Made by a program: the position numbers and the translations under genes
The notes under the pieces: model-generated
Databases searched by the model: none
Told to the model about the DNA's origin: nothing
What the model saw: the letters and a program-made list of their open reading frames with translations, nothing else
Shown: positions 1 to 64,000 of the stretch, in pieces
How positions within the stretch are numbered: position 1 is the stretch's first letter
Layout: the number at the start of each line of letters is the position of its first letter
NCBI GenBank assembly: GCA_903843285.1
Contig: CAIMPC010000057.1
Coordinates: forward strand, 6,456-70,455
DNA length: 64,000 nt
Direction: 5' to 3'
Source of the DNA: Candidatus Omnitrophota bacterium
Lineage (GTDB): Bacteria; Omnitrophota; Gorgyraeia; 2-01-FULL-45-10

Positions 1-271
1 CGACCTCGCATCCTTAGCGGCATTGCCAAAATAATATTCACCTACATCGTAAACGGACGCCAACATAGCGCTCTCTGAGAATAGAGACTGCTGGAATCGA
101 GCAATCTGGTCATTGACCGGCTGCTGCTGGAGTAGGGACGGAACAGCTAATGTAGAATTCCCGGCATTATGCTCGGGAGGATAAGCGTAGGCAATGTCGA
201 GGGTCAGGAAGGTTATGATTAAAACAAATGATATGCACTTAAATAGACGTGAATGTTTTATTCTATCCATA
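1..271 (-). CDS. Partial CDS (N-terminal about 90 aa, continues past the window start). Predicted signal-anchor or secreted protein.
   Basis: ATG at 269-271 (minus) is preceded by an AAGGAG Shine-Dalgarno 7 nt upstream. Translation is MDRIKHSRLFKCISFVLIITFLTLDIAYA..., with a hydrophobic N-terminal segment. The frame is open to the window edge. Confidence 0.35.
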
Positions 272-515
272 TGTGTGGCTCCTTTAGTTTTCGAAAGAGA
301 CTAAATCCATTTCAAATATCTTTAATATGCCAGAGACACTTGTAGCCCACCCCCGTCATTGAATAAACGTTGATAGGCTACTGATAAATAAGAAAGTCAG
401 CTACTAACTTTCTATTTGTACTGTAAGTTAGTATAAAGCATATCTGCTACTTTGTCAATGGTTAATAACTGAATTTTTGATACTTAACGGGATACGCGAG
501 TAATAGTGTGCATGC

Positions 516-603
516 GTCATTCTGAGGAGGGCTTTAGCCCGACGAAGAATCTAAAAACGAGATCCTTCGCCCGCCACCAATACTTCGGCGGGCTCAGGAT
601 GAC
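516..603. repeat. Hairpin repeat element copy 1 (GTCATTCTGAGG...GAAGAATC / ...CTCAGGATGAC arms). Sits just downstream of the giant ORF stop.
   Basis: Shares the GTCATTCTGAG/GAAGAATC and complementary CTCAGAATGAC arms with 8 other copies in the window. Confidence 0.5.
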
Positions 604-632
604 AGAAGTAGATTTCCTTCTTTACGACACGT

Positions 633-3600
633 TTACGCGGCGGAGCGGATCACGGTGATCGCATTTCTGTAGGTCTCGATCTCCTTACCATAGTCGATCG
701 GTAACACCCTGGGCAGATACTTAAAGATACCATCGGCATACGTAACACCAGCCGGTAATCTGCCTTCGGCTACTAATTGATCCAGCAGATCATTCGGCAT
801 GGTGACCATATTTAGAAGCGTCTGATAGTAGTTAATCGAGGCGATCTCTGTCTTCCCGCTTCCCACATCCACCGATTGAACCTCGAGGAGTTTTTCCCCG
901 CTGACAGGTCTAACACTATCAAACTCGCCTTTAGCGTAGGCTATGCCGATATTATTGATATTGATACTGCGATTATCACCGATCTCTGTGATAAGTTCTT
1001 CATACGGTATGCGGAGACTGCCGTCTGCATTAAAGCCATTCACAAACCTGATAGCATTAATATCTCCCTCATATCCGGAGGCCCTGATGAATGCTTTGGC
1101 TTCATCAGACGTCTTAAACTCTTTACCGTATATGAAGCAGTTAACCACACCCATCGCATTGGCCTTACTCATATTATCAGCGAAGAACATGTTAGAGGAT
1201 GCCACTGCCTCGGTCGTCGCCACCGCGTATGTCTTCTCGGCAAACGCGGGATTATCAGCCAGAGGCGCATTATATGCAAATCTTATTCCTTCTCTTCTTA
1301 CATTAATAGCAATCTTTAGCGCTTCTTTTCGCTCATTCAGCCATGATGTTTGCAACTGATATTTAAATTTCTCATCAAGGTTGTATTCTTCTATCCGTTT
1401 AAGCTGTCGGCGTATTTCTGTCAATATCTTCACGAGCTCTTCTCTGGTCTTCGAGCTTACAATGACGCTGGAAGCATCTTCTACGACCTGACTCAATGCC
1501 GGAGTAAGCACGTTGTAAGCACCTTGGCCCAGCATACTGTTATCGATAAATACACCATTATATTTACCGGCGTCTACATCCGCATTAAACTCATTCAAGT
1601 CGAGGGTAACTATATCGGCTCCATGGATAATTCCGGGTTGCGGCATTAAGCTAATAATGGTTTTGACGCGGGCCATGTTCTGCGCATCTGCCTCGGCGTT
1701 ATCTGGACCGCTTTGTTTCTGCAGAGCTATAATAAATTTCTTTCCACTTGGAACATGCACGCGAGCTATATTCTCTTTTGCCCTGACCTCTGCCACGCGC
1801 ATAGCAAAGAAGCCGGAGATAAGCGGCATGGTCCCTAACATAGCCGTCAGCTCACTCTTAAAGGTCTCGTGCAATACTATCAGATTCCTGGCGCTCTCAA
1901 GGAAACCGTTTCTATATAGAATTGAATCAGCTATAGATTCTGTATATATTGCCGCGGGAATGGTACCTCTTAAGGGAGATTCTTCGGTCGACCTTTGGCC
2001 TACCTCAGAATGACGTAATTGGATCTTCTCAAATCCCTTAAAGAATTCTATCCTTACCCTGCCCTCGCTATCGATGGTCCGGCGCGAGAGATCAGGCAGT
2101 TTCATTATAATGTCTACACCATCAAATCCCACACCGTAATATTCTCTGAAATACTTCCCAAAGGCTTCTGTTATATGGCTATTTAGATACCATAGCCTGA
2201 TAGCCATTGCCGTCGCTTCGAGGCCTGCCGTAAGGCCCACAGCCGCTCCTATTAATGGCAATATGTCATGGGTTTGCGATGCGGCTATCGATAGTAATAT
2301 CATACTTACAGCGCCCAATGCACCCAGCGCGGCAAACCCTGCAGACCACCACATGGCAACTTCGACATTAAAAGGATGCGCGACTTTCCTCGGCAATGCC
2401 CTTACGCGGGCTCTGGTAGCTGTTATCGCGCTGGGCCGGGGGGCATTATTAATCGCATCTATAACGCAATTGATTACCTTATAACCGGGTTTCCAATATC
2501 CACTGCCTGCGATAAAATACAGCTCTTCAGCGCTGATACCCAGTAGTTTGTTTATGTTCACGGGGAGCTCCAGATCTATGTCTTTCATAGTCCTGGATAC
2601 CGCTCGCTCTCCACGGTTAATCTTACCGGGATCCATAAAGATCTTTTTCGGTTCGAGGCTATTACAGCGTCTTTCGAGCTCCAGCGCTGTTTTGGGCCTT
2701 ATGACTCCGGCGACATATTCGCGGGTATTACTAAAGGTGACTCTACTTAATAGTAAGTCCTTCTCATCCGGACTTGGTATTAAACATTGTCCCGTCTTTA
2801 GCTCGGCTCTTTCATCTAACTTCTTCAAATCCTTCTTCAAAGCTTCTTCGGACAATTGTTTCTGTATTCTTTCCTCTATGTCTTGTCTTGGGTCACCTTT
2901 TAATAGTGGGATAAAGCCTTTGTAGTCGCCCAGATTATTGCCCATCGTAACGGCTAAATCCAGGGGCCTGGCTGATACCGGCAGTTCCACTGCCTGCATA
3001 TGCACCTTACCCTGCATATTCAAACCAAAATAGACTACATAGACACTATCTTTTAAGAAATCCAGTGTGCTGTTAAAATATCTGGTGTAATCACCGTAAA
3101 TAGGTTTAGTTGCCTTGAATACGGGGTAATTATGGCCAAACAAGCTCTGAGTAGGTTCCAAGTGCAGTAATTTATAGATCCAATGAGGTATAGGAGTCTT
3201 TGGCCCTGCGAGATACACGCCATTTTGATAGCTCACATAATTTTCTTTGGTCATCAACATCATTTCGATCGGGACCTCAGATCCAATCTGCCTTTTGCCT
3301 GAGGCGTCCATAGTTATTCGCGCGCACTGGAACGTAATATGCACAGCTTCATAGCCTCTTTTATGTATCGTAGGCGAGTCCGGATCGACCAAGCCGTCTC
3401 CAACCCTCATTCTTCCACTACTAAGAATTCTGGTAGATTCACATAATTTGCGAGCAATGAGGTCGCGAGTATCCTTAGTTTGAGTAACTACACGAACCCC
3501 GAGGATATCCTCTACCTTATATCCTTGTTTACCACCCTTTTCCGGATTAATGAATTTCTTATAGCAGCTGTAAACATTCTTAGGACGATATTCGACTGTG

Positions 3601-6600
3601 ACGTCCTCATCTTTAGGTATTAAACCGTTTCGCTTGGCAAGCCTTACATATGCTTCCAATCTCCCCGCTGCCAATACTAATACTTCTCTGAGGGTTTTTT
3701 TGTTTACATCGATGCCATTTAAGGCGACTGTCATCTGGCTGAGGGTCCATTTATAATTTCCCGGATATGCGGCCTTAAAAGCCTCATCGATAATATCGCT
3801 GGCTACTTCGTATAGGCCCAGCCTTTCAGCTACCGGCGAATAGATATATTCGACTTCTTTAAAAGCCTTTTGTTTAGCATTTTCCGGAGCACTATAAACA
3901 GAATCCAGTTTATAGGCCAGCAGTAACAGCATGCTATTCAGTGATCCCGTCAGCTGGATCATCATATTCATGTAAAACTCCAGAGTATTTTCTCCCCTGA
4001 GGAACTCTGCAAAATCTTTTTCTTTGGTGGAATCGAGAGTCTCGATTGCTTTTATAATATCTTCTATTTTTCCCGTACCCTTATAATTAGGGATCGTATC
4101 GAGCATCGCTCGTAAATTCTTCCGATCAATATTATGCAGTAACGCGGCGACGATCAAACGCTCATCTCCTATACCCCAACGAGCCAGGCTAGCCGCCATG
4201 TTAATAGAATGGCGATTGCCCGCGGCCATTTCGAATGCCGCCGTTATGCTATTCTCGGCAGAGACGACTTCTGCGCTGGAGAGCGTACTCTTCGCCCTGA
4301 ATAAGTTTATTATATTCCTAAGAGCCCTATTCGAGGCATTGATATCAGAGACGGATGTCAAATCCTCACTGATCGTTATCATATGCTTCTGGAGCAATTT
4401 ATAAAATTCTTCGTCACCCTGCTCGAACGCAACCCTCTCAGCCTTTGCCTGTAACTCTCTCTGGCTTCTGATAAAAGCTCCGAGAACCAATCCAAGCGGA
4501 TTATTCTTCTCGCTGTTATCAGTTTTATGATAGATAAATATCCTGTTATTACGGACAGTGGCCACTAAATTTGCGTGTGTGCCGCGCGGAGTTAACGCCT
4601 CCAAGGCTTCGTGCAGAATATACTCCTGGATAAGATTTCGCCTATACTTATTAATCATGGCATCGGATAATCCCGGGTAGCCAATGATAGTTCGCAGATC
4701 GCATGTCAATATAAACCTGACGACTTCCGGTGATAAACCGATCTTAAATTGGTGTTTGCCGTTAGCATCTACTTCCGAGCGAACCTTAGCCAGGCCCAAC
4801 AGGTGACCGGTATCGGGGGCTACTAAAGGCTCGAAGAAGAATATGGCTGATTTGTCTGATAATAGATCTACCGCGGCCTTAACGCGCGACGGGACGTTGT
4901 GCGCCGACACCACTCCGCCGACACTCTGCTGTAATCCTTCGGATATATCTCTAAGGGCTTTAGTCGAAGTCTCCAATTCTGTGATTTCAGGGCCATACTC
5001 TGCGGTCGGGTCGCTGATAATGCGCAGTAACTTCTCCTCTTGGCCTTTTTCGTTCATCCTTACTAATGCTATCGCCGTTTCGTAGTCAGGCGCATTTATT
5101 ACGTCCGCTATGGCCTTCTGTGCTCCGACAACCTCATTGCCCGCATGCCCGATCGCGCCGCCGAGCGGGGCGGGTGGGTTCTCGGTAGGTGGATTCTCCA
5201 AAGTAATAATCTTATTACCTTTGGCATCTGTGACCAGCTTGGAATCTACGGTTGATACCACAGGTGTCTGCGGTACGGCCGTTAAAGCAGCGGTCCTGAT
5301 GCCGCCCTTACGCTTTATAAAATCGATAATACTAATCAATACAGGATTCTCTGTTGCATAAAGAGCACTTTCACACACACGTATTTGGCATAGCTCATTA
5401 ACCTCCGTATACAGAGATTGCTGGGCTTTAGTAATGTTCTGGTTATTGATGTCGAGAAGAATTGATTGTTCCTTGGGTTCCAGGGAATCCCATATTGTTA
5501 TTGTTAATTCGGATTTGGCCTTATTAGCTACTTGCAATTCTTCATCATTTTGAGCTTTGGCTAGAGCAAAACGCACATCTCTGAGAGAATCAGCAAATCT
5601 CTTTGCGAGGGATAATGCCTTATTGGATAGGGCTTTATAAGCTACTGCCTTAAATTGTTCAAAACTCAGGTCATTTACCCTATCATATAGAACGGTGGAG
5701 GCCTTATCTCCATAAACAGCCTGAATATCCTTTCTATTATTATCGGTGAACCTATTGGATTGCCACATATCATTGGTTAATTGATCTTTTGCCTCATTAG
5801 CTGATTGCAATTCTTCATCATTTTTAGCTTTGGCTATAGCAGAACGCACATCTCTGAGAGAATCAGCAAATCTCTTTGCGAGGGATGGTACTTTCTTAGA
5901 TAAAATCTCATCGACTGCCTTCTTTAATTCTGCTAAGTTTAGCTCATTTACCTTGTCATATAGAGTGTCAGAGGCTTTATCACCATAAATATATACGAGT
6001 GCTGATTGCCCTTCAGGTGTCAGGGACTTAAATAGATTTTCTACCAGTGCGGATTTGGCCTTATTAGCTGATTGCAATTCTTCACCATTTTGAGCTTTGG
6101 ATAGAGTAAAACTCACATCTCTGATAGAATCAGCAAATTTCTTTGCGAGGGATGGCGCCTCATCTGCTAATACGCTATTTGCTACTCTCATAGATATTGC
6201 CAGGCTCAGCTCATCGACCCTCTTATATAGAGACTCCCGGACTGTAGTAATGTCCTGGTTATTGATGTCGAAAAGAATTGATTGTTCCTTGGCTTCCAGG
6301 GAATCCCATATTGTTATTGTTAATTCGGATTTGGCCTTATTAGCTGATTGCAATTCTTCATCATTTTTAGCTTTGGCTAGAGCAGAACGCACATCTCTGA
6401 GAGAATCAGCAAATCTCTTTGCGAGGGATGGCGCCTGATTAGACAGGATCTCATTGACTGTCTTCTTTAATATTGTCAGATTTTGCTCATCGACCTTATT
6501 ATATAGATACTCCCGGGCTTTAGTAATGTCCTGATTATTGATGTCGAGAAGAATTGATTGTTCCTTGGCTTCCAGAGAATCCCATATTGTTATTGTTAAG

Positions 6601-9600
6601 GCGGCCTTATCGCTACCAGCATTGGCTTCGCCCTTGCCTATGGAGATGCGGACGGTTATTAATTGTGAGGAGAATTGTTTTGCGAGGGATGGCACTTTCT
6701 TAGATAAAATCTCATTGACTGTCTTCTTTAATATTGCCAGGCTTAGGTTATTTACTATATCATACAGAACGGCGGGGGCTTTATCACCATAGCTATCTAC
6801 GAGCGCTGATCGTCCTTCAGGTGTCAGGGAATTAAATAGAACTTCTACTAGGTCGGATTTTTCTTTATCAGCCCTTTCTTTAATAGCGTTTGCTTTAACG
6901 CTATTGGTTTCTTGCTTGGCTTTCTCTATTAAGCTACGGACAGCTATTAATTTTAAGGAGAATTGCTTTGCGAGGGATAGTGCCTCATTGGATAGGATCT
7001 TATCGACTGCCTTCTTTAATTCTGCTAAGTTTAGCTCATTTACCTTGTCATATAGAATGCTTTTGGCGGATTTTTCATCACCATAAACATCGGTGAGAGC
7101 TAATTGTTCTTCAGGTGTCAGGGAATTAAATAGAACTTCTACTAGGTCGGATTTTTCTTTATCAGCCCTTTCTTTAATAGCGTTTGCTTTAACGCTATCG
7201 GTTTCTTGCTTGGCTTTCTCTATTAAGCTACGGACAGCTATTAATTTTAAGGAGAATTGTTTTGCAAGGGATAGCGCCTCATTGGATAGGATCTTATCGA
7301 CTGCCTTCTTTAATTCTGCCTGGCTTTGTTCATCGATCTTCTTATATAGATACTCCTGGGCTTTAGTAATGTTCTGGTTATTGATGTCGAGAAGAATTGA
7401 TTGTTCCTTGGGTTCCAGGGAATCCCATATTGTTATTGTTAAGGCAGATTTGGCCTTATTAGCTACTTGCAATTCTTCATCATTTTGAGCTTTGGCTAGA
7501 GCAAAACGCACATCTCTGAGAGAATCAGCAAATCTCTTTGCGAGGGATAATGCCTTCTCAGATAAGATCTTATCTGCTACTATCTTAGATTCTTCCAGAC
7601 TCAGGTCTTTTACTTTCTTATATATAGCCTTTTTGGCTTTAACTTCATCATAATCATACTTATCCAGAAGCGCCCGCTTCTCGTGACTGTGTAGCGCATT
7701 CCATATATATTCTTGATCGATTGTATTCCGATTACTCTGCACTTCATCTGCATTAACACTGCCTGGACGGATAAACCAGCCAATCCAAGGCACCAAACAG
7801 GCGACCAGCTCTCCATAGCCTGCATAATGCGTATTCTCGTGAAACTCAATATATCGCCGTATAAGTTTGTGTAAGACGTCGAATCCCGATGACTTCTTTA
7901 TTTCTCGCTTATTATCTAAGGAGATCTCAACCCACGCAATAGGCCCTGCACGTCCATGCATTGCCTTATTAATTTGTGCTAATGCTATCGCCTTTATTAA
8001 TGCATGGATCAAAAGATAACTACATAATACGCCAACTGCTACAAATACTCGGAACGTTATGTCCTGCCAACCATAACTTAGTGCCGCTATACTAAAAAAT
8101 CCAGCGCCAAAAAGCGCCTCAAAAATAGCCGTACGTACGATGAGATTCTTATCAAATGGCTGAATCCTTCCACCAAATTGATTTATTAATCTCTTGGCTA
8201 TTTCCTTCAGTACTTTATCTTGAGTCTTAGATAAGTTTGGCCGAGCGCCACCCGCAAAAACTCGACCCAATATTACAAAATATATCTCGTAAATTATACC
8301 TATAATACTAGCAAGGATACCAATTACAGCACTGCTTGTTACCATGGAGGCAAAAAATACAACAAATTTTGTGGGCAATCTCATCTGTCCCTGCCACGAT
8401 AGCGTGCTCATCACTCCACTAAATCCGCCATCACTCATAGGAACTGTAAAAGGTATAACACCCACTAAATGCCTCAGGACATCCACGGGGAAGAATGATA
8501 CCCATATGCTTATTATTAATATTCCAACACCAATCCCATATGTCCACCATTCCACACCTCGGGTCTCGTAATATTTCCCATTAACTTGCTTGCCTATTCC
8601 GAGCATCCAGCTCCATCCCGCAGCAAACATAAATGAGGCTAAAATGCTGGAAGTGCGCCACACGGCATTTGTCGATATAAATCCTGAGAACGATAAGGCA
8701 AATATGACAGGGATGGTATAAGTAACTATCTTTAATGCGGTATCAAATTTCTTAAATTCCGATGGCCATTTCTCCTTATCGGCACCATTTTTGATGGCAT
8801 AAATATACATAGCAATATTCGCAGTTATAATGGTTGCGATTATACCGCAACTTAATACAAAGTACGTTCCATTTAACTGAACTGCCAAGGAAGCTATATA
8901 GGGAATATATGACACGTACGCAGACAATATAACGCTGAGTGAAATAAGGATCGTCCACTTGAACATCTTTAGATAATAACTAATCATCGGATTGCCCTCA
9001 CCAACTACGGCGGCATTCCATACCAATGTGGGAGGCTTAACGTCCGGCAAAAATATATGATAGTATACAATCTTTAGGACCACGGGTAGTTGTCCAACCA
9101 GTAGAATTGGTTTAGTTACAATCTTCGTCAGGAAAATAGTGGTCGAGGCAACGAATTCGACCAGTCCTTTTAATAATTGCAAAACAAACAGGCAAGTTCC
9201 CTTTATACGCCCGTGCTCTTTGTATATCTGATTTCGCTCGGACGTGAATAAGCTTTTCAGCTTCGCTAAAGCAGGGAAAAATTTTGGACTGGTTAACAAT
9301 ATAATTATTGTTAAGAACGCAAATTCCCCGATTAATGGAAATAACATATCGAGGCTACCCGGTATAAACATAGCCTTAAACATGAGCACTAATTGAATAA
9401 GCCATATAAACTCTCCTAAAAGCCCTCTCACCACAAGATCTGACTCGTATCTGTGCCCCGGAGATAATCTGGGAATCCACATCTCGCCTGATGCTTCTCT
9501 AGCATTAATCCTATTACTACCTTCTTTAAATAACGATCTCAGAAGTAGGGTGCTTACCACCGCTCCTCCGAAGCACCATCCGATCATCCACAGCAGGGAC

Positions 9601-12600
9601 GTACCTATCAAGCCTACTATTACGGCCATTGGAATAGCGCCTGCTAAAATAGCGGCCGTCACCGGATAGTCTCGAATAAATGGTACAATCCTAATTACGA
9701 ATATCTGCGGCAGATCGAATACGTACATCCATCGAGTTGCTTCTCTGCGAGCCTCCTGACCATAGTTAAACATCGGATCTTCTTCGATGACGACTCTATC
9801 TAAATATTTGCACTTACCGCTCAATATAGTCAATACTTCGTCTTCGCTCTTGGGTAGTATATCATCAGTAGCTTTGAGATAGTTATAGTATGCCCATACC
9901 TTTTGGTAGGCATTAGTCGTGATCATGTCTCTGTAAAAATCCTCATTTCGGTAAGCATATTTACCGGGGGCGCGCAGTGAGTCTTCGATGATATATTGAG
10001 CCTGCGCAACATGCCCCAACATCGTCTGAGGAAAATCTTTCATAATATTAGAATGTATTGTGGCGTGCACATCGCTATAGATCATTTTTCCACGGAAGAA
10101 AGATTCCGTATTACGCCTATCGGCCATTACAGAAACTAGATACAAAATTCCCTCGCCTTTATGATCAGCCCTTTCGGCATAGCTTATTAAGTTACCCGGA
10201 TCGTATACAAGAGTATTTTTAATTCTACTTTTGCGCATTAGAGGAGGTATGCTCTTATCATTGATACTCTCTTGTCGTATATTCCTCAAATCATCAGGGT
10301 CGGCAGGATCGCCGCCCAATGTTTCGACTATAGGATTCATCCACTCATTATTCAAAGTAGGCTGATCCTTATTTTTAGCTTTTGAAATATCAGGGTCTAC
10401 ATTATATCTCGGATCGATCTTACAATATTCATCATCATCTTCGCGGAGCCATCTCTGCACAGAGTAGTGAGTAGGCGGTTTGGTCATTTTTTGTCTACGC
10501 AGATGTACGTAAACGCGTTTACGTACATGCTCAGGCATGGCATCCAAACGTTCTTGCACGAGCTTTAGTGTTGCCTTATAATGCTCCTCACCCTCTGTAC
10601 CAGATCCGCCAAAGACCTGAATCAATAAATCAAAATATAGATTATAATCCCTATTACCGTTGGGATCGCGCGCCTCTTCCATCATTTTCTCTACAGCCCC
10701 GATTCCTTCAGCGGTACCATCACCCATAACAGAATTGAAATTAGGCATATCTTTCAAAACCCCTGTCGCCAGATCTTTCTCCTTTCTCATCGGGAACGCC
10801 ATATGGATCATGGTCTTCTCGTCATCTGGAATTTTGCCCTGCTCTGTTATGTCGGTGCGCCTAAACTCCGGTTCCAATAGAGATCTGCCAGGCTTCACTA
10901 CATTATTGAATAACATGATACCCGCAGATGACAAATACACGCCCGGAATGATAGCTAAAAGCCACCAGGTTGTAACTGTATACAGAATAAGGTTTGAGGC
11001 CATAAAATTATTATAGTTATAGCAGGCCAGGATAGTAAGCACGAGGGCCGCCGTAACTACTGTGTTGAACCAATGATATAGAAAATGCTTTTGTGTTATT
11101 GCCAGCGACTCTACCACATTCTCCAGCCTTCTCTCGGCTTCCACCGGATCCAGCAATCTGGCGACCTCGTTCATCTTAAGATGCTTGGTAAGCAGTTCTT
11201 CATCTGCCGGCGGCTCTGCAGGTTTCGGCTTCAGTCTGGCAATAATCCCATCATTATAGCGTTTCTTGCCTAATCCCGTTATATATGTGCCGACAACCAC
11301 TAAGACCGTTAACACGAAAACAGAATTAAGATTGCCCCATCTGAACTTTTCCCAAAGATATTGTCTGAACTTTTCGAATTTCGACCAGTTTTTTTCTCTA
11401 ACGTATTTTGGGACCCCTCCTTCTGACACCTCTCCCCTAAGTCTGCCTTCCACTCTCTGTCTATCCATCGCGTTTATGGGGCGGGTAACGATCCTTTCAA
11501 AGGAATCCCTGTCATATTTAAGTGTTTCGAGACTGCCCAGGGTGTTAGTAGCTCCCATGACCGCATTTTCATCGAGGTATGTAAAGAGTTGCTTCGTTGT
11601 TATTTCCTGCGCAATATCATAGAGACTCCTCGGGGAGCTTGTCGGATTTTGCACTGACTTCGCGTTCTCTATTCTGACGGCTTCCGCTATTTCATTTTTT
11701 AAAGCAATGGCCCGCGCCGTCAACATCTTCACCACCGTCGGATTAATATCTTTCCTTAATATCTCGTGAGCGATATCCGCAATCTCTTTATCGTTCGCAA
11801 TGCCGACTCTCTTCAGCTCCGGTTTAATAATCGCGATTATGCCCGATATGCGAATATTATGGACGCATAACTCCGTTATAATCCTCTCGGATATCTCCTG
11901 AGCGTCGGCCTTAAGACCGTCCTCCTTCATCAGGGCTTTTTTCACATCGTCTATACTGTTTATTCTGTTCCCGAGACTGTCTCTGATTCTGGTAGATACT
12001 TCATTCACGCTGGCATCTTCCACTATGGAAGGCTCGACACGGCTAAGATAAGGACGAATAGCCGATGCTATAGGCACAGTATCGTATTCATCTACCACCA
12101 TATCGATTTGCGCGGGAGCCGAAATTATATGGTGCGCTGAAAGTTCCGCGGCTATATTATGGATAACTGACTTGTCTATGCCTATCCCCTCCAAGCGCGG
12201 GGCAATAGACTGGGCCAAGGCATCAACCTGAGAAGCATCTCCAATTTTAAAGGTATCAGATTTTTCAATAAGCCCTACTTTGAACCACGTATCCACCAGA
12301 TATAGAACATCCTGCATGTCTACCTTCGGATCTACTATGCGGGCGGATGCAGTTGCATCCATTATCATTTTATACGTATCTTTAGTTCTATCTACGAGAT
12401 TCCTTATATCATCCTCTCCGAGGCCACTCATAACAGCGTTCGTTGCCAACTTACGCGTCTCATCGTCAGTAAGATATATGCCCAGTTCATTAAATTGGTC
12501 CTTCGTAAGGCGAGATAACCTGAGAACTTCTTCCAGTAGATTCATCTCGATCCCGATATGGTTTTTGAAGGACCATAGACCAGCTTCATTCTTCAAGTCC

Positions 12601-15600
12601 TCAAGCCCCCGCTTCCTTTCCGGACTTAAACCGGGGACCTTTAACTTTGCGGCAATATAATCTATCTTCTCCTTGCGTATGCTACGTTCCATGTCTTCTC
12701 TATGCCGTGAATACATAAAGACCGCCTTCTCGCCGATGCTCTCGGCGAGAGTGGATATATTAGATTTATCATCTGTTGTTAATTGAGCGTCCCCCTTGCC
12801 ATAGGCTTTCTTATATATCTCGCGCACCTTTACCGGTAACACCTCGTAAACAAGTATAACGCCGTCTTCATCATATCCCAACCCCGTCATCTTATGTAAT
12901 AGTATCCCCGCTTCATCTTCATCTATCGGAACATCCAAAAGCCGCGCCTTTTCCATCAGACTTTTTAAAACTCTCTCTTTGCGCGCAGGATCCTTCTCGA
13001 TTACGATAGCCTCCTGTATCTTTTCCTTCCTCTCATCATTTACCTTGCGCTCGTAATCGACTAATACGGAATGCTTCGCGTTAAATCTAACATATATATC
13101 TTCCACCGCCTCTTTCTTCCGCAGTTCCGCCGCGATAAGGAACGTTCGTAGGCTTGGAGTAATAACTTTGTCTAATTCTTCGCATTTAGTATCGATAACG
13201 CCCAGCGCCTGTTCCATTGCTATGGATGGATTTCCATCACAGATAATGCGTCCAAGAAACCCCCTAAACGACTTAGAGACACTTGACTGCCCTTCAATAA
13301 GCTCACCTTTCTTCGCCGCCACCTGAGCCGGAGTCAACTTAAACGGCATCAGATCGGATGTCAATGCTTCAAATTCTTTTAATTCCGAAACCGCTCTTCC
13401 GGGAGAAGGAAATCTTCCAAAATCGATCCGCCATTTTCGTAATATAAACGCTATATCATCGTATCTTTCCGATCCCAAAAACAGCCCCATAAATGCCAGG
13501 TCTGCTTTGAACGCAGTCTCAAATTTTTTATGGGCCTGGAATTTTTGCACCCAAGTCATCAATTCATCGCTCTCAAGCCTTAATTGAGAGAGTACAGGAA
13601 ATATATTTTCCCATCCGATAAATGTCTGCATGTTCGCATAATTTTCTCCCTGCGCCCATGCTATATCCTCAAATGTGTCTTTGATCCATTTAATATCATT
13701 AAACCCCTTCCCTGCCTTCCTGGATTCCAGCGCTTTAATATACATACGCGCCACAAAGCCTCTCCTTTGTCCCGGAGTGGAAAGAGGTAGAGCTGCTTTT
13801 ATCTTATCGACCAAGCCGGTGCGTATCTTGCCTTCAACGTCTACTCGTTTAAGGTTATGGTATCTATCAGCATACCCAGATATCCTAATGTTGCTCAATC
13901 CATTTACATCCATCAGATTATCGACAAGAGTTCTCGTATCAAATACGGGCTGTGTCATCAAATACAGGAAGGCTTTTAACCTGTCATCAGAAAGTTTCCC
14001 TATATAATCCTTCATCAAACCATCCGCTATAACAGACGGAAGCTCCTTCTCCTTTTTCGTGTAGAGGGATTCGTTCAATATAAACGATCCCATAACTTCC
14101 TTTTGGTACCTCTCTCTTTCGGCCGTTTCCACAAGGTTAGACGCATCGGACATATTCAACCTTACAGGAGCTCCCAGTTCATCTCTATTATGTAGCATAT
14201 ACACAGCCTGAAGGTACATCTCTGCTGCCGTTTCACGCACCAACCCCCTGGTATCGATAGTATATCTCTTTCTGAACATGTACTTCATACCTTGCGATAT
14301 AGCCTCTCCAAAGGTGACATCTTCATTCATAAGGCCTTCTGTGGCCTTACCTTTCGGGCCTATATTCGATCCGTCAGAAGCTTTGGGGAGGCCTTTGATG
14401 TAATCATAGGCGGTAATAGCATCTTCTTTTTCCACTCCTGCCCCATCATGTATTTTTATTTTCACTGTCTCGCATGCATTATCCCTAAGACGGTTGGGGT
14501 GTCGGCTATGATCAATTTCATTGAGCAATTCCTGGCCGGCTATCAGGCGTATTTTCTTAGCATAAGCCACGTTTTCAAACAAGGCATCGACTGTTAAAGC
14601 TTTCCCGGTTGCGAGCTCATAACGAGGCCCATATTCTCTGATGGCTTTTCGTACCGCCTTTGAGAAATACGATAGTCCTTTTGCGTACACCCACACATTT
14701 ACATCATACTCTTTGCTCCATTTTCGCGAGGCGTCATGGACCTGCTCCCGCAGTGAAAAGTCTTCATCCCTGTATGCTTCAATCTTTTCCTTTAAAGCAC
14801 TGAAATCAATAATTCCATTATTGAAATTGTCAATATCTCCCTTTAGTTCGTCTGCATCGATAACTTGTATGGCAAAATATTTAGCCTCAGCCATCGCCGC
14901 GCCTTTTTGGAATATCTCTTCGGCGCTCTCTAACATATACCACGTATCTATATGCTTAAGGAATTTCTGTATGCGCTCCATACCTCTATCTGTAGCAACA
15001 GCCTGGAATAGTATCCGCACAAGGAGTTTGTTTACGGCATTTCCATTCGAATCAAAGAAGTCCTTCCAGCTTTCCGGCTTTACTGTAATGACCCTTCCGA
15101 TAGCCATTAGAATTCCGTTCTTCTCTCCTTCATCGAGAGGAAGATACTCCCCTACACTCCGTTCTAGATTAGGCATTACTATAGTATATAACTTTACTAA
15201 ATTCCTGCCGCTGGCTTCATCCGGCACTTTTCCATTTCTGTCGAAATAGCCTGCCCACGTCCTGGGTTTAACCATAAGATCGATCGCAATAGCTATCCTG
15301 CGGCCCTGGGCATCAGGATCATCGCCTATAAGTTCTTTTATCCCTAACTTTGTAGCCTCTAATTCGATCGTATGCTCACACTCATATATCTGGTTAACAG
15401 CTTCCGGATTTATAATTGCCCCTGTCATCTGAATCCACTTATTCTTTACCCACGCGGATTTTTTCTTCTTCGCCTCCATATCCATGGACGCGGACATTCT
15501 GCGGCCTTCTGATACAGGATCATCGCCCTTGAACTTCTCAACGTTGCATCTTACGGCTTCCAGAGCAAGCTTATCCGTAACGCCATAAATGTGGTTTACT

Positions 15601-18600
15601 TCACCGGCATTTATTGTGATAGGTTTGCTGGGCCTGGATTCATCTTCATATATCCATTTATTCCTCACCCAGACCGACCTCTGGGCCTTTGCGACTATAT
15701 CCATAGCCGTAGTGATCCTGCGCCCCTGGACTATCGAACTGTTCCCGGCGAGTCTATGAATATTCTTATTCTTCGACTTCGCCAACTCTGCTAACTCAGC
15801 ATTGATACGTAATATATGATTAACGGCATCGGCGTCTATAATTATAGGTTTGCCCGGCCTGGATTCATCTTCATATATCCATCTGTTCTTTATCCATGCG
15901 GACTTCTTCTTATTCGCTTCCATGTCCATAGCTATAGACATCCTGATACCTTTAGAAGTAGCATCTCTACCTAATAGCCCCGGAATGCGCTTTGCTCCGG
16001 GCAAAACAGCTTGCGTAGCGATATCGCCGGCTACTTTGAATATATGCTTGACAGTTATCGCATCTATCTTTATGGTCCTGGCATTGCCATAGGCCGCCAC
16101 TTTGATCCATCCGTTCTTTATCCACGGGCTCTTCGCCTTATTTTCCACCATATCTCTCGCCATTGCCATCGCATTATCTTTTATCTCTCGCCTGGTAAAA
16201 CCAGACTTCTTGAGGGCAAGTTTCAGGCTCGGTAATACGCTCTTAAACAACTCGTTAATATTACCAATGTTTCTTATTCTACCATCGCTGTTAAAGAAAT
16301 TTTTCCAAACAGAAGGATCGACCACCAGATCTCTCGCTATAGCTGTCGCGTAGTCATTTATCTCTTTAGGACTCAGCCCTACCGAGGCAAGCGATCCCTT
16401 TAGATTTGGCAGCACTGTTCCAAATAGTTCAACAACGTTCGCTTTCTGCGCAGGCGTATTTATATTGCCCTCTTTGTCAAAGAAATCTTTCCAGGCCACA
16501 GTCGCATCGGGATCCCCCATGAGGCCAAAGATTGTGGCTGTGATAAAGCCCTGAATTTCGGGATCCCCAGGATTTAAGGGATTCATATTCGCTTCTCTGA
16601 GCGTCCTATTTATATTACTGAAGAACTTATCAAATTTATCACGAAGCGTTATTATTTCCGATGCGCTCAAATTATTATCGCGACCAAACTTAGTCCAGTA
16701 GAGCGAATCTCCGATAGTTCTTATGCTTTCAAACCTTCTCTTCTCATCTCTTATGTGACCCTCTATGAGGGCGCCCATCCCGGGACGTCGATTTATTCTG
16801 TTATTCTCCTCTGCGAGCAATGTATCCAGCCAATTAACCATGTTAGCTTCAGGTAGCACAGATAACTGGTTATCGGACAGGTGCTTATACATTTCACGTT
16901 TAGGATCGCTACTATCAGCCCTAAGATTTAAGTCCTCTTTTAAAGTAACCAGTAAAGATGTTATTTCATCGAGTCTCAATCCAAGTTCTTTTCTGAATTC
17001 CGGATCCTTTGCGGCCTGACGAAAATCCTCTATACTAATCCACTTATTCAACATAAACTGCCTTGCAAGGGAATTAAGCAGGCCTATGTCTTCTCCATTA
17101 TCGCTCGTGGAGACCTTTCTACTATGAAGCCTCTCGGCCACAGGCTGTAACAGTTCTCTCGTAAAAGGCTCCAGATCCTTATCCAGTTTACCCCACTCAT
17201 ATCTATCGTTGTCCCGATAGAAACTGATCCACCATGAAGTGAATTCGTTACGCGCGATGCCGCTTCGCCTGACCATGTCGGCGACAGCATTCGGAGTTCC
17301 GGCCTTGCATAAATTCTTATACCAAACAAAATATTTCTTATCAGACTGGAACTTACCTAACACCTCTTTTCTTGCATCCGCCACATCTATTGCGGTCATC
17401 TTAGCGGATGGGGATACATAGTGAGGGCTTTGTAATGTGGTGCTCATTCTGGCATAATTACTTAACAATCCCATCAGACTGGGATCGACCGCACCTGCCA
17501 TCCCGAGATTTGGATCAAAGAATCTGGAAAACTCTCTGGGTAGCTTACCGTTACCGCCAATCGCTCTCCTCACCCGGGGTAGCACGCTTTCACAGACAAA
17601 TATATACTCATCCAGATACTTCAGGCTCTCTTCTTCGTTTAGGTTCGCCGTAAGCCTATAAGCCTCAAAGCAGGCCGCCAGAGCCTTTATTTTTTCAACG
17701 TCCTTGCCGATGCCGAGGGGCTTCGCTATCATTTCGGATCTTTCGAGAAGCCTGGAGACATAATTAGAATTAACTCTGCTGACAATATCTTCCCATTTTA
17801 GAAGATTTTTACCTGAGGCATCTTCGTTACTTACGATAGTGGATATTTTATCCACCAGAGCGGCCTTTTTGACTGGGATAGCTCTTAATTTTTTAGAATC
17901 TGAATCTGCGCGCTCCTGGCGGCCGACTTCTTCCCACTCAGCATATTTCCTAATCCATTCCGCTCTGGCTTGTTCCGATTTCTCGCGCTTCAACGACTCT
18001 GCTTTTACATCATCGTCGATCGACACTGTGGCGACTCTTATACCATCTGCCTTTTTATCTAAACCAAACCATCTTAGATATGTAATAAGCTCTTCGCTCT
18101 TATGTTTAAACATACCCAGATTCTTATCAAAGTCAGCTTTTGCCTCAAGCCAGTCGAGCCATACCCTGTTATACTTCTCCATGCTCACAGTAGGAGGATT
18201 ATGCTCATACTGATCTCTGATCTGCTGAAGCTCGGCCCATGCTATCTCTTTTCGTTCTCCGGATGATAAAGTTGCGCGATACTGAGCGCTCCAATCATCC
18301 GTTAAGAGGCGCATGTAACTCCTTAAACGCTCACGCGCTAATACGAGCTGGCCGCCGCTCTGATCCGGGGCAAGAGTTTTGGAGTCTATCTCCAGAGAGA
18401 TATCACTATCCTCCGCTCTATCCATGTTTATCTCCGTAACCTTAGGGACATTTTGCGCTTTTGGCTCGTTCAAAAGCTGTAGAATAAACTCAGCGCCTCC
18501 GGATGTCTGTAGTTTCATTAGCATGCTATACGCCAGATCGCTACATACACGCTCGGCTTCAATCTTCTTCTCTTCCAGGTTTCTGATTACATCTATCGTA

Positions 18601-21600
18601 AACTTATAAGCATCGCTCTTTTCCTTAAGCGGCTTTTGCCCTACGGCATCGAGCATCTCTATCTTAATCTTCTCGCTCCTTGCCTTCTCCAGGTCATTAT
18701 TTATATTTTCAATATTCGCCTTAGCCGTACGATAACGGCTGAATAGCGATGCCCAGTCAGCCCTCTCGCCCAGCTCAACCAATCTGGACAATAGCGGAAA
18801 ATTTTCGTCCCGTCTGGCATTCTGTAAATTCTGCCCGTACACTACGCTATCCATGTATGATAGCATCCCGCTTAAGCCGCTGAAACCTGCTTCATAGGGT
18901 AAGCCATCCAGCATATTTATATAGCTTCCCGGGGTATTAAATCGTTTAAACCCGAAGATCTGATTTTCATTAATCTCGACAGCCGTACCGCGCCTCATGG
19001 CCTCTGCCTTATTGTTAACAAGGTAGGCAAGGGCCTTCATCTCATCCGGAAGATTCGTCGCATTCGCCACATTGGTTAATCCGGTAAGCGCATTCAGATC
19101 CAGCCCTGCCAAAGCAAAGCTTTCCTCTAATCGAAGCTTATCTTTTTCAGCTACAGCAAGCCTCTCCTCTTTATCTTTAAGCTCAACGTCGGCTTTTATC
19201 CTGTCGCTTTCCGGCAGACTTTTCTTATCCTTTATCTCATCAAGCTTTCTCCGTGAATCATCACGTTCTTTTACGATTTCAGCTATGGCACGGTTAGCTC
19301 CGGTGAGATTAACCCACTCGCGCTGATACGTGTTTATCATATCTATCAATAAGTTGCGGGATTCTTTAATAGCCTGATTCAGATCGTTTCTCGCAGAGAC
19401 TATAGAATCAGGATCTGCAGGACCCAGCTCCATGAACTCAACAAGGCCTCCACCTGCCTGAGCCACTTTAACCCTCGTCGCAAGGCCGATGATACGGCTC
19501 CTTATAAACCAAATCTTCGCATCGCCATCGTGCCCCCTGGGGAAGAACTTACTCAGGTGATATTTCATATCTTTAAGCGAAAAATTCGGTACCTTAATCT
19601 CGTCTATTGTGATGCTGTATGGGGCCAATATCTCCCCGAGCACCATTTCATTCACTCTATTCTCTTTCTCAGCGGCCTGCAAATCTGTCTTCATACGTTC
19701 TATATCTTCGGTGACGCGAAGTTCATCTCTTAGGCCGGTGTCAAACTTCACTTTAAGATCTAAGTTCTGTTCTTTTATAGCCCTTAGCAATTCTTCTGCC
19801 TTTATCAGCTTATCCTTTATTTGCTTTAGCCTGGTTCTCGATGCCGAATATTCCAGATACTGGCGAAGTATCTGATCATATCTATTACTTAGGGCTATAT
19901 CCTTTTGGGCCTTGGCAACCTCGACATCCTGCCGCATGACTTCAATTTGATCTACAGGCAGGTTAATCCCTCTGGCGCGCACATTATCATACAGTAGCTG
20001 TTTCAGCTCCAGTCGTATACTAGCCCTACTGGTAGCGGCATCGTAATTAAATAAAAGATTCCCGAAGTCACTAATATTTCCCTGATTAGCTACATGGGCA
20101 CGTAATGCCTGCAGTAATTCCGGCGGGTTGACACCATTTTTACGCAAAACCGGCAAATCATGACTTAATCTGTTTTCGATAGCCCTGGAACGCTCAAAGA
20201 CCATCATTTTGTCATTTATCTCTTCGGGCCTGAGTTTTCTGGCATCGATTCCAGCCTTGCCCAAGTCCAAAATAAATTTGTCTTTCCTATTTAAAAGATC
20301 ATTCAATCTGGCCCTTGCCTGCTGAAGTTTATCCACAAGCAATATTTCATCTTCCTGGGAAATAAATTTTTCATCATTACCTTTGATATCCAGTTCGGCC
20401 TGGAGACTTGCGATATACTTATTGGCCGCGGCGATCTCTTCCTGGATATATTTCAGCTGGTACAGGGATATATGGATATTTAAGCCAAATTCATACAAGC
20501 TCTGCTGATAATTTACATATATCGCTTTCACGACATCCGGCGGCTTAACATCCAAACCCCACCCATTCGGCAAATAACCGAATATCTTATTGAGCTCCAG
20601 CTCGGGAGTGCCTGACAGGCCATCGCTGAGGAGATTTTCGAATAGTGATCTATCCTGGTCTGTCTTCCTAATATCTATAGTAAGGCCTGTAGATAAGCTT
20701 TCTCCTCTTAATGCTTTTATAAGCTTCAGGCATTCCTGTTTTTTAAACTTAGCTTCTCTCAGCTTATCTTTAGCGGCAGAGAGCATCCTGGTCGCCTTAT
20801 AACGCACTGCATCAGACGATCTGTGATTTTTGTACATTTCATCGCATCTGGTCTGAAGATCCCCGGCCAGGGCCGTATTTGCAACTTCATCTCTTTCCGA
20901 TTTCTCATATTCCTGATATGCCGACATCATCGCACAGATCAAATCGTTTTCGGCATGCTTACGCAATGCCTCTTCGGGTATGGAACCAATCTCCTGCTCA
21001 GGCATCAGAACGGTTCCGGGGGTAGCCTTGATTAGCGTTACTGTGCCAAGACCTGCATTTGTATATGCCGCATACGGGTCACGGTTACGTTCAAATAGGT
21101 CTACAAAGCCCGGGACGGTCAGCTTATAGTCCCTCATTGCAGTCGCGACCCTGGCTCGAAGATTCTCTGATCTGGGCCGGCCTTGCTCTGAAGATGCAAC
21201 ATTTCTCATAGCATACGTAATGGATTCGTTAAGCATCTGCATATTGGATGCGTTCATTGCAGAGGCCTGATACCGTGATGGATAGGTCACTGAAGGTCTT
21301 TGAGTCAGTGGTGCGACATTCGGCTGAGCTGAGGGCATCGCAACCGGTAATCTAACCGACGGCTGTGCTGATGGTGCTATCCGACTCACCACCGGCACCG
21401 CCTTTAACCCGTCTTTATTGACGACGAGATTGCGGTTTAGCGCGATTTTCTGGCCTTTTTTCATCGGATCTTTTAGGCCGAGAACGGCGTGTAAGAAATT
21501 GGATTGCATATCGGTGGCCGGATTCACATCCTTCTTCATCGTTAGATCTGATGTTAAGCTTATGGATATACTATCTCCTGCCGGCTTAAGTATCATCCTG

Positions 21601-24600
21601 ATCGTGCCGGTGTAGTGCTCGGTATCTACATTAAAGAATATCTGGTAGACGGATTGTCTGATCTTACCTATAGAAGCCTGAGTTATCGTGCCTATGTTCA
21701 TATTTGCACCCACGCTCAAGCCTCTGGCGATAAAAGTCATGTGACCATTACCATCGAAGGCTAATATCTCAGCGCCAGAGAATGTCCTTTGACCAGTCGC
21801 TTTATGGAAGATCTGGATCTGCCCCATATCGTGGCCATTGCGATGCTGGAACCGCGTATATTTTTCAGCTTTATTATTGTAGATTAGTAACGGAATGGGC
21901 ACATTATGATCGGGATCGGATGGTTTAGACTGAACCAGCCAGTCAATGTCAGGATATACAATGTCGGTAGCGTACCCTTGAAGATTCGGTGTTTGCTCTA
22001 CCTTTTGCGTAGATACAGTAACGACCGGTGCCGTTGGTACCCTGGCCGATGCCGCAAGCTTTGCCAGATACCCTGACTGACTATAGCCTGGCGAGCTGAC
22101 TATCGCCTCCAGGCGATTCATGTACCTTTCATTTTGCAATTTCTGATCTGCTACAGGAATATGCTCGTAATCGGAGAATAATTTTCTTAGTGCGCCGTGA
22201 TCTAATATTTTGTCCAGGGCATCAGCCGGTGGTGCGCGTTCTCTCTGCGGCTTCGCCTGCGCCACTTCTCTTGGCGCGGCCGCCACCGTGGTAATGATCC
22301 TGCCATTCGCAGCCTCGTCTACAACATTACCGACATTTCGACCAAGCGTTCTCCATCCATTCGCTCGTTGTGACGAATCTCTCATACGACTGATAGCCGC
22401 AGTAACAGCGGCCGGATCGACCTTTTTACCGCTTCCGATCTCGCCTAAAACTTTCTGTCCTTCCTGAGCATATGCGACCACCGGATAGACCACCATGGGC
22501 ACGGCAATCGCAGACGCCACGGCTACTTTTCCCAGCATGCCTGAGAAATACTCCGAAGTAGCCCGCCCCATCATCTTCTCTATATTCACTCCGTATTTAT
22601 TTATTAGAATCGCCGTCACGCCGATAGCGCTGACAAATAACGCCGTCTGCATCACGCCGCTAAATATCACAAACGCCGCAGGTATCGCCATGGCATACAT
22701 CAATATGTTTCTCGAACTCGGAATAAATGATTCGGCGAAAGTGCGCCAATAGCTCTGCTTGGCAGAGAGTGCCTCCTGCCCTAATTTGGCCGCCTGTACA
22801 AACTGAAATATTATAGCCAGTACACCTATAACTGCCATCGGAACCGATATTAAAGGTGCCACAGAGATTGAGGACAACATACCCGCGGAGCCGAATAAGG
22901 ATGATAAGGTTACGAGTCCTGCGCCTACTATAATGCCGAGGGCGTTTCCTATATACATAGGCCACCTGGCCCTAAAGAAGCCGCGCTCCGCCTCCCTACC
23001 GACGACATTGGCCGCAAGTGATGAAATAGCTATCGCGCCTAATGACACGCTCGTGATAAATAGAGACCCTCCGGCTATCTGTATGGCAAAGAGCACGCTT
23101 ACCGATATCACCATCGCCCTGACGAGGGAGTTCACTCCGGACTCAAAACGAGTGGGAGTTACATCAGTGACTTTACTCAGGTCTTTCCTGAACAAGCCTA
23201 TTAGAATAACATTCGCCAGAAATGCCATAACTGCCGCGCCAAATGCCAGTGGTATTGCAGGAAGGGCCAGAGATCCTACTGCTATCACGGGGTGCGCGAC
23301 TGCCGCTATCAGCGTTCCTGCGGCAGTAAACAAGCCCGGCCCTGCGAGAAGCTGAAGAGCCATGACACCTGTCCATCTAATCAAGGCATTTAAGAAGCTC
23401 CCCTTTCCTACGCCGGCGGTGAACCTCATGAAATCGGTCGTAGATGTATCGAGCTGTCCTATCTTCTTTCCGTAAATCTGGCTAAAATATACCGTTATGA
23501 TGAGTAGCGATGCGGTTGCAACACCTGCGATCACAGGCTGTGAGATAAGAGACTGAATTATCGGATCTAAGAGCTCCTTAGTGAATGATGAGAGGCCATA
23601 TCTGGCAAACAATGTCCCTATACCAAGCACCAGTATTATCGATGCCGCCGTCTTTACAAAACCTTCCGATAGTAAATTCGTAAATGAGTACGGCCTTGTC
23701 TCCTGAATATTTTCAACCTCGCTACCCATGGCGGAGGCCACAATAACGGTGATGAAATCTTTTATATCGCTGATTTTGTTATTGAAATTGCGTGCAAGAA
23801 ATGCCGCATTGGACAGCTCTTTGTCGAACTGGACGAAAGCCCCTTTTAATCCGACCCGAGACTGGCTCGCCAGGTACTCCAGACGTTTTCTCGTGGATTG
23901 CTGTTCCGTCTGAAACTTGCTAAGTTCATCAGTAAGTTTTTTCTGTATAAGGACTTGTAAGTCTGCGATCTTACTATCTAACTCGCTGTCACTCTTCACA
24001 CCGGCTCTGAGACCCTCGTATGAACCCGTCTCTCTTAAGAACTTTACAAATTCATCCTTCGAGGCTGTCATACTAAGGAGATTCAATACCTGCTGTTGGT
24101 ATAAAAACACCTCCTGCTCGTACGCACGTCTCTTCTCATCGCTTCTATTCTTCTCGCTTGCGATCCTATCCCTGACCTCTGCTGTCAGGCTCTCGACGAG
24201 CTTCGTATCGGATCTTTCAATAGCGCCCCTCAACCCTGCTAATTGCTGGTTCAGGAGCTTGGCGTGCTCTTTAAGTGTATTCTCATCGAGCGAGAATAGG
24301 CCCTCCCACGATCCTTTGTTAGTTCCTCTGTCACCGCGGCCTTGAGTCTGAATTTCAAATGCCTCTGATTCATCGAGATATGCAGATATTACATGCAGTC
24401 CTGGAGCTAATTGATCGAGAGGTGGAACTTCCTCTCCTTCCGAACCATCCTTATTAAGGAAACGCCCTCTTATAGTAATATCTATTCCACGGTGCGCAAT
24501 ATTTGTGGTTATCGTAAGTATGTTGCCATAACCGGCAATGCTTATAGCGCGATTAAACTCTTCGGCATTGCCTCCATTAGCTTCATTAATTATTATTCCA

Positions 24601-27600
24601 CACTCGGCTAATTTGGCTTCGCAATTCTCCTCTATATAATTTCTTAACTCTTTTACTTCCGCGTCTGATTCAACCTTAAGCAATATAGGCTGTCCATTAC
24701 CCAGTCTTTTATTCAACCTTTCGGCCAGCATAGTCCATTTATCTTCCCTCGTCTTAAAACCCGTATGCCCTGCGCTCTTATCCAGAGTCTGGGACAAACC
24801 GGCTATAGTCCTGACCTCTTTGCCGGGGTATATGCTCTCAAAACGTTTCGCCTCCATAGTTCCACTGGCGCCGGCGTAGTCGGTAATGAGATCTCTATTC
24901 TTCTCAAACTGTTCTATCGTCATCGACGCAAGCGTATATGTCTCTGGGCTAACTTCATCTACACCTGCCATTATCTCTATGGCCTGCTGTAACCCCTCAC
25001 CAAAATTCATTCCTACTTTCTTCGCGCCCGTATGTTCATCTCGAACATATACTTTGCCGTCTTCAAAATAGTACTGAACACCTATCGAATAAAAAAGATG
25101 GGCTTTAAGGGCATCTATCGCGAAATTCTCCGAGTTTTGATTAATCAGCTCGGCAAGCTTCGGGTTATCTTTTGCATATTTACCTACGGCATTTCTGAGG
25201 GCGCCATGAGCTTTATCGGTCAGGGATACTTCCTTGGAACCCTCCGGCACATAAAACATACTCTTGTCCGTTAGTAGCGTGTCCCTGACTATTTCGTCTA
25301 TGGCCCTTCGTACAACTATTCTATCCTGCCAATCCTCTAACTTATCGCCCGAGATTACGCAGGGGGTAGCTGAGCCAAACACCAGCATTAGATCGGTCTC
25401 GTCACTCAGTGAGAAATATTTATGGTTATTCATAGCCTTTCGACCGATGCCGAGGCTCTCTTTCAGATGACGATGAACGAACCTGTCCCACTTCCCATAT
25501 ATAATGGCGCATCTATCAAAGACCTCGTCTGCCGTAGTCTCTTTTCTGACGCCATTCTCAAATATAACGCCCATTTCTTCGACCTTACCATCATCTGTAA
25601 CGTGCGGAAGTATAAACCCAGTGACAACATCCTCCCCGCAACGGCTCAATACATCTCCGATATTATCCTTTTCCATGGCCTGCGTGGTCAGCGCATCTTC
25701 GTGTGTCTTTATAATTACCCTTTCGCCCCTCTCTCTGAATCTCGATAGCGCCGCTCCAGCTAAAGTGATAGTCTTGCCACCGCCCGTCCTTAATTCTGTA
25801 AATCTGCCTTCCTTTAGCTCCCTCATTGCCTCGATCTGACCGGGCCTGTAATTAGAATATCCTGTTTCTTGAAGTAATCTGGTTTCGATTTCGTTAGGGG
25901 TTAATTCGATGGGCTTTACGGCCTCTGGAATGATTTCTTTCGGTTGCGCTTTAGCTTTAGGCGGGGCAAGGATACGAGCGGTGGTTCTTTGGGCATTCAA
26001 TAATAACCTCGCGATCCCGTCATAAAGCTTGATGCCGGCTATAACAAGTCCTGCCATAGCTGTACCTATCGCCGTGGCTAGCGGGAAGTAGCTTATCACC
26101 GCGCCAATGCTCGTAACTAACGGCGCGGCCACTAACGCTAACACAGCCAGACCTGCGGCGCCGAACAATACGAGGCCGACATTACCAAATCCCCTATCGC
26201 CCCTGCCTCGGCTTCTTGAAATGTAACGACCAGGCGTTCGTGCGGGAGTTTGCTTTGCCCTGAGTGCTTGCACAGCCTTAACCGCAAAGAACGGTAGAAG
26301 CAATAAAGCAATTGATGTAATCCACGTAACGGCACTAATGAAGGATAGAGTCCAGCGTTGATTGAGATATGCGATGCTGAGATTCTTAAGCGGCACATTT
26401 ATACGTAATACTTCTTTATAGAATTTGCCTTCAGCTTCAAACGTAGCCCTCTCAAATGACGGAAGATCTCTAAAGATCTCTGTAAGATACCCGAGAAGTT
26501 TCAGATATAACTCTCCATAGCCTTTGGCAACATCTCCCCTTCTATGGTGTACGGACTCGTGGACCAGAACCCCTATATTACTTACCGTACTGTTCTCTTT
26601 TCGTAGCTCTATCTTCGCTCCACGCGGGTCTTTAGCTATCCATCCGAAGAAACTGTCACCGCTCGTAGCCCCGGAAAACCAGTTAGTGCTTACCAGTAAT
26701 ATGGCTACATTATTTTTCTCGAGGTATAAGTAGGTTTCCGGATCGAATACCGATGTGGCAAAAAGAATCTTTTGGAGTTCTTTGTTCGACTTAGATTTTA
26801 TGTAATTTGGCAGGCTTGCCTTATCAACATTTTCCCATACGCTACTGACAATGTCGCTAAACTTCTCGATTCTATTTTGTGGCATATTTCTAAGGCTAAA
26901 ATCATCATTATCTCTCAACACGAGTGTGCCGTTCACTATAGCTGAACTGAGAAGTAGCGGATCGGCAGAGGTATCGCCTTTGATCTTAAACTTTTTGGCG
27001 ATATCCTGAAAATAGTCCTTATTTGCCATATCTGCGAAGTATTTATTTGCGGCGTCGCTGAGCTTCTTCTGATCGAGGGCAAACTGACCCGAAGAGATCG
27101 GAATGTTCGCCTTTGATTCATCGTGACTAAGAACGGTTTCTTTGGAAATTGCCGTAGGCGTGGCTTCGACTTCGCCGATCTGTGTCTTTTCGCGCGTAGG
27201 GCCTGCCATCGCTTTGGCGGTATTATAAGAGGAAGCTACTTGGGAGGTTGAACCGCAACCGGAGATAAAAAGTGTCGCTCCGATAACCATAGCAAGAAGT
27301 AGGGTATGGGACTGTTGCGAAATGCCAAATTCCGCGTCATTCTGAAGCGAAGGGGCCGAAGGGTGAAGTAAAGAGCGTCCGTCATCCTGACGAGCAGAGC
27401 GAGGAAGGATCTCGTTTTTAGATTCTTCGGTCGACCGTTGGCCTTCCTCAGAATGACGGAAGTTGTCTTTCGCAACAGTCCCCGGATTGAGAGCTGTGCG
27501 CTCAAAAGTAGCGACTTTCTCATCAATGTATTCTTTTGTCCGGGCTTCCAATTCTAATTTAGTCTTAAGTTCTTCAGCAGTACTAGGCGGATCTGCTATC

Positions 27601-30600
27601 CAATCTCGTAGATGTAAATACTCGTCTTCACGTATACTAAATAACTGTGGGGATTGAGATGACTTGGCTAATTTATCAAGCAGATCCAAAATATTTTCCA
27701 ACCTTTTTAGATTGCTATCAATTTTAGTAAAATAATCAGAGTCATCCACAAAGCTTATATCTGCGTAGCCTATAAGAACAGCTAGGGCGTTGGGTACATC
27801 ATAATATGATTTGCCCAGCTTATTAAGCGACTTATACAACGCTTTTTTATATCTGGGTAAGTCTTCAGACACAACCTTCTCTCTTACAGGTATACCCCTT
27901 ACTATAAGAAGTATTTTATCTTTATAAACGTTCATTTCTTTTAGTAATTTTTCTATTTCCTCCGCCTTTTTCTTGCCATCCCGTTTTTCCAGTGCTAATC
28001 TTATGTCCCCCACTACTTTACGCATGTCTAACACGGGTTCTCGCAGATCCTTAACTAATCCCCGTGCCAACTCTCGCAAACTATCAACTTCTGCGGCCTC
28101 TTTCGATACTGTCTGACTCGAAGATGGCGGCAATTTCACCTCTGGCGCCGATGGTTCTCCTGCCGCTGATACAGACGCTCCTACGAGCACAGGCGCTGGG
28201 GCAATAGGTGTAACCGGTACAGGGGCTTCGACCGACACCGGCGCCGCCGAGGTAACTGTCTGAACAGAAACTAACGGCTGTATTACCGGTGACTCCACAA
28301 CCACGTTAAAGTCAGTTGCTCCAAATACGGAACCGCACATAGTCATTTCTACTAATCTCGCAACACCATCAGGCGTCATCGCCGCACCCTGAGGGAACTG
28401 AGATGTCGGCGCGATCTTTCCGTCACCAATGCCAAGCTCTTTTTTTACAGCAGACTTAACGCTTTCCTTATCATTACCATTTATGCCTTTTCTCCTGGCA
28501 ACCCTATTAAATTCTTCATCGAAATTACCTTTAGCCTTGGCCCGATTCATCGTCTCTGCGATATCGACTGCGACCGAGTGGAGTACTAGGTTACGCGTAG
28601 CCTGGTTAGAATTCTCGAGCTCAGCCAGGCGATCTTCCACCGTCTTAAGATTAGATATTTTCTTACCGTTACCGGATTTTGAAATTAGATATTCTTCTAT
28701 CTCGCGGCTCGTCGACGGTCTCGTCTTAATATTTGCTATATTGCCATCCTTATCACGCTCTGCCGAAACCGTGGTGTATATAAAATCTGCCTGATCGGCC
28801 ATCGTCTTAGTCTCGATGGCTACATCTTCGGCCTTTATAATGCCCTTAGCCCTAAGCTCTTCGTAGGCATTCCGATAACTCTGAATCCAGAGCTTCTTCA
28901 CGCTCTCGACATCCTTCTTCTCCATCACCGCCTGGGCGAGGCTCGTGGCTACTATATCCTGTATGAAAGACGTCACCTTTCCGGGATTCGCCGCTTCGTC
29001 GCCGAGATACTTATCCGTAGCTACCTGATACTTGCCGCTATCTATCAGATCCGAATAAGGCTCGGTCTTATTAGTCAATATCGCTACATACGGCCTCTCG
29101 CCCTTAGATGCGTCAAACTTCGGCAGGATTACTATGTAAGATGTCTTACTCTTTCTTAGCAGTTCTGTGATGCCCTGCGAGTGATAACCACCGGTGATGA
29201 GCGCCGCCACATTCTGCCGGCGATCCTTCATGGTCGCGATCGTATTGGCCAGTATGGTGTGGTTTCTCTTCTCGGCCGTCTTATAGAAATCCAGCGCCAC
29301 AGGCACATCATTAAATATCTTCTCGAGGTCATATCCTGCGCCGATGGTGACGTTATATTTGATGGAGGCATCGCGTATGAAAGACGCCACAGAAGTAGCA
29401 TTGCAACGATCAATATTTGTAGCGAGGTATCCGAAGTCGCCGTTAGTGAGCTTAAGATCAAACAGGTCTTTTACGAACTCCACGCACTTCATAATATCGT
29501 AAAGTTTCCGCTGGTCATCGCCGGTAAATAACTTCTCTTTTATCTGGTCCTCAAAATTCTTCACTTCTTCAAATATAGCGGTGAGGTCTATGGACTCATA
29601 CAGGGTGATATAGTCGGTGTAGGCTATCAGATTCTTATATGGCTCGGCGTCGATGTGGACTCTCTCTGCCTCTTCCTGCAGGAAGACATAATATTCACTG
29701 TTAGAGATCTTGCCCGTTTTAAACGACAGAGACTTCAGGACTATCTGCTCGAGGTCCTGCTTGGCAGCCTTTTTGCTCAGTGCATCTATAAGCGCATCTC
29801 TCTCCTTATTCGCCCTGTCAAAGCTTATCGTCTTCTCGAGCTTCAGCGACTCTACCAGTTTCGTCAGATTTTCAAAATTCTTATAGTCGACGCCGGTCTT
29901 TGCGGCCAACTCCCTCACCAGGGCCCATCTCTGGGTAAAGGTGATCTTACCATTCTTGTGAAGAACTGAATTTGTGGTAAGATCCTTTAGTTCCTGGGAA
30001 TAGATCTTATCACGAAGGCCGGCCAATGCAGTAAGCAGGTTATCGATATCGCCCTTAATCTCGTTATTTGCTTTATATACAGCCCTGAACTGATCGAGGT
30101 TCTCCCGGTATAGCGGCTTATTTTCTATACCGTATAGGGCGATAGACTTATTGGATGTGATAGCGAAAAATTCGCCTGCTGATAATTTACCGGCGCCCAT
30201 GAAGTGCCTGGCCGTATTCTTTTTAATATTATCGTCAGGGAATGTCCTGAGGATGGATGTATCGACATAGCCCGAAGATCCTTCTATGGCTACGAGATTG
30301 ATGTCATAATTTGTTACCAGCGAATCGAGGACGGAAGCTATCGATTCCTGGGCACCGAGTGACGCGTGGGCATCCTGGATATTGATGATCGTCCTGTCGC
30401 CGGGCGCGGTGTAGACTTCTTTCGTTACAGCGACGTCTTTGGGGACGTTAATGGGGCTATTTACATTGACGGGAGTCTTAAAATTCGGGGTGGCATTCTG
30501 AGCCTTTGACCATATGGGCGAGCCATTCTGCGCCCAGATAAGATCTTGATTTACAAATGTAACGACGAGGAGAATCGCTATCGAGCGTATCCAGATCTTA

Positions 30601-30692
30601 TGCCGAGGACTTTGTAAGTCCATGATTAAAGGTCTGGAACCAGGCTCTTCCCTCATAGAGTCAATATCCTGTCTGACATCCAATGTCTTCAT
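633..30692 (-). CDS. Giant multidomain protein (10,019 aa single ORF). Membrane-anchored, with Tiki/TraB-like, lipobox, HExxH, SecA-like ATPase, multi-TM blocks, tandem repeats, coiled coils and an RSH (RelA/SpoT) domain.
   Basis: The six-frame track shows one uninterrupted frame. Antisense ORFs are only short. Recognisable motifs include TGGGKT and TNIAHRGIDI (SecA-like), LVHESVHH, RPKNVYSCYKKF / GYEAVHITF / VPIEMMLMTKENY (RSH synthetase) and AALLHN (degenerate HD). Two embedded copies of the intergenic repeat family suggest possible fusion or assembly issues. Confidence 0.6.
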   Translation of the reverse strand: MKTLDVRQDIDSMREEPGSRPLIMDLQSPRHKIWIRSIAILLVVTFVNQDLIWAQNGSPIWSKAQNATPNFKTPVNVNSPINVPKDVAVTKEVYTAPGDRTIINIQDAHASLGAQESIASVLDSLVTNYDINLVAIEGSSGYVDTSILRTFPDDNIKKNTARHFMGAGKLSAGEFFAITSNKSIALYGIENKPLYRENLDQFRAVYKANNEIKGDIDNLLTALAGLRDKIYSQELKDLTTNSVLHKNGKITFTQRWALVRELAAKTGVDYKNFENLTKLVESLKLEKTISFDRANKERDALIDALSKKAAKQDLEQIVLKSLSFKTGKISNSEYYVFLQEEAERVHIDAEPYKNLIAYTDYITLYESIDLTAIFEEVKNFEDQIKEKLFTGDDQRKLYDIMKCVEFVKDLFDLKLTNGDFGYLATNIDRCNATSVASFIRDASIKYNVTIGAGYDLEKIFNDVPVALDFYKTAEKRNHTILANTIATMKDRRQNVAALITGGYHSQGITELLRKSKTSYIVILPKFDASKGERPYVAILTNKTEPYSDLIDSGKYQVATDKYLGDEAANPGKVTSFIQDIVATSLAQAVMEKKDVESVKKLWIQSYRNAYEELRAKGIIKAEDVAIETKTMADQADFIYTTVSAERDKDGNIANIKTRPSTSREIEEYLISKSGNGKKISNLKTVEDRLAELENSNQATRNLVLHSVAVDIAETMNRAKAKGNFDEEFNRVARRKGINGNDKESVKSAVKKELGIGDGKIAPTSQFPQGAAMTPDGVARLVEMTMCGSVFGATDFNVVVESPVIQPLVSVQTVTSAAPVSVEAPVPVTPIAPAPVLVGASVSAAGEPSAPEVKLPPSSSQTVSKEAAEVDSLRELARGLVKDLREPVLDMRKVVGDIRLALEKRDGKKKAEEIEKLLKEMNVYKDKILLIVRGIPVREKVVSEDLPRYKKALYKSLNKLGKSYYDVPNALAVLIGYADISFVDDSDYFTKIDSNLKRLENILDLLDKLAKSSQSPQLFSIREDEYLHLRDWIADPPSTAEELKTKLELEARTKEYIDEKVATFERTALNPGTVAKDNFRHSEEGQRSTEESKNEILPRSARQDDGRSLLHPSAPSLQNDAEFGISQQSHTLLLAMVIGATLFISGCGSTSQVASSYNTAKAMAGPTREKTQIGEVEATPTAISKETVLSHDESKANIPISSGQFALDQKKLSDAANKYFADMANKDYFQDIAKKFKIKGDTSADPLLLSSAIVNGTLVLRDNDDFSLRNMPQNRIEKFSDIVSSVWENVDKASLPNYIKSKSNKELQKILFATSVFDPETYLYLEKNNVAILLVSTNWFSGATSGDSFFGWIAKDPRGAKIELRKENSTVSNIGVLVHESVHHRRGDVAKGYGELYLKLLGYLTEIFRDLPSFERATFEAEGKFYKEVLRINVPLKNLSIAYLNQRWTLSFISAVTWITSIALLLLPFFAVKAVQALRAKQTPARTPGRYISRSRGRGDRGFGNVGLVLFGAAGLAVLALVAAPLVTSIGAVISYFPLATAIGTAMAGLVIAGIKLYDGIARLLLNAQRTTARILAPPKAKAQPKEIIPEAVKPIELTPNEIETRLLQETGYSNYRPGQIEAMRELKEGRFTELRTGGGKTITLAGAALSRFRERGERVIIKTHEDALTTQAMEKDNIGDVLSRCGEDVVTGFILPHVTDDGKVEEMGVIFENGVRKETTADEVFDRCAIIYGKWDRFVHRHLKESLGIGRKAMNNHKYFSLSDETDLMLVFGSATPCVISGDKLEDWQDRIVVRRAIDEIVRDTLLTDKSMFYVPEGSKEVSLTDKAHGALRNAVGKYAKDNPKLAELINQNSENFAIDALKAHLFYSIGVQYYFEDGKVYVRDEHTGAKKVGMNFGEGLQQAIEIMAGVDEVSPETYTLASMTIEQFEKNRDLITDYAGASGTMEAKRFESIYPGKEVRTIAGLSQTLDKSAGHTGFKTREDKWTMLAERLNKRLGNGQPILLKVESDAEVKELRNYIEENCEAKLAECGIIINEANGGNAEEFNRAISIAGYGNILTITTNIAHRGIDITIRGRFLNKDGSEGEEVPPLDQLAPGLHVISAYLDESEAFEIQTQGRGDRGTNKGSWEGLFSLDENTLKEHAKLLNQQLAGLRGAIERSDTKLVESLTAEVRDRIASEKNRSDEKRRAYEQEVFLYQQQVLNLLSMTASKDEFVKFLRETGSYEGLRAGVKSDSELDSKIADLQVLIQKKLTDELSKFQTEQQSTRKRLEYLASQSRVGLKGAFVQFDKELSNAAFLARNFNNKISDIKDFITVIVASAMGSEVENIQETRPYSFTNLLSEGFVKTAASIILVLGIGTLFARYGLSSFTKELLDPIIQSLISQPVIAGVATASLLIITVYFSQIYGKKIGQLDTSTTDFMRFTAGVGKGSFLNALIRWTGVMALQLLAGPGLFTAAGTLIAAVAHPVIAVGSLALPAIPLAFGAAVMAFLANVILIGLFRKDLSKVTDVTPTRFESGVNSLVRAMVISVSVLFAIQIAGGSLFITSVSLGAIAISSLAANVVGREAERGFFRARWPMYIGNALGIIVGAGLVTLSSLFGSAGMLSSISVAPLISVPMAVIGVLAIIFQFVQAAKLGQEALSAKQSYWRTFAESFIPSSRNILMYAMAIPAAFVIFSGVMQTALFVSAIGVTAILINKYGVNIEKMMGRATSEYFSGMLGKVAVASAIAVPMVVYPVVAYAQEGQKVLGEIGSGKKVDPAAVTAAISRMRDSSQRANGWRTLGRNVGNVVDEAANGRIITTVAAAPREVAQAKPQRERAPPADALDKILDHGALRKLFSDYEHIPVADQKLQNERYMNRLEAIVSSPGYSQSGYLAKLAASARVPTAPVVTVSTQKVEQTPNLQGYATDIVYPDIDWLVQSKPSDPDHNVPIPLLIYNNKAEKYTRFQHRNGHDMGQIQIFHKATGQRTFSGAEILAFDGNGHMTFIARGLSVGANMNIGTITQASIGKIRQSVYQIFFNVDTEHYTGTIRMILKPAGDSISISLTSDLTMKKDVNPATDMQSNFLHAVLGLKDPMKKGQKIALNRNLVVNKDGLKAVPVVSRIAPSAQPSVRLPVAMPSAQPNVAPLTQRPSVTYPSRYQASAMNASNMQMLNESITYAMRNVASSEQGRPRSENLRARVATAMRDYKLTVPGFVDLFERNRDPYAAYTNAGLGTVTLIKATPGTVLMPEQEIGSIPEEALRKHAENDLICAMMSAYQEYEKSERDEVANTALAGDLQTRCDEMYKNHRSSDAVRYKATRMLSAAKDKLREAKFKKQECLKLIKALRGESLSTGLTIDIRKTDQDRSLFENLLSDGLSGTPELELNKIFGYLPNGWGLDVKPPDVVKAIYVNYQQSLYEFGLNIHISLYQLKYIQEEIAAANKYIASLQAELDIKGNDEKFISQEDEILLVDKLQQARARLNDLLNRKDKFILDLGKAGIDARKLRPEEINDKMMVFERSRAIENRLSHDLPVLRKNGVNPPELLQALRAHVANQGNISDFGNLLFNYDAATSRASIRLELKQLLYDNVRARGINLPVDQIEVMRQDVEVAKAQKDIALSNRYDQILRQYLEYSASRTRLKQIKDKLIKAEELLRAIKEQNLDLKVKFDTGLRDELRVTEDIERMKTDLQAAEKENRVNEMVLGEILAPYSITIDEIKVPNFSLKDMKYHLSKFFPRGHDGDAKIWFIRSRIIGLATRVKVAQAGGGLVEFMELGPADPDSIVSARNDLNQAIKESRNLLIDMINTYQREWVNLTGANRAIAEIVKERDDSRRKLDEIKDKKSLPESDRIKADVELKDKEERLAVAEKDKLRLEESFALAGLDLNALTGLTNVANATNLPDEMKALAYLVNNKAEAMRRGTAVEINENQIFGFKRFNTPGSYINMLDGLPYEAGFSGLSGMLSYMDSVVYGQNLQNARRDENFPLLSRLVELGERADWASLFSRYRTAKANIENINNDLEKARSEKIKIEMLDAVGQKPLKEKSDAYKFTIDVIRNLEEKKIEAERVCSDLAYSMLMKLQTSGGAEFILQLLNEPKAQNVPKVTEINMDRAEDSDISLEIDSKTLAPDQSGGQLVLARERLRSYMRLLTDDWSAQYRATLSSGERKEIAWAELQQIRDQYEHNPPTVSMEKYNRVWLDWLEAKADFDKNLGMFKHKSEELITYLRWFGLDKKADGIRVATVSIDDDVKAESLKREKSEQARAEWIRKYAEWEEVGRQERADSDSKKLRAIPVKKAALVDKISTIVSNEDASGKNLLKWEDIVSRVNSNYVSRLLERSEMIAKPLGIGKDVEKIKALAACFEAYRLTANLNEEESLKYLDEYIFVCESVLPRVRRAIGGNGKLPREFSRFFDPNLGMAGAVDPSLMGLLSNYARMSTTLQSPHYVSPSAKMTAIDVADARKEVLGKFQSDKKYFVWYKNLCKAGTPNAVADMVRRSGIARNEFTSWWISFYRDNDRYEWGKLDKDLEPFTRELLQPVAERLHSRKVSTSDNGEDIGLLNSLARQFMLNKWISIEDFRQAAKDPEFRKELGLRLDEITSLLVTLKEDLNLRADSSDPKREMYKHLSDNQLSVLPEANMVNWLDTLLAEENNRINRRPGMGALIEGHIRDEKRRFESIRTIGDSLYWTKFGRDNNLSASEIITLRDKFDKFFSNINRTLREANMNPLNPGDPEIQGFITATIFGLMGDPDATVAWKDFFDKEGNINTPAQKANVVELFGTVLPNLKGSLASVGLSPKEINDYATAIARDLVVDPSVWKNFFNSDGRIRNIGNINELFKSVLPSLKLALKKSGFTRREIKDNAMAMARDMVENKAKSPWIKNGWIKVAAYGNARTIKIDAITVKHIFKVAGDIATQAVLPGAKRIPGLLGRDATSKGIRMSIAMDMEANKKKSAWIKNRWIYEDESRPGKPIIIDADAVNHILRINAELAELAKSKNKNIHRLAGNSSIVQGRRITTAMDIVAKAQRSVWVRNKWIYEDESRPSKPITINAGEVNHIYGVTDKLALEAVRCNVEKFKGDDPVSEGRRMSASMDMEAKKKKSAWVKNKWIQMTGAIINPEAVNQIYECEHTIELEATKLGIKELIGDDPDAQGRRIAIAIDLMVKPRTWAGYFDRNGKVPDEASGRNLVKLYTIVMPNLERSVGEYLPLDEGEKNGILMAIGRVITVKPESWKDFFDSNGNAVNKLLVRILFQAVATDRGMERIQKFLKHIDTWYMLESAEEIFQKGAAMAEAKYFAIQVIDADELKGDIDNFNNGIIDFSALKEKIEAYRDEDFSLREQVHDASRKWSKEYDVNVWVYAKGLSYFSKAVRKAIREYGPRYELATGKALTVDALFENVAYAKKIRLIAGQELLNEIDHSRHPNRLRDNACETVKIKIHDGAGVEKEDAITAYDYIKGLPKASDGSNIGPKGKATEGLMNEDVTFGEAISQGMKYMFRKRYTIDTRGLVRETAAEMYLQAVYMLHNRDELGAPVRLNMSDASNLVETAERERYQKEVMGSFILNESLYTKKEKELPSVIADGLMKDYIGKLSDDRLKAFLYLMTQPVFDTRTLVDNLMDVNGLSNIRISGYADRYHNLKRVDVEGKIRTGLVDKIKAALPLSTPGQRRGFVARMYIKALESRKAGKGFNDIKWIKDTFEDIAWAQGENYANMQTFIGWENIFPVLSQLRLESDELMTWVQKFQAHKKFETAFKADLAFMGLFLGSERYDDIAFILRKWRIDFGRFPSPGRAVSELKEFEALTSDLMPFKLTPAQVAAKKGELIEGQSSVSKSFRGFLGRIICDGNPSIAMEQALGVIDTKCEELDKVITPSLRTFLIAAELRKKEAVEDIYVRFNAKHSVLVDYERKVNDERKEKIQEAIVIEKDPARKERVLKSLMEKARLLDVPIDEDEAGILLHKMTGLGYDEDGVILVYEVLPVKVREIYKKAYGKGDAQLTTDDKSNISTLAESIGEKAVFMYSRHREDMERSIRKEKIDYIAAKLKVPGLSPERKRGLEDLKNEAGLWSFKNHIGIEMNLLEEVLRLSRLTKDQFNELGIYLTDDETRKLATNAVMSGLGEDDIRNLVDRTKDTYKMIMDATASARIVDPKVDMQDVLYLVDTWFKVGLIEKSDTFKIGDASQVDALAQSIAPRLEGIGIDKSVIHNIAAELSAHHIISAPAQIDMVVDEYDTVPIASAIRPYLSRVEPSIVEDASVNEVSTRIRDSLGNRINSIDDVKKALMKEDGLKADAQEISERIITELCVHNIRISGIIAIIKPELKRVGIANDKEIADIAHEILRKDINPTVVKMLTARAIALKNEIAEAVRIENAKSVQNPTSSPRSLYDIAQEITTKQLFTYLDENAVMGATNTLGSLETLKYDRDSFERIVTRPINAMDRQRVEGRLRGEVSEGGVPKYVREKNWSKFEKFRQYLWEKFRWGNLNSVFVLTVLVVVGTYITGLGKKRYNDGIIARLKPKPAEPPADEELLTKHLKMNEVARLLDPVEAERRLENVVESLAITQKHFLYHWFNTVVTAALVLTILACYNYNNFMASNLILYTVTTWWLLAIIPGVYLSSAGIMLFNNVVKPGRSLLEPEFRRTDITEQGKIPDDEKTMIHMAFPMRKEKDLATGVLKDMPNFNSVMGDGTAEGIGAVEKMMEEARDPNGNRDYNLYFDLLIQVFGGSGTEGEEHYKATLKLVQERLDAMPEHVRKRVYVHLRRQKMTKPPTHYSVQRWLREDDDEYCKIDPRYNVDPDISKAKNKDQPTLNNEWMNPIVETLGGDPADPDDLRNIRQESINDKSIPPLMRKSRIKNTLVYDPGNLISYAERADHKGEGILYLVSVMADRRNTESFFRGKMIYSDVHATIHSNIMKDFPQTMLGHVAQAQYIIEDSLRAPGKYAYRNEDFYRDMITTNAYQKVWAYYNYLKATDDILPKSEDEVLTILSGKCKYLDRVVIEEDPMFNYGQEARREATRWMYVFDLPQIFVIRIVPFIRDYPVTAAILAGAIPMAVIVGLIGTSLLWMIGWCFGGAVVSTLLLRSLFKEGSNRINAREASGEMWIPRLSPGHRYESDLVVRGLLGEFIWLIQLVLMFKAMFIPGSLDMLFPLIGEFAFLTIIILLTSPKFFPALAKLKSLFTSERNQIYKEHGRIKGTCLFVLQLLKGLVEFVASTTIFLTKIVTKPILLVGQLPVVLKIVYYHIFLPDVKPPTLVWNAAVVGEGNPMISYYLKMFKWTILISLSVILSAYVSYIPYIASLAVQLNGTYFVLSCGIIATIITANIAMYIYAIKNGADKEKWPSEFKKFDTALKIVTYTIPVIFALSFSGFISTNAVWRTSSILASFMFAAGWSWMLGIGKQVNGKYYETRGVEWWTYGIGVGILIISIWVSFFPVDVLRHLVGVIPFTVPMSDGGFSGVMSTLSWQGQMRLPTKFVVFFASMVTSSAVIGILASIIGIIYEIYFVILGRVFAGGARPNLSKTQDKVLKEIAKRLINQFGGRIQPFDKNLIVRTAIFEALFGAGFFSIAALSYGWQDITFRVFVAVGVLCSYLLIHALIKAIALAQINKAMHGRAGPIAWVEISLDNKREIKKSSGFDVLHKLIRRYIEFHENTHYAGYGELVACLVPWIGWFIRPGSVNADEVQSNRNTIDQEYIWNALHSHEKRALLDKYDYDEVKAKKAIYKKVKDLSLEESKIVADKILSEKALSLAKRFADSLRDVRFALAKAQNDEELQVANKAKSALTITIWDSLEPKEQSILLDINNQNITKAQEYLYKKIDEQSQAELKKAVDKILSNEALSLAKQFSLKLIAVRSLIEKAKQETDSVKANAIKERADKEKSDLVEVLFNSLTPEEQLALTDVYGDEKSAKSILYDKVNELNLAELKKAVDKILSNEALSLAKQFSLKLIAVRSLIEKAKQETNSVKANAIKERADKEKSDLVEVLFNSLTPEGRSALVDSYGDKAPAVLYDIVNNLSLAILKKTVNEILSKKVPSLAKQFSSQLITVRISIGKGEANAGSDKAALTITIWDSLEAKEQSILLDINNQDITKAREYLYNKVDEQNLTILKKTVNEILSNQAPSLAKRFADSLRDVRSALAKAKNDEELQSANKAKSELTITIWDSLEAKEQSILFDINNQDITTVRESLYKRVDELSLAISMRVANSVLADEAPSLAKKFADSIRDVSFTLSKAQNGEELQSANKAKSALVENLFKSLTPEGQSALVYIYGDKASDTLYDKVNELNLAELKKAVDEILSKKVPSLAKRFADSLRDVRSAIAKAKNDEELQSANEAKDQLTNDMWQSNRFTDNNRKDIQAVYGDKASTVLYDRVNDLSFEQFKAVAYKALSNKALSLAKRFADSLRDVRFALAKAQNDEELQVANKAKSELTITIWDSLEPKEQSILLDINNQNITKAQQSLYTEVNELCQIRVCESALYATENPVLISIIDFIKRKGGIRTAALTAVPQTPVVSTVDSKLVTDAKGNKIITLENPPTENPPAPLGGAIGHAGNEVVGAQKAIADVINAPDYETAIALVRMNEKGQEEKLLRIISDPTAEYGPEITELETSTKALRDISEGLQQSVGGVVSAHNVPSRVKAAVDLLSDKSAIFFFEPLVAPDTGHLLGLAKVRSEVDANGKHQFKIGLSPEVVRFILTCDLRTIIGYPGLSDAMINKYRRNLIQEYILHEALEALTPRGTHANLVATVRNNRIFIYHKTDNSEKNNPLGLVLGAFIRSQRELQAKAERVAFEQGDEEFYKLLQKHMITISEDLTSVSDINASNRALRNIINLFRAKSTLSSAEVVSAENSITAAFEMAAGNRHSINMAASLARWGIGDERLIVAALLHNIDRKNLRAMLDTIPNYKGTGKIEDIIKAIETLDSTKEKDFAEFLRGENTLEFYMNMMIQLTGSLNSMLLLLAYKLDSVYSAPENAKQKAFKEVEYIYSPVAERLGLYEVASDIIDEAFKAAYPGNYKWTLSQMTVALNGIDVNKKTLREVLVLAAGRLEAYVRLAKRNGLIPKDEDVTVEYRPKNVYSCYKKFINPEKGGKQGYKVEDILGVRVVTQTKDTRDLIARKLCESTRILSSGRMRVGDGLVDPDSPTIHKRGYEAVHITFQCARITMDASGKRQIGSEVPIEMMLMTKENYVSYQNGVYLAGPKTPIPHWIYKLLHLEPTQSLFGHNYPVFKATKPIYGDYTRYFNSTLDFLKDSVYVVYFGLNMQGKVHMQAVELPVSARPLDLAVTMGNNLGDYKGFIPLLKGDPRQDIEERIQKQLSEEALKKDLKKLDERAELKTGQCLIPSPDEKDLLLSRVTFSNTREYVAGVIRPKTALELERRCNSLEPKKIFMDPGKINRGERAVSRTMKDIDLELPVNINKLLGISAEELYFIAGSGYWKPGYKVINCVIDAINNAPRPSAITATRARVRALPRKVAHPFNVEVAMWWSAGFAALGALGAVSMILLSIAASQTHDILPLIGAAVGLTAGLEATAMAIRLWYLNSHITEAFGKYFREYYGVGFDGVDIIMKLPDLSRRTIDSEGRVRIEFFKGFEKIQLRHSEVGQRSTEESPLRGTIPAAIYTESIADSILYRNGFLESARNLIVLHETFKSELTAMLGTMPLISGFFAMRVAEVRAKENIARVHVPSGKKFIIALQKQSGPDNAEADAQNMARVKTIISLMPQPGIIHGADIVTLDLNEFNADVDAGKYNGVFIDNSMLGQGAYNVLTPALSQVVEDASSVIVSSKTREELVKILTEIRRQLKRIEEYNLDEKFKYQLQTSWLNERKEALKIAINVRREGIRFAYNAPLADNPAFAEKTYAVATTEAVASSNMFFADNMSKANAMGVVNCFIYGKEFKTSDEAKAFIRASGYEGDINAIRFVNGFNADGSLRIPYEELITEIGDNRSININNIGIAYAKGEFDSVRPVSGEKLLEVQSVDVGSGKTEIASINYYQTLLNMVTMPNDLLDQLVAEGRLPAGVTYADGIFKYLPRVLPIDYGKEIETYRNAITVIRSAA
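1978..2015. repeat. Partial (half-arm) copy of the hairpin repeat embedded in-frame in the giant ORF. Translates as ...LRHSEVGQRSTEESPLRG....
   Basis: GATTCTTCGGTCGACCTTTGGCCTACCTCAGAATGACG matches the 3' arm of the other copies. Confidence 0.4.
3200..4450 (-). other. RSH (RelA/SpoT homolog) region inside the giant ORF. A degenerate HD domain (about 4100-4450) is followed by a (p)ppGpp-synthetase-like nucleotidyltransferase domain (about 3200-3600).
   Basis: HSINMAASLARWG...AALLHNIDRKN resembles an HD domain with the HD motif changed to HN. YRPKNVYSCYKKF, EDILGVRVV, RGYEAVHITFQ, VPIEMMLMTKENY and IPHWIYK align with the RelA/SpoT synthetase motifs GRPKHIYSIYRKM, DxxGxRxI, NGYQSxH, EIQIRTxxMH and AHWxYK. 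Confidence 0.5.
5400..7620. repeat. In-frame tandem repeat array inside the giant ORF, about 8-9 units of about 270-290 nt (about 93-98 aa each).
   Basis: Near-identical about 170-nt blocks start at about 5447, 6253, 6545 and 7385. The motif CAGCAAATCTCTTTGCGAGGGAT recurs about every 275 nt. Protein repeats are of the form LSLAKRFADSLRDVR...AELKKAVDKILSNEA. Confidence 0.6.
15260..16700. repeat. Second in-frame tandem repeat array inside the giant ORF, about 5 units of about 230-250 nt (about 77-83 aa each).
   Basis: Repeated KSAWIKN[RK]WIYEDESRP[GS]KPI.I.A..VNHI protein units. Nucleotide repeats GGCCTGGATTCATCTTCATATATCCAT occur at about 15645 and 15860. Confidence 0.55.
24300..25900 (-). 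other. SecA-like / SF2 DEAD-motor ATPase domain inside the giant ORF.
   Basis: Walker A ELRTGGGKTITLAGAA at about 25770-25800 resembles the SecA M(K)TGEGKTL motif. ILTITTNIAHRGIDITIRG at about 24440-24500 resembles SecA VTIATNMAGRGTDI (motif VI). Confidence 0.45.
26541..26566 (-). other. HExxH zinc-metalloprotease-type motif (LVHESVHH) about 245 aa after the internal lipobox.
   Basis: Reverse complement of CTATGGTGTACGGACTCGTGGACCAG encodes LVHESVHHR. A hydrophobic segment follows. Confidence 0.35.
27254..27290 (-). other. Internal Met followed by a lipoprotein-type signal / lipobox (MVIGATLFISGCGSTSQ), immediately downstream of the embedded repeat copy. Possible start of a second ancestral gene.
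   Basis: ATG at 27288-27290 (minus). L-F-I-S-G-C fits the L-x-x-C lipobox. It is located directly after element copy 3. The n-region is short and uncharged, and no in-frame stop separates it from upstream codons, so the call is tentative. Confidence 0.3.
27308..27483. repeat. Full-length hairpin repeat element (copy 3, with both about 35-nt terminal inverted repeats) embedded in-frame in the giant ORF.
   Basis: Flanked by GGGACTGTTGCGAAATGCCAAATTCCGCGTCATTCTGA and TCAGAATGACGGAAGTTGTCTTTCGCAACAGTCCC. The internal GATTCTTCGGTCGACCGTTGGCCTTCCTCAGAATGAC arm is homologous to the 34697-34838 and 60304-60445 copies. Confidence 0.6.
29150..30400 (-). other. Tiki/TraB/GumN-like domain in the N-terminal part of the giant ORF.
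   Basis: The N-terminal QDAHASLGAQES motif resembles GTAHVS, and ITGGYHSQGITELL is a G-G-x-H motif. The same motif set occurs in the stand-alone ORFs 40954..41643 and 42409..43047. Confidence 0.3.
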
Positions 30693-30968
30693 CAGGAATT
30701 ACCCCTTACCATATGTTATCGATATGTGTAGTGACGATATTTATGAACGTCGCGCCGTCTGTATTTATTGAATTGTCATTCATCATCAGCTACCTTTTTA
30801 TTGATACTTACATATTAAGTGTATCATAAATTTAGGTTTTGTCAATAGGTAATGACTAACTTTTTTAGCTTTTAATTTTGCTATAACTTACTGCTTCACA
30901 ATATGTTATGTAAACTAAAATTTGGAATAAAAAATGCCCTCTTTCCGTAGGGCCAAAAAACTATTAAT
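30693..30968 (-). promoter_or_regulatory. AT-rich 276-nt leader/promoter region of the giant gene, also downstream of der.
   Basis: Non-coding, strongly AT-rich spacer between the der stop and the giant ORF start. AAGGGG Shine-Dalgarno about 8 nt upstream of the ATG at 30692. Confidence 0.25.
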
Positions 30969-32264
30969 TTATCTGTATCTGACTCTTAATGGCACACCTT
31001 TAAACTCGTAAGCCTTCCTTATATAGTTCTCGACGTATCTCTGCATATCTCCCGTCATTACTTTAATGTCGGCTACGCCTATAATAAAACCCGGAGGAGC
31101 CGAACCCTCCTGTATAAGGCACTTAAACTTTATTCTCTTACTCGTTATCTGACGGGAATTATTCAATGCCTTGAGCGTTTCATTTAATTTTTCACTCGAT
31201 ATCGTCGTCCTGGACCTGTCGTACACTTCCGAAATGGTATCCAGGCTGTCTTTCACATTTCTACCGCTCTTACATGACATAAAAAGGATCGGTATGTTTC
31301 TTATAACGCTGGCTTCAACCACCAGCGCATCACAATATTTCGACATCTCTATCCCTTTGACCAGGTCCCACTTATTTACAGCTATCACGAGCGGACGACC
31401 CTCCTTAAAGCATAGGTCGATCATGCGCGCATCGTCTTTCTTTAACCCCTCACTACCGTCGATCAACATCATGGCCACATCGGAACGCTTTATAGCTTCC
31501 TGCGAACGCACCCCTCCATAGAAATCGGCCGCACGCTTTATCTTAGGATTGTGCCTGATACCTGCGGTGTCGATAAGAACATAATCTTTATCCTTATAAC
31601 TGAAGTTTACGTCTATCGCGTCTCGCGTAGTGCCTGCCGTCGGATGAACTATGACCCTATCTTCATTGATTAGCATGTTCAAATATGATGATTTACCTAC
31701 GTTGGGCCGTCCTATTATGGCAACCTTTATAAAGCTACCACCCTCCTGCTCGACTGACTTTTCCATATCTTTGACCAGGTCGCCGCATAATTTGTCAATA
31801 CCCTTGTCGTTTAGGGCTGAGACGGCATAGGGTTCGCCGAGGCCGAGCTCAAAAAAATCCATTACACGCCCCGACTGAGATTCATTATCTATTTTATTCA
31901 CAACCAAATATATCTTTTTCGAGGTCTTTCTCAGCATCGATGCCAGATCTCTGTCTAATGGGGTAATGCCCTCCATGCCATCCGTGACAAACAGCATGAT
32001 ATCTGACTCTTCAATGCCTTTCCGGATCTGCTTTATGACTAGTTCCGACATACCATCGGCCGGAATATGCTCAAATCCGGCCGTATCGACCAGAGTAAAG
32101 CCTTTGCCCTTCCACTTTACATCAGCAGATATCCTATCGCGCGTAGTTCCACCCTCAGCCTCCACGATCGCCTTCCTCTGGCCGTGAATAGCATTAAATA
32201 GAGACGACTTTCCAACGTTGGGCCGTCCTACAATAGCAACTTTTGCCTGATTAATCTTATCCAT
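30969..32264 (-). CDS. der: Ribosome-associated GTPase Der/EngA (two tandem GTP-binding domains plus KH-like C-terminus).
   Basis: GRPNVGKSSLFN and GRPNVGKSSYLN Walker A motifs in two G domains, DTAG motifs and NKxD. The start is placed at the ATG at 32264 with a GAGAGG Shine-Dalgarno. The longer ORF to 32282 would begin with TTG inside the repeat element. Confidence 0.85.
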   Translation of the reverse strand: MDKINQAKVAIVGRPNVGKSSLFNAIHGQRKAIVEAEGGTTRDRISADVKWKGKGFTLVDTAGFEHIPADGMSELVIKQIRKGIEESDIMLFVTDGMEGITPLDRDLASMLRKTSKKIYLVVNKIDNESQSGRVMDFFELGLGEPYAVSALNDKGIDKLCGDLVKDMEKSVEQEGGSFIKVAIIGRPNVGKSSYLNMLINEDRVIVHPTAGTTRDAIDVNFSYKDKDYVLIDTAGIRHNPKIKRAADFYGGVRSQEAIKRSDVAMMLIDGSEGLKKDDARMIDLCFKEGRPLVIAVNKWDLVKGIEMSKYCDALVVEASVIRNIPILFMSCKSGRNVKDSLDTISEVYDRSRTTISSEKLNETLKALNNSRQITSKRIKFKCLIQEGSAPPGFIIGVADIKVMTGDMQRYVENYIRKAYEFKGVPLRVRYR

Positions 32265-32313
32265 TTCGCCTCTCGACTCCAACGTGATAGTTTATCCAAG
32301 AGAAGGAAACTTA

Positions 32314-32400
32314 CTTCGTCATCCTGAGCGAAGCCCGATAGGGCGAAGCGAAGGATCTCGTTTTTAGATTCTTCGGCCCCTTCGCCCTCAGAATGACGAG
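32314..32400. repeat. Hairpin repeat element copy 4 (intergenic, between the GT-C/TPR gene and der).
   Basis: CGTCATCCTGAGCGAAGCCC...GAAGGATCTCG...AGATTCTTCGG...CTCAGAATGACG. Confidence 0.55.
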
Positions 32401-32566
32401 GGGGAACTTTCTCACGCTAATCTATTACACTCTAGCTACTGTGGGCTTCGTAGGAATAGGTCCTTCGAAGCTCCATTACGGTCTAACTTCAGTAGCGAAG
32501 AAGACCATTCTACTTCGCCTCCATAAGGGAGCGTATTTTACCATGGCGGTGTGCGTTAGGGAAGAT

Positions 32567-34069
32567 TTATTTCTTTTTAAGATTTCGTAATAGCTCTTTG
32601 GCTTCTTTTTGTTTTCCCCGGCGCATATATAGATTGGCCAGGTTCATGTAGGCACTTTCATAGTACGGTGCGATCTCTATCTCCTTAACATATTCCGATT
32701 CCGCCTGGTTTGGCAACCCTCTATATTCGTAAATGCACCCCAGACTATTATGCGCATACCTCTGGTGAGGATTTAGCTCAAGCGCCTTTTTATATTTGGC
32801 CTCGGCATCCCGATCCCTGCCCTGGGCCCCATATATCCACCCTAAATTATACTGTGCTACAGATGAATGCGGGGATCCTTTTACGGCATACTCCCAAAAT
32901 GTGACCGCATTCTGAAAATGATTCGCATAAGCCATGCTAATGTAAAATAGCGCAACTGTGATCATTGCCACAAAGCCGGATTGGCGGATATCTTTTAGAG
33001 AGAGGGCCTTTATAAAATCTATCTCTCCCAGAATGATGAATATTCCCAATATGGGCAGGTATATCCTCGATTCCATAAATATTGCAGATTCGCCCGATAT
33101 TGGTTGAATGAAGGTCGGCAGTAGAAATGCTATGAACCATATCGCACCAAATATTACAAATCGATTCCGTTTTGCTTTAGATAAGGCCAGGCCTGACACT
33201 ATCAGTACTGCCGCTACCATGCCATAGACGAGCGTCGAATCTTCGATCGTAGGAATTATCGATAGATTAAATGGAAATATTACTTTGCCTAAGTATATTA
33301 GTATTGCGGGAGTGGATAAGGTTAAATCGCGCGCTATGGCAGAACCGCATAATATAACGGGATTATGCGTCAGCGCAAACCCCCGGAGGATAAACCAGAT
33401 CGTAAGCGTAAAAATCCATCCGACTGATAGCGCCGTCCATATTCGCAGTGATTTTATTTTATCGGGAATGATTACACAGTAACATCCGCTTACGATAATA
33501 AGCGCTATCGCGGATTCCTTAGTGAATAGCGCCAGCATTAAGAAAAATATATGCGCTGCGCAATATCTCCATCTCCGGCTCGCGAGGAACTTAATGAGAG
33601 ATATGAAGCTCATGAGCGCAAATATTGCTAGGAGCGAGTCGTTCCTGCCGGGGATCCAGGCAACTGCCTGAGTCAGGACCGGATGGACGGTGAATATAAG
33701 CGCTATGAAGAAAGCGAGCGATCTGGGGTATTTCAGTTTCAAAAATAGTAGAAACGCCAGGCAGGATGTTATTATGTGAAAAATAATATTGGTGAAATGA
33801 TAACCGAGGCCGAGATATTTATCGAAGTGCGCGTCAATGATAAAAGAGGCTGTCAGCAGCGGTCTGTAGGCGGCGTCATATTCGCCCAGCACATGAAAGA
33901 CGCTCTGTCTGAACGCCTCTGTAATATTTGAGAGCTTACTTATGAACTCATGGTTATCGAGTATTAGGACATTGTCATCGAGGTAACTTAACCCGAAGAA
34001 TGACGCCCCCGCATAGAGCAAAAGACCGATAAGAATTATAAGTAGGTATGGACGCGCACCGCCCAGCAT
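32567..34069 (-). CDS. Polytopic membrane protein with C-terminal TPR repeats (GT-C / PMT-like glycosyltransferase fold candidate).
   Basis: At least 10 hydrophobic helices, followed by a TPR-like AEAKYKKALELNPHQRYAHNSLGCIYEY...AYMNLANLYMRRGKQKEA. The start is set at the ATG at 34069 (GGAG 6 nt upstream). The longer ORF to 34159 starts with GTG and overlaps rubrerythrin. Confidence 0.6.
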   Translation of the reverse strand: MLGGARPYLLIILIGLLLYAGASFFGLSYLDDNVLILDNHEFISKLSNITEAFRQSVFHVLGEYDAAYRPLLTASFIIDAHFDKYLGLGYHFTNIIFHIITSCLAFLLFLKLKYPRSLAFFIALIFTVHPVLTQAVAWIPGRNDSLLAIFALMSFISLIKFLASRRWRYCAAHIFFLMLALFTKESAIALIIVSGCYCVIIPDKIKSLRIWTALSVGWIFTLTIWFILRGFALTHNPVILCGSAIARDLTLSTPAILIYLGKVIFPFNLSIIPTIEDSTLVYGMVAAVLIVSGLALSKAKRNRFVIFGAIWFIAFLLPTFIQPISGESAIFMESRIYLPILGIFIILGEIDFIKALSLKDIRQSGFVAMITVALFYISMAYANHFQNAVTFWEYAVKGSPHSSVAQYNLGWIYGAQGRDRDAEAKYKKALELNPHQRYAHNSLGCIYEYRGLPNQAESEYVKEIEIAPYYESAYMNLANLYMRRGKQKEAKELLRNLKKK

Positions 34070-34101
34070 ATATTCTCCGGAGGATACAAGGATGTTTTCT
34101 T

Positions 34102-34680
34102 TTAAAAATTTTCCGCCAATATTTCGTAATAGCTCTGCGGGTGTTTGCAGGCGGGGCACTCATTCGGAGCTATCATTCCCTCTACCACATAACCGCAATT
34201 AATGCAGTGCCACTTCACTGCCGCCTTCTTCTTAAAGACCTCGCCATTAGCGACGTTATTGATAAGCTTTCTATAGCGCGATTCGTGGAATTTTTCTACT
34301 TTCGATATCTGCTCGAACGAACGTGCGACGTCTGAAAAACCTTCATCCTTAGCAGTCTTTGCAAAATCAGAGTATATCGTCGTCCACTCCATATTCTCAC
34401 CCGCCGCCGCAGCTTCGAGATTGGACCGTGTATCCTTTATAGCGCCCGCAGGATAGATCGCCGTTATCTCTACGTCCCCGCCCTCGAGATGTTTAAAAAA
34501 TACCTTCGCATGCTCCTTCTCGTTCTCGGCTGTCTCGAGAAATATATTGGCTATCTGCTCAAAGCCTTCCTTCTTCGCCGCTGACGCAAAGTATGTATAC
34601 CTGTTTCTCGCCTGAGATTCTCCGGCAAACGCCGCTAACAGATTCTTCTCCGTCCTACTGCCCTTAATAGATTTTGTCAT
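34102..34680 (-). CDS. rbr: Rubrerythrin (ferritin-like diiron domain plus C-terminal rubredoxin-like CxxC...CxxC).
   Basis: Ferritin-like EKEH/EGG motifs. C-terminus is WHCINCGYVVEG...CPACKHPQSYYE. Confidence 0.85.
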   Translation of the reverse strand: MTKSIKGSRTEKNLLAAFAGESQARNRYTYFASAAKKEGFEQIANIFLETAENEKEHAKVFFKHLEGGDVEITAIYPAGAIKDTRSNLEAAAAGENMEWTTIYSDFAKTAKDEGFSDVARSFEQISKVEKFHESRYRKLINNVANGEVFKKKAAVKWHCINCGYVVEGMIAPNECPACKHPQSYYEILAENF

Positions 34681-34696
34681 CTCTCCTCCATATCTT

Positions 34697-34838
34697 GGGA
34701 CTATTGCAAAATGACAAATTCCACGTCATTCTGAACGAAGCCCAAAGGGCGAAGTGAAGAATCTCGACGGTAAATAGATTCTTCGGTCGGCCGATGGCCT
34801 CCCTCAGAATGACGGAAGTTGTATTTCGCAACAGTCCC
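34697..34838. repeat. Hairpin repeat element copy 5 (full length with terminal inverted repeats), between rpoN and rubrerythrin.
   Basis: GGGACTATTGCAAAATGACAAATTCCACGTCATTCTGA ... TCAGAATGACGGAAGTTGTATTTCGCAACAGTCCC. Confidence 0.6.
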
Positions 34839-34908
34839 ACCTTTTATATCATTATATATTAACTTTGCATCGTTTGCAATTTCACCTTTAAAGTTTCCAT
34901 TTTTACTT

Positions 34909-36213
34909 TTATTCACATCGTGACTTAGAAGAGGGCATCCTGATTTGGCCTCGATATTTGGCTATGGTTCGGCGAGCAACGGAAATTCCTTCTTTTTTGA
35001 AAAGGTTAACAATCTTCCGGTCAGTCAGAGGTTTTTCTTTGTTTTCATTTTCTATCAGGTTTTTCATTCTTGATTTAATAGCCTTGGATGATAAAAATCC
35101 TCCATCCTTCTGCTTAACTCTCGGGCTCAAAAAAGACTTCAATTCGAAGATGCCCTGGGGTGTCTGAAGATATTTTCCGGTCACAGCCCTGCTTATTGTA
35201 GATTTGTGCTTACCGATTCGTTTGGCAATCTGATCTAAAGTCATCGGCTTAAAATCTGTGGCTCCATTCTCGATAAACCCATTCTGAATAGACGCGATTG
35301 TCTCTGTCACCTGTCGGATCGTCTCCCTTCGTCTACTTATAGCATTGATCAGCGAACGGGCGGCTTTAAGCCTTTCGTTTAAATAGGCCTTCGTATCATC
35401 GGGCGCATCCTTCTGCCTTAACATTTTTTTGTATTTCTCATTAAGAGTAATGCGTGGCAATTCCCAATCATTGGGTATAAGCTCATATCCGTCTATATTT
35501 TTTCTGATTAGCGCATCCGGTATTAAATAGACGGGTTTCTCTGTGTTAAAAGCCCTGCCCGGTTTGGGTTCCATGCTTGCTATCTCTTTCATCGCCTCTT
35601 TAATCTTTTCAACGGAAATCCCCATCTTCTTCGAGATGTAATCATATCTTTTATTTTGAAGAACGGGCAAATATCTATCTACAATTTTATAAGCTAATGA
35701 ATCATTTCGGTCCTTTGCTATTAATTGCAATAATAGACACTCTCTTAAATCCTTCGCCCCAACACCGACAGGATCAAAAGTTTGAATTAATGACAATATT
35801 TTCCCGATTTCGGATCGCGTAATTTCACCGGAATTAGATTTTATCTCTTCTATCGGGCATCCAAGATAGCCATCATCGTTTATGTTGCCTATAATCAGTT
35901 CTCCAATTTCCCTGACATTATCAGAATCAGCGAGCAGCTGTAATTGCGACGAGAGATGATCCTGGAGCGTGGCAGGTTTGACTATCAGGCTTTCTCTGTA
36001 ATCTTGTTCTTCTTCACTGCAAAGATTGTAATTTACTTCTTTAGGCGGTTTCACGATTTCCATATTTAATAAGGGATTTTCTTCCACCTGTTTTTCGATG
36101 AATTCCTTTAATTTAACAAGAGGCATTTGTAAAAGATGAATGGATAAACGCATCTGGGGAGTTAGTCTGAATTTATAGGTTAACTTATTAGCAGGTTTTA
36201 GCGATAGTTCCAT
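34909..36213 (-). CDS. rpoN: RNA polymerase sigma-54 factor (short form, 434 aa).
   Basis: Gln/Leu-rich region I (LTPQMRLSIHLLQMPL). C-terminal HTH and RpoN box ISVARRTIAKYRGQ. Confidence 0.85.
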   Translation of the reverse strand: MELSLKPANKLTYKFRLTPQMRLSIHLLQMPLVKLKEFIEKQVEENPLLNMEIVKPPKEVNYNLCSEEEQDYRESLIVKPATLQDHLSSQLQLLADSDNVREIGELIIGNINDDGYLGCPIEEIKSNSGEITRSEIGKILSLIQTFDPVGVGAKDLRECLLLQLIAKDRNDSLAYKIVDRYLPVLQNKRYDYISKKMGISVEKIKEAMKEIASMEPKPGRAFNTEKPVYLIPDALIRKNIDGYELIPNDWELPRITLNEKYKKMLRQKDAPDDTKAYLNERLKAARSLINAISRRRETIRQVTETIASIQNGFIENGATDFKPMTLDQIAKRIGKHKSTISRAVTGKYLQTPQGIFELKSFLSPRVKQKDGGFLSSKAIKSRMKNLIENENKEKPLTDRKIVNLFKKEGISVARRTIAKYRGQIRMPSSKSRCE

Positions 36214-36264
36214 AACGCGCTCTTTTCATCTACAGCGTTTAGCCAGACAGAAGCTTAGTATAAG

Positions 36265-36338
36265 GGGCTGTTGCGAAATACAACTTCCACGTCACTCTGA
36301 ACGAAGCCATCGGCCTCCCTCAAAATGACGGAAGTTAC
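36265..36338. repeat. Hairpin repeat element copy 6 (short form), between the activator gene and rpoN.
   Basis: GGGGCTGTTGCGAAATACAACTTCCACGTCACTCTGAACGAAGCCATCGGCCTCCCTCAAAATGACGGAAGTT. Confidence 0.5.
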
Positions 36339-37726
36339 TTGATTTGAAATTCTTTTATCTTTGAATAAAGTGTCGTACGGTCTATTTTAAGGAAACTGGC
36401 GGCCTTAGTCTTATTGCCACCGGCTTTAACCAGGGCCTCTTTAATCATCTTCTCCTCAATCTGTGATGAGGACTTTTCCTTCACCTCTTTAAGAGAATCG
36501 CCTTCTTTAGTATCAGATATTGGCATGCCGGGGGACTGGGAAGCTTGTGCGGAGCAGGTACATTCGTTTAAGGAGAGGCATGCCGGGGTGATCTCTTTGG
36601 AATCGGCCAAAAGAACCGCCCTTTTGATCACGTTTTTCAGTTCCCGGACATTGCCCGGCCAGGGATAATCGATAAGAAGCCTCACGGCTTCACTCGAGAC
36701 ACCACCCACATTTTTACCAAGATCCCCATTCGATTCATTCACAAAGTATTTAATTAAAACGGGCAGGTCTTCCTTTCTTTCTCTTAAAGGCGGGAGATTG
36801 ATATTAAACTCGTTTAATCTATGGAACAGGTCATCTCTAAATTTGCCCAGCCTTACAGCCTCTAAAAGATTAATATTAGTTGCCACTATTATCCGCACAT
36901 CCACACTTATATTGGTCTTGCCGCCTAAATGTTGAAATTTTCTTTCCTGAACGGCTCTTAATAGCTTCATCTGTATGCTATTAGGGATATTGGTGATCTC
37001 ATCGAAGAATAGAGTGCCGCCATTTGCCTGCTCAAATTTGCCATCTTTGCGCTCTTCTGCTCCGGTAAAAGCGCCCTTCTCATAACCAAATAGTTCACTC
37101 TCAACCAGTGTATCCGGTATAGCACCGCAGTCTATCGCGACAAAAGGATTGTCTTTGCGCAGACTCTTTTCATGTATCAACTTCGCTATCACTTCTTTCC
37201 CCGTGCCGCTCTCTCCCTGAAGCACCACGGTCATATTCGTGGCCGCGATTATATCAACATGTTTCAAGACCTGCCTTATCCTGACGCTCTCTCCCATTGC
37301 CTCTTCTATCGGCGCGAACGTCTGGCCCAATTTCTTTCTTAAATGCTCCACTTCCCTGCATAAGTACTGGGTATGAAGGGCTTTTTTGATGATAAGGATC
37401 AGTTCCTCATCATCAAACGGCTTTGTAATGTAGTCATATGCGCCCAATTTCATTGCCTTTACCGCGCTCTTCACGTCACTGTTCGCGGTCAACATGATAA
37501 TGGGTAAGTTATTCCATTTCCTTTTTATCTCCTGCAATAATTCGACCCCGTCCATCCCCGGAAGTTTAATATCCAATAAGACCAGATCCGGGGAGCTTTT
37601 ATCAATGACCTTTATCGTCTGTTTTCCATCCGAAGCGGCGATTACCTCGTGGCCTTCCTCTCTCAAGACAGCTGAAAGATTAAAACGCAAATCCTTATCA
37701 TCGTCTACAATAAGAATTCTTTTCAC
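36335..37726 (-). CDS. Sigma-54-dependent two-component response regulator (REC + AAA+ sigma-54 activation + Fis-type HTH). NtrC family enhancer-binding protein.
   Basis: MKRILIVDDD...DIKLPGMDG receiver domain. GESGTGKE Walker A, the GAFTGA loop (EKGAFTGAEERK) and a C-terminal HTH. Confidence 0.85.
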   Translation of the reverse strand: MKRILIVDDDKDLRFNLSAVLREEGHEVIAASDGKQTIKVIDKSSPDLVLLDIKLPGMDGVELLQEIKRKWNNLPIIMLTANSDVKSAVKAMKLGAYDYITKPFDDEELILIIKKALHTQYLCREVEHLRKKLGQTFAPIEEAMGESVRIRQVLKHVDIIAATNMTVVLQGESGTGKEVIAKLIHEKSLRKDNPFVAIDCGAIPDTLVESELFGYEKGAFTGAEERKDGKFEQANGGTLFFDEITNIPNSIQMKLLRAVQERKFQHLGGKTNISVDVRIIVATNINLLEAVRLGKFRDDLFHRLNEFNINLPPLRERKEDLPVLIKYFVNESNGDLGKNVGGVSSEAVRLLIDYPWPGNVRELKNVIKRAVLLADSKEITPACLSLNECTCSAQASQSPGMPISDTKEGDSLKEVKEKSSSQIEEKMIKEALVKAGGNKTKAASFLKIDRTTLYSKIKEFQIK

Positions 37727-38349
37727 TTTGCTCCGGCAGTAGAAAGTTCTTTTATATTCTTCAATATATCCTCTTCGTTAAAAGGCTTATCTATGAAACT
37801 GTGGGCACCCAATCTCCTCGCTTCGTTTCTAGCTTCTTCGCTGCCATAGGCGGTGACCATACTTACTATTGTGCGAGGGCTCATCGATCTGATACTGGAA
37901 AGGATCTTCATGCCGTCACCATCAGATAATCTTAAATCGCAAAAGACCATGTCGGGGGCCTGCGTTCTTAAACTGTTCATAGCCTCTTTCTTGGTATGAA
38001 CAGATTTTACATTATAGCCATGAAATCTCAGGACGTCCCCTAAAAGCAAACAAAGATCTTTTTCGTCATCGATTATTAAAATGCTCTTTATAGGAGTTAT
38101 TTCTACCGCTGCTTTCTTCCTCGTTTTTCTTATTTTCAGCTTTCTTAATTCGGCTCTTTCATGGCGTCGAAAGTAAGGGCTAAGCTCCTCGAGATCTTCG
38201 GGTTTCCGCCAACCGGAAAATCCGCTGCGTATGACCACCGCTTCGCCGCGTTTTACCTTACCTGTGCAGATCCATAACTTTAAGCGGTTATGGAATACTT
38301 GTCGATAAATATCCGCACCTCTTTTAATATCCCATTGTACGTTTTTCAT
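37723..38349 (-). CDS. Response-regulator receiver (REC) domain protein with an uncharacterised about 90-aa N-terminal region.
   Basis: C-terminal ILIIDDEKD...VFCDLRLSDGDG...KPF receiver motifs. The start is chosen at the ATG at 38349 to avoid a 71-nt overlap with the upstream kinase. The longer ORF runs to 38433. Confidence 0.6.
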   Translation of the reverse strand: MKNVQWDIKRGADIYRQVFHNRLKLWICTGKVKRGEAVVIRSGFSGWRKPEDLEELSPYFRRHERAELRKLKIRKTRKKAAVEITPIKSILIIDDEKDLCLLLGDVLRFHGYNVKSVHTKKEAMNSLRTQAPDMVFCDLRLSDGDGMKILSSIRSMSPRTIVSMVTAYGSEEARNEARRLGAHSFIDKPFNEEDILKNIKELSTAGAK

Positions 38350-38362
38350 AAACTTTTTCCGG

Positions 38363-40744
38363 CTACTCTCTCCGTGTGTGTTCAATAGGTAGCGAAAGGA
38401 TGAAAGTAGTTCCTTTTCGCCACTTACTCTCAACCTCTATCGTGCCACCATGACTGACAATAATTCCATAACAGGTGGTGAGCCCTAAACCAACGCCTTG
38501 AGGCTTGGTGCTAAAGAATGGGTCAAATATTTTGATAACATCTTTTTCAGGGATACCAATTCCTGAATCCTTAACCTTTACCAGAAAAAAGCCTTTACTT
38601 ATCTCTGTACTGATCGTAAGATTGCCGCCTTTGGGCATAGCGTCAATAGCGTTGGTGATTAAGTTCAACAGAACGCGTCCCATATATTCTTTATCAATTG
38701 TTAAAATAGAGGGTTTAGCGGTAAGGATCTTAATCACTTTTACCTTTTGCGACTTGATCTTACCTTTATCGGTAATCAATGCGTCTTTAATCACCCGGTG
38801 CATATCACAGGGCGCCGGATGAAGTTTTGCAGGACGTGCGCAGTTTAATAGCTCCGTAATTAAAAAATTGATCCTTCCTACGTTTCTCTCGATGATATCG
38901 CTATGTTTAATGCCCTCGGGTTTTATCCTGTCACCTTTCTTAAGCTGCCGCACAGACATGGAAACGTTAGTCAGGGGATTTCTTATCTCATGGGCAATGC
39001 TCGCGGCGATTCGACCGGTATAGGCAAGTTTCTCGGAGCGTACCAGATCATCCTTACTCGCCTTTAGTTGTGCGTAAGAGACCTTGAGCTCTTCCTGGGA
39101 GCGAGTTGTTTTATCAATCAGCTCTTTAAGTTTTCGCTCAGATTCTTTTAACGCCTCCTCAGTCTTCTTGCGCTTGGTAATGTCACGGGCATAAAGATTT
39201 GCATATCCGGACTCTTTTACAGGCATAATCATAATTGAAAAGATTTTGCCTTCTTCTTCTTCTTCTTCTTCTTCTTCTTCTTTTCCTCCTCCTGGTCCAG
39301 TCTCTCCGGAATTAAACTTCGCCTTGATCAAATCGCACCACCTGCCAGGAGCCTTATCCCCAATTTCAGCGCCCCACCTGGCAAGCAGACTCAACCCTCC
39401 TTTGTTACTATATAGGATTGTGCCATCTTTGGCTATGCGCAGGACAGGGTTGGGATTTTCTGCTGTAAATTTTGAAAGGTTTACTACTTCCTTTTCCGCG
39501 CGTTTTCGCTCAGAAATATCAATAAATGAGGCCATCATACCTATAGCGTTAGAGCTTGAGTCTAATATAATATTGCCGACAAACTGAACGGTTATAGCAG
39601 AGCCATCTTTCCTTCTTGCATTCACCTCTCCGGTCCATTGCCCTCTTTGTCGTAACGCATTGGCGACAACGTGCGACGCAGCCTCATCATCCCAAAACAT
39701 AGTATAAGGCTTGCCGATAACATCATCTTCTTTGTCATACCCACAAAGATTGAGAAAAGAATCGTTGACATACGTCAGATTACCGGCCGAATCAGCGATG
39801 GCAAACGCGTTAATGGATGAAGCGATTGCAACATCCTTTATCCATAGCTCTTCCTCCATGCTCTTGCGCTCGGTGATGTCCCGCATAAAAACCACAACTT
39901 GCCCGCCCTCGACAGGCCGGTATTGGATGCTGACCTCAATGTCAAAAAAACTCCCATCCTTTCGGATGTGCCGGGATTCGAAACGATCCTCACCCTGAGC
40001 TATAGCCTTTTGCATATGGGCGGCTATGTCATCACCGGTTTCGAGAGCCCTCAGATCGGTAACGCTCATGGACAGCAGTTCCTGCGTGCTATAGCCGCTC
40101 ATCCGGCAATAGGCCTCGTTGACTTCCAGCAGATGCCCTTGCAAATCCATCAGCCAAAAGCCGTCCATAGCCGTACGGAGAATCGTCCGATATCGTTCCT
40201 CGCTCTCCAGCAGTGCTTCCTCCGAGCGCTTGCGCAATGTAATGTCTTGCACCATCCCGTTAAAAACAATTTCATTTTTACGTGGCGATGGATTAGAATT
40301 TCCGGAAAACCAGATTCTCTCTCCCGTTGGTTTTTGCAGCATACCTTCATATTTCCACTCACATGACTCCCTGGCCGCCTTCTCAATTGATTTTATAAAA
40401 CTTTCCCTGTGTTCAGGAATGACAAGCTCTGTGAAACGCTCAAAATATCCCTCTATATCAGGCTTTAGACCAACGACTTGTTCCGACCTGCCGCTCACGT
40501 AATAAAATCCAACTTCTCCGTTCGGCCTGACATAGAACTGATAGATTACGCCGGGGACATTAGTTGTCATATCAAGCAACAGGATTTCACTCTCCCTCAG
40601 CACCCTCAGCTGCTCTGCCATGCGCTGTTCCAGGTCATTGCATACCGGCCGCAGCATCTCCTGTGCGCGATCGTTCTCGGTGATGCTATTAACATCGATC
40701 TTAACATAATTATCCGGCGATTTAGGCTCGCTCATTCTCAGCAC
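38363..40744 (-). CDS. Multi-PAS sensor histidine kinase (cytoplasmic; 3-4 PAS/PAC + HisKA + HATPase_c).
   Basis: Repeated PAS/PAC blocks. H-box IAASIAHEIRNPL. G-boxes DSGIGI and GVGLGL. Internal E10 tract. Confidence 0.85.
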   Translation of the reverse strand: MLRMSEPKSPDNYVKIDVNSITENDRAQEMLRPVCNDLEQRMAEQLRVLRESEILLLDMTTNVPGVIYQFYVRPNGEVGFYYVSGRSEQVVGLKPDIEGYFERFTELVIPEHRESFIKSIEKAARESCEWKYEGMLQKPTGERIWFSGNSNPSPRKNEIVFNGMVQDITLRKRSEEALLESEERYRTILRTAMDGFWLMDLQGHLLEVNEAYCRMSGYSTQELLSMSVTDLRALETGDDIAAHMQKAIAQGEDRFESRHIRKDGSFFDIEVSIQYRPVEGGQVVVFMRDITERKSMEEELWIKDVAIASSINAFAIADSAGNLTYVNDSFLNLCGYDKEDDVIGKPYTMFWDDEAASHVVANALRQRGQWTGEVNARRKDGSAITVQFVGNIILDSSSNAIGMMASFIDISERKRAEKEVVNLSKFTAENPNPVLRIAKDGTILYSNKGGLSLLARWGAEIGDKAPGRWCDLIKAKFNSGETGPGGGKEEEEEEEEEEGKIFSIMIMPVKESGYANLYARDITKRKKTEEALKESERKLKELIDKTTRSQEELKVSYAQLKASKDDLVRSEKLAYTGRIAASIAHEIRNPLTNVSMSVRQLKKGDRIKPEGIKHSDIIERNVGRINFLITELLNCARPAKLHPAPCDMHRVIKDALITDKGKIKSQKVKVIKILTAKPSILTIDKEYMGRVLLNLITNAIDAMPKGGNLTISTEISKGFFLVKVKDSGIGIPEKDVIKIFDPFFSTKPQGVGLGLTTCYGIIVSHGGTIEVESKWRKGTTFILSLPIEHTRRE
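39249..39292. repeat. (TTC/GAA)n trinucleotide microsatellite (about 11 units) encoding a poly-Glu tract in the PAS kinase.
   Basis: TTCTTCTTCTTCTTCTTCTTCTTCTTCTTCTTTTCCTCCTCC. The protein reads GGGKEEEEEEEEEEGK. Confidence 0.7.
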
Positions 40745-40953
40745 CTTTTTTTATCAACTTAGGCGTACTTTCGCCCCAGCCTCACATACAAACAGCCTGG
40801 CATAAAACTGCCAGGCTGTCCGCTAAATCTTCTTGCGCTAAATTATTTTTCTTCCGAAGAGTTTCAAGGTCTATTCCAAGCATAAACTCTCTTTCGTTAG
40901 GAATCAATATTCTGCTCCATTTTGTTAACATTGTCAATATTTTTCGTCTACTA

Positions 40954-41643
40954 CTATCGGAGCACCTCCACTTTAGAAGTAATATACCCACCTAATTTCT
41001 CAAATCGCTCCTTATACCTATTGCAAAAAGGAAGCAATGTCTGATATTCTTTTACTTTCTGCGCATTCTTTATCTCCCTGACACAAATATTTTTCACGAG
41101 CCTTTTTTCTATATTGTGATAGGCGCCAATAAATATAACTCCCGTTTCACCGGGGCATAGGGATTCATCTATTCTTTTTGCGATAAATCTATCTCTTTTG
41201 CTCAGAAGCCTGCCTTTAGCTAATTTATACTTTATAAATATAATTATTTTACGCGTAATTGACATGGCTTGAGTTAGAGCAACTAGCCTATCCCTCTCCT
41301 CCTTAACAAGCTTGAAATCTTCTGTCTTGACTAAAATGGCTCCTCGCTTAATAAGCCTGGCAACCAATTCGTAATTCCGGCTTCCTGCCTTCGCGCTTTC
41401 CTGAACAATCCTCTGCCCTACCTCGCCATCCGCTACCATGCCATCCTGAAATATTTTCACTCCTGACACATTTATGGAATCGAAGTAACTCGAAATACAA
41501 TCCCAAAACTTTTCAACCGTCGCCTGGTGCCTCTGCCAAACATCTTCTCCTAAGTCAGCTATCCCTCTATTAGTCACATCTTGCGCTAAAGACCCGAGGT
41601 CAGCGCTCGTATGGATAACAGGGACTACTATCAACGTTCTCAT
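40954..41643 (-). CDS. Tiki/TraB/GumN-like protein (paralog 1).
   Basis: N-terminal VVPVIHTSADLG (GTAHVS-like), a central RDRFIAKRI (RDxxMA-like) and a C-terminal GAYHNIEKRL (GxxH). Paralogous to 42409..43047. Confidence 0.45.
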   Translation of the reverse strand: MRTLIVVPVIHTSADLGSLAQDVTNRGIADLGEDVWQRHQATVEKFWDCISSYFDSINVSGVKIFQDGMVADGEVGQRIVQESAKAGSRNYELVARLIKRGAILVKTEDFKLVKEERDRLVALTQAMSITRKIIIFIKYKLAKGRLLSKRDRFIAKRIDESLCPGETGVIFIGAYHNIEKRLVKNICVREIKNAQKVKEYQTLLPFCNRYKERFEKLGGYITSKVEVLR

Positions 41644-42416
41644 GGTTTTTCCTTCATTTCCCCTATAATTATTTCGAGTATTCCCTTTTCCACCAACGCC
41701 GCATTCGCTGATGAGAGATAATCATTACCTTCCCAACCATAACAGGCCTTGATCGTCTCTTTGAGTATTAGGGCTTCGTTTATAAGCTCCTCGGGAACAA
41801 CCTTTTTGAACAGCCCTGCATATTTACCGGATATCAAATCTTCAATGGTGGCGCCTTTGGCGAGCCGACCTTCCTTGTCAACCAGGCCCAGACTTAAAAG
41901 CTTTTTGAGCATTGCCGGCATCCTGGGTTTAGCAAGCAGGGTTTTCAAGACACCTTCTATCATGATTTTAATCCTCCGCTGGATCTCCTTCGTAATGAAA
42001 GAGGTAAGTATCCGGTTTATCTCTTCCTGCATCTTTTCGTTATACCGTGAACCCTTCCTTGCAAACGCGGCGTTTCGCAATACCTCCGCCGGACATATAT
42101 TAATGGGTAATGACATTAATTCCTTCCCTTTGTCTTTTATCAGGTAGTGTATTTCAATGGTCACGCCTTCAAGGTCATTAACCAATCTTTCTCTTTTTTC
42201 CGGCGCAATCGATGCGATCAGTCTCTGGGAATGCCTTTCCATATCTAAGAGGAGAGTTACGATGCTAGGAACCATATTGGGGAAAAAAATGCTGGTGAAT
42301 TCATATAGAGCAAATGGCTTATTGGTATTCGCTATATCCGCGTTTATACGGATGGGGGAAAATAGCGTGGAGAAATCTTTGCTCAATAGCGAGGGCTTTT
42401 GGGATCGATCAGACAT
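41640..42416 (-). CDS. Hypothetical protein (258 aa) sandwiched between the two Tiki/TraB-like paralogs.
   Basis: Start/stop overlaps of 4 and 8 nt indicate translational coupling. No recognisable motifs. Confidence 0.5.
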   Translation of the reverse strand: MSDRSQKPSLLSKDFSTLFSPIRINADIANTNKPFALYEFTSIFFPNMVPSIVTLLLDMERHSQRLIASIAPEKRERLVNDLEGVTIEIHYLIKDKGKELMSLPINICPAEVLRNAAFARKGSRYNEKMQEEINRILTSFITKEIQRRIKIMIEGVLKTLLAKPRMPAMLKKLLSLGLVDKEGRLAKGATIEDLISGKYAGLFKKVVPEELINEALILKETIKACYGWEGNDYLSSANAALVEKGILEIIIGEMKEKP

Positions 42417-43047
42417 TATAGATATCTTTGACCTTTTTAAACGGCAGACGATAGATAATATAATTGATTACAAAAGCACCCTGAAGCAGTTTTTCCAATT
42501 CGTGGCGCACGCCCATGAAGACCAAAGGCGTCTCACCTTCTTTCAAGGTGCTTTTAATTCTTTCGGAGATAAAGGCATCCCTCTGTTTCATCAATTTCGC
42601 GCCCTTTTCTCTATATTGATTAAGCGCGTCTCTATAGCTCTGTACGGAAGCGCCGGCCTTACCGATCAACCGGCTTAAGTTGTCATATTCTTCGATCAAT
42701 AAATTCGGGTCTTCGGTCCCTTCCAAGCTGGCGCCATTTTTCAGCAAATCCATGATCAGTCGGTGATTGCGACTGGCCTTTTGGGCTAAAGTTTCGGCTA
42801 TCTCTTTTTCCCTTCCGCAAACAGGCATGGCATCCTGATAGATCCGCATTGTCGGGTACGAGACATGCGTATTCTGAATTTTTTCATATATGCCATCCCA
42901 CATCTCCTTTACGGATTTCTCCTGTTCAGCGGATGAAGCATCGGCAGGCTTTTCGGATTCATCTCCTTTTAAGGAGAGAAGAATTTCGCCCGATTCCTTC
43001 TGAGTATGCAAAACGGGCACATATATCAGGGATCTGATATTATTCAT
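42409..43047 (-). CDS. Tiki/TraB/GumN-like protein (paralog 2).
   Basis: YVPVLHTQKESG, RDAFISERI and GVRHELEKLL mirror the motifs of 40954..41643. Confidence 0.45.
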   Translation of the reverse strand: MNNIRSLIYVPVLHTQKESGEILLSLKGDESEKPADASSAEQEKSVKEMWDGIYEKIQNTHVSYPTMRIYQDAMPVCGREKEIAETLAQKASRNHRLIMDLLKNGASLEGTEDPNLLIEEYDNLSRLIGKAGASVQSYRDALNQYREKGAKLMKQRDAFISERIKSTLKEGETPLVFMGVRHELEKLLQGAFVINYIIYRLPFKKVKDIYNV

Positions 43048-43441
43048 CCTTACCCTTAGAAGCAGCGGCGTCTTTTATTGTCATCATTACCGTTTCGTTA
43101 TTAAATGGCTTGGCCATATACTCATAAACATTCAGATCGGCGGCGTCTCTGATCGTCGCGGCATCACCGTATCCTGTGATAATAATTACTATAACACCGG
43201 GATCTTTTTTTCTGATACGGCGCAGAGTCTCTATACCATTTATTCCCGGCATCTTAAGATCCAGGAGGATGATATCGGGATCTCTCTTCTGGTTTATTTT
43301 TATTCCATCATATCCATTCTGTGCGGTAAAAACAGTATAGCCCTCGGGCTTTAGTATATTTTTAAAAAGCAAACACAGATCCTCCTCATCATCGATTATT
43401 AGAATTTTGGTTTTATTCACAGTCATTATATTTCTCCTCAC
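43040..43441 (-). CDS. Single-domain CheY-like response regulator receiver.
   Basis: KILIIDDEEDL...DIILLDLKMPGING...KPF. 133 aa. Confidence 0.8.
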   Translation of the reverse strand: MRRNIMTVNKTKILIIDDEEDLCLLFKNILKPEGYTVFTAQNGYDGIKINQKRDPDIILLDLKMPGINGIETLRRIRKKDPGVIVIIITGYGDAATIRDAADLNVYEYMAKPFNNETVMMTIKDAAASKGKDE

Positions 43442-43569
43442 TTATTATTTTTTCGATAAGCCAGTTAACCCTTTATACCTGGCATCACCATATCGATAAA
43501 CGCAATATCATATTCCTTTATCTTTACTTTTTCTATGGCTTTAGCCCAATCGCCATAACTCATCTTTTG

Positions 43570-45825
43570 TCATACAGAATCTGCCGCCCAGTGAGGAATC
43601 TTGATTATAAAAGAGGCGCCCTTATTTTTGCCGTCGCTTTTCGCTTCGATAGATCCTCCATGCCTTTTCATTATACTATAACTTATGGATAACCCAAGGC
43701 CGACGCCCTGGCCGGGTTCTCGGGTAGTAAAAAACGGATCAAATACACGAAGGACACTATCCTCTCCTATGCCTATGCCCGTATCCTTAAATTCGATCAG
43801 CGTGAAATCGCCTTCCGACCAAGTCCTTACGATGAGCTCCCCTCCGTCCGGCATGGCGTTCTGCGCGTTAGCGATGACATTTATAAATACCTGCATCATC
43901 TGATCCGTATCAATACTTACATTGCGCGAATTCTTTTCATATCTTTTAATGACTTTAATATTTTGAGCAATTGTCCGATATTCAACAAGCGCTAAGGCAT
44001 CATCTAAGAGACCGTCTATGTCGTGCTCCTGTCTATGGAGCTCTTTGGCCCTGGCGAAATTCAGAAGATTACTTATAATAACTTTGCATCGTTCGGCATT
44101 TTTTAAAACTATCTTTAGATCATGCGCTATTTTTTCCGGGGCAATTCTTTGATTCTTTAAATCCTGCAGCGTTGCCTCTGTAAAACCCACTATTCCGGCT
44201 AAGGGGTTATTAATCTCATGCGCCGCCCCGGCGCTAAGTTGGCCCAGAGATGCCAGTTTACTTGTCTGGAATAGCTGCTCCTGAGTCTCTTTCAGCATCT
44301 CATCCGCCTTCTTGCTCTCGGTGGTGTCGGTGAAAAATCCCACAAGGCACTTACGGCCGTCTAGTATTACCGGAGCAGCGCTGACGTTAGCGTAAAATAA
44401 AGCGCCATCTTTGCGCAAACACGGAAGGTAAAACGCTAACTTCTTTTCACCGCGCAACTGGGCCTCGAACTCTGCCCACGCCGTGCCTAAGAACTCCTTT
44501 GGATGAATATCCTCTACCCCTAAGCGTATTAATTCTTCTTCCGTGTATCCAAACATTCTGCACGCAGACGGGTTGACATAGCGGAATTGCCTCGTCTCAG
44601 AATCGGTCGCGACTATTCCCTCTGCGGCGCTGGCAAAAAGCGCCTTGTATTTGGTTTCTGATTCCCGCAGCGCCTCCTGCGCCTTCTTGCGCTCAGCAAT
44701 CTCTGTAATAAGGCTTTCGATGGAGGTAGTTGACTCCTTTAAATGTTGCGTCATTGTGTCGAATGCACGCGAGAGCTGTCCCGCCTCATCTTTTGTGCCG
44801 ATGTCCACCTTATGGTCTAAATTGCCGGTGCCAACTATTTCTATACCTTTGCGCAAGCGTCTAAGCGGTGCGGTGATTAGCCTGGCGATGAATATGCCTA
44901 ATAGCCAGCCGGCGATGGGCACGATAAATAAAATCATAAGAAAAACCATACTTACCTTAGCTAAAGGCGCAAATATCTCTTTCGCATCTATCTCGGCTAA
45001 GACCGTCCACTGCGTCTGGGGAATGCATTCATTTGCCCCCAGAACCTGCACGCCGCGATAATCCAGATAAAGACCCACCACTCCATTGTGCTCTCTGCCC
45101 TTATACAGCCTGTCTTGCCTTACATTCTCTGTTTCTATCTTTCGATTTAGGGCCGCGCCTTTTTCAAATTTGGACGGAGTGATCATGCATCCACGCTCAT
45201 TAACAATATAAATCTTGCCGGTCTTGCCCATACCGACTTCACTTGTGGTAATATTATTCAAATCCGTTAATCTCACTCTTGCCGTAAGCACGCCCAATAA
45301 TTCACCCGTCTGGCTTTCTAATATTGGCGCGGATACGGCCATTAAAGACTCTTTACGTTCTTCGGAATAATAGAGATCCTTGATGAAGACACCTTTTTGG
45401 GCGCCGAGAAAAATAGAATCCACGGATTTATCTAATCCGATACTGCTTTCGTTGCTTGCGGCTACTACCAAGCCCTTTTTATCCATAAGCAGAAATTCCG
45501 CTATCGCTGGGTTGGCCTCTTCAATCCTCCCAAGCCTTTTCATCGCCAACTTAAAGGCCTCATTGCGCTCAGGGCTTTCTTTATCGCTTATTTTTAGAGA
45601 ATCCTCCAAAATGCCGCTTTTTGATAATTGCTCCACATAAACGACCAGCATTTTAAGGTAGGTTTCGATGTGATCACATCGTGAACTAAGCACGCCGGAT
45701 AGATTAGTATATATAGACTTCTGCAGATTATTTTTCAAGGTTAAATAAAAGACGCTTCCCGCGATACTCATGAGAATTAGACTAACGATCAGAAATGAGA
45801 GGCTTATTTTATTTACAATCTTCAT
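43570..45825 (-). CDS. Membrane sensor histidine kinase (periplasmic Cache-like sensor, HAMP, PAS, HisKA, HATPase_c).
   Basis: Two TM segments flank an about 250-aa extracytoplasmic domain. HAMP (GNLDHKVDIGTKDEAGQLSRAFDTM). H-box GAAHEINNPL. G-boxes DTGIGI and GVGLGL. Confidence 0.85.
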   Translation of the reverse strand: MKIVNKISLSFLIVSLILMSIAGSVFYLTLKNNLQKSIYTNLSGVLSSRCDHIETYLKMLVVYVEQLSKSGILEDSLKISDKESPERNEAFKLAMKRLGRIEEANPAIAEFLLMDKKGLVVAASNESSIGLDKSVDSIFLGAQKGVFIKDLYYSEERKESLMAVSAPILESQTGELLGVLTARVRLTDLNNITTSEVGMGKTGKIYIVNERGCMITPSKFEKGAALNRKIETENVRQDRLYKGREHNGVVGLYLDYRGVQVLGANECIPQTQWTVLAEIDAKEIFAPLAKVSMVFLMILFIVPIAGWLLGIFIARLITAPLRRLRKGIEIVGTGNLDHKVDIGTKDEAGQLSRAFDTMTQHLKESTTSIESLITEIAERKKAQEALRESETKYKALFASAAEGIVATDSETRQFRYVNPSACRMFGYTEEELIRLGVEDIHPKEFLGTAWAEFEAQLRGEKKLAFYLPCLRKDGALFYANVSAAPVILDGRKCLVGFFTDTTESKKADEMLKETQEQLFQTSKLASLGQLSAGAAHEINNPLAGIVGFTEATLQDLKNQRIAPEKIAHDLKIVLKNAERCKVIISNLLNFARAKELHRQEHDIDGLLDDALALVEYRTIAQNIKVIKRYEKNSRNVSIDTDQMMQVFINVIANAQNAMPDGGELIVRTWSEGDFTLIEFKDTGIGIGEDSVLRVFDPFFTTREPGQGVGLGLSISYSIMKRHGGSIEAKSDGKNKGASFIIKIPHWAADSV

Positions 45826-45940
45826 AGAATTTTTTTAAGAAATTAATACCCTTCATTTAATATCTCTTTTAATTTTTCTTTCAGGCGTTTCGGCTTAAAC
45901 AGCTTGAGGATATATCCATGGACTCTTTTGGAGCTCTCTA

Positions 45941-45996
45941 TCAAAATGAGGCCTGGCCAGATTAGACCTCGCATCGGATCTAACCTGGCCAGATCT
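45941..45996 (-). terminator. Possible intrinsic terminator after the gvpJ-like gene. Imperfect hairpin flanked by an ATCTGGCCAGG direct repeat and followed by a short U-run.
   Basis: On the minus strand: gATCTGGCCAGGttagatccgatgcgaggtctaATCTGGCCAGGcctcattttga. Confidence 0.3.
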
Positions 45997-45999
45997 GAC

Positions 46000-46305
46000 T
46001 TATTTCGCCTTTATCTTCGCTTCCAGATGATCTAATCTCTTTTTCAGCAGCACATTCTCTTTTGCTATCTCATTGTCCTTTGCTTTTGAAGACAGGTAGG
46101 AATCCTGCTGCCACCAATTTATCCCCATCTCCATTGCCTTATCAACTGAGGCGACCAATAACCTTATCTTAATATTGAGAAGATCAATATCGGCAATCTG
46201 GATCTTTATGTCCCCGGCGATCACGATCCCTTTATCTAATACCCGCTCTAAAATATCCGCCAGATTTGTAGCATCGTTGGCATGTATCATCTTTGTGTTA
46301 GGCAT
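46000..46305 (-). CDS. gvpJ: Gas vesicle protein GvpJ-like (GvpA-family core with a C-terminal extension).
   Basis: LADILERVLDKGIVIAGDIKIQIADIDLLNIKIRLLVASVDKAMEMG matches the GvpA/J hydrophobic core. Confidence 0.75.
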   Translation of the reverse strand: MPNTKMIHANDATNLADILERVLDKGIVIAGDIKIQIADIDLLNIKIRLLVASVDKAMEMGINWWQQDSYLSSKAKDNEIAKENVLLKKRLDHLEAKIKAK

Positions 46306-46325
46306 AACACATTCTCCTTTTCTGT

Positions 46326-46607
46326 TTATGCTAGCTTTTTCACTTTTATAATTATATCCGCCGCCCTCTTGCGTAAGCTCGCTATATACCGGCAGTTTTC
46401 ACAATCAATGTTTGCGCTCTTATAGTCCTGGCAGGCAAGCAGTACATCCGCCTCTTTCCGCAGCTCTTCGGCAAATACCGCTTTTCCCACCACTCCCTCG
46501 ATCGCATTGATCTTATTCGTGATATCTTTTATCACCGCCTCCTGCTTTTGAAATATAGCACAGTTTACCTTAGCGCCGTCTTCACGATCCATATTTTCTC
46601 CTCTCAC
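46326..46607 (-). CDS. Small hypothetical protein in the gvp cluster (93 aa, Cys-containing).
   Basis: Tightly packed between gvpJ and gvpK. No recognised motif. Confidence 0.45.
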   Translation of the reverse strand: MRGENMDREDGAKVNCAIFQKQEAVIKDITNKINAIEGVVGKAVFAEELRKEADVLLACQDYKSANIDCENCRYIASLRKRAADIIIKVKKLA

Positions 46608-46939
46608 ATTAAATCTCCTAAGGGCCCTAAATTAATGTTCAATTCCTCATCCTTAAGCCCGAAGATCTCTTTCAAATCCTTCATTTTGTTCTCTAACTTC
46701 ATCAATGTTTCACCGATCCGCTCGACCTCCTCGTCGGTAAGAGAACCCGCCTCTACCCTTCTCATCGCCTGTTTTTCCATTAACTTCCGAATCAGTTCTA
46801 TGAGAGTAAGAACCAGCTTCGCCAATCCCTTCTCCACGTTTTCAGGATTTGCCTCGATCTTTTTAGGCAGCGCATCCTTAACTTTTTCCATCTCGCCGGC
46901 AAAAATCTCGAGAGAATCCGTCTCGATTGTTTTACTCAT
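46604..46939 (-). CDS. gvpK: Gas vesicle protein GvpK.
   Basis: GLAKLVLTLIELIRKLMEKQAMRRVEAGSLTDEEVERIGETL...LNINLGPLGDL matches the GvpK consensus. Confidence 0.8.
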   Translation of the reverse strand: MSKTIETDSLEIFAGEMEKVKDALPKKIEANPENVEKGLAKLVLTLIELIRKLMEKQAMRRVEAGSLTDEEVERIGETLMKLENKMKDLKEIFGLKDEELNINLGPLGDLM

Positions 46940-47739
46940 AGCTGCCTACCATCCTTTTCTTCCGGATATTTGTGTTGCAATATAGTTTCGATCAAATCAG
47001 GCCCGCCAAACTTCCTATCCCCGGAATGACTTAACGTGATAAAATTATACGCCGGCCACGGGCCGCTGAGCATATACTTAAGATCTCCTCCGGAAGAGCG
47101 CAATTCCTCGAACGCTTCCATAAAGTCATCTTTCTTTTTCCTGTCCACCAGATAGGCGGCGCTTAGGAGCAGATTGTCGGTCTTTAATTTTTCGAGTTTT
47201 TTTTCGGAGACGTACCTGTTCAAAAACTCATCTACGATAGAGATGCATCTATCCGCCTCTTCTTCGAACTCTTTGTCTATCTTGTACTTTTCGAACTTCT
47301 CTTTCATGAATTTAGCTCCTGACTGCACGGCGTTCACCGGAGCGCTTTCGTCCTTATGGGCACTTGCTATTCTATCTTTTATGACATTGCCCGCCCAAAT
47401 AACCTTTATGCCGAATTCGCACTTACCGTACACCCGGTCTAAGTTCTCTGTAAAATCCTCATAATGATCTTTCACCCTTAAAAGCATCTCTTCTTTTCCT
47501 GCAAAAACCGTATATAGTCTCATCGGCAGAACGGTGAATCTGTCCATCAGCGCTTCCACGATTTCCTCGTGCTTTAAAACAGACTCTTCGGTTTTGATTT
47601 GGACCTGGGGATCGAGATTACTCACCACTATTCCGATATCGCGATAAGGGATACTATAAATAGGGGCCTCGCATAGTCCCTTATTGGATTCGTCCATCTC
47701 CTTATTAGAATCGATTATGGCATAGACATATAATCTCAT
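46936..47739 (-). CDS. Gas vesicle protein GvpF/GvpL family (paralog 1).
   Basis: YVYAII...GIVVSNL...VLPMRL... and C-terminal SGPWPAYNF. Confidence 0.75.
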   Translation of the reverse strand: MRLYVYAIIDSNKEMDESNKGLCEAPIYSIPYRDIGIVVSNLDPQVQIKTEESVLKHEEIVEALMDRFTVLPMRLYTVFAGKEEMLLRVKDHYEDFTENLDRVYGKCEFGIKVIWAGNVIKDRIASAHKDESAPVNAVQSGAKFMKEKFEKYKIDKEFEEEADRCISIVDEFLNRYVSEKKLEKLKTDNLLLSAAYLVDRKKKDDFMEAFEELRSSGGDLKYMLSGPWPAYNFITLSHSGDRKFGGPDLIETILQHKYPEEKDGRQL

Positions 47740-47742
47740 CTT

Positions 47743-48036
47743 TTACGTCGGCTCCTCGGTTGCGCCAGGCATAGGAGCTCCTCTTAAGTGCTCCATCGTC
47801 TCTACTGAGCTCAAGAGAACCCTTAATCCTAAATATACAAGATCCACATCAGCTACGGAAATAACTATATCTCCGGATATGACTACGCCCTTTGTCAGAG
47901 CCCTATCCAGGATCTCTAAAAGCGTGACCCTTTCCTTCTTACGAAGATCTAAATAGCTTTTCTTATCCTGCGTGGTTTTTATCGGATTATCCATCGTGCA
48001 TCCTTTTATTGTAGGGCAGGCTTTAACTTGTCCCAC
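47743..48036 (-). CDS. GvpA/GvpJ/GvpM-family small hydrophobic gas vesicle protein.
   Basis: LLEILDRALTKGVVISGDIVISVADVDLVYLGLRVLLSSVETME. Confidence 0.7.
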   Translation of the reverse strand: MGQVKACPTIKGCTMDNPIKTTQDKKSYLDLRKKERVTLLEILDRALTKGVVISGDIVISVADVDLVYLGLRVLLSSVETMEHLRGAPMPGATEEPT

Positions 48037-48115
48037 TATCTAATAACCCGAACTGTAGCGCACATTTAAAGATGCGCCACTTCTCACTACATTGAGAGTT
48101 TACAAAAAAAGAAGG

Positions 48116-48919
48116 TTAAATCTGACTTACCTGCTTACAGAAATTATAAGGCGGCCAGGGGCCCGTGCAGTCAAATATCAGCCCCTTATCCGCATATTTA
48201 GCCTTGAGACATGATATAACATTTTCAAACTCTTTGATCCGCTTGCTGCTTATCAAAAACGCGGCGTTTAACACCATATCCTCTTTCTTTTCCGTTACCT
48301 CTTTAGGTAATATATTATTAATCTTAGCATTCACAGCGACTATTTTTAATCTTTCAAAACAGTCCTTTGTGTATTCAGAGATCTTTTCGTTAATGATATC
48401 TTTTACTATCTCTTCCTTTTTCTTCTTTAAAAAGAATGCCTTGCCCGGGCCGGCGGCGAGAATTTCTTTGTCTTGCGCTATGATCCGTTCGTTCTTTGAG
48501 CAAAGGGTATCTTTAAAATATTCACTGCTACAGTATATCTTAAGGCCCCGCTCCTCTTTACCCTCCAGAAAATCCAGCACAGTCTTAAACTCGAGATTAT
48601 TTGCTTTAAGCAATTTTTCTACATTCGCTTTGCACTCAAAAACCGTACCGAATTTAAAAGGCAGCACGGTTTGCTCTTTCATGATCTTCTCTATCACCTT
48701 CTCGTGAAGCCGGATATTTCTCTCCACCCAACTCATGTCGGTCAGATGCCTTTTTAGATTTATCTCACTAAAGTCTTCGGGCGAGACGCTGCTGATAACC
48801 GCGTAAGTCCCCTGAAAATAAACAAGCTCGACCTTAACCCCTAAATCCGCAAAATCATAAGATGGAAGACTATCCTTTGTAACACAGTACAAATAGAGGA
48901 GCTCTTTCACCGCGATCAT
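48116..48919 (-). CDS. Gas vesicle protein GvpF/GvpL family (paralog 2).
   Basis: LYLYCV... and C-terminal TGPWPPYNF. Confidence 0.75.
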   Translation of the reverse strand: MIAVKELLYLYCVTKDSLPSYDFADLGVKVELVYFQGTYAVISSVSPEDFSEINLKRHLTDMSWVERNIRLHEKVIEKIMKEQTVLPFKFGTVFECKANVEKLLKANNLEFKTVLDFLEGKEERGLKIYCSSEYFKDTLCSKNERIIAQDKEILAAGPGKAFFLKKKKEEIVKDIINEKISEYTKDCFERLKIVAVNAKINNILPKEVTEKKEDMVLNAAFLISSKRIKEFENVISCLKAKYADKGLIFDCTGPWPPYNFCKQVSQI

Positions 48920-49179
48920 TCTCCCGGGCTAAGAGTCCCTTTGCGCTCGTAGGATTCTACCTCCAGGTCACCGCTTAGTTTAAGGGCGTATATATTCCTG
49001 TCCTGCACTTTCGTAGAAAGCCCGAGAGACTTGATAAATGAACTCGCTTCAAAAACCTCTGCTTCACATTCCCACCCATCGCCAACCTTTGAGACCTTGA
49101 TCACTGTTACGTCCTTGACGCTGAGGGTCTTCCTTAAAAAATCTATAACCTCTTTTTTCGCACCTTCTATATTGGCCAT
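48916..49179 (-). CDS. Small hypothetical protein in the gvp cluster (87 aa).
   Basis: Translationally coupled (4-nt overlap) with the downstream GvpF/L gene. Family not recognised. Confidence 0.45.
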   Translation of the reverse strand: MANIEGAKKEVIDFLRKTLSVKDVTVIKVSKVGDGWECEAEVFEASSFIKSLGLSTKVQDRNIYALKLSGDLEVESYERKGTLSPGE

Positions 49180-49181
49180 TT

Positions 49182-49424
49182 CTATTCTCCCTCTTCCTCT
49201 TTTGCTTTTCTGATAGCGTCCAATCGCGCCAAAAGTTCCGCTTCCTGTTTATTAAACTCTTGCTCATTGATCTTATCCAGCTCAAATCGCATCTGTAGTT
49301 CCATAAGTTTCTCTTTTATGAGCCCTTCATCAGAAAATTCCTTTTCCACCACATTATCGATCTTTTTAGCCAGCCAAATTATGCCATTTAATGGCGCGAG
49401 TAATATATCATCCAGTAAAAACAT
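49182..49424 (-). CDS. gvpG: Gas vesicle protein GvpG.
   Basis: MFLLDDILLAPLNGIIWLAKKI...LMELQMRFELDKINEQEFNKQEAELLARL matches the GvpG consensus. Confidence 0.75.
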   Translation of the reverse strand: MFLLDDILLAPLNGIIWLAKKIDNVVEKEFSDEGLIKEKLMELQMRFELDKINEQEFNKQEAELLARLDAIRKAKEEEGE

Positions 49425-49425
49425 T

Positions 49426-50196
49426 TTAGTATCCCATCGTTTCGATCACGAGGTTCACAAAATTAAAGGGAGGCAGTGTTCCCACATATTTAAATTTTAT
49501 CTTGTCATCATATTTATCCGCGAGGATCTGAACATTCCGGTCAAATTCCGTTTCATTCGCATTCTCTACCAGAAATGCGGCGCTTATGATCATCAGCTCA
49601 CCATAAGGATTGTTGACCTTCGTATCTTTCGCCAAAGGCGATAGCGTCTCTAAAATCTCCTTCTTGTACATATCCTTCTGTTCCTGCAGGGCGGCTTCGA
49701 CTTTCCTGCCGGCCTCCATACGCAGATAGTAGGTCTTTGCCGGCGGCTCGGATGACAACGCTTTTTTAATTTTCTTAATATCTTCGTAATTCTCCGCTAT
49801 CTCTTTATATATTACGTCTTCCTTGAATATAGCGCGTAAACCCAGTTCTTTTTTACCTTCTATATTTTTTAGCATGCCGGTAAATTTATCATGCTCTTTT
49901 TCCAATATCTTTTTTACTTTATTTTCATCCTGGGCAATGGTGCAAAATCGTACCGGCAAAACCGTATATTTTTTCATTATCTCCTCTATCGCCTTCTCAT
50001 GGGCAAGCATATTCTCTCTCGAGACTGCATAGCTTATTATCGGAGAATTACTGACTACGGCCGCGATATCCTTATAAAGGATGGAATGCAGTTCATCACC
50101 TCGTCCGCCAATCCCGAGAGCTCCAAAGGATTCGGCCTCTTTTGACGCGATAATACAATATATATACTTACCTTCTTTTCCTGCAGTATCCTTCAT
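49426..50196 (-). CDS. Gas vesicle protein GvpF/GvpL family (paralog 3).
   Basis: KYIYCIIAS...AAVVSNS...VLPVRF... and GTLPPFNFVNLVI. Confidence 0.75.
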   Translation of the reverse strand: MKDTAGKEGKYIYCIIASKEAESFGALGIGGRGDELHSILYKDIAAVVSNSPIISYAVSRENMLAHEKAIEEIMKKYTVLPVRFCTIAQDENKVKKILEKEHDKFTGMLKNIEGKKELGLRAIFKEDVIYKEIAENYEDIKKIKKALSSEPPAKTYYLRMEAGRKVEAALQEQKDMYKKEILETLSPLAKDTKVNNPYGELMIISAAFLVENANETEFDRNVQILADKYDDKIKFKYVGTLPPFNFVNLVIETMGY

Positions 50197-50970
50197 CTAC
50201 TTCTCCCACTCCTCAGGATATATAACGATATTGACGAAGTTAAATACGGGTAAAGGTCCCGTATACATAAATTTCACTCTTCTCCCATGCTGTTCGCCCA
50301 GATCGCACATTATATTATCAAACTCTTTCTCCCTGCCTTTATCCACCAAAAACGCGGCGTTCATGAACATCTCATCGCCCACAGTCTTATTGAGCTTATG
50401 ATCAAAGGCTGTCCTCCTCAGCGCTTCTACAATGCCTTCAGCCTCTTTATCTTTCTTCTTTTCCAGAGCCCTCTCCACCATCTTACCTATTTCATTTTTG
50501 GCCTGAATATTTTTTTTACTATTATCTTTCAGAAGCTTCTTTTTTAACAGCTCAATCGCTTTATTCTCATCTACAATTTCTTTGAATATAGCGGGCATAT
50601 TATTCCATATGCCTTTAACACCCAATTCTACTTTATGATCCACGTCACGTAACGCACTCTTAAACTCTCTGTATCTTTTGCTTAGGAGATTTCTTATTTC
50701 ATCGGCGTTTGACGCGATAGTCCCGAACCTTACCGGAAGCACACCGTCAAACTCCTTCATCACTGCCTCGATCACCCGTTCATGTGTAAGCATATTCTCT
50801 GAGTTAACGGTTAATTTAGATAGAGGGTGACTGCTCACGACCATGCTTATGTCGTCATAGCCTATGGTTGAGACATCGTCACCTCTTTCACCTATTCCTA
50901 TAGGCCCGAAACTTCTCTCCTGCGACGAAGCTATAACGCAATATATATACCGTCCTTCCTTCTGTATCAT
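50197..50970 (-). CDS. Gas vesicle protein GvpF/GvpL family (paralog 4).
   Basis: RYIYCVIAS...SMVVSSH...LPVRFGTI... and TGPLPVFNFVNIVI. Confidence 0.75.
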   Translation of the reverse strand: MIQKEGRYIYCVIASSQERSFGPIGIGERGDDVSTIGYDDISMVVSSHPLSKLTVNSENMLTHERVIEAVMKEFDGVLPVRFGTIASNADEIRNLLSKRYREFKSALRDVDHKVELGVKGIWNNMPAIFKEIVDENKAIELLKKKLLKDNSKKNIQAKNEIGKMVERALEKKKDKEAEGIVEALRRTAFDHKLNKTVGDEMFMNAAFLVDKGREKEFDNIMCDLGEQHGRRVKFMYTGPLPVFNFVNIVIYPEEWEK

Positions 50971-52019
50971 TCTCTTACCCTCACCAATATAGGATCGTTA
51001 TTTTGACCTGCCTGCCCGACTGATAATGCTGCATCGGTCAGGCGGGCCTGGTTAAGAGCCGTGCAGTATTCTGTAAGTATTCTGTATGCCCTGTTCACCT
51101 CATCAAATTCTTTTCCGGCGCTGAATGAACCCGGGTTTCTGTCCGGGTGAGTGAAAACCGCCTGCCTCTGATAGGCTTTTTTGACCTCGTCCTTGCTTGT
51201 AATATCGCTTAAGATCCCCAGCCTTTTCTTCGCCCAACCTATATCTTCATTACTTATACTATTCGTCTCGAGGGTATAAAAGCTATAAGGCGGAAGAGGG
51301 CCGATGCACCTGAAATTCAGTCGTTCATTGAATTTGATATTTAGCTCTTCCACCTTCATATCAAAGTCTTTATGCTTAGCTTTATCAATTAGAAAAGCTA
51401 TATTAATTACCATCTTATCATCCATGGGCTCATGTACTTTTAAGGCCTGGCTTACGCTTTTAAGGGTATCTTGTATCTGCTTAGAATACAACTCCCTATC
51501 TCTATCCAACGCGTCTTTGACCATAAGCCCAATCTTCATCTGGTCATCCACGGTTACGCCTCCGGGTGAGGATAAAAGCCGATCCTTAAATTCCCGGATC
51601 TCCTTGCTTTCCCCTATTCCTTTAATGATCGAATAGAAGTCACCCCAAATGGCCGTTACGTCAATCTCGATCCTGTCAGATATTTTAGTGAAGACATCTT
51701 TAATTACAGTATAACCGCATGCCAATATATGTTTAACCTCATCCTCATCTTTGGCAAAGATCCCCAACCTCATAGGAATGATTGTATGGTTCAAACTCAT
51801 GATCTTTTCGATAGCCTTTTGATGTCTCACTAAAAACATAGCTAAAACGTCTTTGCGCATCCGCGTATAATCAACTATTTCAGAATCGCTCACTACAGCC
51901 GAAATATCCCGATAAGAAACGGTATAGACCTCTTCGCAGTCAGTAACCCCGTAAGAGCCAAAGAATACCTCTTTATCAGAATTTAAAACTCCGTAAATAT
52001 ATTTACCGCTATATTTCAT
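50967..52019 (-). CDS. GvpF/GvpL-family domain fused to a C-terminal DnaJ J domain (paralog 5).
   Basis: The N-terminal about 265 aa is GvpF/L-like (KYIYGVL..., IGPLPPYSF). The C-terminus WAKKRLGILSDITSKDEVKKAYQRQAVFTHPDRNPGSFSAGKEFDEVNRAYRILTE has J-domain helices II/III and the HPD motif. Confidence 0.7.
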   Translation of the reverse strand: MKYSGKYIYGVLNSDKEVFFGSYGVTDCEEVYTVSYRDISAVVSDSEIVDYTRMRKDVLAMFLVRHQKAIEKIMSLNHTIIPMRLGIFAKDEDEVKHILACGYTVIKDVFTKISDRIEIDVTAIWGDFYSIIKGIGESKEIREFKDRLLSSPGGVTVDDQMKIGLMVKDALDRDRELYSKQIQDTLKSVSQALKVHEPMDDKMVINIAFLIDKAKHKDFDMKVEELNIKFNERLNFRCIGPLPPYSFYTLETNSISNEDIGWAKKRLGILSDITSKDEVKKAYQRQAVFTHPDRNPGSFSAGKEFDEVNRAYRILTEYCTALNQARLTDAALSVGQAGQNNDPILVRVRE

Positions 52020-52171
52020 GATACCTGTCTTTCAATGCGTGATTCAATTTCACTCGACATCCATAAAAGGCCTAAGCTATTTTTATTCCGGAGTTTTCGT
52101 CTTTTTCCTTAGTACGCCGACTAATAATTTCTTAAAACTGTCCACCAAACCCTTGATTAGGCTTGCCATGC

Positions 52172-54349
52172 TTAAGCCTCCCTTTTCTTTATTATCTTCA
52201 CGGCTTCATCGAAGAATTTTTTCTTTATGGTAAAAGTTTTTAACTTCTCTTCGCTGATCTTGCCTTTTTCTTTTTCCAGAAAATCCCTCATCGAAAGGAT
52301 CGAAGCGCTCCTTACTACCGATTCTATATCCGCGCCGGTAAAATTATCCGCTTCAATCGCTAATTTTTTAAGATCAACGTCGCTGTCCAGAGGCTTTTCT
52401 TTTGTGTGTATTTTATAGATCTCCAGCCTTGTTTTCTCGTCGGGAAGAGGAAGCTCTAAAAGCAGATCGAATCTTCCCGGCCGCAATACTGCTTTGTCAA
52501 CAAGATCCACTCTATTGGTAGCCCCAAGGATAAGCACTCCTTTTAGCTCTTCTATTCCATCCATTTCGGTCAGGAACTGACTGATAACCCGTTCGGATAC
52601 ATGGGAAGCATCTCCGCCGCTTCTGAGAGGGACTATGGAATCCATCTCATCAAAAAATAATATGCAGGGCGATGCCTGTTTTGCTTTACGAAATATCTCG
52701 CGGATTCCTTTTTCGCTCTCGCCAACGTATTTAGACACCAGCTGAGGCCCTTTAATAGAGATGAAGTTAACCCCGCTCTCGCTGGCCACTGCCTTAGCCA
52801 ATAACGTCTTTCCCGTGCCCGGGGGGCCATAAAGCAGGATCCCTTTAGGCGGGTTAGTGTCGGCTTTCTTAAAAAGTTCGGCATATTTTAGCGGCCATTC
52901 CACGGTCTCCATCAGCCGCTTTTTTATATCTTCCAGGCCTCCTACGTCGCTCCATTTGACATCCGGCACCTCCACAAAAACCTCTCTGATCGCCGATGGC
53001 TCAATCTCTTTCATCGCTTCTAAAAAATTATTCATGCCCACTTCCAGCTTCATCAGTGTCTCGTAGGGGATCTCCGCCATTTCAAAATCTATCTTGGGCA
53101 GGATCTTTCTTAAGGCTGACATAGCCGCTTCCCGCGCCAAGGCCTCCAGATCCGCGCCTACGTATCCATGTGTAATCTCAGCCAGTTTCTCAATGCTTAC
53201 GTCTTCCGCTAACGGCATGCCCCGCGTGTGAATCTGGAGTATCTCCAATCTTCCGTTTTTATCGGGGATAGGAATGGACATTTCCCTGTCAAATCGGCCC
53301 GGACGCCTCAGAGCGGGGTCTATTAAGTTAGGTACGTTTGTCGCCGCCATAACAATAACCTGTCCTCTGGATTCCAATCCATCCATCAAAGACAGGAGCT
53401 GAGCTACCACTCTGCGCTCAACCTGTTTCTCCGCGCCCATATCCTCTCTTTTTGGAGCGATGGATTCAATTTCATCTATAAAGATTATTGCCGGGGCATG
53501 AGCCTTAGCGTCTTCAAATAGCGAGCGAAGCCGCTGTTCCGCCTCACCGTAAAATTTCCCCATGCACTCGGGTCCGCTCATACTGATAAAATATGCGTCG
53601 GTCTCATTGGCTACCGCGCGGGCGATTAATGTCTTTCCGCAACCCGGAGGCCCGTAAAAAAACACTCCCTTAGGCGGCTGGATTCCCAGCCTCTCAAATA
53701 CTTCAGGAAATCTTAATGGAAGTTCAACCATTTCTCTGATCCTTTGGATCTGAGTGCCCAGCCCGCCAATATCTTCGTAGGAAATTTTGGCATGTTTACC
53801 TTCCGCCGCTTCTTTATCGTCCGATGCTCTCCCTTTCGTCTCCATCCTTATCAGAGTAGAAGAACCTATTATAACTACTCCGCCGGGGATGGTATCCTCT
53901 ACTTTAAAATCGCACGCCTTGGTCCCGAAGAGAGTAGCCCTGATTTTATCGCCTTTCATAACCGGCAGTCCTGCGACAAGTGACCCGATATACTTAGTAT
54001 CTTGATCTCCCCGCAGCGCAGTGGATGCTGTCAGAGAAGAGAGCGTAATCTTATTGGCAGGCTTAGAATCAACCTTGCGGATCTTCACCTTATCATCCAA
54101 TCCGATATCCGCGTTATCCCTGGCTATCCCATCTATCTGAATGATCTTTTTCCCTCGCTCATCAGCATAACAGGGCATCAGTTTCGCCGCGGTCTTCCTC
54201 TTCCCTTCAATCTCAACGATCTCCCCGACTTCCAGCCCTAAGATTTTTAAATCCTCCGGGTCGATCCGGGCGATTACCCTGCCGACATCTTTTGGCAGAG
54301 CTTCTTTTACTTTCAGAGTCAAGCCCTTATCGTCTTTTTTCGTCGTCAT
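52172..54349 (-). CDS. CDC48/VCP-like AAA+ ATPase (N domain plus two AAA+ modules) embedded in the gvp cluster.
   Basis: Two Walker A motifs GPPGCGKTL and GPPGTGKTL. Walker B DEID/DEMD. SRH regions. An N-terminal double-psi-barrel-like segment. Confidence 0.85.
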
Positions 54350-55284
54350 TGGAATAACCTCCCGGTATATTTATCTAACGCCTCAATGCCTCTAATCTCA
54401 CTGGCTTGTAATGGCAAAATAGTAGTCTTTAAACCGCTAAATTTTCTTCGTATCTGTTTTATATGTTCTTCCTGGGCATCACTTCTTTCCCGGCAAAACT
54501 GACAATCTCTCGACTCTAAACAATTATTCACCAATAACTGTTTTACTCTTATGCCATACCCGTTTAAATCATTTACCAATCTCTCTGTTTCTAAAATTGC
54601 CATATCTTCAGGGATAGTAACTGCCACAAACTCACATCTTTTCCGATCCTTAAGCAGGTCCTCTATCTTTTTCACTGTCTTCTTCATCTCCATCAGAAAA
54701 TCATCGCCTTCGTCAGGATTATACTTGCCGGAAAAACTTTCTACCATGTATCTGTATTTCCATCGCATCTTCGCTAAAACCTTGATCCACTCATCCAAAA
54801 GCTGCGGCAGAGTCAAAAGTCTTAATGCGTGGCCTGTAGGCGCCGTATCCACAATATATTTATCAAATTTTGCCTCATCTATTAAATCTACAATGGTCTT
54901 AAAACCCATAACCTCATCTATGCCAGGGATAGGTAAAGCGAACATAGAATCAACATCTTCCTGGTCTAGATAAGTAGAGGTGTCAAAAATCTTTTTTATT
55001 TGACCCTCGTATTTTATCTTAAATTGTGAAAGAGCTTTTTTTGCGTTTACTTCCAGGGCGCTTAAATTTTTTACCCCTTTTATTTCTCTTATCTCATCTC
55101 CTACTCTTTGGCCTAAGCTATCTGAAACTGAATGCGCCGGATCGGTGGAGATAACTAATGTCTTAAAACCGTTCTTAGCCAAATAAAGACCCGCGCTCGA
55201 GGCGCAGGTCGTCTTTCCCACTCCGCCCTTTCCGCCAAATAATATTAATTTCAACGCGGCTTCTTTTAATCCTGTTAATGCCAT
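54346..55284 (-). CDS. ArsA/Get3-family P-loop ATPase.
   Basis: Deviant Walker [11 protein letters not shown]. ArsA signature [13 protein letters not shown]-terminal CxxC ([10 protein letters not shown]). Confidence 0.8.
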
Positions 55285-55287
55285 CCA

Positions 55288-55857
55288 CTACTTCTTTATC
55301 TTGATCTCTAGCATACCATTGGTATAGGCTGAAGTCATGTTTTCCGTTTTTAACTTCATGGGGAGCAATACCTCTTTATGGTATTTTCTATCGCCGCTGT
55401 GGGCGGATATATCCAGGATGTCTTCTTTTAAATCTAATTTTATATCCTCCTGACTTACCCCCGGCATCTCAGCGTAGATCTTAACATCTTCTTTTTCATC
55501 AAAGAGATCGGTAATAGGCTCTCTCTCCTCATCAATTTTAGGGCCTTTAGGGGTCTTCTTTATGTTGCCGAACGGCTCTACAATGGGCTTGCCGCCTACC
55601 GCGCTCTTTACAGAAAAACCAAACACGCCTTTCATCCCTTTTTTAAGATGACTTAGATCTATTTCGCCTTCTTGTTTGATTTCACCACCCGATTCTTTTA
55701 GCTTTGTAGCGAAGTCGACCAGTTTCTCTATGCCGCTAAATAGCCCTCCTAAACCTATTTTACCCATGCCAAAATCAATATCTAGACCCTCTTTTTTCTT
55801 CTCTCCATCACCATTCGGGCCTCTATTCGATTGTTTCTTATATTTCTCCATTTTCAT
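55288..55857 (-). CDS. Hsp20/alpha-crystallin-domain small heat-shock protein (GvpH-like position in the cluster).
   Basis: ACD C-terminus ...KYHKEVLLPMKLKTENMTSAYTNGMLEIKIKK (A-x-x-x-NG-x-L-x-I). Gly-rich N-terminus. Confidence 0.7.
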   Translation of the reverse strand: MKMEKYKKQSNRGPNGDGEKKKEGLDIDFGMGKIGLGGLFSGIEKLVDFATKLKESGGEIKQEGEIDLSHLKKGMKGVFGFSVKSAVGGKPIVEPFGNIKKTPKGPKIDEEREPITDLFDEKEDVKIYAEMPGVSQEDIKLDLKEDILDISAHSGDRKYHKEVLLPMKLKTENMTSAYTNGMLEIKIKK

Positions 55858-55877
55858 TCCCCCCTTTTATTATACGC

Positions 55878-56258
55878 TTATTTCTTTGGTACAACGCCCT
55901 TCCCTCTACAGGTCAAGCAGGGGAGGTCCGATCCCTTTTCTCTACCTCTGCATTTACATGTCAAACAGGGTTCGGTATCTTCACTGTTTACACTTATCAC
56001 GCCTTTTCCTTTGCAGACAATACACGCAAGAGCCCTATTCGAGAGCGAACGACCTTCCCCGTTGCAATAAGCGCAAATAACCGCCGGCGATGAAACCCTT
56101 ACATTTCCGGCGCCTGAACAGGCAGAACATTGTGTGCTTTTTTTAGAGGGTATAAGCCCCATCCCTTTACAAAATGCACATCTATAGCTCGTCCTATAAA
56201 GAACTTCTCCTCTTTGACCTACTTTCTGGCTTTTCCAATCAAATGTCTTCCAAATCAT
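55878..56258 (-). CDS. DnaJ-type CxxCxGxG zinc-finger (CR-domain-like) protein.
   Basis: At least five CxxC units: CAFCKGMG, CSACSGAG, CAYCNGEG, CIVCKGKG, CLTCKCRG and CLTCRGKG. Confidence 0.65.
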   Translation of the reverse strand: MIWKTFDWKSQKVGQRGEVLYRTSYRCAFCKGMGLIPSKKSTQCSACSGAGNVRVSSPAVICAYCNGEGRSLSNRALACIVCKGKGVISVNSEDTEPCLTCKCRGREKGSDLPCLTCRGKGVVPKK

Positions 56259-56271
56259 TAAAAAATACCCA

Positions 56272-56577
56272 TCAGTACTGCACAGATAGTTTTTTCATGG
56301 GTTTTGAGGGGACTCTTTTACAAGTCTTGACAGTCTGATCCTCACGCACTTCAAATTGCAATTTTTCAATCCGCCTGCATACGGAATATAAAAGTTTTTG
56401 TGCGGTGGTAATCCTTTTGTTCAATACATAGATCTCTTTCTCGAGCCTATCCTTTTCTCTCCCGCTCACATACAATTCCAGGTAAGCGGATCTTTGCGCT
56501 TTGGGCACAGAACTGCCCCCTATAGAATGTATGCTCTTAATATCCCTAACGCTTATTACCCGCTGTATCCCTTTCAT
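56272..56577 (-). CDS. Hypothetical coiled-coil protein (101 aa) in the gvp cluster.
   Basis: Tight spacing between gvpN and the Zn-finger gene. No recognised motif. Confidence 0.45.
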   Translation of the reverse strand: MKGIQRVISVRDIKSIHSIGGSSVPKAQRSAYLELYVSGREKDRLEKEIYVLNKRITTAQKLLYSVCRRIEKLQFEVREDQTVKTCKRVPSKPMKKLSVQY

Positions 56578-56610
56578 ACGGCCTATCTCCCTTCATATCC
56601 GGGAATCTCT

Positions 56611-57678
56611 TTAAACAGCAACAGCTTCTTTTTTTAACTTCTTACTTGCGCCTACAGTCTTTTTGCCGGCGCGTATAGTCTTCTTATTAACTCTACCGGT
56701 TTCTCCATCAGATCCGGAGGCCTTTTTGGCAATACTGATAGTTTTGCCGGAGCTGACTTCTTTTTTAACTAGCTCTTTCACTATCTCTTTCACCCTATCC
56801 TGATTAGTCTTTGAACCGACTCTGCTTGTCTCAGAAGCCAATATGTCCTGACACATCTGCGTAAAAGCCCCATCGGAGCTTTTTATAGGGGTAACGCCCT
56901 GAACTTTAAGGGTCTTGGCGATCATAATACAGCCGCGGACGGTGGGAGCAAATTCACATTTTCCTGACTCTCTTAAACCCCTCACAATATTGACGATCGC
57001 CCCGGAGTGTTGCCTCGAAAGCTTGGACTTTGCCTGAGTGATAGCCACCTCTGTCTCATAGTCAAAGTAGTCCAGGTCCATGGTGATCATTCTGTCCCTT
57101 AATGCGTCCTGGCTCCTGTGAACGCCGGCATACTCTTCGGGATTAGATGTAAATATAGCGTTAAAGTTCGGATCAACCTTTAAATAAGGCTCTTCTCCGC
57201 CTCTGCCCACAGGCAAATCCATCATCTTCTCCTGTAGGATAGAAAGAAGTATGTTATTCGCCTCAGGCCGGGAACGGGTGAACTCATCATAAATCAATGT
57301 GAATCCGTACTTACAAGCGACGGTCAGTCGATTATCCACCCAGTGCTTTACCATATCTTCTTCAGTCTTTAAGACCCTGGAGATAAACCGGTCCACAACC
57401 TTCTTTATCCTGTAACCGTATTCGCCTCCCACCAGATCGGAGGTGGTGAACTCTTCGTCTCCGTGGATCATAACCACAGGCCTTCCGAGCTTACTTGCTA
57501 TATGCATAGCCAGTGTTGTTTTACCGGAGCCGGATATCCCTCTAAAATGGACAGGGAAACCCGCCTTTATATAGGCAAGTGCCCTGACTGTGATATCCTT
57601 TATATAGCCAGTATCCACGAAGTCCGGTAAAGGACTGGGGTCTAATACTGTGGTCATTTCATCAATCATTTTTTTCAT
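56611..57678 (-). CDS. gvpN: Gas vesicle AAA+ ATPase GvpN (CbbQ/NirQ/GvpN family) with a Lys-rich C-terminal tail.
   Basis: GISGSGKTTLAMHIASKLGRPVVMIHGDEEF.... Walker B LIYDEF. C-terminal KKTIRAGKKTVGASKKLKKEA. Confidence 0.85.
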   Translation of the reverse strand: MKKMIDEMTTVLDPSPLPDFVDTGYIKDITVRALAYIKAGFPVHFRGISGSGKTTLAMHIASKLGRPVVMIHGDEEFTTSDLVGGEYGYRIKKVVDRFISRVLKTEEDMVKHWVDNRLTVACKYGFTLIYDEFTRSRPEANNILLSILQEKMMDLPVGRGGEEPYLKVDPNFNAIFTSNPEEYAGVHRSQDALRDRMITMDLDYFDYETEVAITQAKSKLSRQHSGAIVNIVRGLRESGKCEFAPTVRGCIMIAKTLKVQGVTPIKSSDGAFTQMCQDILASETSRVGSKTNQDRVKEIVKELVKKEVSSGKTISIAKKASGSDGETGRVNKKTIRAGKKTVGASKKLKKEAVAV

Positions 57679-58009
57679 CCCTCTTCCTGGATGTTAATGT
57701 TTTATTCATTGCACTCCAGAGCCTATTTGCTTCAACTAAATCGGCACGGATACCCTTTTCCTTCTTCCTGAAATCATCCCTTAAAGAAGAGACCTTTTTG
57801 ATCAGTTCAATTCTATCTTCGCAAAGTCCCGTCTTTAAGGATTTGGTCATCTCCTTATGAACTTTTCTACAGTGGTCCACAAACTTCCTGGCATTGTCCC
57901 TAATGGTTTCTGCCTGCTGCCTTAAATCCTCCATACTTTTCTTTCTATCCTCACGAGCCGTGGTAATGTTGTCACAAAGAGACTTCATACCACTCGATAT
58001 ATTGCTCAT
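57662..58009 (-). CDS. Small coiled-coil protein (115 aa) sharing an N-terminal motif with the two GvpC-like proteins upstream.
   Basis: The N-terminal MKSLCDNITTAREDRKKSMEDLRQQAETIRDNARKFV motif parallels the MKSITENIISSYDARVKGLTDL...ILGNARSAVKGF motif of 58025..58804. Confidence 0.5.
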   Translation of the reverse strand: MSNISSGMKSLCDNITTAREDRKKSMEDLRQQAETIRDNARKFVDHCRKVHKEMTKSLKTGLCEDRIELIKKVSSLRDDFRKKEKGIRADLVEANRLWSAMNKTLTSRKRDEKND

Positions 58010-58024
58010 ACTTGATCTCCTTTA

Positions 58025-58804
58025 CTAGCTCTTTTTTCTTCCTTTTTTCTTTCCGGCCTTTTTCTTGCTCTTCTTCTCGATGGTCTTCTCAACTGAAACT
58101 ATCTCGTCTCCGGCCTCGATTTTAGGCATTACCCCTGTCCCTCTGGATTTGGCCAGACTGGAAGACATACCCTGCCATGCCGATTTTGCCTTTGCTATAT
58201 CCGAGCCATACTCACCCATGAGTTTACGCGTATCACCCAAAAGTTTTCTGACATCGCCGGATATATTACCGACATATTTTGCCAGGCTGCTTCTTAAGGC
58301 ATCTGACATCTCGTTATGAGCCTCGTCAAATTCCTTCAGTTTCTTTTGAGTATAACCTTCTATATCCTTTACCGATTTAGCAAGAGCTGACCTCGTATCC
58401 TCCAACATCTTCTTCTGATCAGCCGACATCTTTTCCCGATCCGCATGTATGACCTTTAACTTCGCGGCAGTGTCCTTTAACTGTGAGGCCACATCTTTCG
58501 CTATGGCCTTAACAAAAGCTGCCAAGTTTGCGGCCTGCTTTTCACTCATCTCTTCATGGTTCGCCTGAAACCCTTTGAGCATGGAGCCCACATTCTTTTC
58601 CAGATCATTGACAAAACCCGCGAGGTTGCCCGCCAGTTCACCGGCCATCTTCTTCCTGTCCTGGGCAAAACCTTTTACTGCCGATCGGGCATTTCCTAAT
58701 ATACTATTCGTATCGGCTGTTAAATCAGTTAATCCTTTCACCCGCGCATCATAAGACGAGATAATGTTCTCGGTGATGCTTTTCATGCTATCAGCTATTC
58801 CCAT
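58025..58804 (-). CDS. GvpC-like repeat protein (about 33-aa F-x3-H-x2-M-S...V repeats) with a poly-Lys C-terminal tail.
   Basis: Units include KGFQANHEEMSEKQAANLAAFVKAIAKDV, KVIHADREKMSADQKKMLEDTRSALAKSV and KEFDEAHNEMSDALRSSLAKYVGNISGDV. Tail is KKSKKKAGKKKGRKKS. Located directly downstream of gvpA. Confidence 0.55.
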   Translation of the reverse strand: MGIADSMKSITENIISSYDARVKGLTDLTADTNSILGNARSAVKGFAQDRKKMAGELAGNLAGFVNDLEKNVGSMLKGFQANHEEMSEKQAANLAAFVKAIAKDVASQLKDTAAKLKVIHADREKMSADQKKMLEDTRSALAKSVKDIEGYTQKKLKEFDEAHNEMSDALRSSLAKYVGNISGDVRKLLGDTRKLMGEYGSDIAKAKSAWQGMSSSLAKSRGTGVMPKIEAGDEIVSVEKTIEKKSKKKAGKKKGRKKS

Positions 58805-58876
58805 TTTGATACCCTCCTTTTTTATCCTTCGACGCGCTTCGCTTTCTCAGGATTAATCCTGAGTTTGTCGAAGGGT

Positions 58877-59662
58877 TTAGCTCACCTGGTTATTTTGTTT
58901 TTTATCGATCTTCGCTTCATCTATATCAATTGTCTTTGGCGAAAAGGCAAGTTTTTGTCTCTGCTTTCCAAAATCCTGGAGCATTTTGGCAACCTCTTCC
59001 TTCCTTTTCTTCTGCAAGCTTATTCTTTCCACGCGTTGGGACTTAATCTTACTGATCATTAATCTAAAGTCCTTTATCCGAAGATTTTCGCCCTTTGCTA
59101 CAAGATCTGTAAGTTGACGAGGTATCTCTTTTTGTTCGCCCTGAAACTCTCTTAATCTGGAAACAATCTCACTCTTTTGCTTTTCCTGTTTGGTGAAAAT
59201 GGTTTTTAGCGCTGACTGCACATGTCTGATTTTTTCTATTTCTCCCCTGGCAATGGCCTCCTTACATTCTCTCAGAGCTTCCTTTAATACTATAGCGACA
59301 CTCCTCTCCTCGGTAAAATATTCCCTTATTAAGTCTTTCACCTCTTCGGCGCATTCTTCCTGGAATGACAGCACGCTAGCCATTATCTTATCGTAATCCT
59401 TCTTCCTCAGGCTGTCATTTTTGGCGAGAAGATCCCTGAGCTGGCTATTAATCTTCTCCTTTTCCGGATTGTTGCCAAGAAGGGACTCCGGAAGGCAATC
59501 AATTAGTGATTGGGAAACCTCAAATACAGAGCTAAGATTCTCTATTCTGGTTTCATAGGAAGCGAGGATATTCTCTACTGTTTCTTTTGTTCCTTTCAGA
59601 TCTGTCACTTCCTGCATAGCTTTATCCACTCCTCTCTTAGAAGGAACTCCTTGGCTAACCAT
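58877..59662 (-). CDS. Coiled-coil protein, third member of the GvpC-like/N-motif family, immediately downstream of gvpA.
   Basis: VENILASYETRIENLSSV motif. The start is set at the ATG at 59662 with an AGGAG Shine-Dalgarno 6 nt upstream. The longer ORF to 59701 begins with TTG. Confidence 0.5.
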   Translation of the reverse strand: MVSQGVPSKRGVDKAMQEVTDLKGTKETVENILASYETRIENLSSVFEVSQSLIDCLPESLLGNNPEKEKINSQLRDLLAKNDSLRKKDYDKIMASVLSFQEECAEEVKDLIREYFTEERSVAIVLKEALRECKEAIARGEIEKIRHVQSALKTIFTKQEKQKSEIVSRLREFQGEQKEIPRQLTDLVAKGENLRIKDFRLMISKIKSQRVERISLQKKRKEEVAKMLQDFGKQRQKLAFSPKTIDIDEAKIDKKQNNQVS

Positions 59663-59724
59663 GCTTTCTCCTGTTTTTACAGGATGAGGATGGCCGGGCA
59701 AGAACCCCTCTTCAACCTTATCCT

Positions 59725-59940
59725 TTAGGCTGCTGTTGCTGTTAAACCAATAGCCTCAGCATACTTCAGATAAGTCTCGACTGACGCCACTACAACTCTG
59801 GCTTCAACCGCGAGGATCTCTATACCAACTAGAGACACCCTTACCCAAGCATCAACCACCACGCCCTTATCCAGTATACGGTCAATAACTTCGACCAAGC
59901 TGGACGAACCAATCGTTTTCTCGACTGCCATGTGAATCAC
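59725..59940 (-). CDS. gvpA: Major gas vesicle structural protein GvpA.
   Basis: [54 protein letters not shown] is the canonical GvpA sequence. GGAGG Shine-Dalgarno upstream. Confidence 0.95.
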
Positions 59941-60034
59941 CCCCCTCCTTCTACAGAATATGCCACTTTTTTACTGGTGAGGAGCGGCCAACCTCCAAAC
60001 CTCCAAACATCCAAAAACTGCTTCTTAAACGTCC

Positions 60035-60226
60035 TTATGTGTCATTAACCCTATCGAGCCAGCTGGACCAACTGGACTTGTTTCTGCTGTCATCCAAAGC
60101 CGCACCGTTTCTTTGCGAATTATGGCTTTGATATAGCTCGAAATTATTCGTGTCATAGTCTTTGCGGCGACTTGCCGCTTTTTTTAATTCACTTCCTTGT
60201 GATCGCTTCAAATTTATTATATGCAT
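60035..60226 (-). CDS. Small hypothetical leader ORF (about 63 aa) between the sigma-54 promoter and gvpA.
   Basis: ATG at 60226 with a GAGGTG Shine-Dalgarno 8 nt upstream. Polar, low-complexity product. Could be non-coding leader instead. Confidence 0.3.
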   Translation of the reverse strand: MHIINLKRSQGSELKKAASRRKDYDTNNFELYQSHNSQRNGAALDDSRNKSSWSSWLDRVNDT

Positions 60227-60275
60227 ACTAAACACCTCTGTTGCCCTTGGACTCCCGACTACATCTTATATACAT

Positions 60276-60291
60276 AGCAACAAGTGTGCCA
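60276..60291 (-). promoter_or_regulatory. Sigma-54 (RpoN) -24/-12 promoter, TGGCAC-N5-TTGCT, oriented toward gvpA.
   Basis: Minus-strand sequence is TATGGCACACTTGTTGCTATG, with the GG and GC dinucleotides at the canonical 10-nt spacing. rpoN and an NtrC-family activator are encoded in the same window. Confidence 0.6.
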
Positions 60292-60303
60292 TACGTGCAT
60301 CAA

Positions 60304-60445
60304 GGGACTGTTGCGAAATGCAACTTCCGTCATTCTGAGAGAGGCCATCGGCCGACCGAAGAATCTGTTTACCTTCGAGATTCTTCACTTCGCCCTTCGG
60401 GACTCGTTCAGAATGACGCGGAATTTGGCATTTCGCAACAGTTCC
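60304..60445. repeat. Hairpin repeat element copy 7 (full length, both terminal inverted repeats), immediately upstream of the sigma-54 promoter.
   Basis: GGGACTGTTGCGAAATGCAACTTCCGTCATTCTGAGAGAGGCCATCGGCCGACCGAAGAATC...GATTCTTCACTTCGCCCTTCGGGACTCGTTCAGAATGACGCGGAATTTGGCATTTCGCAACAGTTCC. Confidence 0.65.
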
Positions 60446-60601
60446 ATACAAGTAGAGCTATAGTCCAAGCTACTAGAAATATGTAGGAATATTTCAACAC
60501 TTTTGTGGGAATTTGCTTACGATTTTTAATATGCTGCGGGGTTCCCGCGTTTATTCGGATCTGTCAGGACAATTAATCGCTTCAGATGTGAATCTAATCG
60601 G

Positions 60602-60934
60602 CTACCACGTATCGCTCTCCAGGAAATATTCGGGGTCTGTCAGTATTGGCTTGTACTGGTCCGGAAACGGTATGGGGAAAGTAACGATCTCATATACACC
60701 CACCACCGCGCGGAATACTATCATAACGGCTCCCACAATCGGCCCGTATGTTACCGCGCCGACGGCACCGCTGTTCTCGTTGGCCTTCTTTACCTGCGAT
60801 ACACCCTCCCCCCAGCACGTTAATACGTTAGCGGCTCCCCGCCCTAATTTGATAAGAGGCGTGTCGCAATATCCGGCCCCTGACACGCATGACAAAAATA
60901 CCGCTATCATTATCACAGAAATGAATCTCTTCAT
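60602..60934 (-). CDS. Small secreted protein resembling the exosortase-system-associated TIGR04073 family.
   Basis: Signal peptide MKRFISVIMIAVFLSCVSGAG. LGRGAANVLTCWGEGVSQV and VVGVYEIVTFPIPFP motifs recalled from that family. Confidence 0.4.
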   Translation of the reverse strand: MKRFISVIMIAVFLSCVSGAGYCDTPLIKLGRGAANVLTCWGEGVSQVKKANENSGAVGAVTYGPIVGAVMIVFRAVVGVYEIVTFPIPFPDQYKPILTDPEYFLESDTW

Positions 60935-60953
60935 GCTATAGTATCCTCCCGGG

Positions 60954-61705
60954 TTATCTATAAATCTTGACTGGGGTAAGGGATATGTCGTCGGAGCTCA
61001 CCTTATCTCCCGCGGCGGCCTTTATTGTTACGCTGGAGGGTAAATAAAAACCTTTGGATTCAATATACTGTATCTCCATTTCGGTCTTTATCTCCTGCGC
61101 CACTATAATGCTTCTTTTCACCAGTCGTAATATATATTTGTTCTCGTATACTTCGAATAGCAACCGCGTGATTTCGTACAATTTTCCGTGCCTGAAAACT
61201 TCTTTCCTGTAAAGCCTTAAGTCTTTACCAAAATAGAGGATCTCTTTGCTATCCGCAGATTTATTTAACATCTCTATGGTGATGACCTTATCACTTCTTT
61301 TAATAGATATTTTAACGCCCCTTACTCGCTTTATGAGGATATCCGTAGCGGGGGCCATCATATCTAAGATATCTTTTATCTCGGCCTTCATTGCGGAGGC
61401 GGCCTTATCGAGGGATGCGTTCGAACCATATTTTTCCGATCCGACGGCCCTGGTTCTGGAGATAGCGGCGGGCTTGCCGGGCTTCCACCGGAGGATGAAT
61501 TCGACGTTACGGGCCTTCTCGCTTCTGCACTGAAAATCTATCTGCTTAATCTTGTGCTCGGCTAAATTATAATATTTACTGTTTATCTGCTCTATCAGTT
61601 CTCTCTCTTCTTTTGTCTGGCCATCATTAATAAGGCCGCACGAGACGAGCGACAGGCATACCCCAACCATCAAAAGAGACGCCAACACTGTCTTAAGCTT
61701 GCACA
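60954..61705 (-). CDS. Predicted lipoprotein (about 250 aa).
   Basis: Start at the ATG at 61705 (GGGAGG Shine-Dalgarno) gives MCKLKTVLASLLMVGVCLSLVSCG (lipobox LVSC). The longer ORF to 61808 merely reads through the upstream repeat element. Confidence 0.55.
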
Positions 61706-61730
61706 TGGATATAACCTCCCAGTCTAACTT

Positions 61731-61838
61731 TACGTCATTCTGACCCTGAGCGGAGCGCACTCCGTCATTCTGAGGGAGGCCATCGGCCGACCGAAGAATC
61801 TCGCTCATTAGATCCCTCGGCTACGCCTCAGGATGACG
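61731..61838. repeat. Hairpin repeat element copy 8 (two GTCATTCTGA arms plus a CTCAGGATGAC arm).
   Basis: CGTCATTCTGACCCTGAGCGGAGCGCACTCCGTCATTCTGAGGGAGGCCATCGGCCGACCGAAGAATCTCG...CCCTCGGCTACGCCTCAGGATGACG. Confidence 0.55.
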
Positions 61839-61861
61839 TAATTCATGTTTCCCAACATTCC

Positions 61862-62395
61862 CTATAAGAGAATCCTCGTTACAACTATCGACGCCTTAAC
61901 ACCTTTACTATCTTTTTCCTGCGAGCCGAATCGCACCCGCGTTGTCCTGAGTAATAACGGTGATGTATTTATCTGATACAGAAAATTCGCTATAGACTCC
62001 GGATCGCCCTGTATCTCCAGGTCCATCGTGTACTCGGTATAAAAATCGACCTGCTGAGGCGAGCGCGTCTTCACATCTATCATGGAGACATGCGCCTTGC
62101 GCGCTAAACCTTCGATCTCGTCTAGGGTCTTCGAGACCTCTTCCTCGTCCGATTCGGTCTTCCTTATATTTTTTTCATATTTCTGGTATTCCGCCAATAC
62201 TGCGTCCTTTTGATTCAGGTTACGCAGGCCGAGAACAAGCCTCTTTTCATCCGTCTTAATATCGTGATTCAGTTTACGGAAACTGGACGCTATCGGAGAA
62301 ATAATCAGCCTGTCGAAAGCGGCTATCGAAATGATGAGGACCGCGATATATAAACCCTTCTTCTCTTTAACCGACAGCTTTGAAAAAAACTCCAT
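61862..62395 (-). CDS. pilO: Type IV pilus / T2SS inner-membrane assembly protein, PilO/GspM-like.
   Basis: N-terminal TM (LYIAVLIISIAAF) followed by a coiled coil and a periplasmic domain. Immediately downstream of the pilM-pilN fusion gene. Confidence 0.55.
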   Translation of the reverse strand: MEFFSKLSVKEKKGLYIAVLIISIAAFDRLIISPIASSFRKLNHDIKTDEKRLVLGLRNLNQKDAVLAEYQKYEKNIRKTESDEEEVSKTLDEIEGLARKAHVSMIDVKTRSPQQVDFYTEYTMDLEIQGDPESIANFLYQINTSPLLLRTTRVRFGSQEKDSKGVKASIVVTRILL

Positions 62396-62401
62396 CTATT
62401 T

Positions 62402-63904
62402 TTACCCCTTCTGAAAAGAACAGACTATCTCAAACTCCGCGTATTCCGTCTCATCCTCTTTCTTTGTGGTGGTATAGGTCGTCTTTACATTCTCGAACAA
62501 AACCGAATTTTCCAGCGTCGTCACATACTTAAAGACGTCGGACATCTTTCCCCCGCGGCCACGCAGGACAAGCCTGCGGCCCTCGTCTATATCTACGTTG
62601 GTGAAATATATCTCCCTGGGCGTTATCCTATATAGCTCGGCGAGTACGGTTATGCACGAATCCTTAGTGTCCATGCGGCTTCTGATCAGATCGACAGCTG
62701 AGCGCATCTTCTCAACCTTTATCGAGTCGCTCTCTACCCTGGCGATAGCTGACTTAAGGCTTGCCCTGTACGTGTTCTTCACCTGTATTCTGACAAGCAC
62801 TAATAATGATGCCATCGTAATGATGGCCGCGATAAGCACGCCGGTAACCATCAGCTCCTGCCTCTTAGCGTCGACGATCTTTTTGATGCGCAGTTCGAGC
62901 GGCGTCAGGTCTATGCTCGGATCTTTTCCGGAGAGCGCCATTCCCACCAGCGGCGTAATGGATACATGGTTAGAACTCTGACTGTCGATTACGCTGCGGT
63001 CGCACTTGCCCTCTACCCCTTTCGTGGGATCGGTATACTCCACCGGAATTCCCAGCTTGGCCGATAGGGCGGAGTCGAGGTCCTTTATATTCCGCGCCGC
63101 TCCGCTCAGGAACATCTTTTTTATTTTAACGCCCCGCTCATCGCTCTGGTAGCGTTCCAGGGAACGCGTAAGCTCCTCTATAAATTTGTCCCGCCATCCT
63201 CCCGGCGGCGGATCATCCATAAGATGATTTGCGCCGATAAATATGCTCTTCGTGAACGCAAGGCAGTCCTTTGAGACAGCTATCAGGTCGGAGTAATTAG
63301 AGTCTATATCCAGATCCAGGAGAAGCTCTTCCTCCATCTTCGCCAGATCCAGCTGACTTGCATAGGCGTTATTGAACCAGTTATAAACGCCCTCCGAGCT
63401 TACGGCGACCGTCTTAATCGCTATGCCGGCCTTACGCAGTGTATCGACGCGCTCCGTTACGAGGCTGCGCTGAACTATTACCAGCAGGACTTTCGCATAC
63501 CCTTCCCGAGACGATGGGTTTATCTTATATCCGGATATTATCTCTTCCTTAGAGTATGGCGTCTGTTTTCCGATCTGAAGATTTATCATGTCGTCTATCT
63601 CTTTTGGATCGGTCGAAGGAAGTTCGAGGTTTCTGGCAGTGACAAGATGCCTGGGGATATACATTATGACGGGCTCTTTGCCGATATGCAGATCTTTAAA
63701 TATATGCTCCAGCACTATTGAAACGTTATCTTTTATATCCGCGAGCTTTGTAAGGCTTATCTTTTTGATCGCTTTGGCGGACTGGGAATGGTCCTTCTGG
63801 GCCACCTTCAGCCAATCATTGCCTATCTCCACAATGACCATAGATCTTTTGGCATCCGGTTTTTTAGGAAGCATTGCTTTTATTTTATCGAATAGTTTGA
63901 ACAC
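62402..63904 (-). CDS. pilM: Type IV pilus assembly PilM (actin-like ATPase fold) fused to PilN (TM + periplasmic domain).
   Basis: N-terminal MVIVEIGNDWLKVAQ actin-like fold. Central TM LMVTGVLIAAIITMASLLVLV. PilN-like C-terminus. Confidence 0.65.
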   Translation of the reverse strand: MFKLFDKIKAMLPKKPDAKRSMVIVEIGNDWLKVAQKDHSQSAKAIKKISLTKLADIKDNVSIVLEHIFKDLHIGKEPVIMYIPRHLVTARNLELPSTDPKEIDDMINLQIGKQTPYSKEEIISGYKINPSSREGYAKVLLVIVQRSLVTERVDTLRKAGIAIKTVAVSSEGVYNWFNNAYASQLDLAKMEEELLLDLDIDSNYSDLIAVSKDCLAFTKSIFIGANHLMDDPPPGGWRDKFIEELTRSLERYQSDERGVKIKKMFLSGAARNIKDLDSALSAKLGIPVEYTDPTKGVEGKCDRSVIDSQSSNHVSITPLVGMALSGKDPSIDLTPLELRIKKIVDAKRQELMVTGVLIAAIITMASLLVLVRIQVKNTYRASLKSAIARVESDSIKVEKMRSAVDLIRSRMDTKDSCITVLAELYRITPREIYFTNVDIDEGRRLVLRGRGGKMSDVFKYVTTLENSVLFENVKTTYTTTKKEDETEYAEFEIVCSFQKG

Positions 63905-63920
63905 TCAAACCTCTTTCACT

Positions 63921-64000
63921 GTCATTCTGAGGTAGGCCATCGGCCGACTCTGTCATTCTGAGCGAAGCGAAGAATCCAGATCCTTCGTCGCTTCGCTCCT
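63921..64000. repeat. Hairpin repeat element copy 9 (runs to the window edge).
   Basis: GTCATTCTGAGGTAGGCCATCGGCCGACTCTGTCATTCTGAGCGAAGCGAAGAATCCAGATCCTTCGTCGCTTCGCT. Confidence 0.5.

Follow-up and report, generated by a model that had tools for sequence, protein, structure and literature searches.

Hairpin repeats scattered through a 64-kb bacterial sequence are CGTC-tagged REP modules and candidate sites of an Ssn-type nuclease

What kind of element is scattered through this DNA, and what could have copied it? A first-pass annotation of the window, meaning the whole 64-kb stretch analysed here, described nine loci as copies of a MITE of 140-175 nt with 35-nt terminal inverted repeats, of which the shorter copies were reduced forms. 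All nine loci are present, and an interspersed, non-coding, hairpin-forming repeat family does exist: the core motif CGTCATTCTGAG, with at most one mismatch, has 16 matches in the 64 kb against about 0.2 expected (0.22 over 100 shuffles, of which the largest count was 2), and the 35-nt end sequence, with at most two mismatches, has three matches in the window against none expected. However, the real unit is not the MITE, but a 25-43-nt CGTC-tagged hairpin module of the form (C/T)GTC-AT(T/C)CT-GA-[variable GC hairpin]-GA-AG(A/G)AT-C, of which the window holds approximately 19 copies. The 35-nt terminal repeat is a 25-nt outer repeat joined to the first 10 nt of this module, and the shorter copies stand free, as pairs of modules or as single ones, rather than being reductions of a longer element.

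In each module, an unpaired (C/T)GTC tag leads into a 5-bp stem, which is followed by a GA/GA internal loop and then by an inner hairpin that is variable and GC-rich. Under a strict definition, which requires stem complementarity, there are 14 modules in the window, with about five degenerate or truncated ones recognised by eye; across the 19, the tag reads CGTC in 16 and TGTC in three. All 14 strict modules begin with AT and end with AT, such that the stem opens with an A-T and then a T-A pair, and the T5-A pair is present in 97% of 65 distinct minimal modules. The GTC directly 5' of the palindrome and the C directly 3' of it are invariant, with the latter opening a CT(N) tail, which is CCAG in Bradyrhizobium relatives. 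The minimal module has 5 bp, tandem G.A, 2 bp and a 3-nt loop, amounting to nine stacked positions when the G.A are counted, whereas longer modules have an inner hairpin of 4-8 bp. Most modules are arranged as convergent pairs with their tags outward, with seven such inverted pairs in the window. By nearest-neighbour folding, single modules have weak energies, with z between +0.35 and -2.4 in six of seven and -4.3 in the seventh.

The module stem covaries across phyla. Within modules, ATTCT/AGAAT alternates with ATCCT/AGGAT; matched stem combinations make up 165 of 177 IMG/VR hits that were gathered without a pairing requirement, and 75 of 122 genome hits with both triplets left free are complementary, compared with 25.6 in shuffles (largest 40). 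The 65 distinct minimal modules have double-sided changes at five of six pairs, and 50 of them have G-N-A loops. Both G-N-A triloops and tandem G.A are in keeping with stable DNA hairpins. This class of module is found in Bradyrhizobium, Bacteroides, Dehalococcoidia, Acidobacteriota, Planctomycetota, Verrucomicrobiota, Nitrospinota, Legionella and others; it is a known, bacteria-wide kind of element, rather than a new one.

As the first-pass annotation had it, seven of the nine loci occupy gaps between genes of the same strand and two lie inside the giant ORF; the strand is in each case the minus strand, and the two copies are in frame with the ORF, 633..30692. The simplest are convergent pairs. 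At 515..604, lying 30 nt beyond the stop of the giant ORF, a TCT-type module (515-551, plus strand) and a CCT-type module (561-604, minus strand) are separated by the 9-nt spacer TAAAAACGA, and this spacer with its adjoining arms recurs, at 100% identity, in 32348-32375 and 27404-27429. The same conserved spacer joins the modules 32318-32357 (plus) and 32367-32397 (minus) of the pair at 32317..32398, between a TPR-protein gene and der. At 61733..61838, between pilO and a lipoprotein gene with a called start inside the element, a half module (61733-61760) precedes a convergent pair (61764-61800, plus; 61811-61837, minus). The locus at 63920..64000, situated 16 nt upstream of the pilM-N start, is a truncated module nested with a minimal 25-nt module at 63952-63976 (GTCATTCTGAGCGAAGCGAAGAATC), the start of its inverted partner being cut by the end of the window.

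The outer 25-nt inverted repeat encloses a module pair at four loci; the resulting unit is 143 nt long, or 177 nt where it contains three modules, or has an internal deletion. Both outer ends are kept only at 27308-27482, 34697-34838 and 60304-60446; beyond these and the internally deleted copy, the five remaining loci lack the outer repeat, and with it the terminal inverted repeats expected of a MITE. The 143-nt composite at 60304..60446 (plus strand; modules 60329-60365, plus, and 60379-60417, minus) folds as a single strand into one long hairpin (z = -8.7 as DNA, -7.7 as RNA). It is inverted relative to, and 92% identical with, the 142-nt composite at 34697..34838 (minus strand; modules 34725-34763, plus, and 34777-34813, minus), which lies between rpoN and a rubrerythrin gene, 5 nt from the ribosome-binding site of the latter. 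The internally deleted composite at 36264..36338 adjoins the stop codon of ORF 36335..37726, and retains one outer-repeat end, a hybrid of two module types and a truncated other end. Copies overall are 61-96% identical, but the 143-nt copies are 92-96% identical to one another at different loci, and so have spread recently.

The two copies inside the giant ORF continue its reading frame. At 1977..2035 (minus strand), a single module (1978-2014, with its tag at 2015) is followed by a decayed outer-repeat remnant that matches the end at 60311-60366 by 79%; the insertion is read in frame as LRHSEVGQRSTEES. The 177-nt composite at 27306..27482 (minus strand), with a degenerate module at approximately 27337-27372 (plus) and others at 27381-27411 (plus) and 27421-27457 (minus), supplies 59 in-frame codons, GTVAKDNFRHSE...ISQQSH. 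The 177-nt form also occurs in frame in a holB gene that very probably belongs to the same organism; there the insert is predicted to form a disordered loop, and all 150 of the best HolB relatives lack it. Rickettsia palindromic elements are likewise in-frame palindromic insertions in protein genes, essential ones included, that add a peptide segment, although RPE-1 has a longer, unrelated sequence, whereas the insert here is 177 nt of three CGTC modules and the outer repeat.

The first-pass annotation had proposed terminator, RNA-stability or REP-like roles, and the last was the correct one, as the module matches the CGTC-tagged REP superfamily. This includes the Neisseria dRS3/NTS and Rickettsia RPE-4/-6 repeats, and is characterised by a CGTC tag (with TGTC and CCTC variants), a stem of 8-9 bp, a loop of 4-5 nt and a CCA tail consensus (Di Nocera, De Gregorio, Rocco 2013, PMC3733652). 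Shared with the repeats of the window are the CGTC or TGTC tag, the A-T, T-A start of the stem, a short 3' tail opening with C, the predominance of inverted dimers, often heterodimers with conserved spacers, the location between co-directional genes, the in-frame copies within genes, notably those of replication, and the lack of an associated transposase. The differences are the GA/GA-interrupted stem with its variable inner hairpin, in place of an 8-9-bp stem with a 4-5-nt loop, and the CT(N) tail in place of CCA.

These repeats were catalogued in 2013 as having no dedicated enzyme (PMC3733652); in 2025, the GIY-YIG nuclease SsnA was shown to use the Neisseria members as its single-strand DNA sites (Chenal et al. 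2025, PMC11893778). SsnA binds the hairpin in vitro, but neither RNA nor duplex DNA, with the three bases 5' of the palindrome mattering for cleavage and the C after it for binding; SRM/NTS sites are cut on one strand only, as single-stranded DNA and not as duplex DNA or RNA, 3 nt 5' of CGTC (PMC11893778). The modules described here resemble those sites in their GTC 5' and C 3' of the palindrome and in an ATTC.../...GAAT stem. Yet the published SRM pattern, HGTCWYN(0-2)YYVSBRHN(0-5)WNVSBRGN(0-2)RNCYNB, has no match on either strand of the window, while matching a Neisseria NTS control.

In other genomes, the modules sit right beside genes for small Ssn-like GIY-YIG proteins. At one locus (L169), a GIY-YIG ORF has inverted modules of exactly this class on its flanks, and small, single-domain GIY-YIG genes are similarly flanked at L248, L250, L251 and L253, where each of the 11 modules is no more than 250 nt from the gene and the other approximately 36 kb contain none. 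The flanked proteins match Pfam PF01541 (E = 1.8e-12), the tails of homologues are translated modules in 70 of 120 cases compared with one of 150 controls, and among relatives of about 55% identity the flanking hairpins are of the classic NTS-like kind. Since this widespread GA/GA class escapes the SRM pattern yet flanks Ssn-like genes, published SRM counts are probably underestimates. The outward-tagged module pairs can be seen as a miniature of the 'hairpin - small GIY-YIG nuclease gene - inverted hairpin' arrangement of those genomes. No Ssn-like gene emerged when every ORF of the window and of L243, L244 and L245, approximately 100 kb attributed to the organism, was searched with a profile.

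On balance, we favour the explanation that the repeats are CGTC-tagged REP copies serving as single-strand sites of an Ssn-type nuclease encoded elsewhere in the genome. Where the DNA becomes single-stranded, the hairpin would form and be bound by the nuclease, as in the in vitro precedent of Neisseria SsnA; that the genome contains a cognate enzyme is assumed. A nick a few bases 5' of the tag, followed by repair or copying, would spread the repeats, which would survive only where harmless, either between co-directional genes or, given a stop-free frame and a length divisible by three, within genes; if operon transcripts were affected in their stability, this would be a secondary matter. Several points count against this explanation. 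The approximately 100 kb attributed to the organism contain no Ssn-like gene, the SRM pattern has no match in the window, and single modules fold weakly by nearest-neighbour energy. The GA/GA internal loop and inner hairpin set the class apart from the assayed Neisseria-type sites, and a Neisseria-type cut would land inside the outer repeat, leaving the copying of whole composites unexplained. In the literature, no published experiment shows Ssn nucleases mobilising CGTC repeats. It is conceivable, if doubtful, that the composite derives from a 'hairpin - ssn - hairpin' unit, as a non-autonomous form still mobilised here by a GIY-YIG Ssn nuclease. Weak hints of such a derivation are the tags-outward geometry that module pairs share with those flanking ssn genes, and a partial resemblance between the outer repeat and one Ssn-like gene, whose 5' end agrees with the initial 22 nt of the repeat in 17 positions.

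The composites themselves invite other explanations. They might be classical MITEs, cut and pasted through their 25-nt ends by the DDE-type transposase of a full-length IS elsewhere, with the hairpins as cargo; like the bacterial MITEs Correia and Nezha, they are non-coding, 100-200 nt long and intergenic, occasionally in frame, with terminal inverted repeats. The 25-nt terminal repeats do exist, but the outer repeat is missing at five of nine loci, and although the conservation between loci embraces the whole unit, including an outer repeat that a Neisseria-type Ssn cut would leave out, no consistent target-site duplication is present in the four complete composites, a small sample (window 27306-27482, 34697-34838 and 60304-60446; L244 10174-10350). 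MITEs elsewhere have such duplications together with a parent IS that shares their ends; in the DNA read from the organism, no transposase gene lies beside the outer repeat, and no transposase-bearing IS has these ends. Searched for exactly, the outer repeat occurred in this organism alone within the metagenome collection, and in no IMG/VR sequence. Furthermore, Halothiobacillus neapolitanus CGTC-1 dimers are likewise embedded in a palindrome, of 41 bp, with no free copies of it reported (PMC3733652). Empty outer palindromes are seen in neither case, and the sequences are loosely alike at most (GGGaaGCTT-GAAAaACC, which starts GGGA and contains GAAA, against GGGACTGTTGCGAAAT here). We therefore consider the MITE explanation unlikely, and any cognate enzyme is most likely not of a classical IS family, given that the module class flanks small GIY-YIG genes elsewhere. 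Less probable again is movement as REPINs, in which a RAYT, a domesticated Y1 HUH transposase of the IS200/IS605 type, mobilises REP doublets in single-stranded form. Inverted doublets, an unpaired 5' tag, conserved spacers and a mostly intergenic location follow the REPIN design in its general outline, and REPINs and E. coli BIMEs are similarly doublets and mosaics of tagged imperfect palindromes, thought to move as single-stranded DNA via a single-copy domesticated nuclease with a repeat-flanked gene. However, the tag is CGTC rather than GTAG, the genes flanked by this class encode GIY-YIG proteins rather than Y1 HUH transposases, a survey found no tyrosine-transposase gene flanked by CGTC repeats (PMC3733652), and no transposase was noticed among the ORFs of the window, in a reading that included no Y1-specific scan. 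This makes a RAYT a very improbable agent.

Selection for a role in operon transcripts, as terminators, processing sites or 3'-end stabilisers, would account for seven loci between co-directional genes, near stop codons or ribosome-binding sites, and for the strong folding of the composite as RNA; many REPs have also been argued to be transcribed (2013 survey, PMC3733652). Yet no element has a hairpin followed by a T-tract, such that the terminator role is not supported, and the terminator-like sites within 27000-37000 and 59500-64000 coincide with none of the elements. Neither the window nor 16 module-rich loci contain an Rfam family at its gathering score, a microRNA model at E = 0.1 being the sole, weak match. 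The G-N-A triloops and tandem G.A fit DNA hairpins, SsnA disregards RNA and duplex DNA alike, and in-frame coding copies are tolerated, making an origin through RNA function quite improbable. The concern that the copies are collapsed or duplicated sequence is refuted, leaving it a negligible probability: flanks are distinct at each locus, the copies have diverged, the 143-nt ones never being 100% identical, and independent public assemblies contain these loci as well (L001, one mismatch in 20,238 nt; L242, 100% identity over 1,806 nt).

The elements also mislead annotation, giving rise to spurious ORFs, to false gene starts (60954..61808) and to false C-terminal tails; the ORF-track entries over them are simply translations of the repeat, as first suspected. 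The window offers a clean case from outside the organisms studied so far, combining recently copied composites with an in-frame holB insertion, the latter agreeing with an earlier, unexplained remark that such repeats occur in replication and repair genes. If the composites are indeed derivatives of a 'hairpin - ssn - hairpin' unit that an Ssn nuclease still mobilises, Ssn nucleases and CGTC-tagged REPs would join IS/MITE and RAYT/REPIN as a third system in which a nuclease drives the spread of repeats, with the capacity to insert loops of 59 residues in essential proteins, HolB among them.

The repeats in the window form a genuine, dense family of CGTC-tagged hairpins of the REP/SRM class. 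The 12-mer CGTCATTCTGAG occurs 16 times in the 64 kb with at most one mismatch, against 0.22 in dinucleotide-preserving shuffles (largest 2). The first-pass annotation had described a MITE-like family at nine loci, bounded by terminal inverted repeats of about 35 nt. All nine positions were confirmed, and the 35-nt sequence is found three times at two or fewer mismatches where none would be expected, but the repeated unit is smaller, being a module of 25-43 nt. Duplication during assembly, an alternative raised by the same annotation, is contradicted by the differing flanks, by long copies that are 92-96% identical rather than 100%, and by the presence of the same loci in public assemblies made independently: a JGI contig (L001) has one difference from the window in 20,238 positions, and a metagenome contig (L242) is identical to it across 1,806 nt.

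Each module follows the pattern (C/T)GTC AT(T/C)CT GA, a variable GC-rich hairpin, and GA AG(A/G)AT C. A search demanding a complementary stem returned 14 in the window, and about 19 are present when degenerate and truncated examples are counted; the smallest, GTCATTCTGA-GCGAAGC-GAAGAATC, lies at 63952-63976, and the minimal module sequence is GTCATTCTGAGCGAAGCGAAGAATC. The three-module composite excepted, modules are usually arranged as convergent pairs, with CGTC tags outward and 2-13 nt between them, the spacer TAAAAACGA being exactly common to three pairs. Within any one module in the window, ATTCT is always paired with AGAAT and ATCCT with AGGAT, whereas the partner module may carry the other stem variant; hence stem pairing is intramodular. 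A nested arrangement, in which a 5' half module is followed after about 15 nt by a full module, recurs at 61733-61800 and 63921-63976, as well as in five unrelated contigs (L057, L089, L120, L193 and L213), and 63921-63976 minus 19 nt is a perfect module of the type at 34777-34813. The hammerhead ribozyme (CUGA...GAA) was considered and rejected, as its core does not match and Rfam yields nothing; no Rfam family covers the module, either in the window or in 16 module-rich loci of other genomes.

Across bacteria, the module recurs as a conserved and structured unit. Modules collected from IMG/VR with both positions free, on more than 120 contigs, carried a matched stem combination in 165 of 177 cases. 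A scan of one genome per species yielded at least 120 matches, those listed including Bradyrhizobium, Bacteroides, Dehalococcoidia, Anaerolineales, Acidobacteriota, Verrucomicrobiota, Planctomycetota, Nitrospinota, Legionella, Melainabacteria and others; the pattern used was 2 nt overlong at its 3' side (GAAGNNNATC), such that a length variant of the module was sampled, the matches nevertheless being real members. Among the matches listed there were at least five stem types, and a 4-nt stem segment was perfectly complementary in 75 of 122, relative to 25.6 in shuffles (largest 40). When 65 distinct minimal modules were chosen by their invariant bases alone as anchors, double-sided changes were evident at five of the six pairs, and the loop was G-N-A in 50. 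Mini-hairpins of the d(GCGAAGC) type, with G-N-A loops, are unusually stable as DNA, as are the tandem G.A pairs of pyrimidine-GA-purine contexts. Hence the combination of G-N-A loops and tandem G.A pairs fits a structure forming in single-stranded DNA.

Assignment of the module to a known class is well supported. The CGTC-tagged superfamily of repetitive extragenic palindromes, defined in a 2013 survey, is distinguished by a tag, CGTC or TGTC, that stays unpaired, by stems nearly always starting with A-T, T-A, and by a short tail (PMC3733652). Its members, which include Neisseria dRS3 and Rickettsia RPE-4 and RPE-6, mostly occur as inverted dimers, many of them heterodimers whose spacers are conserved, and lie between co-directional or convergent genes, but also within genes, notably those of replication and repair, and have no associated transposase (PMC3733652). 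In Neisseria, the hairpin NTS (CGTCATTCCCGCGMAVGCGGGAATCYRG) is bound and cut by SsnA, a 94-residue GIY-YIG nuclease that acts on single-stranded DNA only, and on one strand only, cutting a few bases upstream of the site; cleavage is governed by three bases 5' of the palindrome, and binding by the C just 3' of it (PMC11893778). The modules of the window keep the GTC, a stem starting with AT, and the C on the 3' side. None of these modules matched the published degenerate SRM search pattern (PMC11893778), because GA/GA breaks their stem, which also bears an inner hairpin.

At four loci the modules are enclosed by an outer 25-nt inverted repeat, with ends GGGACTGTTGCGAAAT(G/A)CAACTTCC at one side and GGGACTGTTGCGAAATGCCAAATTCCGC at the other. 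Two of these composites, of 142 nt (34697-34838) and 143 nt (60304-60446), lie in opposite orientations and are 92% identical; the third (27306-27482) has 177 nt and a third module, and the fourth (36264-36338) is internally deleted. One more 143-nt copy is on L243 and others are on L244, both contigs attributed to the same organism, and at 13720-13880 of L244 a composite has its module pair split by an extra near-perfect palindrome (GCCTGCCTACCTGCAGG...) and has lost the second outer repeat. An exact scan of the metagenome collection for the outer repeat retrieved two stretches and nothing else, one on L242, identical to part of the window, and one on L243, which shares only the repeat; an equivalent scan of IMG/VR found none, and literature searches with sequence strings returned only primers and unrelated matches. 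There is a precedent in H. neapolitanus, in which CGTC-1 dimers are nested in a 41-bp palindrome, GGGaaGCTT-GAAAaACC...GGTaTTTCgAAGC-gCCC (PMC3733652).

The folding anticipated for a full copy was recovered, the single-strand composite forming one long predicted hairpin (z = -8.7 as DNA, -7.7 as RNA); the proposed terminator role was not supported, as no terminator-like site (hairpin plus T-tract) in 27000-37000 or 59500-64000 overlaps any element. No consistent target-site duplication was seen among the four complete composites, three in the window and one on L244 (10174-10350); ATA follows the end bearing GCCAAATTCC in three of them. A good sigma-70-like promoter match (TTGCAA-17-TATAAT, 10/12; 34851-34879, minus strand) lies directly upstream of the composite at 34838-34697, which would make this composite part of the rubrerythrin transcript's 5' leader. 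Elsewhere, the minus strand encodes a gas-vesicle cluster (46000-59700), with two GvpA-like genes (PF00741), several GvpL/F paralogues (PF06386), a GvpN-like AAA_5 ATPase and an ArsA-like ATPase, and type IV pilus genes (60954-63904): pilM and pilN as a fusion, pilO and a gene for a lipoprotein. Hairpin pairs occupy the two gaps between these genes and also lie immediately upstream of pilM. For ORF 60954..61808 the called start falls within an element, and the true start is probably the M of MCKLKTVLASLL.

Two copies lie within the giant ORF (633..30692, minus strand), as the first-pass annotation had recognised, and each is read in frame. The composite at 27306-27482 contributes exactly 59 stop-free codons, read as GTVAKDNFRHSEEGQRSTEESKNEILPRSARQDDGRSLLHPSAPSLQNDAEFGISQQSH, and translation of the single module at 1978-2014 uses that same module frame, giving LRHSEVGQRSTEES. 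A protein search over the ORF's first element junction found no homologues of the flanks, its sole match being a 388-residue HolB (DNA polymerase III delta') that contains this 177-nt composite, read in the identical frame; the 59-residue element peptide itself retrieved no candidates. The HolB very probably comes from the window's organism, as one of the samples in which it occurs (ERZ1426628) also contains a contig of the window's locus. The segment is absent from the best 150 HolB relatives, from 1.8 billion representatives searched, which align as two stretches either side of an insert between the conserved NC and CxxCxxC motifs. In the AlphaFold2 model the core has pLDDT of 80-93 and residues 58-127 fall below 50, which suggests the insert is a disordered loop. 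The 177-nt form is open in only two of six frames, one of which serves both intragenic copies; the intergenic composites, at 142-143 nt, are not divisible by three. This is the pattern that purifying selection on random insertions would leave. The giant ORF is uninterrupted over 10,019 codons, with tandem repeats of about 91 residues x 8 (5320-7650) and about 75 residues x 4 (15433-16181). The sole difference of L001 in 20 kb, A to T at 29489, changes codon 402 from AAG to TAG, splitting the ORF into 401 and 9,616 residues. Just past the in-frame composite (27200-27310, minus strand) the ORF reads LLLAMVIGATLFISGCGSTSQ, a lipoprotein-like signal (LLLAMVIGATLFISGC), and it may represent two genes fused across the element.

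Homologues of ssnA in various phyla are flanked by such hairpins (PMC11893778). A locus of a Dehalococcoidales genome (L169), selected solely because it contains a module, has a 116-residue GIY-YIG ORF (PF01541, E = 1.8e-12) flanked by TGTCATTCTGAGCGAAGCGAAGAATATC and inverted TGTCATCCTGAACGCAGTGAAGGATATC, inside 35-nt inverted repeats with tags outward. Translated modules form C-terminal tails (ILRxAQDD, VILSEAKNL, DPSLRSG...) in 70 of its 120 best homologues, compared with 1 of 150 HolB controls, and at four further homologue loci all 11 modules lay within 250 nt of the gene, with none in the other ~36 kb. A profile of the family picked up members at another three loci chosen for their modules (L158, L195 and L198), and relatives about 55% identical have classic NTS-like hairpins on either side (GTCATTCCCG...CGGGAATCC), which connects these genes with the Ssn family as published. 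On viral contigs the association is weaker, as only 2 of 14 Ssn-like IMG/VR genes examined had flanking CGTC hairpins. Across public protein databases (P0152-P0271), most of the called Ssn-like GIY-YIG proteins that exceed about 100 residues do so through read-through into flanking modules, and such overlong calls are a systematic annotation artefact.

The profile found no Ssn-like gene in the window, L243, L244 or L245 (~100 kb attributed to this organism). As to what moves the outer repeat, a Neisseria-type cut would land inside it. The 5' end of an Ssn-like gene on L253 matches the first 22 nt of the outer repeat at 17 positions, the gene's first bases (AGACTGTGGCGCAAT, 4996-5010) resembling GGACTGTTGCGAAAT and having a partial inverted copy 285 nt past the stop (5570-5584). 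Other Ssn-like gene starts match less well, and therefore the likeness may be chance, making it a weak lead from sequence. The composite is a recently copied, MITE-like derivative of the CGTC-tagged hairpin family, and this organism would encode a cognate Ssn-type nuclease, which in turn may move the repeats.

Follow-up and report, generated by a model that had tools for sequence, protein, structure and literature searches.

Introduction

Does an open reading frame of 30 kb in the DNA of an uncultivated bacterium represent one real gene and, if so, what kind of protein would it encode? The stretch analysed here (the window, 64,000 nucleotides of contig CAIMPC010000057.1 from a Candidatus Omnitrophota bacterium) holds such a frame, for which a first-pass annotation had proposed a mosaic giant protein acting as a cell-surface or translocation machine. 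In Omnitrophota, whose genomes are small, giant genes account for a large part of the DNA (West-Roberts 2023; Nielsen & Lui 2026), and the present one is short enough for study, i.e. about 10 kAA, reproducibly assembled and with three recognisable enzyme-like domains.

Results

The reading frame and its surroundings

633..30692, minus strand: giant ORF, 10,019 aa, ATG start
30818..30845, minus strand: sigma-70-like promoter match, TTGACA-16-TACACT with TG (consensus match only)
30936..30953, minus strand: terminator-like hairpin and T-run, 3' of the upstream Der/EngA gene
27308..27482, unstranded: MITE-like repeat, full copy, in frame (aa 1071–1129), terminal inverted repeats GGGACTGTTGCGAAA
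1977..2012, unstranded: MITE-like repeat, partial copy (aa ~9560–9572), RHSEVGQRSTEES

Translation of 633..30692 (amino acid i starts at window position 30692 − 3 × (i − 1)) gave one stop codon in the frame of the giant ORF, the terminal one, whereas stops number 761 and 884 in the remaining two sense frames and 264–691 in the three antisense ones. Outside the giant ORF the longest stop-free run in the other frames of this interval is 208 codons, and the antisense ORFs are short, as claimed, with a maximum of 202 aa (14641..15249). Given the stop frequencies of the other frames (264–884 per frame), the 10,019-codon open run is not attributable to chance. An alternative genetic code was rejected as its origin, since all three stop codons are missing in frame and neighbouring genes show normal lengths under table 11.

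The same locus has been assembled independently in ERZ1426818 (an 82-kb contig; called protein of 10,019 aa), in ERZ27313164 (9,921 aa, i.e. one 98-aa repeat fewer) and in JGI 3300025162, where it is called as two pieces of 401 and 9,616 aa. Over the initial 9.7 kb ERZ27313164 shows no base difference from the giant ORF and the JGI contig a single one (AAG>TAG at codon 402), a match that excludes a chimeric join for the first third of the ORF. The total length is reproduced across assemblies, the exact length being uncertain by one 294-nt repeat unit. ORF statistics and independent assemblies together bear out the uninterrupted 30-kb frame: the locus is one real gene, belonging to an uncultivated Omnitrophota bacterium, and encodes a multi-pass membrane protein.

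The promoter match lies 125 nt upstream of the ATG, which has a Shine-Dalgarno-like AAGGGG 8 nt ahead of it, and the terminator-like hairpin past Der/EngA suggests that transcription of the giant gene is initiated independently. Upstream genes encode Der, a TPR protein, rubrerythrin, sigma-54 and two-component proteins, with type IV pilus-like PilM/N/O genes on the same contig 30 kb upstream. Neither a T2SS/T4P-like locus upstream nor PilZ and solute-binding genes downstream adjoin the giant ORF within the window, and the 632 nt that the window holds downstream contain no gene. Rfam and tRNA searches returned nothing for the window, and no rRNA or ribosomal markers were found in it. The MITE-like repeat is dispersed, its full and partial copies both lying inside the giant ORF; the full copy was also found in the independent assemblies L003–L006.

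The N-terminal module

30531..30608, minus strand: N-terminal hydrophobic helix (aa 29–54), an AF2 helix, signal anchor or cleavable signal
28833..30455, minus strand: N-terminal module, Nmod (aa ~80–620), with a Tiki/TraB/EreA/ChaN-like alpha/beta core

The membrane anchor expected near the N-terminus was recovered as the hydrophobic helix of aa 29–54 (AF2), followed by the family consensus ...WAQxGxP. In the AF2 model the core of Nmod is formed by aa 88–189 and 495–524, divided by a helical insert of ~300 aa, and displays the parallel beta-sheet flanked by helices (alpha+beta) of the TIKI/TraB/EreA/ChaN fold. The Tiki/TraB-like domain proposed earlier therefore stands as a fold on the structure test, with no match to the TraB_PrgY_gumN or Erythro_esteras profiles across aa 1–1400 (Pfam/NCBIfam, E ≤ 0.1 / 0.01; Pfam TraB at E ≤ 0.1). 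Compared with the superfamily of TIKI/TraB/PrgY/GumN, erythromycin esterase, ChaN, HopBA1 and RRSP, Nmod differs by the insert that splits its core and by invariably standing at the N-terminus of very long proteins.

Residues D107, H109, E137, R476, N483 and H504 are near-invariant; all but N483 are at least 90% conserved (40 sequences) and occur in the order that the TIKI literature expects, although position 107 carries Asp in place of the Glu of the 2His/2Glu-type constellation. Active TIKI enzymes are defined by a His-Glu pair plus a basic residue. In sequence the D107/H109/E137/R476/H504 set appears to match this definition, and by alignment the catalytic set of Nmod is apparently intact. 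Members of the fold include site-specific endopeptidases but also esterases and a haem-binding protein, so that the fold does not imply protease activity.

Nmod forms the N-terminus in 95 of 95 homologue matches. As a module of roughly 600 aa it stands first in at least 282 loci of GTDB genomes, mostly very long ORFs, and 55 of 67 Nmod ORFs extend beyond the end of the fetched locus. The best 80 of these 282 loci come from Omnitrophota MAGs or TPA MAGs titled 'uncultured Planctomycetia', and the close homologues (95 + 5), where named, are Candidatus Omnitrophota/Omnitrophica with one exception, labelled Eisenbacteria. Judged by these matches, the giant gene is placed in Omnitrophota, in agreement with the link to the giant genes of this phylum made by the first-pass annotation.

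First HExxH module, SecA-like ATPase and first membrane block

28113..28295, minus strand: Pro/Ala/Val-rich linker (aa ~800–860)
27246..27302, minus strand: internal hydrophobic signal-like segment (aa 1131–1149), LLLAMVIGATLFISGCGST
26343..27245, minus strand: HExxH module defined by alignment (aa 1150–1450), invariant H1378-E1379-x-x-H1382
26031..26342, minus strand: cluster of about 3 hydrophobic helices (aa 1451–1554), hydrophobicity scan
24117..25883, minus strand: SecA-like ATPase, NBD1-PPXD-NBD2 (aa ~1604–2192), Pfam, PDB and NCBIfam
22470..23675, minus strand: first polytopic membrane block (aa 2340–2741), about 9–12 helices, hydrophobicity scan

The predicted Pro-rich linker is present (about 20% Pro in the translation). 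The hydrophobic segment of aa 1131–1149 is kept in homologues, with small residues after it, ahead of the HExxH module. Its reading as a lipobox was rejected: ISGC lies 1,143 residues in, not at an N-terminal signal peptide, and the Cys is missing in 5 homologues that retain the hydrophobic segment. The HExxH at 1378 is invariant among 7 aligned sequences. A protease motif had been claimed; conserved HExxH motifs do occur, at 1378 and 7618, but neither matches a peptidase family (Pfam/NCBIfam tiles; PDB profile search).

The SecA-like ATPase was confirmed by Pfam (PF07517, SecA_DEAD; PF01043, SecA_PP_bind; PF21090, P-loop_SecA), by PDB SecA (E 4e-28) and by NCBIfam SecA (NF009538, E 2.5e-37, 128.5 bits against a cut-off of 814), with E-values across matches from 1e-28 to 1e-37. 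Walker A (GGGKT at 1637) and Walker B (DETD) are both intact in the translation, where TNIAHRGIDI is also present. NBD1 with its Walker motifs, the preprotein cross-linking domain and NBD2 align with canonical SecA/SecA2 over about 450–570 residues. The region of the giant nevertheless scores ~128 bits against equivalog cut-offs of 725–1493, has no C-terminal linker and forms part of a 10-kAA chain, in which it is joined to a polytopic block. It also lacks the wing/scaffold domain PF07516 at E ≤ 0.1, which the canonical SecA matches do carry. In a search with the SecA-like part plus the membrane block, whose listing was mostly canonical SecA, giant-type homologues matched at E<1e-79 and canonical SecA at E~1e-25, and the region of the giant falls in a similarity class apart from canonical SecA.

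The adjoining membrane block, earlier put at roughly 10 helices, was confirmed at aa 2340–2741. It is conserved jointly with the SecA-like part in homologues, and a profile search of PDB sequences gave no significant match to SecY or to any solved protein.

Spacer, repeats, core and second membrane block

16593..22445, minus strand: long region without family matches, partly helical (aa ~2750–4700)
14997..16565, minus strand: array of about 7 divergent ~75-aa repeats (aa 4710–5232), 32–51% identity
7992..14735, minus strand: shared core (aa ~5320–7567), order as in other 2.5–8-kAA proteins
7743..7991, minus strand: juxtamembrane module (aa 7568–7650), FHENTHYAGYGE, i.e. HExxHxxGxGE
5337..7712, minus strand: array of about 8.5 alpha-helical 92–98-aa repeats (aa 7661–8452)

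A continuous coiled coil of about 1,700 aa, proposed for the region that follows the first membrane block, was not recovered. Heptad-like stretches in aa ~2750–4700 are short only; a mere 6–14% of residues in aa 3500–4250 exceed the 99th percentile of shuffles, and over most of aa 2750–5000 none do, although the heptad score is crude and uncalibrated and hence weak evidence against a coiled coil. The first repeat array exists, with about 7 copies of ~75 aa in place of the 5 copies of ~80 aa counted at first. The second, initially given as nine repeats of ~95 aa, is likewise present with a period of 92–98 aa and about 8.5 copies; its neighbouring units are up to 98% identical, and it is a 98-aa unit of this array that is missing once in another assembly.

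The shared core comprises TM helices at 6457 and 6577, a soluble part of ~400 aa and the second polytopic block (aa 7011–7567, about 11 helices). The FHENTH motif reported with this block was found at 7617, with HExxH at 7618, and HExxHxxGxGE is invariant in 5 homologous copies besides the giant (6 sequences). The internal modules of the giant recur in unchanged order in other 5–8-kAA proteins, and the mosaic, modular make-up of one giant gene is thereby upheld.

RSH-like region and C-terminal module

2823..4214, minus strand: RSH-like region (aa ~8827–9290), HD_4, RelA_SpoT synthetase-like and TGS-like
2280..2336, minus strand: single hydrophobic helix between the RSH-like region and the C-terminal module (aa 9453–9471)
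636..1775, minus strand: C-terminal module, Cmod (aa ~9640–10019), roughly 280–380 aa, conserved end ...YRNAxxxIRSAA

HMM matches support an RSH-like domain, as had been suggested: HD_4 scores 28.5 bits, RelA_SpoT 24.3 bits (GA 27) and TIGR00691 matches at E 1.9e-20, with 72.8 bits against a 499-bit cut-off. The order HD_4 then RelA_SpoT is shared with long RSH proteins, as are the RxKxxYSxxxK, DxxGxR and HW.YK motifs; the synthetase-like part of the giant carries RPKNVYSCYKK, EDILGVRVV, IEMMLMT and PHWIYK, and the TGS-like stretch was read by eye. In contrast to long RSH, the hydrolase motif has lost the Asp of HD (LLHN here, LLHK in homologues; HN/HK in 4 of 4 aligned members of the giant's family). 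Among the synthetase motifs RxKxxxSxxxK and DxxGxR are retained, whereas ExQxRT keeps its Glu with Q and R replaced: EVQIRT of long RSH is IEMMLMT in the giant and ME[MV]M[IL]MT in its family. An ACT or ribosome-binding C-terminal half was not detected in the giant. The earlier identification as a nucleotide-alarmone-type synthetase thus holds for the RSH-like match, but with the HD Asp lost, the synthetase motif altered and function unproven, alarmone synthesis by this domain appears doubtful from its motifs.

The C-terminal part singled out in the first-pass annotation turned out to be a conserved module. Its last ~200 aa display a Rossmann-like alpha/beta fold, and a profile search of PDB sequences gave no significant match. 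Membership of the HAD superfamily was rejected, since the combination that marks it, a Rossmannoid fold plus a DxD motif I following strand 1, was not recovered. In relatives of aa 8701–10019, which were found by local BLAST/HMM among homologous proteins of the giant's other regions, Cmod always lies 0–11 aa from the C-terminus and is always accompanied by Nmod where the N-terminus is intact. Shorter relatives, such as the ~2,000-aa P0013-15, comprise Nmod, HAD, RSH and Cmod.

Discussion

Proposed organization

As a whole, the gene product is probably best explained as a modular SecA-type Omnitrophota membrane giant, in which a motor would thread the protein's own segments and which carries hydrolase and RSH-like domains. 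Built of modules that return in the same sequence in other large Omnitrophota proteins, the chain runs from a signal-anchor helix and the Tiki-like Nmod through the HExxH module to the SecA-like motor and its ~10-helix block, then through a spacer with ~75-aa repeats to the core and the ~11-helix block ending in the juxtamembrane HExxHxxGxGE, and finally through helical 95-aa repeats, the RSH-like domain with its dead HD motif and a TM helix to Cmod. We infer a placement in the cytoplasmic membrane, with the SecA-like and RSH-like (ATP/GTP-using) domains cytoplasmic and both terminal modules outside. Together with the adjoining membrane block, the SecA-like motor would assist in threading or inserting the extracytoplasmic segments of its own protein. 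The Tiki-like and HExxH sites would have hydrolase or protease activity, directed at their own chain or at partners in the envelope, and the RSH-like domain would bind or make a nucleotide signal. Self-insertion driven by the SecA-like motor, perhaps with self-processing, would be the mechanism.

A Kyte-Doolittle scan gave about 28–30 distinct hydrophobic segments in five clusters. Those ahead of the SecA-like domain number 1 + 1 + 3, a count with the wrong parity for Nmod to be outside and the SecA-like domain cytoplasmic unless one segment is non-spanning; TM predictions are described as unreliable for such giants (West-Roberts et al., 10.1101/2023.11.21.568195). The cell-surface or translocation machine first envisaged is plausible and matches the published proposal of self-export, though it is not demonstrated. 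Its companion claim, that the protein is not a simple adhesin, fits the Pfam/NCBIfam tiles, in which adhesin, dockerin and CAZyme domains were not found.

Alternative explanations

The protein could instead be a self-processing polyprotein, translated once as a delivery format and not as a single machine. Its own Tiki-like and/or HExxH sites, or signal peptidase acting on the internal signal-like segment, would then cut it into several separate proteins, some membrane-bound and some soluble. The conserved catalytic-type residues of three candidate hydrolase sites are in accordance with this, as are the conserved signal-like hydrophobic segment and small residues before the HExxH module, the sharing of modules with much shorter members (e.g. 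the ~2,000-aa P0013-15), the site-specific endopeptidases of the TIKI family with RRSP as a module of an autoprocessing MARTX toxin, and the view of West-Roberts et al. that cleavage by N-terminal peptidases is possible for the class. Against it, the HExxH modules match no peptidase family in Pfam, NCBIfam or a PDB profile search, and the TIKI fold also spans esterases and a haem-binding protein, so that we consider a polyprotein possible but rather unlikely.

An extracellular coat for prey or host contact, serving adhesion to and wall degradation of other cells like the giant of Velamenicoccus archaeovorus, is a published hypothesis for Omnitrophota giant proteins; the long helical repeat arrays could serve as its spacers, and the type IV pilus-like PilM/N/O genes lie on the same contig. 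Here it is improbable: of the three recognisable enzymatic domains, two depend on nucleotides of the cytoplasm, adhesin, dockerin, lectin, glycoside hydrolase and other CAZyme domains were not found in any tile (Pfam/NCBIfam), and the T2SS-like upstream locus and PilZ/solute-binding downstream genes that support it in the literature are not adjacent. Nor does mis-assembly across repeats, or a pseudogene no longer expressed whole, account for the locus. The nonsense codon 402 of JGI 3300025162, the 98 aa missing from another assembly within a near-identical tandem repeat and the mobile MITE-like repeat that the ORF carries once in full and once in part (the full copy being a break point of short-read contigs) might suggest artefact or decay. 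However, both MITE-like copies keep the frame and carry no stop, three independent assemblies reproduce the length with the first 9.7 kb identical or one base off, modules of 25–76% identity recur with intact motifs across many genomes, and 10,019 open codons, against 264–884 stops in other frames, would not persist without selection. Artefact or decay is largely refuted and exceedingly improbable.

Significance

Returning to the SecA-type membrane giant, Nmod and Cmod might, as a rather doubtful extension, bracket the cargo of a phylum-specific, hitherto undescribed system with a shared, dedicated route of insertion, processing or display, in which the giants would be auto-translocases with their own SecA-like motor and channel-like block. 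Such a system may take in hundreds of Omnitrophota proteins, from enzymes of ~1.4 kAA to giants. If the end modules are export or processing signals, this would explain how such giants are handled, and a sequence marker such as AA[LI][IV]TGG[YF]H would then help to find the family in fragmented metagenomes. The N-terminal Tiki-fold module, the strictly C-terminal module and the co-conservation of the SecA-like motor with its membrane block are testable family-wide features, and the conserved end modules provide new handles on the possible working of Omnitrophota giants.

Comparison with known systems

RRSP, which has the TIKI fold, belongs as a module to a giant MARTX toxin that processes itself, and MARTX toxins are likewise very large and multi-module, with repeats and an internal protease. 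The likeness is a functional analogy only: they are secreted by T1SS, lack TM blocks as well as a SecA-like motor and an RSH domain, and show no demonstrated homology beyond the TIKI fold. Closer at hand is the Velamenicoccus archaeovorus LiM giant ('Archaeovorin' type; 39,678 aa, 42 TM helices), the sole class member with proteomic support. Compared by description, it is also a membrane-anchored Omnitrophota giant, but 4x longer, with an abundance of carbohydrate-active and of methyltransferase domains. The glycosyltransferase, glycoside hydrolase, methyltransferase and NUDIX content of the Archaeovorin subclass and the dockerin/TSP3 content of the Dockerin-type subclass are missing here from every tile (Pfam/NCBIfam), and the T2SS-like locus and PilZ genes described for the class are not adjacent.

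Genes of this size, first described as very rare, are not so in Omnitrophota: Nielsen & Lui 2026 (bioRxiv 10.64898/2026.06.07.730766) count 5,761 proteins of at least 10 kAA, found such a protein on 24–28% of the Omnitrophota contigs of their samples and report a 20-protein PF07517 architecture cluster. At 10,019 aa our protein stands at the bottom of their range of at least 10 kAA and far below the >30,000-aa (>90-kb) set of West-Roberts et al. 2023 (bioRxiv 10.1101/2023.11.21.568195), which includes Omnitrophota giants with a SecA DEAD-like domain and for which self-export via this domain and cleavage by N-terminal peptidase domains were raised. With the SecA-type giants it shares the phylum, many TM helices, a divergent SecA_DEAD plus SecA_PP_bind without wing/scaffold beside TM regions, an N-terminus without Pfam match, a mostly unannotated chain and internal repeats. 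By these shared features it is a fresh example of an already published class, the TM-rich Omnitrophota giants whose SecA domain is divergent. Neither West-Roberts 2023 nor Nielsen & Lui 2026 mentions a Tiki-like N-terminus, the terminal Cmod or the RSH-like domain; TraB and Tiki occur 0 times in the two texts, and alarmones go unmentioned in Nielsen & Lui. What the present analysis adds is the pair of end modules, Nmod and Cmod, together with the recurring internal module order.

The giant open reading frame and its copies in other assemblies

In the ORF listing and translation of the window, the giant ORF (633..30692, minus strand) comprised 10,019 codons from ATG to stop. Stops number 761 and 884 in the other two sense frames of this interval and 264–691 in its antisense frames, and the longest stop-free run outside the giant ORF is 208 codons, so that chance does not account for the ORF. 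A sigma-70-like promoter match (TTGACA-16-TACACT) and a Shine–Dalgarno-like AAGGGG lie 5′ of the ATG, a terminator-like hairpin marks the end of the upstream Der gene, and G+C is even over the whole window (0.41–0.50). Exact-sequence look-ups with the neighbouring sigma-54 and Der proteins showed that at least six samples contain this locus.

Gene calls for the giant protein
82-kb ENA/NCBI contig: 10,019 aa
Independent ENA contig: 9,921 aa
JGI contig (3300025162, Ga0209083_1000598): 401 + 9,616 aa

Over the first 9.7 kb of the ORF the ENA contig with the 9,921-aa call is identical to the window and the JGI contig differs by 1 base, and such near-identity of one locus in separate assemblies makes a chimeric origin very unlikely. 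The single uninterrupted 30-kb ORF of the first-pass annotation, whose reading of the protein is supported in part only, was thus borne out by frame and stop statistics and by independently assembled copies. The 98-aa shortfall of the 9,921-aa call equals exactly one unit of a 294-nt tandem repeat, two neighbouring units of which (window 6801–7350, aa ~7780–7965) share 92% DNA identity; this suggests true copy-number variation or repeat collapse in short-read assembly, and the length is known only to within one repeat unit. The JGI difference (Lys402 AAG>TAG; 12776–12778 of that contig, window codon 402, 29487–29489) splits the gene in this one metagenome assembly, within the helical insert of the N-terminal module described below, and could be either a genuine nonsense variant or an error in the consensus.

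Anatomy of the giant protein

We searched overlapping 1,400-aa tiles of the protein against Pfam and NCBIfam, and complemented these profiles with a hydrophobicity scan, tile-against-tile BLAST, two AlphaFold models and fold searches.

Features of the giant protein, from N- to C-terminus
aa 29–54: hydrophobic helix
aa ~80–620: N-terminal module (Nmod), good AlphaFold model (pLDDT 78.7)
aa ~800–860: Pro-rich stretch
aa 1071–1129: MITE-like repeat, 175 nt, in frame
aa 1131–1149: hydrophobic segment, conserved in homologues
aa 1150–1450: module with invariant HExxH
aa 1451–1554: about three hydrophobic helices
aa ~1604–2192: SecA-like region (NBD1, PPXD, NBD2), Walker A and B intact
aa 2340–2741: first membrane block, ~9–12 helices
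aa 4710–5232: about seven repeats of ~75 aa
aa ~5320–7567: conserved core including a second membrane block of ~11 helices
aa 7617–7627: FHENTHYAGYGE (HExxHxxGxGE), directly after the last helix of the second block
aa 7661–8452: ~8.5 helical repeats of 92–98 aa
aa ~8827–9290: RSH-like region
aa 9453–9471: single hydrophobic helix

The core of Nmod is split by a helical insert of ~300 aa. Among 40 homologues, conservation is 90% or higher at D107, H109, E137, R476, N483 and H504, residues that conform to the His/Glu-plus-basic-residue pattern known for active TIKI enzymes. The Tiki/TraB-like N-terminal domain proposed earlier holds up. The proposed SecA-like ATPase likewise stands: its NBD1-PPXD-NBD2 region, Walker motifs intact, matched SecA in PDB (E 4e-28) and NCBIfam (E 2.5e-37), the latter with a score of 128 bits, far below the cut-off of 814, and no wing/scaffold domain was found there in the Pfam and NCBIfam tiles. 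Other features of the first-pass annotation fared less well. Homologues keep the hydrophobic segment of its lipobox without the Cys; the heptad signal of its ~1,700-aa coiled coil is only patchy in aa 2750–4700, a stretch without any family match in the same tiles; and both its repeat arrays exist but with other numbers (five of ~80 aa and nine of ~95 aa had been given). About 3,500 residues (aa 2750–5320 and parts around) carry no domain assignment.

The two HExxH sites (aa 1378–1396 and 7618–7628; window ~26505–26561 and ~7809–7841) are each followed by G-Y-G-E-L (HESVHHRRGDVAKGYGEL and HENTHYAGYGEL) and adjoined by hydrophobic helices. From their sequences the modules may be distant duplicates of each other; tile-against-tile BLAST of the protein gave no link between them. 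The HExxHxxGxGE module is present, its motif invariant, in four other proteins.

The RSH domain was recovered in altered form. The giant protein and three family members keep the synthetase motifs RxKxxYSxxxK, EDILG and PHW..KL. Their HD motif reads H-N or H-K, which makes the hydrolase half probably inactive, and ME[MV]M[IL]MT consistently stands in place of the canonical EVQIRT, a regularity that suggests a constrained but altered site. Given these changes beside the retained motifs, alarmone synthesis is possible, though unproven. A putative TGS-like stretch follows the synthetase part in our by-eye reading of the alignment.

Dispersed in the window is a MITE-like repeat of ~140–175 nt, with GGGACTGTTGCGAAA as its terminal and CGTCATTCTGAG/CTCAGAATGACG as its inner inverted repeats. 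The giant ORF holds one full and one partial copy in frame (translated RHSEEGQRSTEES...), and two ~5-kb short-read contigs end at or beside the copy in the ORF. A search of the 79 loci taken from other Omnitrophota genomes did not find the terminal repeat.

Copies of the MITE-like repeat (window)
27308–27482, 34696–34839, 60304–60445: full
516–568, 1977–2012, 32350–32398, 61734–61801, 63921–63960: partial

A family bracketed by terminal modules

A query with aa 1–2200 retrieved 95 proteins, nearly all labelled Candidatus Omnitrophota/Omnitrophica, and local BLAST placed Nmod at the N-terminus of each (95/95). The cargo behind it varies (HAD, HD, radical SAM, cellulase, PEP-utilising, GNAT, GGDEF, methyltransferase, HEAT, kinase). 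Scanning one genome per GTDB species for AA[LI][IV]TGG[YF]H gave 282 confirmed Nmod places, the best 80 of which all lie in Omnitrophota-type MAGs, often several per genome; since the best identity was 73–76%, the window's own genome is absent from the GTDB representatives. The Nmod ORF runs open at the edge of the locus DNA in 55 of 67 loci, reaching at least ~3,900 aa wherever that DNA spanned 10 kb, and closed ORFs measure 598 to 3,237 aa.

A subset of relatives has the HExxH module, SecA-like domain and membrane block in the same order, and the SecA-like domain matched giant-type homologues at E<1e-79 versus E~1e-25 for canonical SecA. With aa 6440–7639 as query, HMMER searched exhaustively gave just 23 relatives among 1.84 billion representatives, including proteins of 5,233, 7,079, 7,321 and 7,990 aa. 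Nmod also starts those of 5,233, 7,079 and 7,990 aa, and aa ~5320–7471 are common to the first two of these in the same order. The C-terminal module (Cmod, aa ~9640–10019) occurs in 28 proteins or ORFs, at most 11 residues from the C-terminus in every case, and all Cmod proteins with an intact N-terminus carry Nmod. Judged by this distribution and the shared middle modules, the giant protein is an enlarged representative of a modular family that is restricted to the phylum and has Nmod at one end and, in a subset, Cmod at the other.

The last ~20 aa (window 636–700) are strongly conserved with the C-termini of the 28 relatives (...YLPRxxPIDYGxEIExYRNAxxxIRSAA), the final Ala being invariant in the alignment, and could form a terminal recognition signal.

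Several contigs of other Omnitrophota genomes carry more than one Nmod-headed gene.

Nmod genes sharing a contig
PLNN01000019.1: L027, L038, L043
JAVCCB010000015.1: L034, L069
WJMG01000045.1: L056, L073

A Cmod-ending ORF lies shortly upstream of the next Nmod ORF in three loci, so that family members can stand in tandem.

Genomic context

Every gene of the window is on the minus strand. Directly upstream of the giant gene are Der/EngA, a TPR protein, rubrerythrin, sigma-54, an NtrC-type regulator, a response regulator and PAS/Cache histidine kinases; farther upstream follow a full gas-vesicle cluster and PilM/N/O.

Upstream loci of the window
40954–43047, minus: three consecutive ORFs (229, 258, 212 aa) between two histidine-kinase genes
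46000–59940, minus: complete-looking gas-vesicle cluster on this Omnitrophota-type contig
46000–46305, 47743–48036, 59725–59940, minus: three GvpA
60954–63904, minus: PilM-PilN fusion (500 aa), PilO (177 aa), unannotated 284-aa ORF

The cluster also encodes GvpK, GvpG, five GvpL/F paralogues (one fused to a DnaJ domain), GvpN-like and Cdc48-like AAA proteins, ArsA, Hsp20 and a DnaJ zinc-finger protein; in a text search, four papers contained both terms and no clear literature report of gas vesicles in Omnitrophota emerged. The 229-, 258- and 212-aa ORFs had no Pfam match; the 258- and 229-aa ORFs, the two nearest the giant gene, are also called beside it in other assemblies. Unlike many Omnitrophota giant genes, beside which a T2SS-like locus and PilZ genes have been reported, this one has neither adjacent to it. 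PilM-PilN/PilO, at the far window end 30 kb from the giant gene, are the sole pilus or T2SS-like content of the contig.

Proposed mechanism and comparison with known giant proteins

The domain identities, order and conservation of the giant protein are established. Domains of the SecA and RSH types use ATP/GTP and have to lie on the cytoplasmic side, and those of the giant protein would do likewise. Basic residues ahead of the first helix speak for an N-in orientation, and Nmod would then lie outside; the helix parity from Nmod to the SecA-like domain would fit only if one of the hydrophobic segments did not span the membrane. Possible substrates of the Tiki-like site and the two HExxH sites are peptide or ester bonds of the giant protein or of envelope partners. 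The SecA-like motor directly precedes a co-conserved polytopic block, the arrangement expected for self-translocation or self-insertion, and the two might help the protein translocate or insert its own segments, as proposed for the class (West-Roberts et al., 2023, bioRxiv 10.1101/2023.11.21.568195).

Omnitrophota are known for their giant ORFs, which exceed 20 kb in 77 of 116 Velamenicoccia genomes. The giant proteins are described as having numerous TM regions, divergent SecA domains and N-terminal regions without identifiable domains (West-Roberts et al., 2023). Nielsen and Lui (2026, bioRxiv 10.64898/2026.06.07.730766) counted 5,761 proteins of at least 10 kAA, one of the two largest architecture clusters being that of SecA_DEAD; a term search of that paper found no mention of TraB or alarmone. 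Because such TM-rich, divergent-SecA proteins are already described, the giant protein belongs to a known kind, at the small end of its size range. The terms TraB and Tiki had 0 occurrences in the three Omnitrophota papers, and in the literature searched we saw neither the N-terminal module described as Tiki/TraB-like nor any account of the Nmod...Cmod bracket or the RSH-like cargo. These three features are incremental but useful additions to what is known of these proteins.

Follow-up and report, generated by a model that had tools for sequence, protein, structure and literature searches.

A diverged RelA/SpoT-type module embedded in a giant Omnitrophota membrane protein

Long RelA/SpoT homologues (RSHs), for example Rel, RelA and SpoT, are free proteins of ~700-800 aa, whereas the RSH-like module considered here is embedded in a giant membrane protein, with a transmembrane hairpin after it, raising the question of whether it is a genuine RSH unit and, if so, what it would do in such a place. 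The window, i.e. the whole stretch of 64,000 nucleotides analysed from a Candidatus Omnitrophota contig, contains a gene of 30,060 bp whose product starts with a signal anchor and, in a hydrophobicity scan, is a multi-pass membrane protein (Table 1). Searches of its whole length against Pfam, NCBIfam and PDB sequences returned nothing beyond a SecA-like and an RSH-like module. Downstream of the giant gene the window holds 632 bp, containing the start of a signal-peptide ORF, and the best named relatives of the Der GTPase gene adjoining the giant ORF come only from Ca. Omnitrophota/Omnitrophica, at no more than 70% identity.

The protein is a member of the class of giant SecA-domain proteins already described for Omnitrophota (West-Roberts et al. 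2023 preprint; Seymour et al. 2023). With these it shares the Omnitrophota source, a very long ORF, many transmembrane helices, few other recognisable domains and a diverged module of SecA DEAD and preprotein-binding domains without the C-terminal domains of SecA. Its 10,019 aa make it far shorter than the giants of >30,000 aa (genes >90 kb) of West-Roberts et al. 2023, and C39/S8 peptidase, dockerin and glycoside-hydrolase domains were not found in it. Its SecA-like module consists of DEAD-like, preprotein-binding and P-loop domains according to Pfam, matches NCBIfam SecA (E 4.8e-37) over model positions 88-595 of ~790-800, and contains the Walker A motif GGGKT as well as DETD; for the C-terminal quarter of SecA (scaffold and wing domains) the SecA models gave no match. 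The conserved C-terminal domain of the giant protein is 35-47% identical to the C-termini of four homologues (P0014, P0015, P0020 and P0129), had zero matches in Pfam or PDB, and yielded an AF2 model with a pTM of 0.54 for which the fold search returned no significant match.

Table 1 Positions of the giant ORF and its parts in the protein and in the window
Feature	Residues (aa)	Window position	Strand	Basis or content
Giant ORF, 10,019 aa		633..30692	minus	ORF list and translation
Transmembrane clusters	~1451-1556, 2340-2741, 6457-6595, 7011-7567, 9445-9498			Hydrophobicity scan
SecA-like ATPase module	1604-2192	24117..25883	minus	Pfam; NCBIfam SecA; motifs; flank counts
RSH-like module	8827-9335	2688-4214	minus	Pseudo-HD, SYNTH and TGS-like domains
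Pseudo-HD (hydrolase-like) domain	8827-8960	3813..4214	minus	Pfam HD_4; canonical RSH alignments; site table
AALLHN motif	8849	4131-4148	minus	
Helical linker HD-SYNTH	8961-9030	3603..3812	minus	phmmer alignment to T. thermophilus Rel; AF2
SYNTH (pyrophosphokinase) domain	9031-9180	3153..3602	minus	Pfam RelA_SpoT; alignments; site table
YRPKNVYSCYKKF motif	9035	3552-3590	minus	
EDILGVRVV motif	9061	3486-3512	minus	
RGYEAVHITFQ motif	9112	3327-3359	minus	
VPIEMMLMTKENY motif	9140	3237-3275	minus	
IPHWIYKL motif	9168	3168-3191	minus	
TGS-like beta-grasp domain with helical insertion	9200-9335	2688..3095	minus	Profile; alignments; AF2
Transmembrane hairpin	9445-9498	2193..2360	minus	Hydrophobicity scan; flank counts
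Conserved C-terminal domain, final residues ...YLPRVLPIDYGKEIETYRNAITVIRSAA	~9650-10019	636..1745	minus	Homologue C-termini

The first-pass annotation had read the segment as an RSH HD domain followed by an alarmone synthetase domain, and several lines of comparison bear this out. NCBIfam TIGR00691 (spoT_relA) matched the module with an E-value of 2.9e-20, at a score of 72-78 bits that lies below the curated cut-off of 499.2. The Pfam profiles gave a split result for the giant protein: HD_4 passed its gathering threshold of 27.2 with 27.7 bits, whereas RelA_SpoT (PF04607), searched with the single sequence, scored 23.6 bits and stayed under its threshold of 27, which several tested members of the same subfamily pass (e.g. 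P0004, P0005 and P0012-P0018). T. thermophilus Rel was detected by phmmer against PDB (E 3e-6), and a subfamily profile built from 14 related modules matched B. subtilis Rel (6yxa) with E 3.1e-43, canonical long RSHs with E 3e-48 in a database of 5.8 billion sequences, and the SAS enzymes YjbM and RelP with E ~2e-7. The best Foldseek matches of the AF2 model of the module (pTM 0.79) were Rel, SpoT and RelA structures (E 7e-13), and SAS1 was also matched. Long RSHs are the best matches of the module in sequence, profile and fold, at an identity of only ~16-27%. These matches greatly exceed what chance would give. We conclude that a long RSH gave rise to this diverged segment, which is composed of pseudo-HD, SYNTH and TGS-like domains; despite the sub-threshold Pfam score, the RSH homology of the SYNTH domain is secure on the profile and fold comparisons.

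The order of the domains, HD-type, helical linker, SYNTH and TGS, is that of the canonical long RSHs (6yxa, 1vj7, 6s2t, 5iqr and 7qpr). The interval initially assigned to the module, window 3200-4450, left IPHWIYKL just outside and missed the TGS-like domain, with which the module reaches window 2688; the embedding in a giant membrane protein is real, but the start of the module is at aa 8,827 and not ~8,000. The linker corresponds to the three-helix-bundle region of long RSHs, includes the conserved motif IYSPVAERLGLY and is helical in the AF2 model (module residues 139-223). In the TGS-like domain, ELPVSARPLDLA and LKTGQ are conserved and AF2 models module residues 418-440, 462-464 and 505-508 as strands; the subfamily profile aligned to B. 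subtilis Rel residues 32-420, including the TGS stretch LPSGSVPIDF, and in P0001 and P0002, too, it is the TGS that aligns with this region. No alignment extended past the TGS, PF13291, PF19296 and PF28438 had no match in the giant protein, and, unlike long RSHs, the module has none of the regulatory domains that come after the TGS there (helical, zinc-finger/RIS and ACT/RRM).

The hydrolase had been proposed to be dead as in RelA on account of the HN dyad in AALLHN, and the alignments extend this argument to further positions. In RelSeq numbering, the equivalents of H53 and H77 are retained (H8828 and H8853), while the substitutions D78N (N8854), E81R (R8857), D82K (K8858) and D144Y (Y8927) leave only these two His of the metal and catalytic set H53, H77, D78, E81, D82 and D144. 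Because of these four substitutions, hydrolase activity is predicted to be very unlikely, as in RelA. E. coli-type RelA likewise keeps the HD fold but not its metal and catalytic residues, and keeps D264 and E323; unlike the module, it has ExDD, an unchanged ExQxRT and a C-terminal region that is complete and binds the ribosome. In the subfamily to which the module belongs the HD Asp is replaced mostly by Lys, and its loss was independent of that in RelA.

The description of the synthetase motif set as complete needs to be revised: all six motifs quoted are present in one frame (aa 8849-9175), but Q325, R327 and RxKD/ExDD are lost. Shared with long RSHs are the motifs RxKxxYSxYxK, DxxGxR, GYxxxH and HWxYK together with the catalytic Asp and Glu. 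Based on published residue roles (PMC7983052, PMC13299517), the synthetase site is intact on its ATP/Mg side, with R9036 (R241), K9038 (K243), S9042 (S247), K9046 (K251), D9062 (D264), R9067 (R269) and E9143 (E323) as well as HWIYK kept, and Y9114 (Y308) and H9118 (H312) are also retained. The first-pass annotation had singled out the Asp of DxxGxR and the Glu of ExQxRT as residues whose loss would speak against its reading; both are present, as D9062 and E9143, and in RelSeq synthesis is abolished by D264G and by E323Q (PMC13299517). Unlike in long RSHs, ExQxRT has become ExMxMT, the strand reading EMMLMT with Met at both Q325 (M9145), a contact of the pppGpp bound by the synthetase site of RelSeq, and R327 (M9147), a position that is R or K in 126 of 126 canonical sequences compared. 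RxKD/ExDD is likewise absent, with LVDP in its place and no counterpart of K297 and Y299. Because the acceptor pocket is remodelled in this way, the product could be other than (p)ppGpp.

At least 36 sequences share the diverged signature, with an identity of only ~23-35%. Across 36 of them, K243 and D264 are invariant (both 36/36), R241 (35/36), K251 (35/36) and E323 (32/36) nearly so, and S247 is kept in 31/36, while R269 (16/36), Y308 (15/36) and H312 (20/36) have drifted. The placement of the module, which had been called unusual, is so in that it lies within a giant membrane protein, but it recurs in large and giant proteins of Omnitrophota. All but two of the subfamily members with a named source organism are from this group, and they occur as stand-alone proteins of ~540-770 aa, within multi-enzyme proteins and within giant proteins. 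Neighbours of the stand-alone relatives include pst/phoU, an RF-1-domain gene and MFS genes; none has beside it the small partner gene typical of toxin-antitoxin pairs, and these neighbourhoods are housekeeping rather than toxin-antitoxin in kind. One relative, the 'RelA/SpoT domain protein' KJJ84230.1 (GenBank) of Ca. Omnitrophus magneticus (P0006), likewise contains the diverged module, 33% identical where the two match best, with the same HD and ExQxRT changes. Directly upstream of it is an ORF of 3,394 aa, the N-terminal part of which shares homology with residues 100-543 of the giant. The counterpart is split in two ORFs (3,394 and 1,513 aa) in that organism; a SecA-like domain is not recorded for it, and its annotation is automatic only. 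The literature searched contains no description of this group of modules, and a RelA/SpoT module is unmentioned in the main text of West-Roberts et al. 2023 and in the other Omnitrophota giant-protein papers searched.

The side of the membrane on which the module resides was assessed by the positive-inside rule. For the hairpin following the module in the giant protein, the 20 preceding residues include five K/R, the five-residue loop lacks them and three come after it, and the corresponding counts (N-flank/loop/C-flank) are 6/0/6 in P0142 and 6/0/4 in P0003. Because three homologues have a positive-inside hairpin after the module, and because ATP-dependent chemistry needs the cytoplasm, the module is predicted to lie in the cytoplasm of the producer. 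The SecA-like module is assigned to the cytoplasm because the transmembrane segments preceding it have K/R-rich flanks, so that both modules appear to be on the same, cytoplasmic side, with the caveat that topology predictions are considered unreliable for such giant proteins (West-Roberts et al. 2023).

The first-pass annotation had suggested either a delivered effector of the toxSAS type or a local signalling module. An effector carried by the giant surface protein and poisoning prey or host through nucleotide depletion or an alarmone would suit the proposed life of Omnitrophota as predators or parasites, in which giant proteins have been linked to contact with prey, and the diverged acceptor site. 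Moreover, secreted RSH toxins are known: Tas1, a T6SS effector, is an RSH SYNTH fused to a delivery domain, and toxSAS, CapRel and Tas1 resemble the module in having SYNTH in an unusual context, some with a changed acceptor. However, these proteins have a single SYNTH without HD or TGS and are partnered by antitoxin or immunity genes, whereas the module has the architecture of a long RSH with pseudo-HD and TGS-like domains, its hairpin argues for the cytoplasmic side in three homologues, and neither antitoxin nor immunity gene was found among the housekeeping neighbours of its stand-alone relatives. Pfam detected no peptidase domain in the giant protein able to free the module, and the best match in the PADLOC-DB anti-phage defence library, which presumably includes CapRel-type RSH models, was a non-significant one to an unrelated candidate family (E 0.054). 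A delivered effector is highly improbable on this evidence, and of the two suggestions we prefer, by inference, that of local signalling.

Alternatively, the module may be an inert pseudoenzyme, its RSH fold serving as a scaffold, as a nucleotide or alarmone sensor, or as a tRNA or ribosome dock via the TGS-like domain. The loss of Q325, R327 and RxKD/ExDD, the already dead HD site and the RelA_SpoT score under threshold are in line with this, and the weak conservation of the acceptor-side and adenine-stacking residues R269, Y308 and H312 in the subfamily could reflect decay in that direction. Against it, all three are retained in the giant protein, and the near-invariance of the donor residues at such low overall identity would be hard to explain unless the triphosphate/Mg2+ site were under selection, which makes inertness unlikely in our view. 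The same contrast between a conserved donor site and guanine or 5'-phosphate contacts that are replaced or variable (K297, Y299 and Q325, and Y308 in the subfamily) would fit an active pyrophosphokinase that regulates the translation or metabolism of its producer by modifying a non-canonical acceptor, either adenine nucleotides, giving (pp)pApp, or the tRNA 3' CCA end. The TGS-like domain is kept beside SYNTH; the TGS of long RSHs touches the tRNA 3' end, and the toxSAS enzymes FaRel2 and CapRel act on the tRNA 3' CCA end. Tas1 is a precedent for an RSH domain making (pp)pApp (PMC7229694). Yet Y308 and H312 of the giant protein suit a guanosine acceptor, and similarity to toxSAS/CapRel models was not found in the PADLOC-DB search; we hold an acceptor of this kind to be rather doubtful.

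The best reading of the module, to which we assign a probability of roughly one half, is that of a membrane-tethered monofunctional pyrophosphokinase for local signalling. Tethered at the cytoplasmic membrane face of the producer through the transmembrane hairpin behind it, the module would have no alarmone hydrolase activity, and would bind ATP and Mg2+ and move pyrophosphate onto the 3'-OH of an acceptor; in the simplest case this would be GDP or GTP, and (p)ppGpp would result. A RelA-like, synthesis-only signalling unit would thereby be built into the giant envelope protein, through which its state, be it assembly, secretion or surface contact, may be converted into a local nucleotide alarm signal.

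The six motifs quoted by the first-pass annotation, which had assigned a RelA/SpoT-homologue (RSH) HD and synthetase (SYNTH) domain to the giant protein, all lie in the frame of the single minus-strand 10,019-aa ORF at 633..30692, at aa 8849-9175 (window 3168-4148), and the assignment itself was borne out by Pfam, NCBIfam, phmmer, profile and Foldseek searches. Specifically, Pfam HD_4 scored 27.7 bits on the giant protein, slightly over its gathering threshold of 27.2, and RelA_SpoT 23.6 bits, slightly under its threshold of 27; NCBIfam TIGR00691 (spoT_relA) matched at an E-value of 2.9e-20, yet with 72 bits compared with a family cut-off of 499. Among PDB sequences, phmmer matched the catalytic half of T. 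thermophilus Rel (E 3e-6), followed by RelSeq, the Rel proteins of B. subtilis, S. aureus and M. tuberculosis, and E. coli RelA. We conclude that the RSH match is real and not due to chance, and that the module is, as judged by sequence, far from every canonical member of the RSH family. An artefact of assembly or ORF calling was considered and rejected, because an open frame of 30 kb cannot arise by chance at 44% GC; moreover, the neighbouring genes are present on 9-18 independently assembled contigs.

A HMMER search with aa 8600-9799 against 1.84 billion cluster representatives returned 197 proteins at E <=1e-3. The top dozen or so matches cover aa 8827 to ~9310 at 28-35% identity and carry the module within long proteins, while ordinary RSHs of ~700 aa scored far below these long-protein relatives; in relatives the module occupies, for example, residues 1001-1460 of 2,047, 2514-2736 of 5,805, and 422-679 of 7,967. 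A profile built from an alignment of 14 related modules matched residues 32-420 of B. subtilis Rel (6yxa; E 3.1e-43), a match that spans the HD domain, the helical linker, and SYNTH and extends into the first part of the TGS domain, whose 'LPxGxxPxDF' motif it covers; the profile also matched canonical long RSHs in a 5.8-billion-sequence database (E 3e-48). Likewise, the AlphaFold2 model of aa 8799-9329 (pLDDT 72.7, pTM 0.79) had its best Foldseek matches among full-length or N-terminal Rel, SpoT, and RelA structures (E 7e-13 to 1e-9), with small alarmone synthetases (~1e-4) and CapRel (5e-4) matching more weakly. We conclude that the module is bigger than the span first assigned to it and is derived from a long RSH.

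In the hydrolase site (residues numbered as in RelSeq and B. subtilis Rel), H53 and H77 are retained while D78, E81, D82, and D144 are replaced by Asn, Arg, Lys, and Tyr, respectively. With only two of its six metal or catalytic residues left, the hydrolase is, on this alignment, almost certainly inactive, as had been predicted from the HN dyad. The synthetase site keeps R241, K243, S247, K251, D264, G267, R269, Y308, H312, and E323 (R9036, K9038, S9042, K9046, D9062, G9065, R9067, Y9114, H9118, and E9143 in the giant protein) together with the HWxYK motif. In RelSeq, mutation of D264 or E323 abolishes synthesis, R241 and R269 sandwich the adenine of ATP, and Y308 stacks on guanine (PMC7983052, PMC13299517). 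The catalytic Asp and Glu, the absence of either of which had been named as evidence against a synthetase, are thus both present, and the earlier description of a complete motif set is correct for these two residues and for the ATP side. As a whole it is overstated: Met replaces both R327 and Q325, the latter a pppGpp contact in the synthetase site of RelSeq, in a strand that reads EMMLMT, and the RxKD/ExDD position, home of the contacts K297 and Y299, reads LVDP. We found no stated role for R327 of the ExQxRT motif in PMC7983052 or PMC13299517.

The module belongs to a diverged subfamily. When all fetched proteins were sorted by absence of the HD-dyad Asp together with a residue other than R or K at position 327, 36 sequences including the giant protein separated from 126 canonical RSHs, a split that is imperfect in that a few sequences have only one of the two changes. 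Pairwise identity of the members to the giant protein is 23-35%. K243 and D264 are retained in all 36 sequences, R241 and K251 in 35 each, E323 in 32, and S247 in 31; retention falls to 21/36 for Q325, 20/36 for H312, 16/36 for R269, and 15/36 for Y308. A source name is available for part of the set, and these members are from Ca. Omnitrophota with the exception of two MAGs labelled Deltaproteobacteria and Endomicrobiales; among them are KJJ84230.1 of Ca. Omnitrophus magneticus, annotated as 'RelA/SpoT domain protein', and entries from Ca. Orphnella occulta. Members occur as stand-alone proteins of 543-771 aa, as multi-enzyme proteins of 1,600-2,400 aa that join the module to a HAD, methyltransferase, GNAT, metallophosphoesterase, or glucanotransferase domain, and as giant-protein fragments of up to 7,967 aa. 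We conclude that the subfamily is a derivative of long RSHs, found mainly in Omnitrophota, that we did not find described in the literature searched, although it already appears, uninterpreted, under the automatic labels 'RelA/SpoT domain protein' and 'HD domain-containing protein'. A word-indexed homologue search with the module gave only two weak matches to canonical RSHs and, with the subfamily profile, only canonical RSHs and no subfamily member, making it useless for estimating family size; a scan of GTDB genome contigs returned only the ordinary Rel of 'Bacterium 3DAC' (24% identity), and the module had no match in a scan of contigs from JGI metagenomes.

The genes around two stand-alone members (pstSCAB-phoU, an RF-1-domain gene, an MFS transporter gene, and rnf genes) are housekeeping genes, and a two-gene toxin-antitoxin layout was absent around both. 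These members, of 722 and 680 aa, lie on two contigs fetched for comparison (L007, 1842-10990, and L009, 358-4567, respectively), and one of the two has both the pstSCAB-phoU phosphate-uptake operon and the RF-1-domain (ArfB-like) gene beside it. Because an MFS_3 transporter gene is near the stand-alone member on both contigs, there is a hint of a conserved housekeeping context.

The giant protein starts with a signal anchor, and its hydrophobic helices are grouped in five clusters. Beyond these, only the RSH module and a SecA-like ATPase are recognisable in it. SecA models reach only to approximately position 595 of ~790, leaving the C-terminal quarter of SecA unmatched. The giant protein thereby fits the giant proteins described by West-Roberts et al. 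2023, which combine many transmembrane helices with a diverged SecA DEAD/preprotein-binding domain that lacks scaffold and wing. Just before the ATPase lies a transmembrane cluster whose loops on the cytoplasmic side are strongly K/R-rich. A PDB sequence search with the remaining ~6,000 aa of soluble regions gave no match. The C-terminal domain shares 35-47% identity with the C-terminal ends of four other proteins (378-697 aa) and had no Pfam or PDB match; its AlphaFold2 model (pTM 0.54) had no significant fold match, and in appearance the model suggests two alpha/beta lobes.

The best named relatives of the Der GTPase encoded next to the giant gene are all from Ca. Omnitrophota, at <=70% identity. 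In the closest of these genomes (Omnitrophota MAG contig JAPLME010000010.1, L005; Der 70% identical), an orthologous giant gene is absent downstream of Der, and this region (11442-21296) holds several unannotated ORFs of 280-1,304 aa without detectable similarity to the giant protein; therefore, the giant gene is non-syntenic even within the lineage. In Ca. O. magneticus (JYNY01000381.1, L004, 1-14542), a 3,394-aa ORF with HEAT_2 and ADP_ribosyl_GH matches is followed after 82 bp by a 1,513-aa ORF that contains the module. Homology between the N-terminal part of the 3,394-aa ORF and aa 100-543 of the giant protein shows that the module is associated with this kind of large protein more than once. 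The ORF pair looks like a giant protein that is shorter and divided in two, although the division may stem from sequencing errors in the draft genome.

Approximately 110 residues after the module, aa 9445-9498 form a two-helix hairpin. Its 20-residue N-terminal flank contains five K/R and its C-terminal flank three, whereas its five-residue loop has none. Two database homologues have a like hairpin after the module, with K/R counts of 6/0/6 in P0142, where it starts immediately after the TGS-like domain, and 6/0/4 in P0003. By the positive-inside rule, these flanks would place both ends of the hairpin, and thus the module, in the cytoplasm. Because the loops around the transmembrane helices before the SecA-like ATPase are also K/R-rich, both ATP-using modules would be on the same side. 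Accepting that the topology of such giant proteins is hard to predict (West-Roberts et al. 2023), the module and the SecA-like ATPase appear to face the cytoplasm.

Our working hypothesis, to which we assign a probability of about 50%, is that the module is an RSH unit with a dead hydrolase, tethered to the membrane on its cytoplasmic side and still able to transfer pyrophosphate from ATP. The giant envelope protein would thereby gain a built-in, synthesis-only, RelA-type signalling module in which the membrane anchor would take the place of the ribosome-binding C-terminal domains. Across the subfamily, the triphosphate/Mg side of the synthetase site is strongly conserved while the acceptor and base-stacking side drifts. 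This drift is the main ground for the idea, which we consider doubtful, that the module is a catalytically inert scaffold or sensor. In our reading, the combination of a conserved triphosphate/Mg side and a drifting acceptor side reflects a nucleotide-triphosphate/Mg site that is under selection and an acceptor that has changed or varies. That the module is an active kinase with an acceptor other than guanosine seems to us rather unlikely.

The first-pass annotation had also suggested a delivered effector of the toxSAS type. We found no support for this: the long-RSH architecture, the lack of a significant match in the PADLOC defence library, the predicted cytoplasmic topology, and the housekeeping contexts of stand-alone relatives all argue against delivery of a toSAS- or Tas1-like toxin, a reading that we regard as highly improbable. 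In a broader and speculative version of the kinase idea, for which the odds are again clearly unfavourable, the Omnitrophota RSH subfamily would be an active pyrophosphokinase whose remodelled acceptor pocket takes an acceptor other than GDP/GTP (for example an adenine nucleotide, another metabolite, or the 3' end of RNA/tRNA). Membrane-tethered in giant envelope proteins beside a SecA-like motor, it would make a new second messenger or, directly, translation responsive to contact with prey or a host, or to the export state of the giant protein, in these ultra-small predatory bacteria.

Several other features of the window are listed in the table; a search of the window with Rfam gave no match. 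To our knowledge, gas vesicles have not been discussed as an Omnitrophota trait. The two HExxH motifs in the giant protein could, from their sequence, be zinc-metalloprotease sites or have arisen by chance. The hydrophobic stretch LLLAMVIGATLFISGCGST lies 1,130 residues into the giant protein, and counting it as a transmembrane helix clashes with the positive-inside pattern of the next helices. The giant gene might be under the control of the nearby sigma-54 regulatory block. West-Roberts et al. 2023 noted genes for pili and type II secretion in the vicinity of giant genes.

Features of the giant protein and of the surrounding genes
Feature	Giant-protein position (aa)	Window	Strand	Basis or remarks
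RSH module, whole	8827-9335	2688-4214	minus	Profile alignment and AlphaFold2/Foldseek
Pseudo-HD domain	8827-8960		minus	
Helical linker	between pseudo-HD and SYNTH		minus	
SYNTH domain	9031-9180		minus	
TGS-like beta-grasp with insertion	9200-9335		minus	
SecA-like ATPase	1604-2192	24117-25883	minus	Walker A GGGKT, DETD motif
C-terminal domain, ~370 aa	~9650-10019	636-1745	minus	Ends '...YLPxxxPIDYGKEIETYRNAIxxIRxAA'
HExxH motif VLVHESVHHRRGD	1378-1382	~26545-26559	minus	Unannotated region near transmembrane cluster
HExxH motif EFHENTHYAGYG	7618-7622	~7825-7839	minus	Unannotated region near transmembrane cluster
Internal hydrophobic stretch LLLAMVIGATLFISGCGST	1131-1149	~27246-27302	minus	Resembles lipoprotein signal with lipobox (L-x-x-C)
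ORF MDRIKHSRLFKCISFVLIITFLTLDIAYAYPPEH...		1 to ~300	minus	Directly downstream of giant gene; signal-peptide-like N-terminus; leaves window
Genes upstream of giant gene		30969-45825	minus	Der GTPase, TPR protein, rubrerythrin, RpoN (sigma-54), NtrC-type sigma-54 activator, second response regulator, PAS histidine kinase, Cache-HAMP-PAS histidine kinase
Gas-vesicle gene cluster		46936-57678	minus	Five consecutive GvpL/GvpF paralogues, one with a fused DnaJ domain; CDC48-type double AAA ATPase, ArsA-type ATPase, HSP20-like protein, AAA_5 (GvpN-like) ATPase
PilM-like and PilN-like domains in one 500-aa ORF		62402-63904	minus	Type IV pilus assembly

RelA/SpoT is not mentioned in the main texts of West-Roberts et al. 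2023, the 2026 complete-genome preprint, Seymour et al. 2023, or the 'huge proteins' survey, and neither ppGpp nor alarmone is mentioned in the main texts of the first two; our literature search found no paper joining Omnitrophota with ppGpp. The RSH classification of Jimmy et al. 2020 comprises 30 SAS, 11 SAH, and 13 long-RSH subfamilies, and its main text mentions neither Omnitrophota nor transmembrane RSH forms. The module is less surprising because there are earlier reports of giant proteins with GGDEF (nucleotide-signalling) and NUDIX hydrolase domains. Few proteins predicted from any genome are as large as the giant proteins of Omnitrophota; the RSH module and the SecA-like ATPase provide two concrete, expressible handles on the cytoplasmic parts of these functionally opaque proteins. 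For the stringent-response field, the subfamily represents a long-RSH-derived group that lacks the ribosome-binding C-terminus and has a predicted dead hydrolase, an intact ATP/Mg site, and a remodelled acceptor site; it is a candidate for ribosome-independent RSH chemistry. If active, the module would be an alarmone synthetase under non-ribosomal regulation, possibly with a new product.
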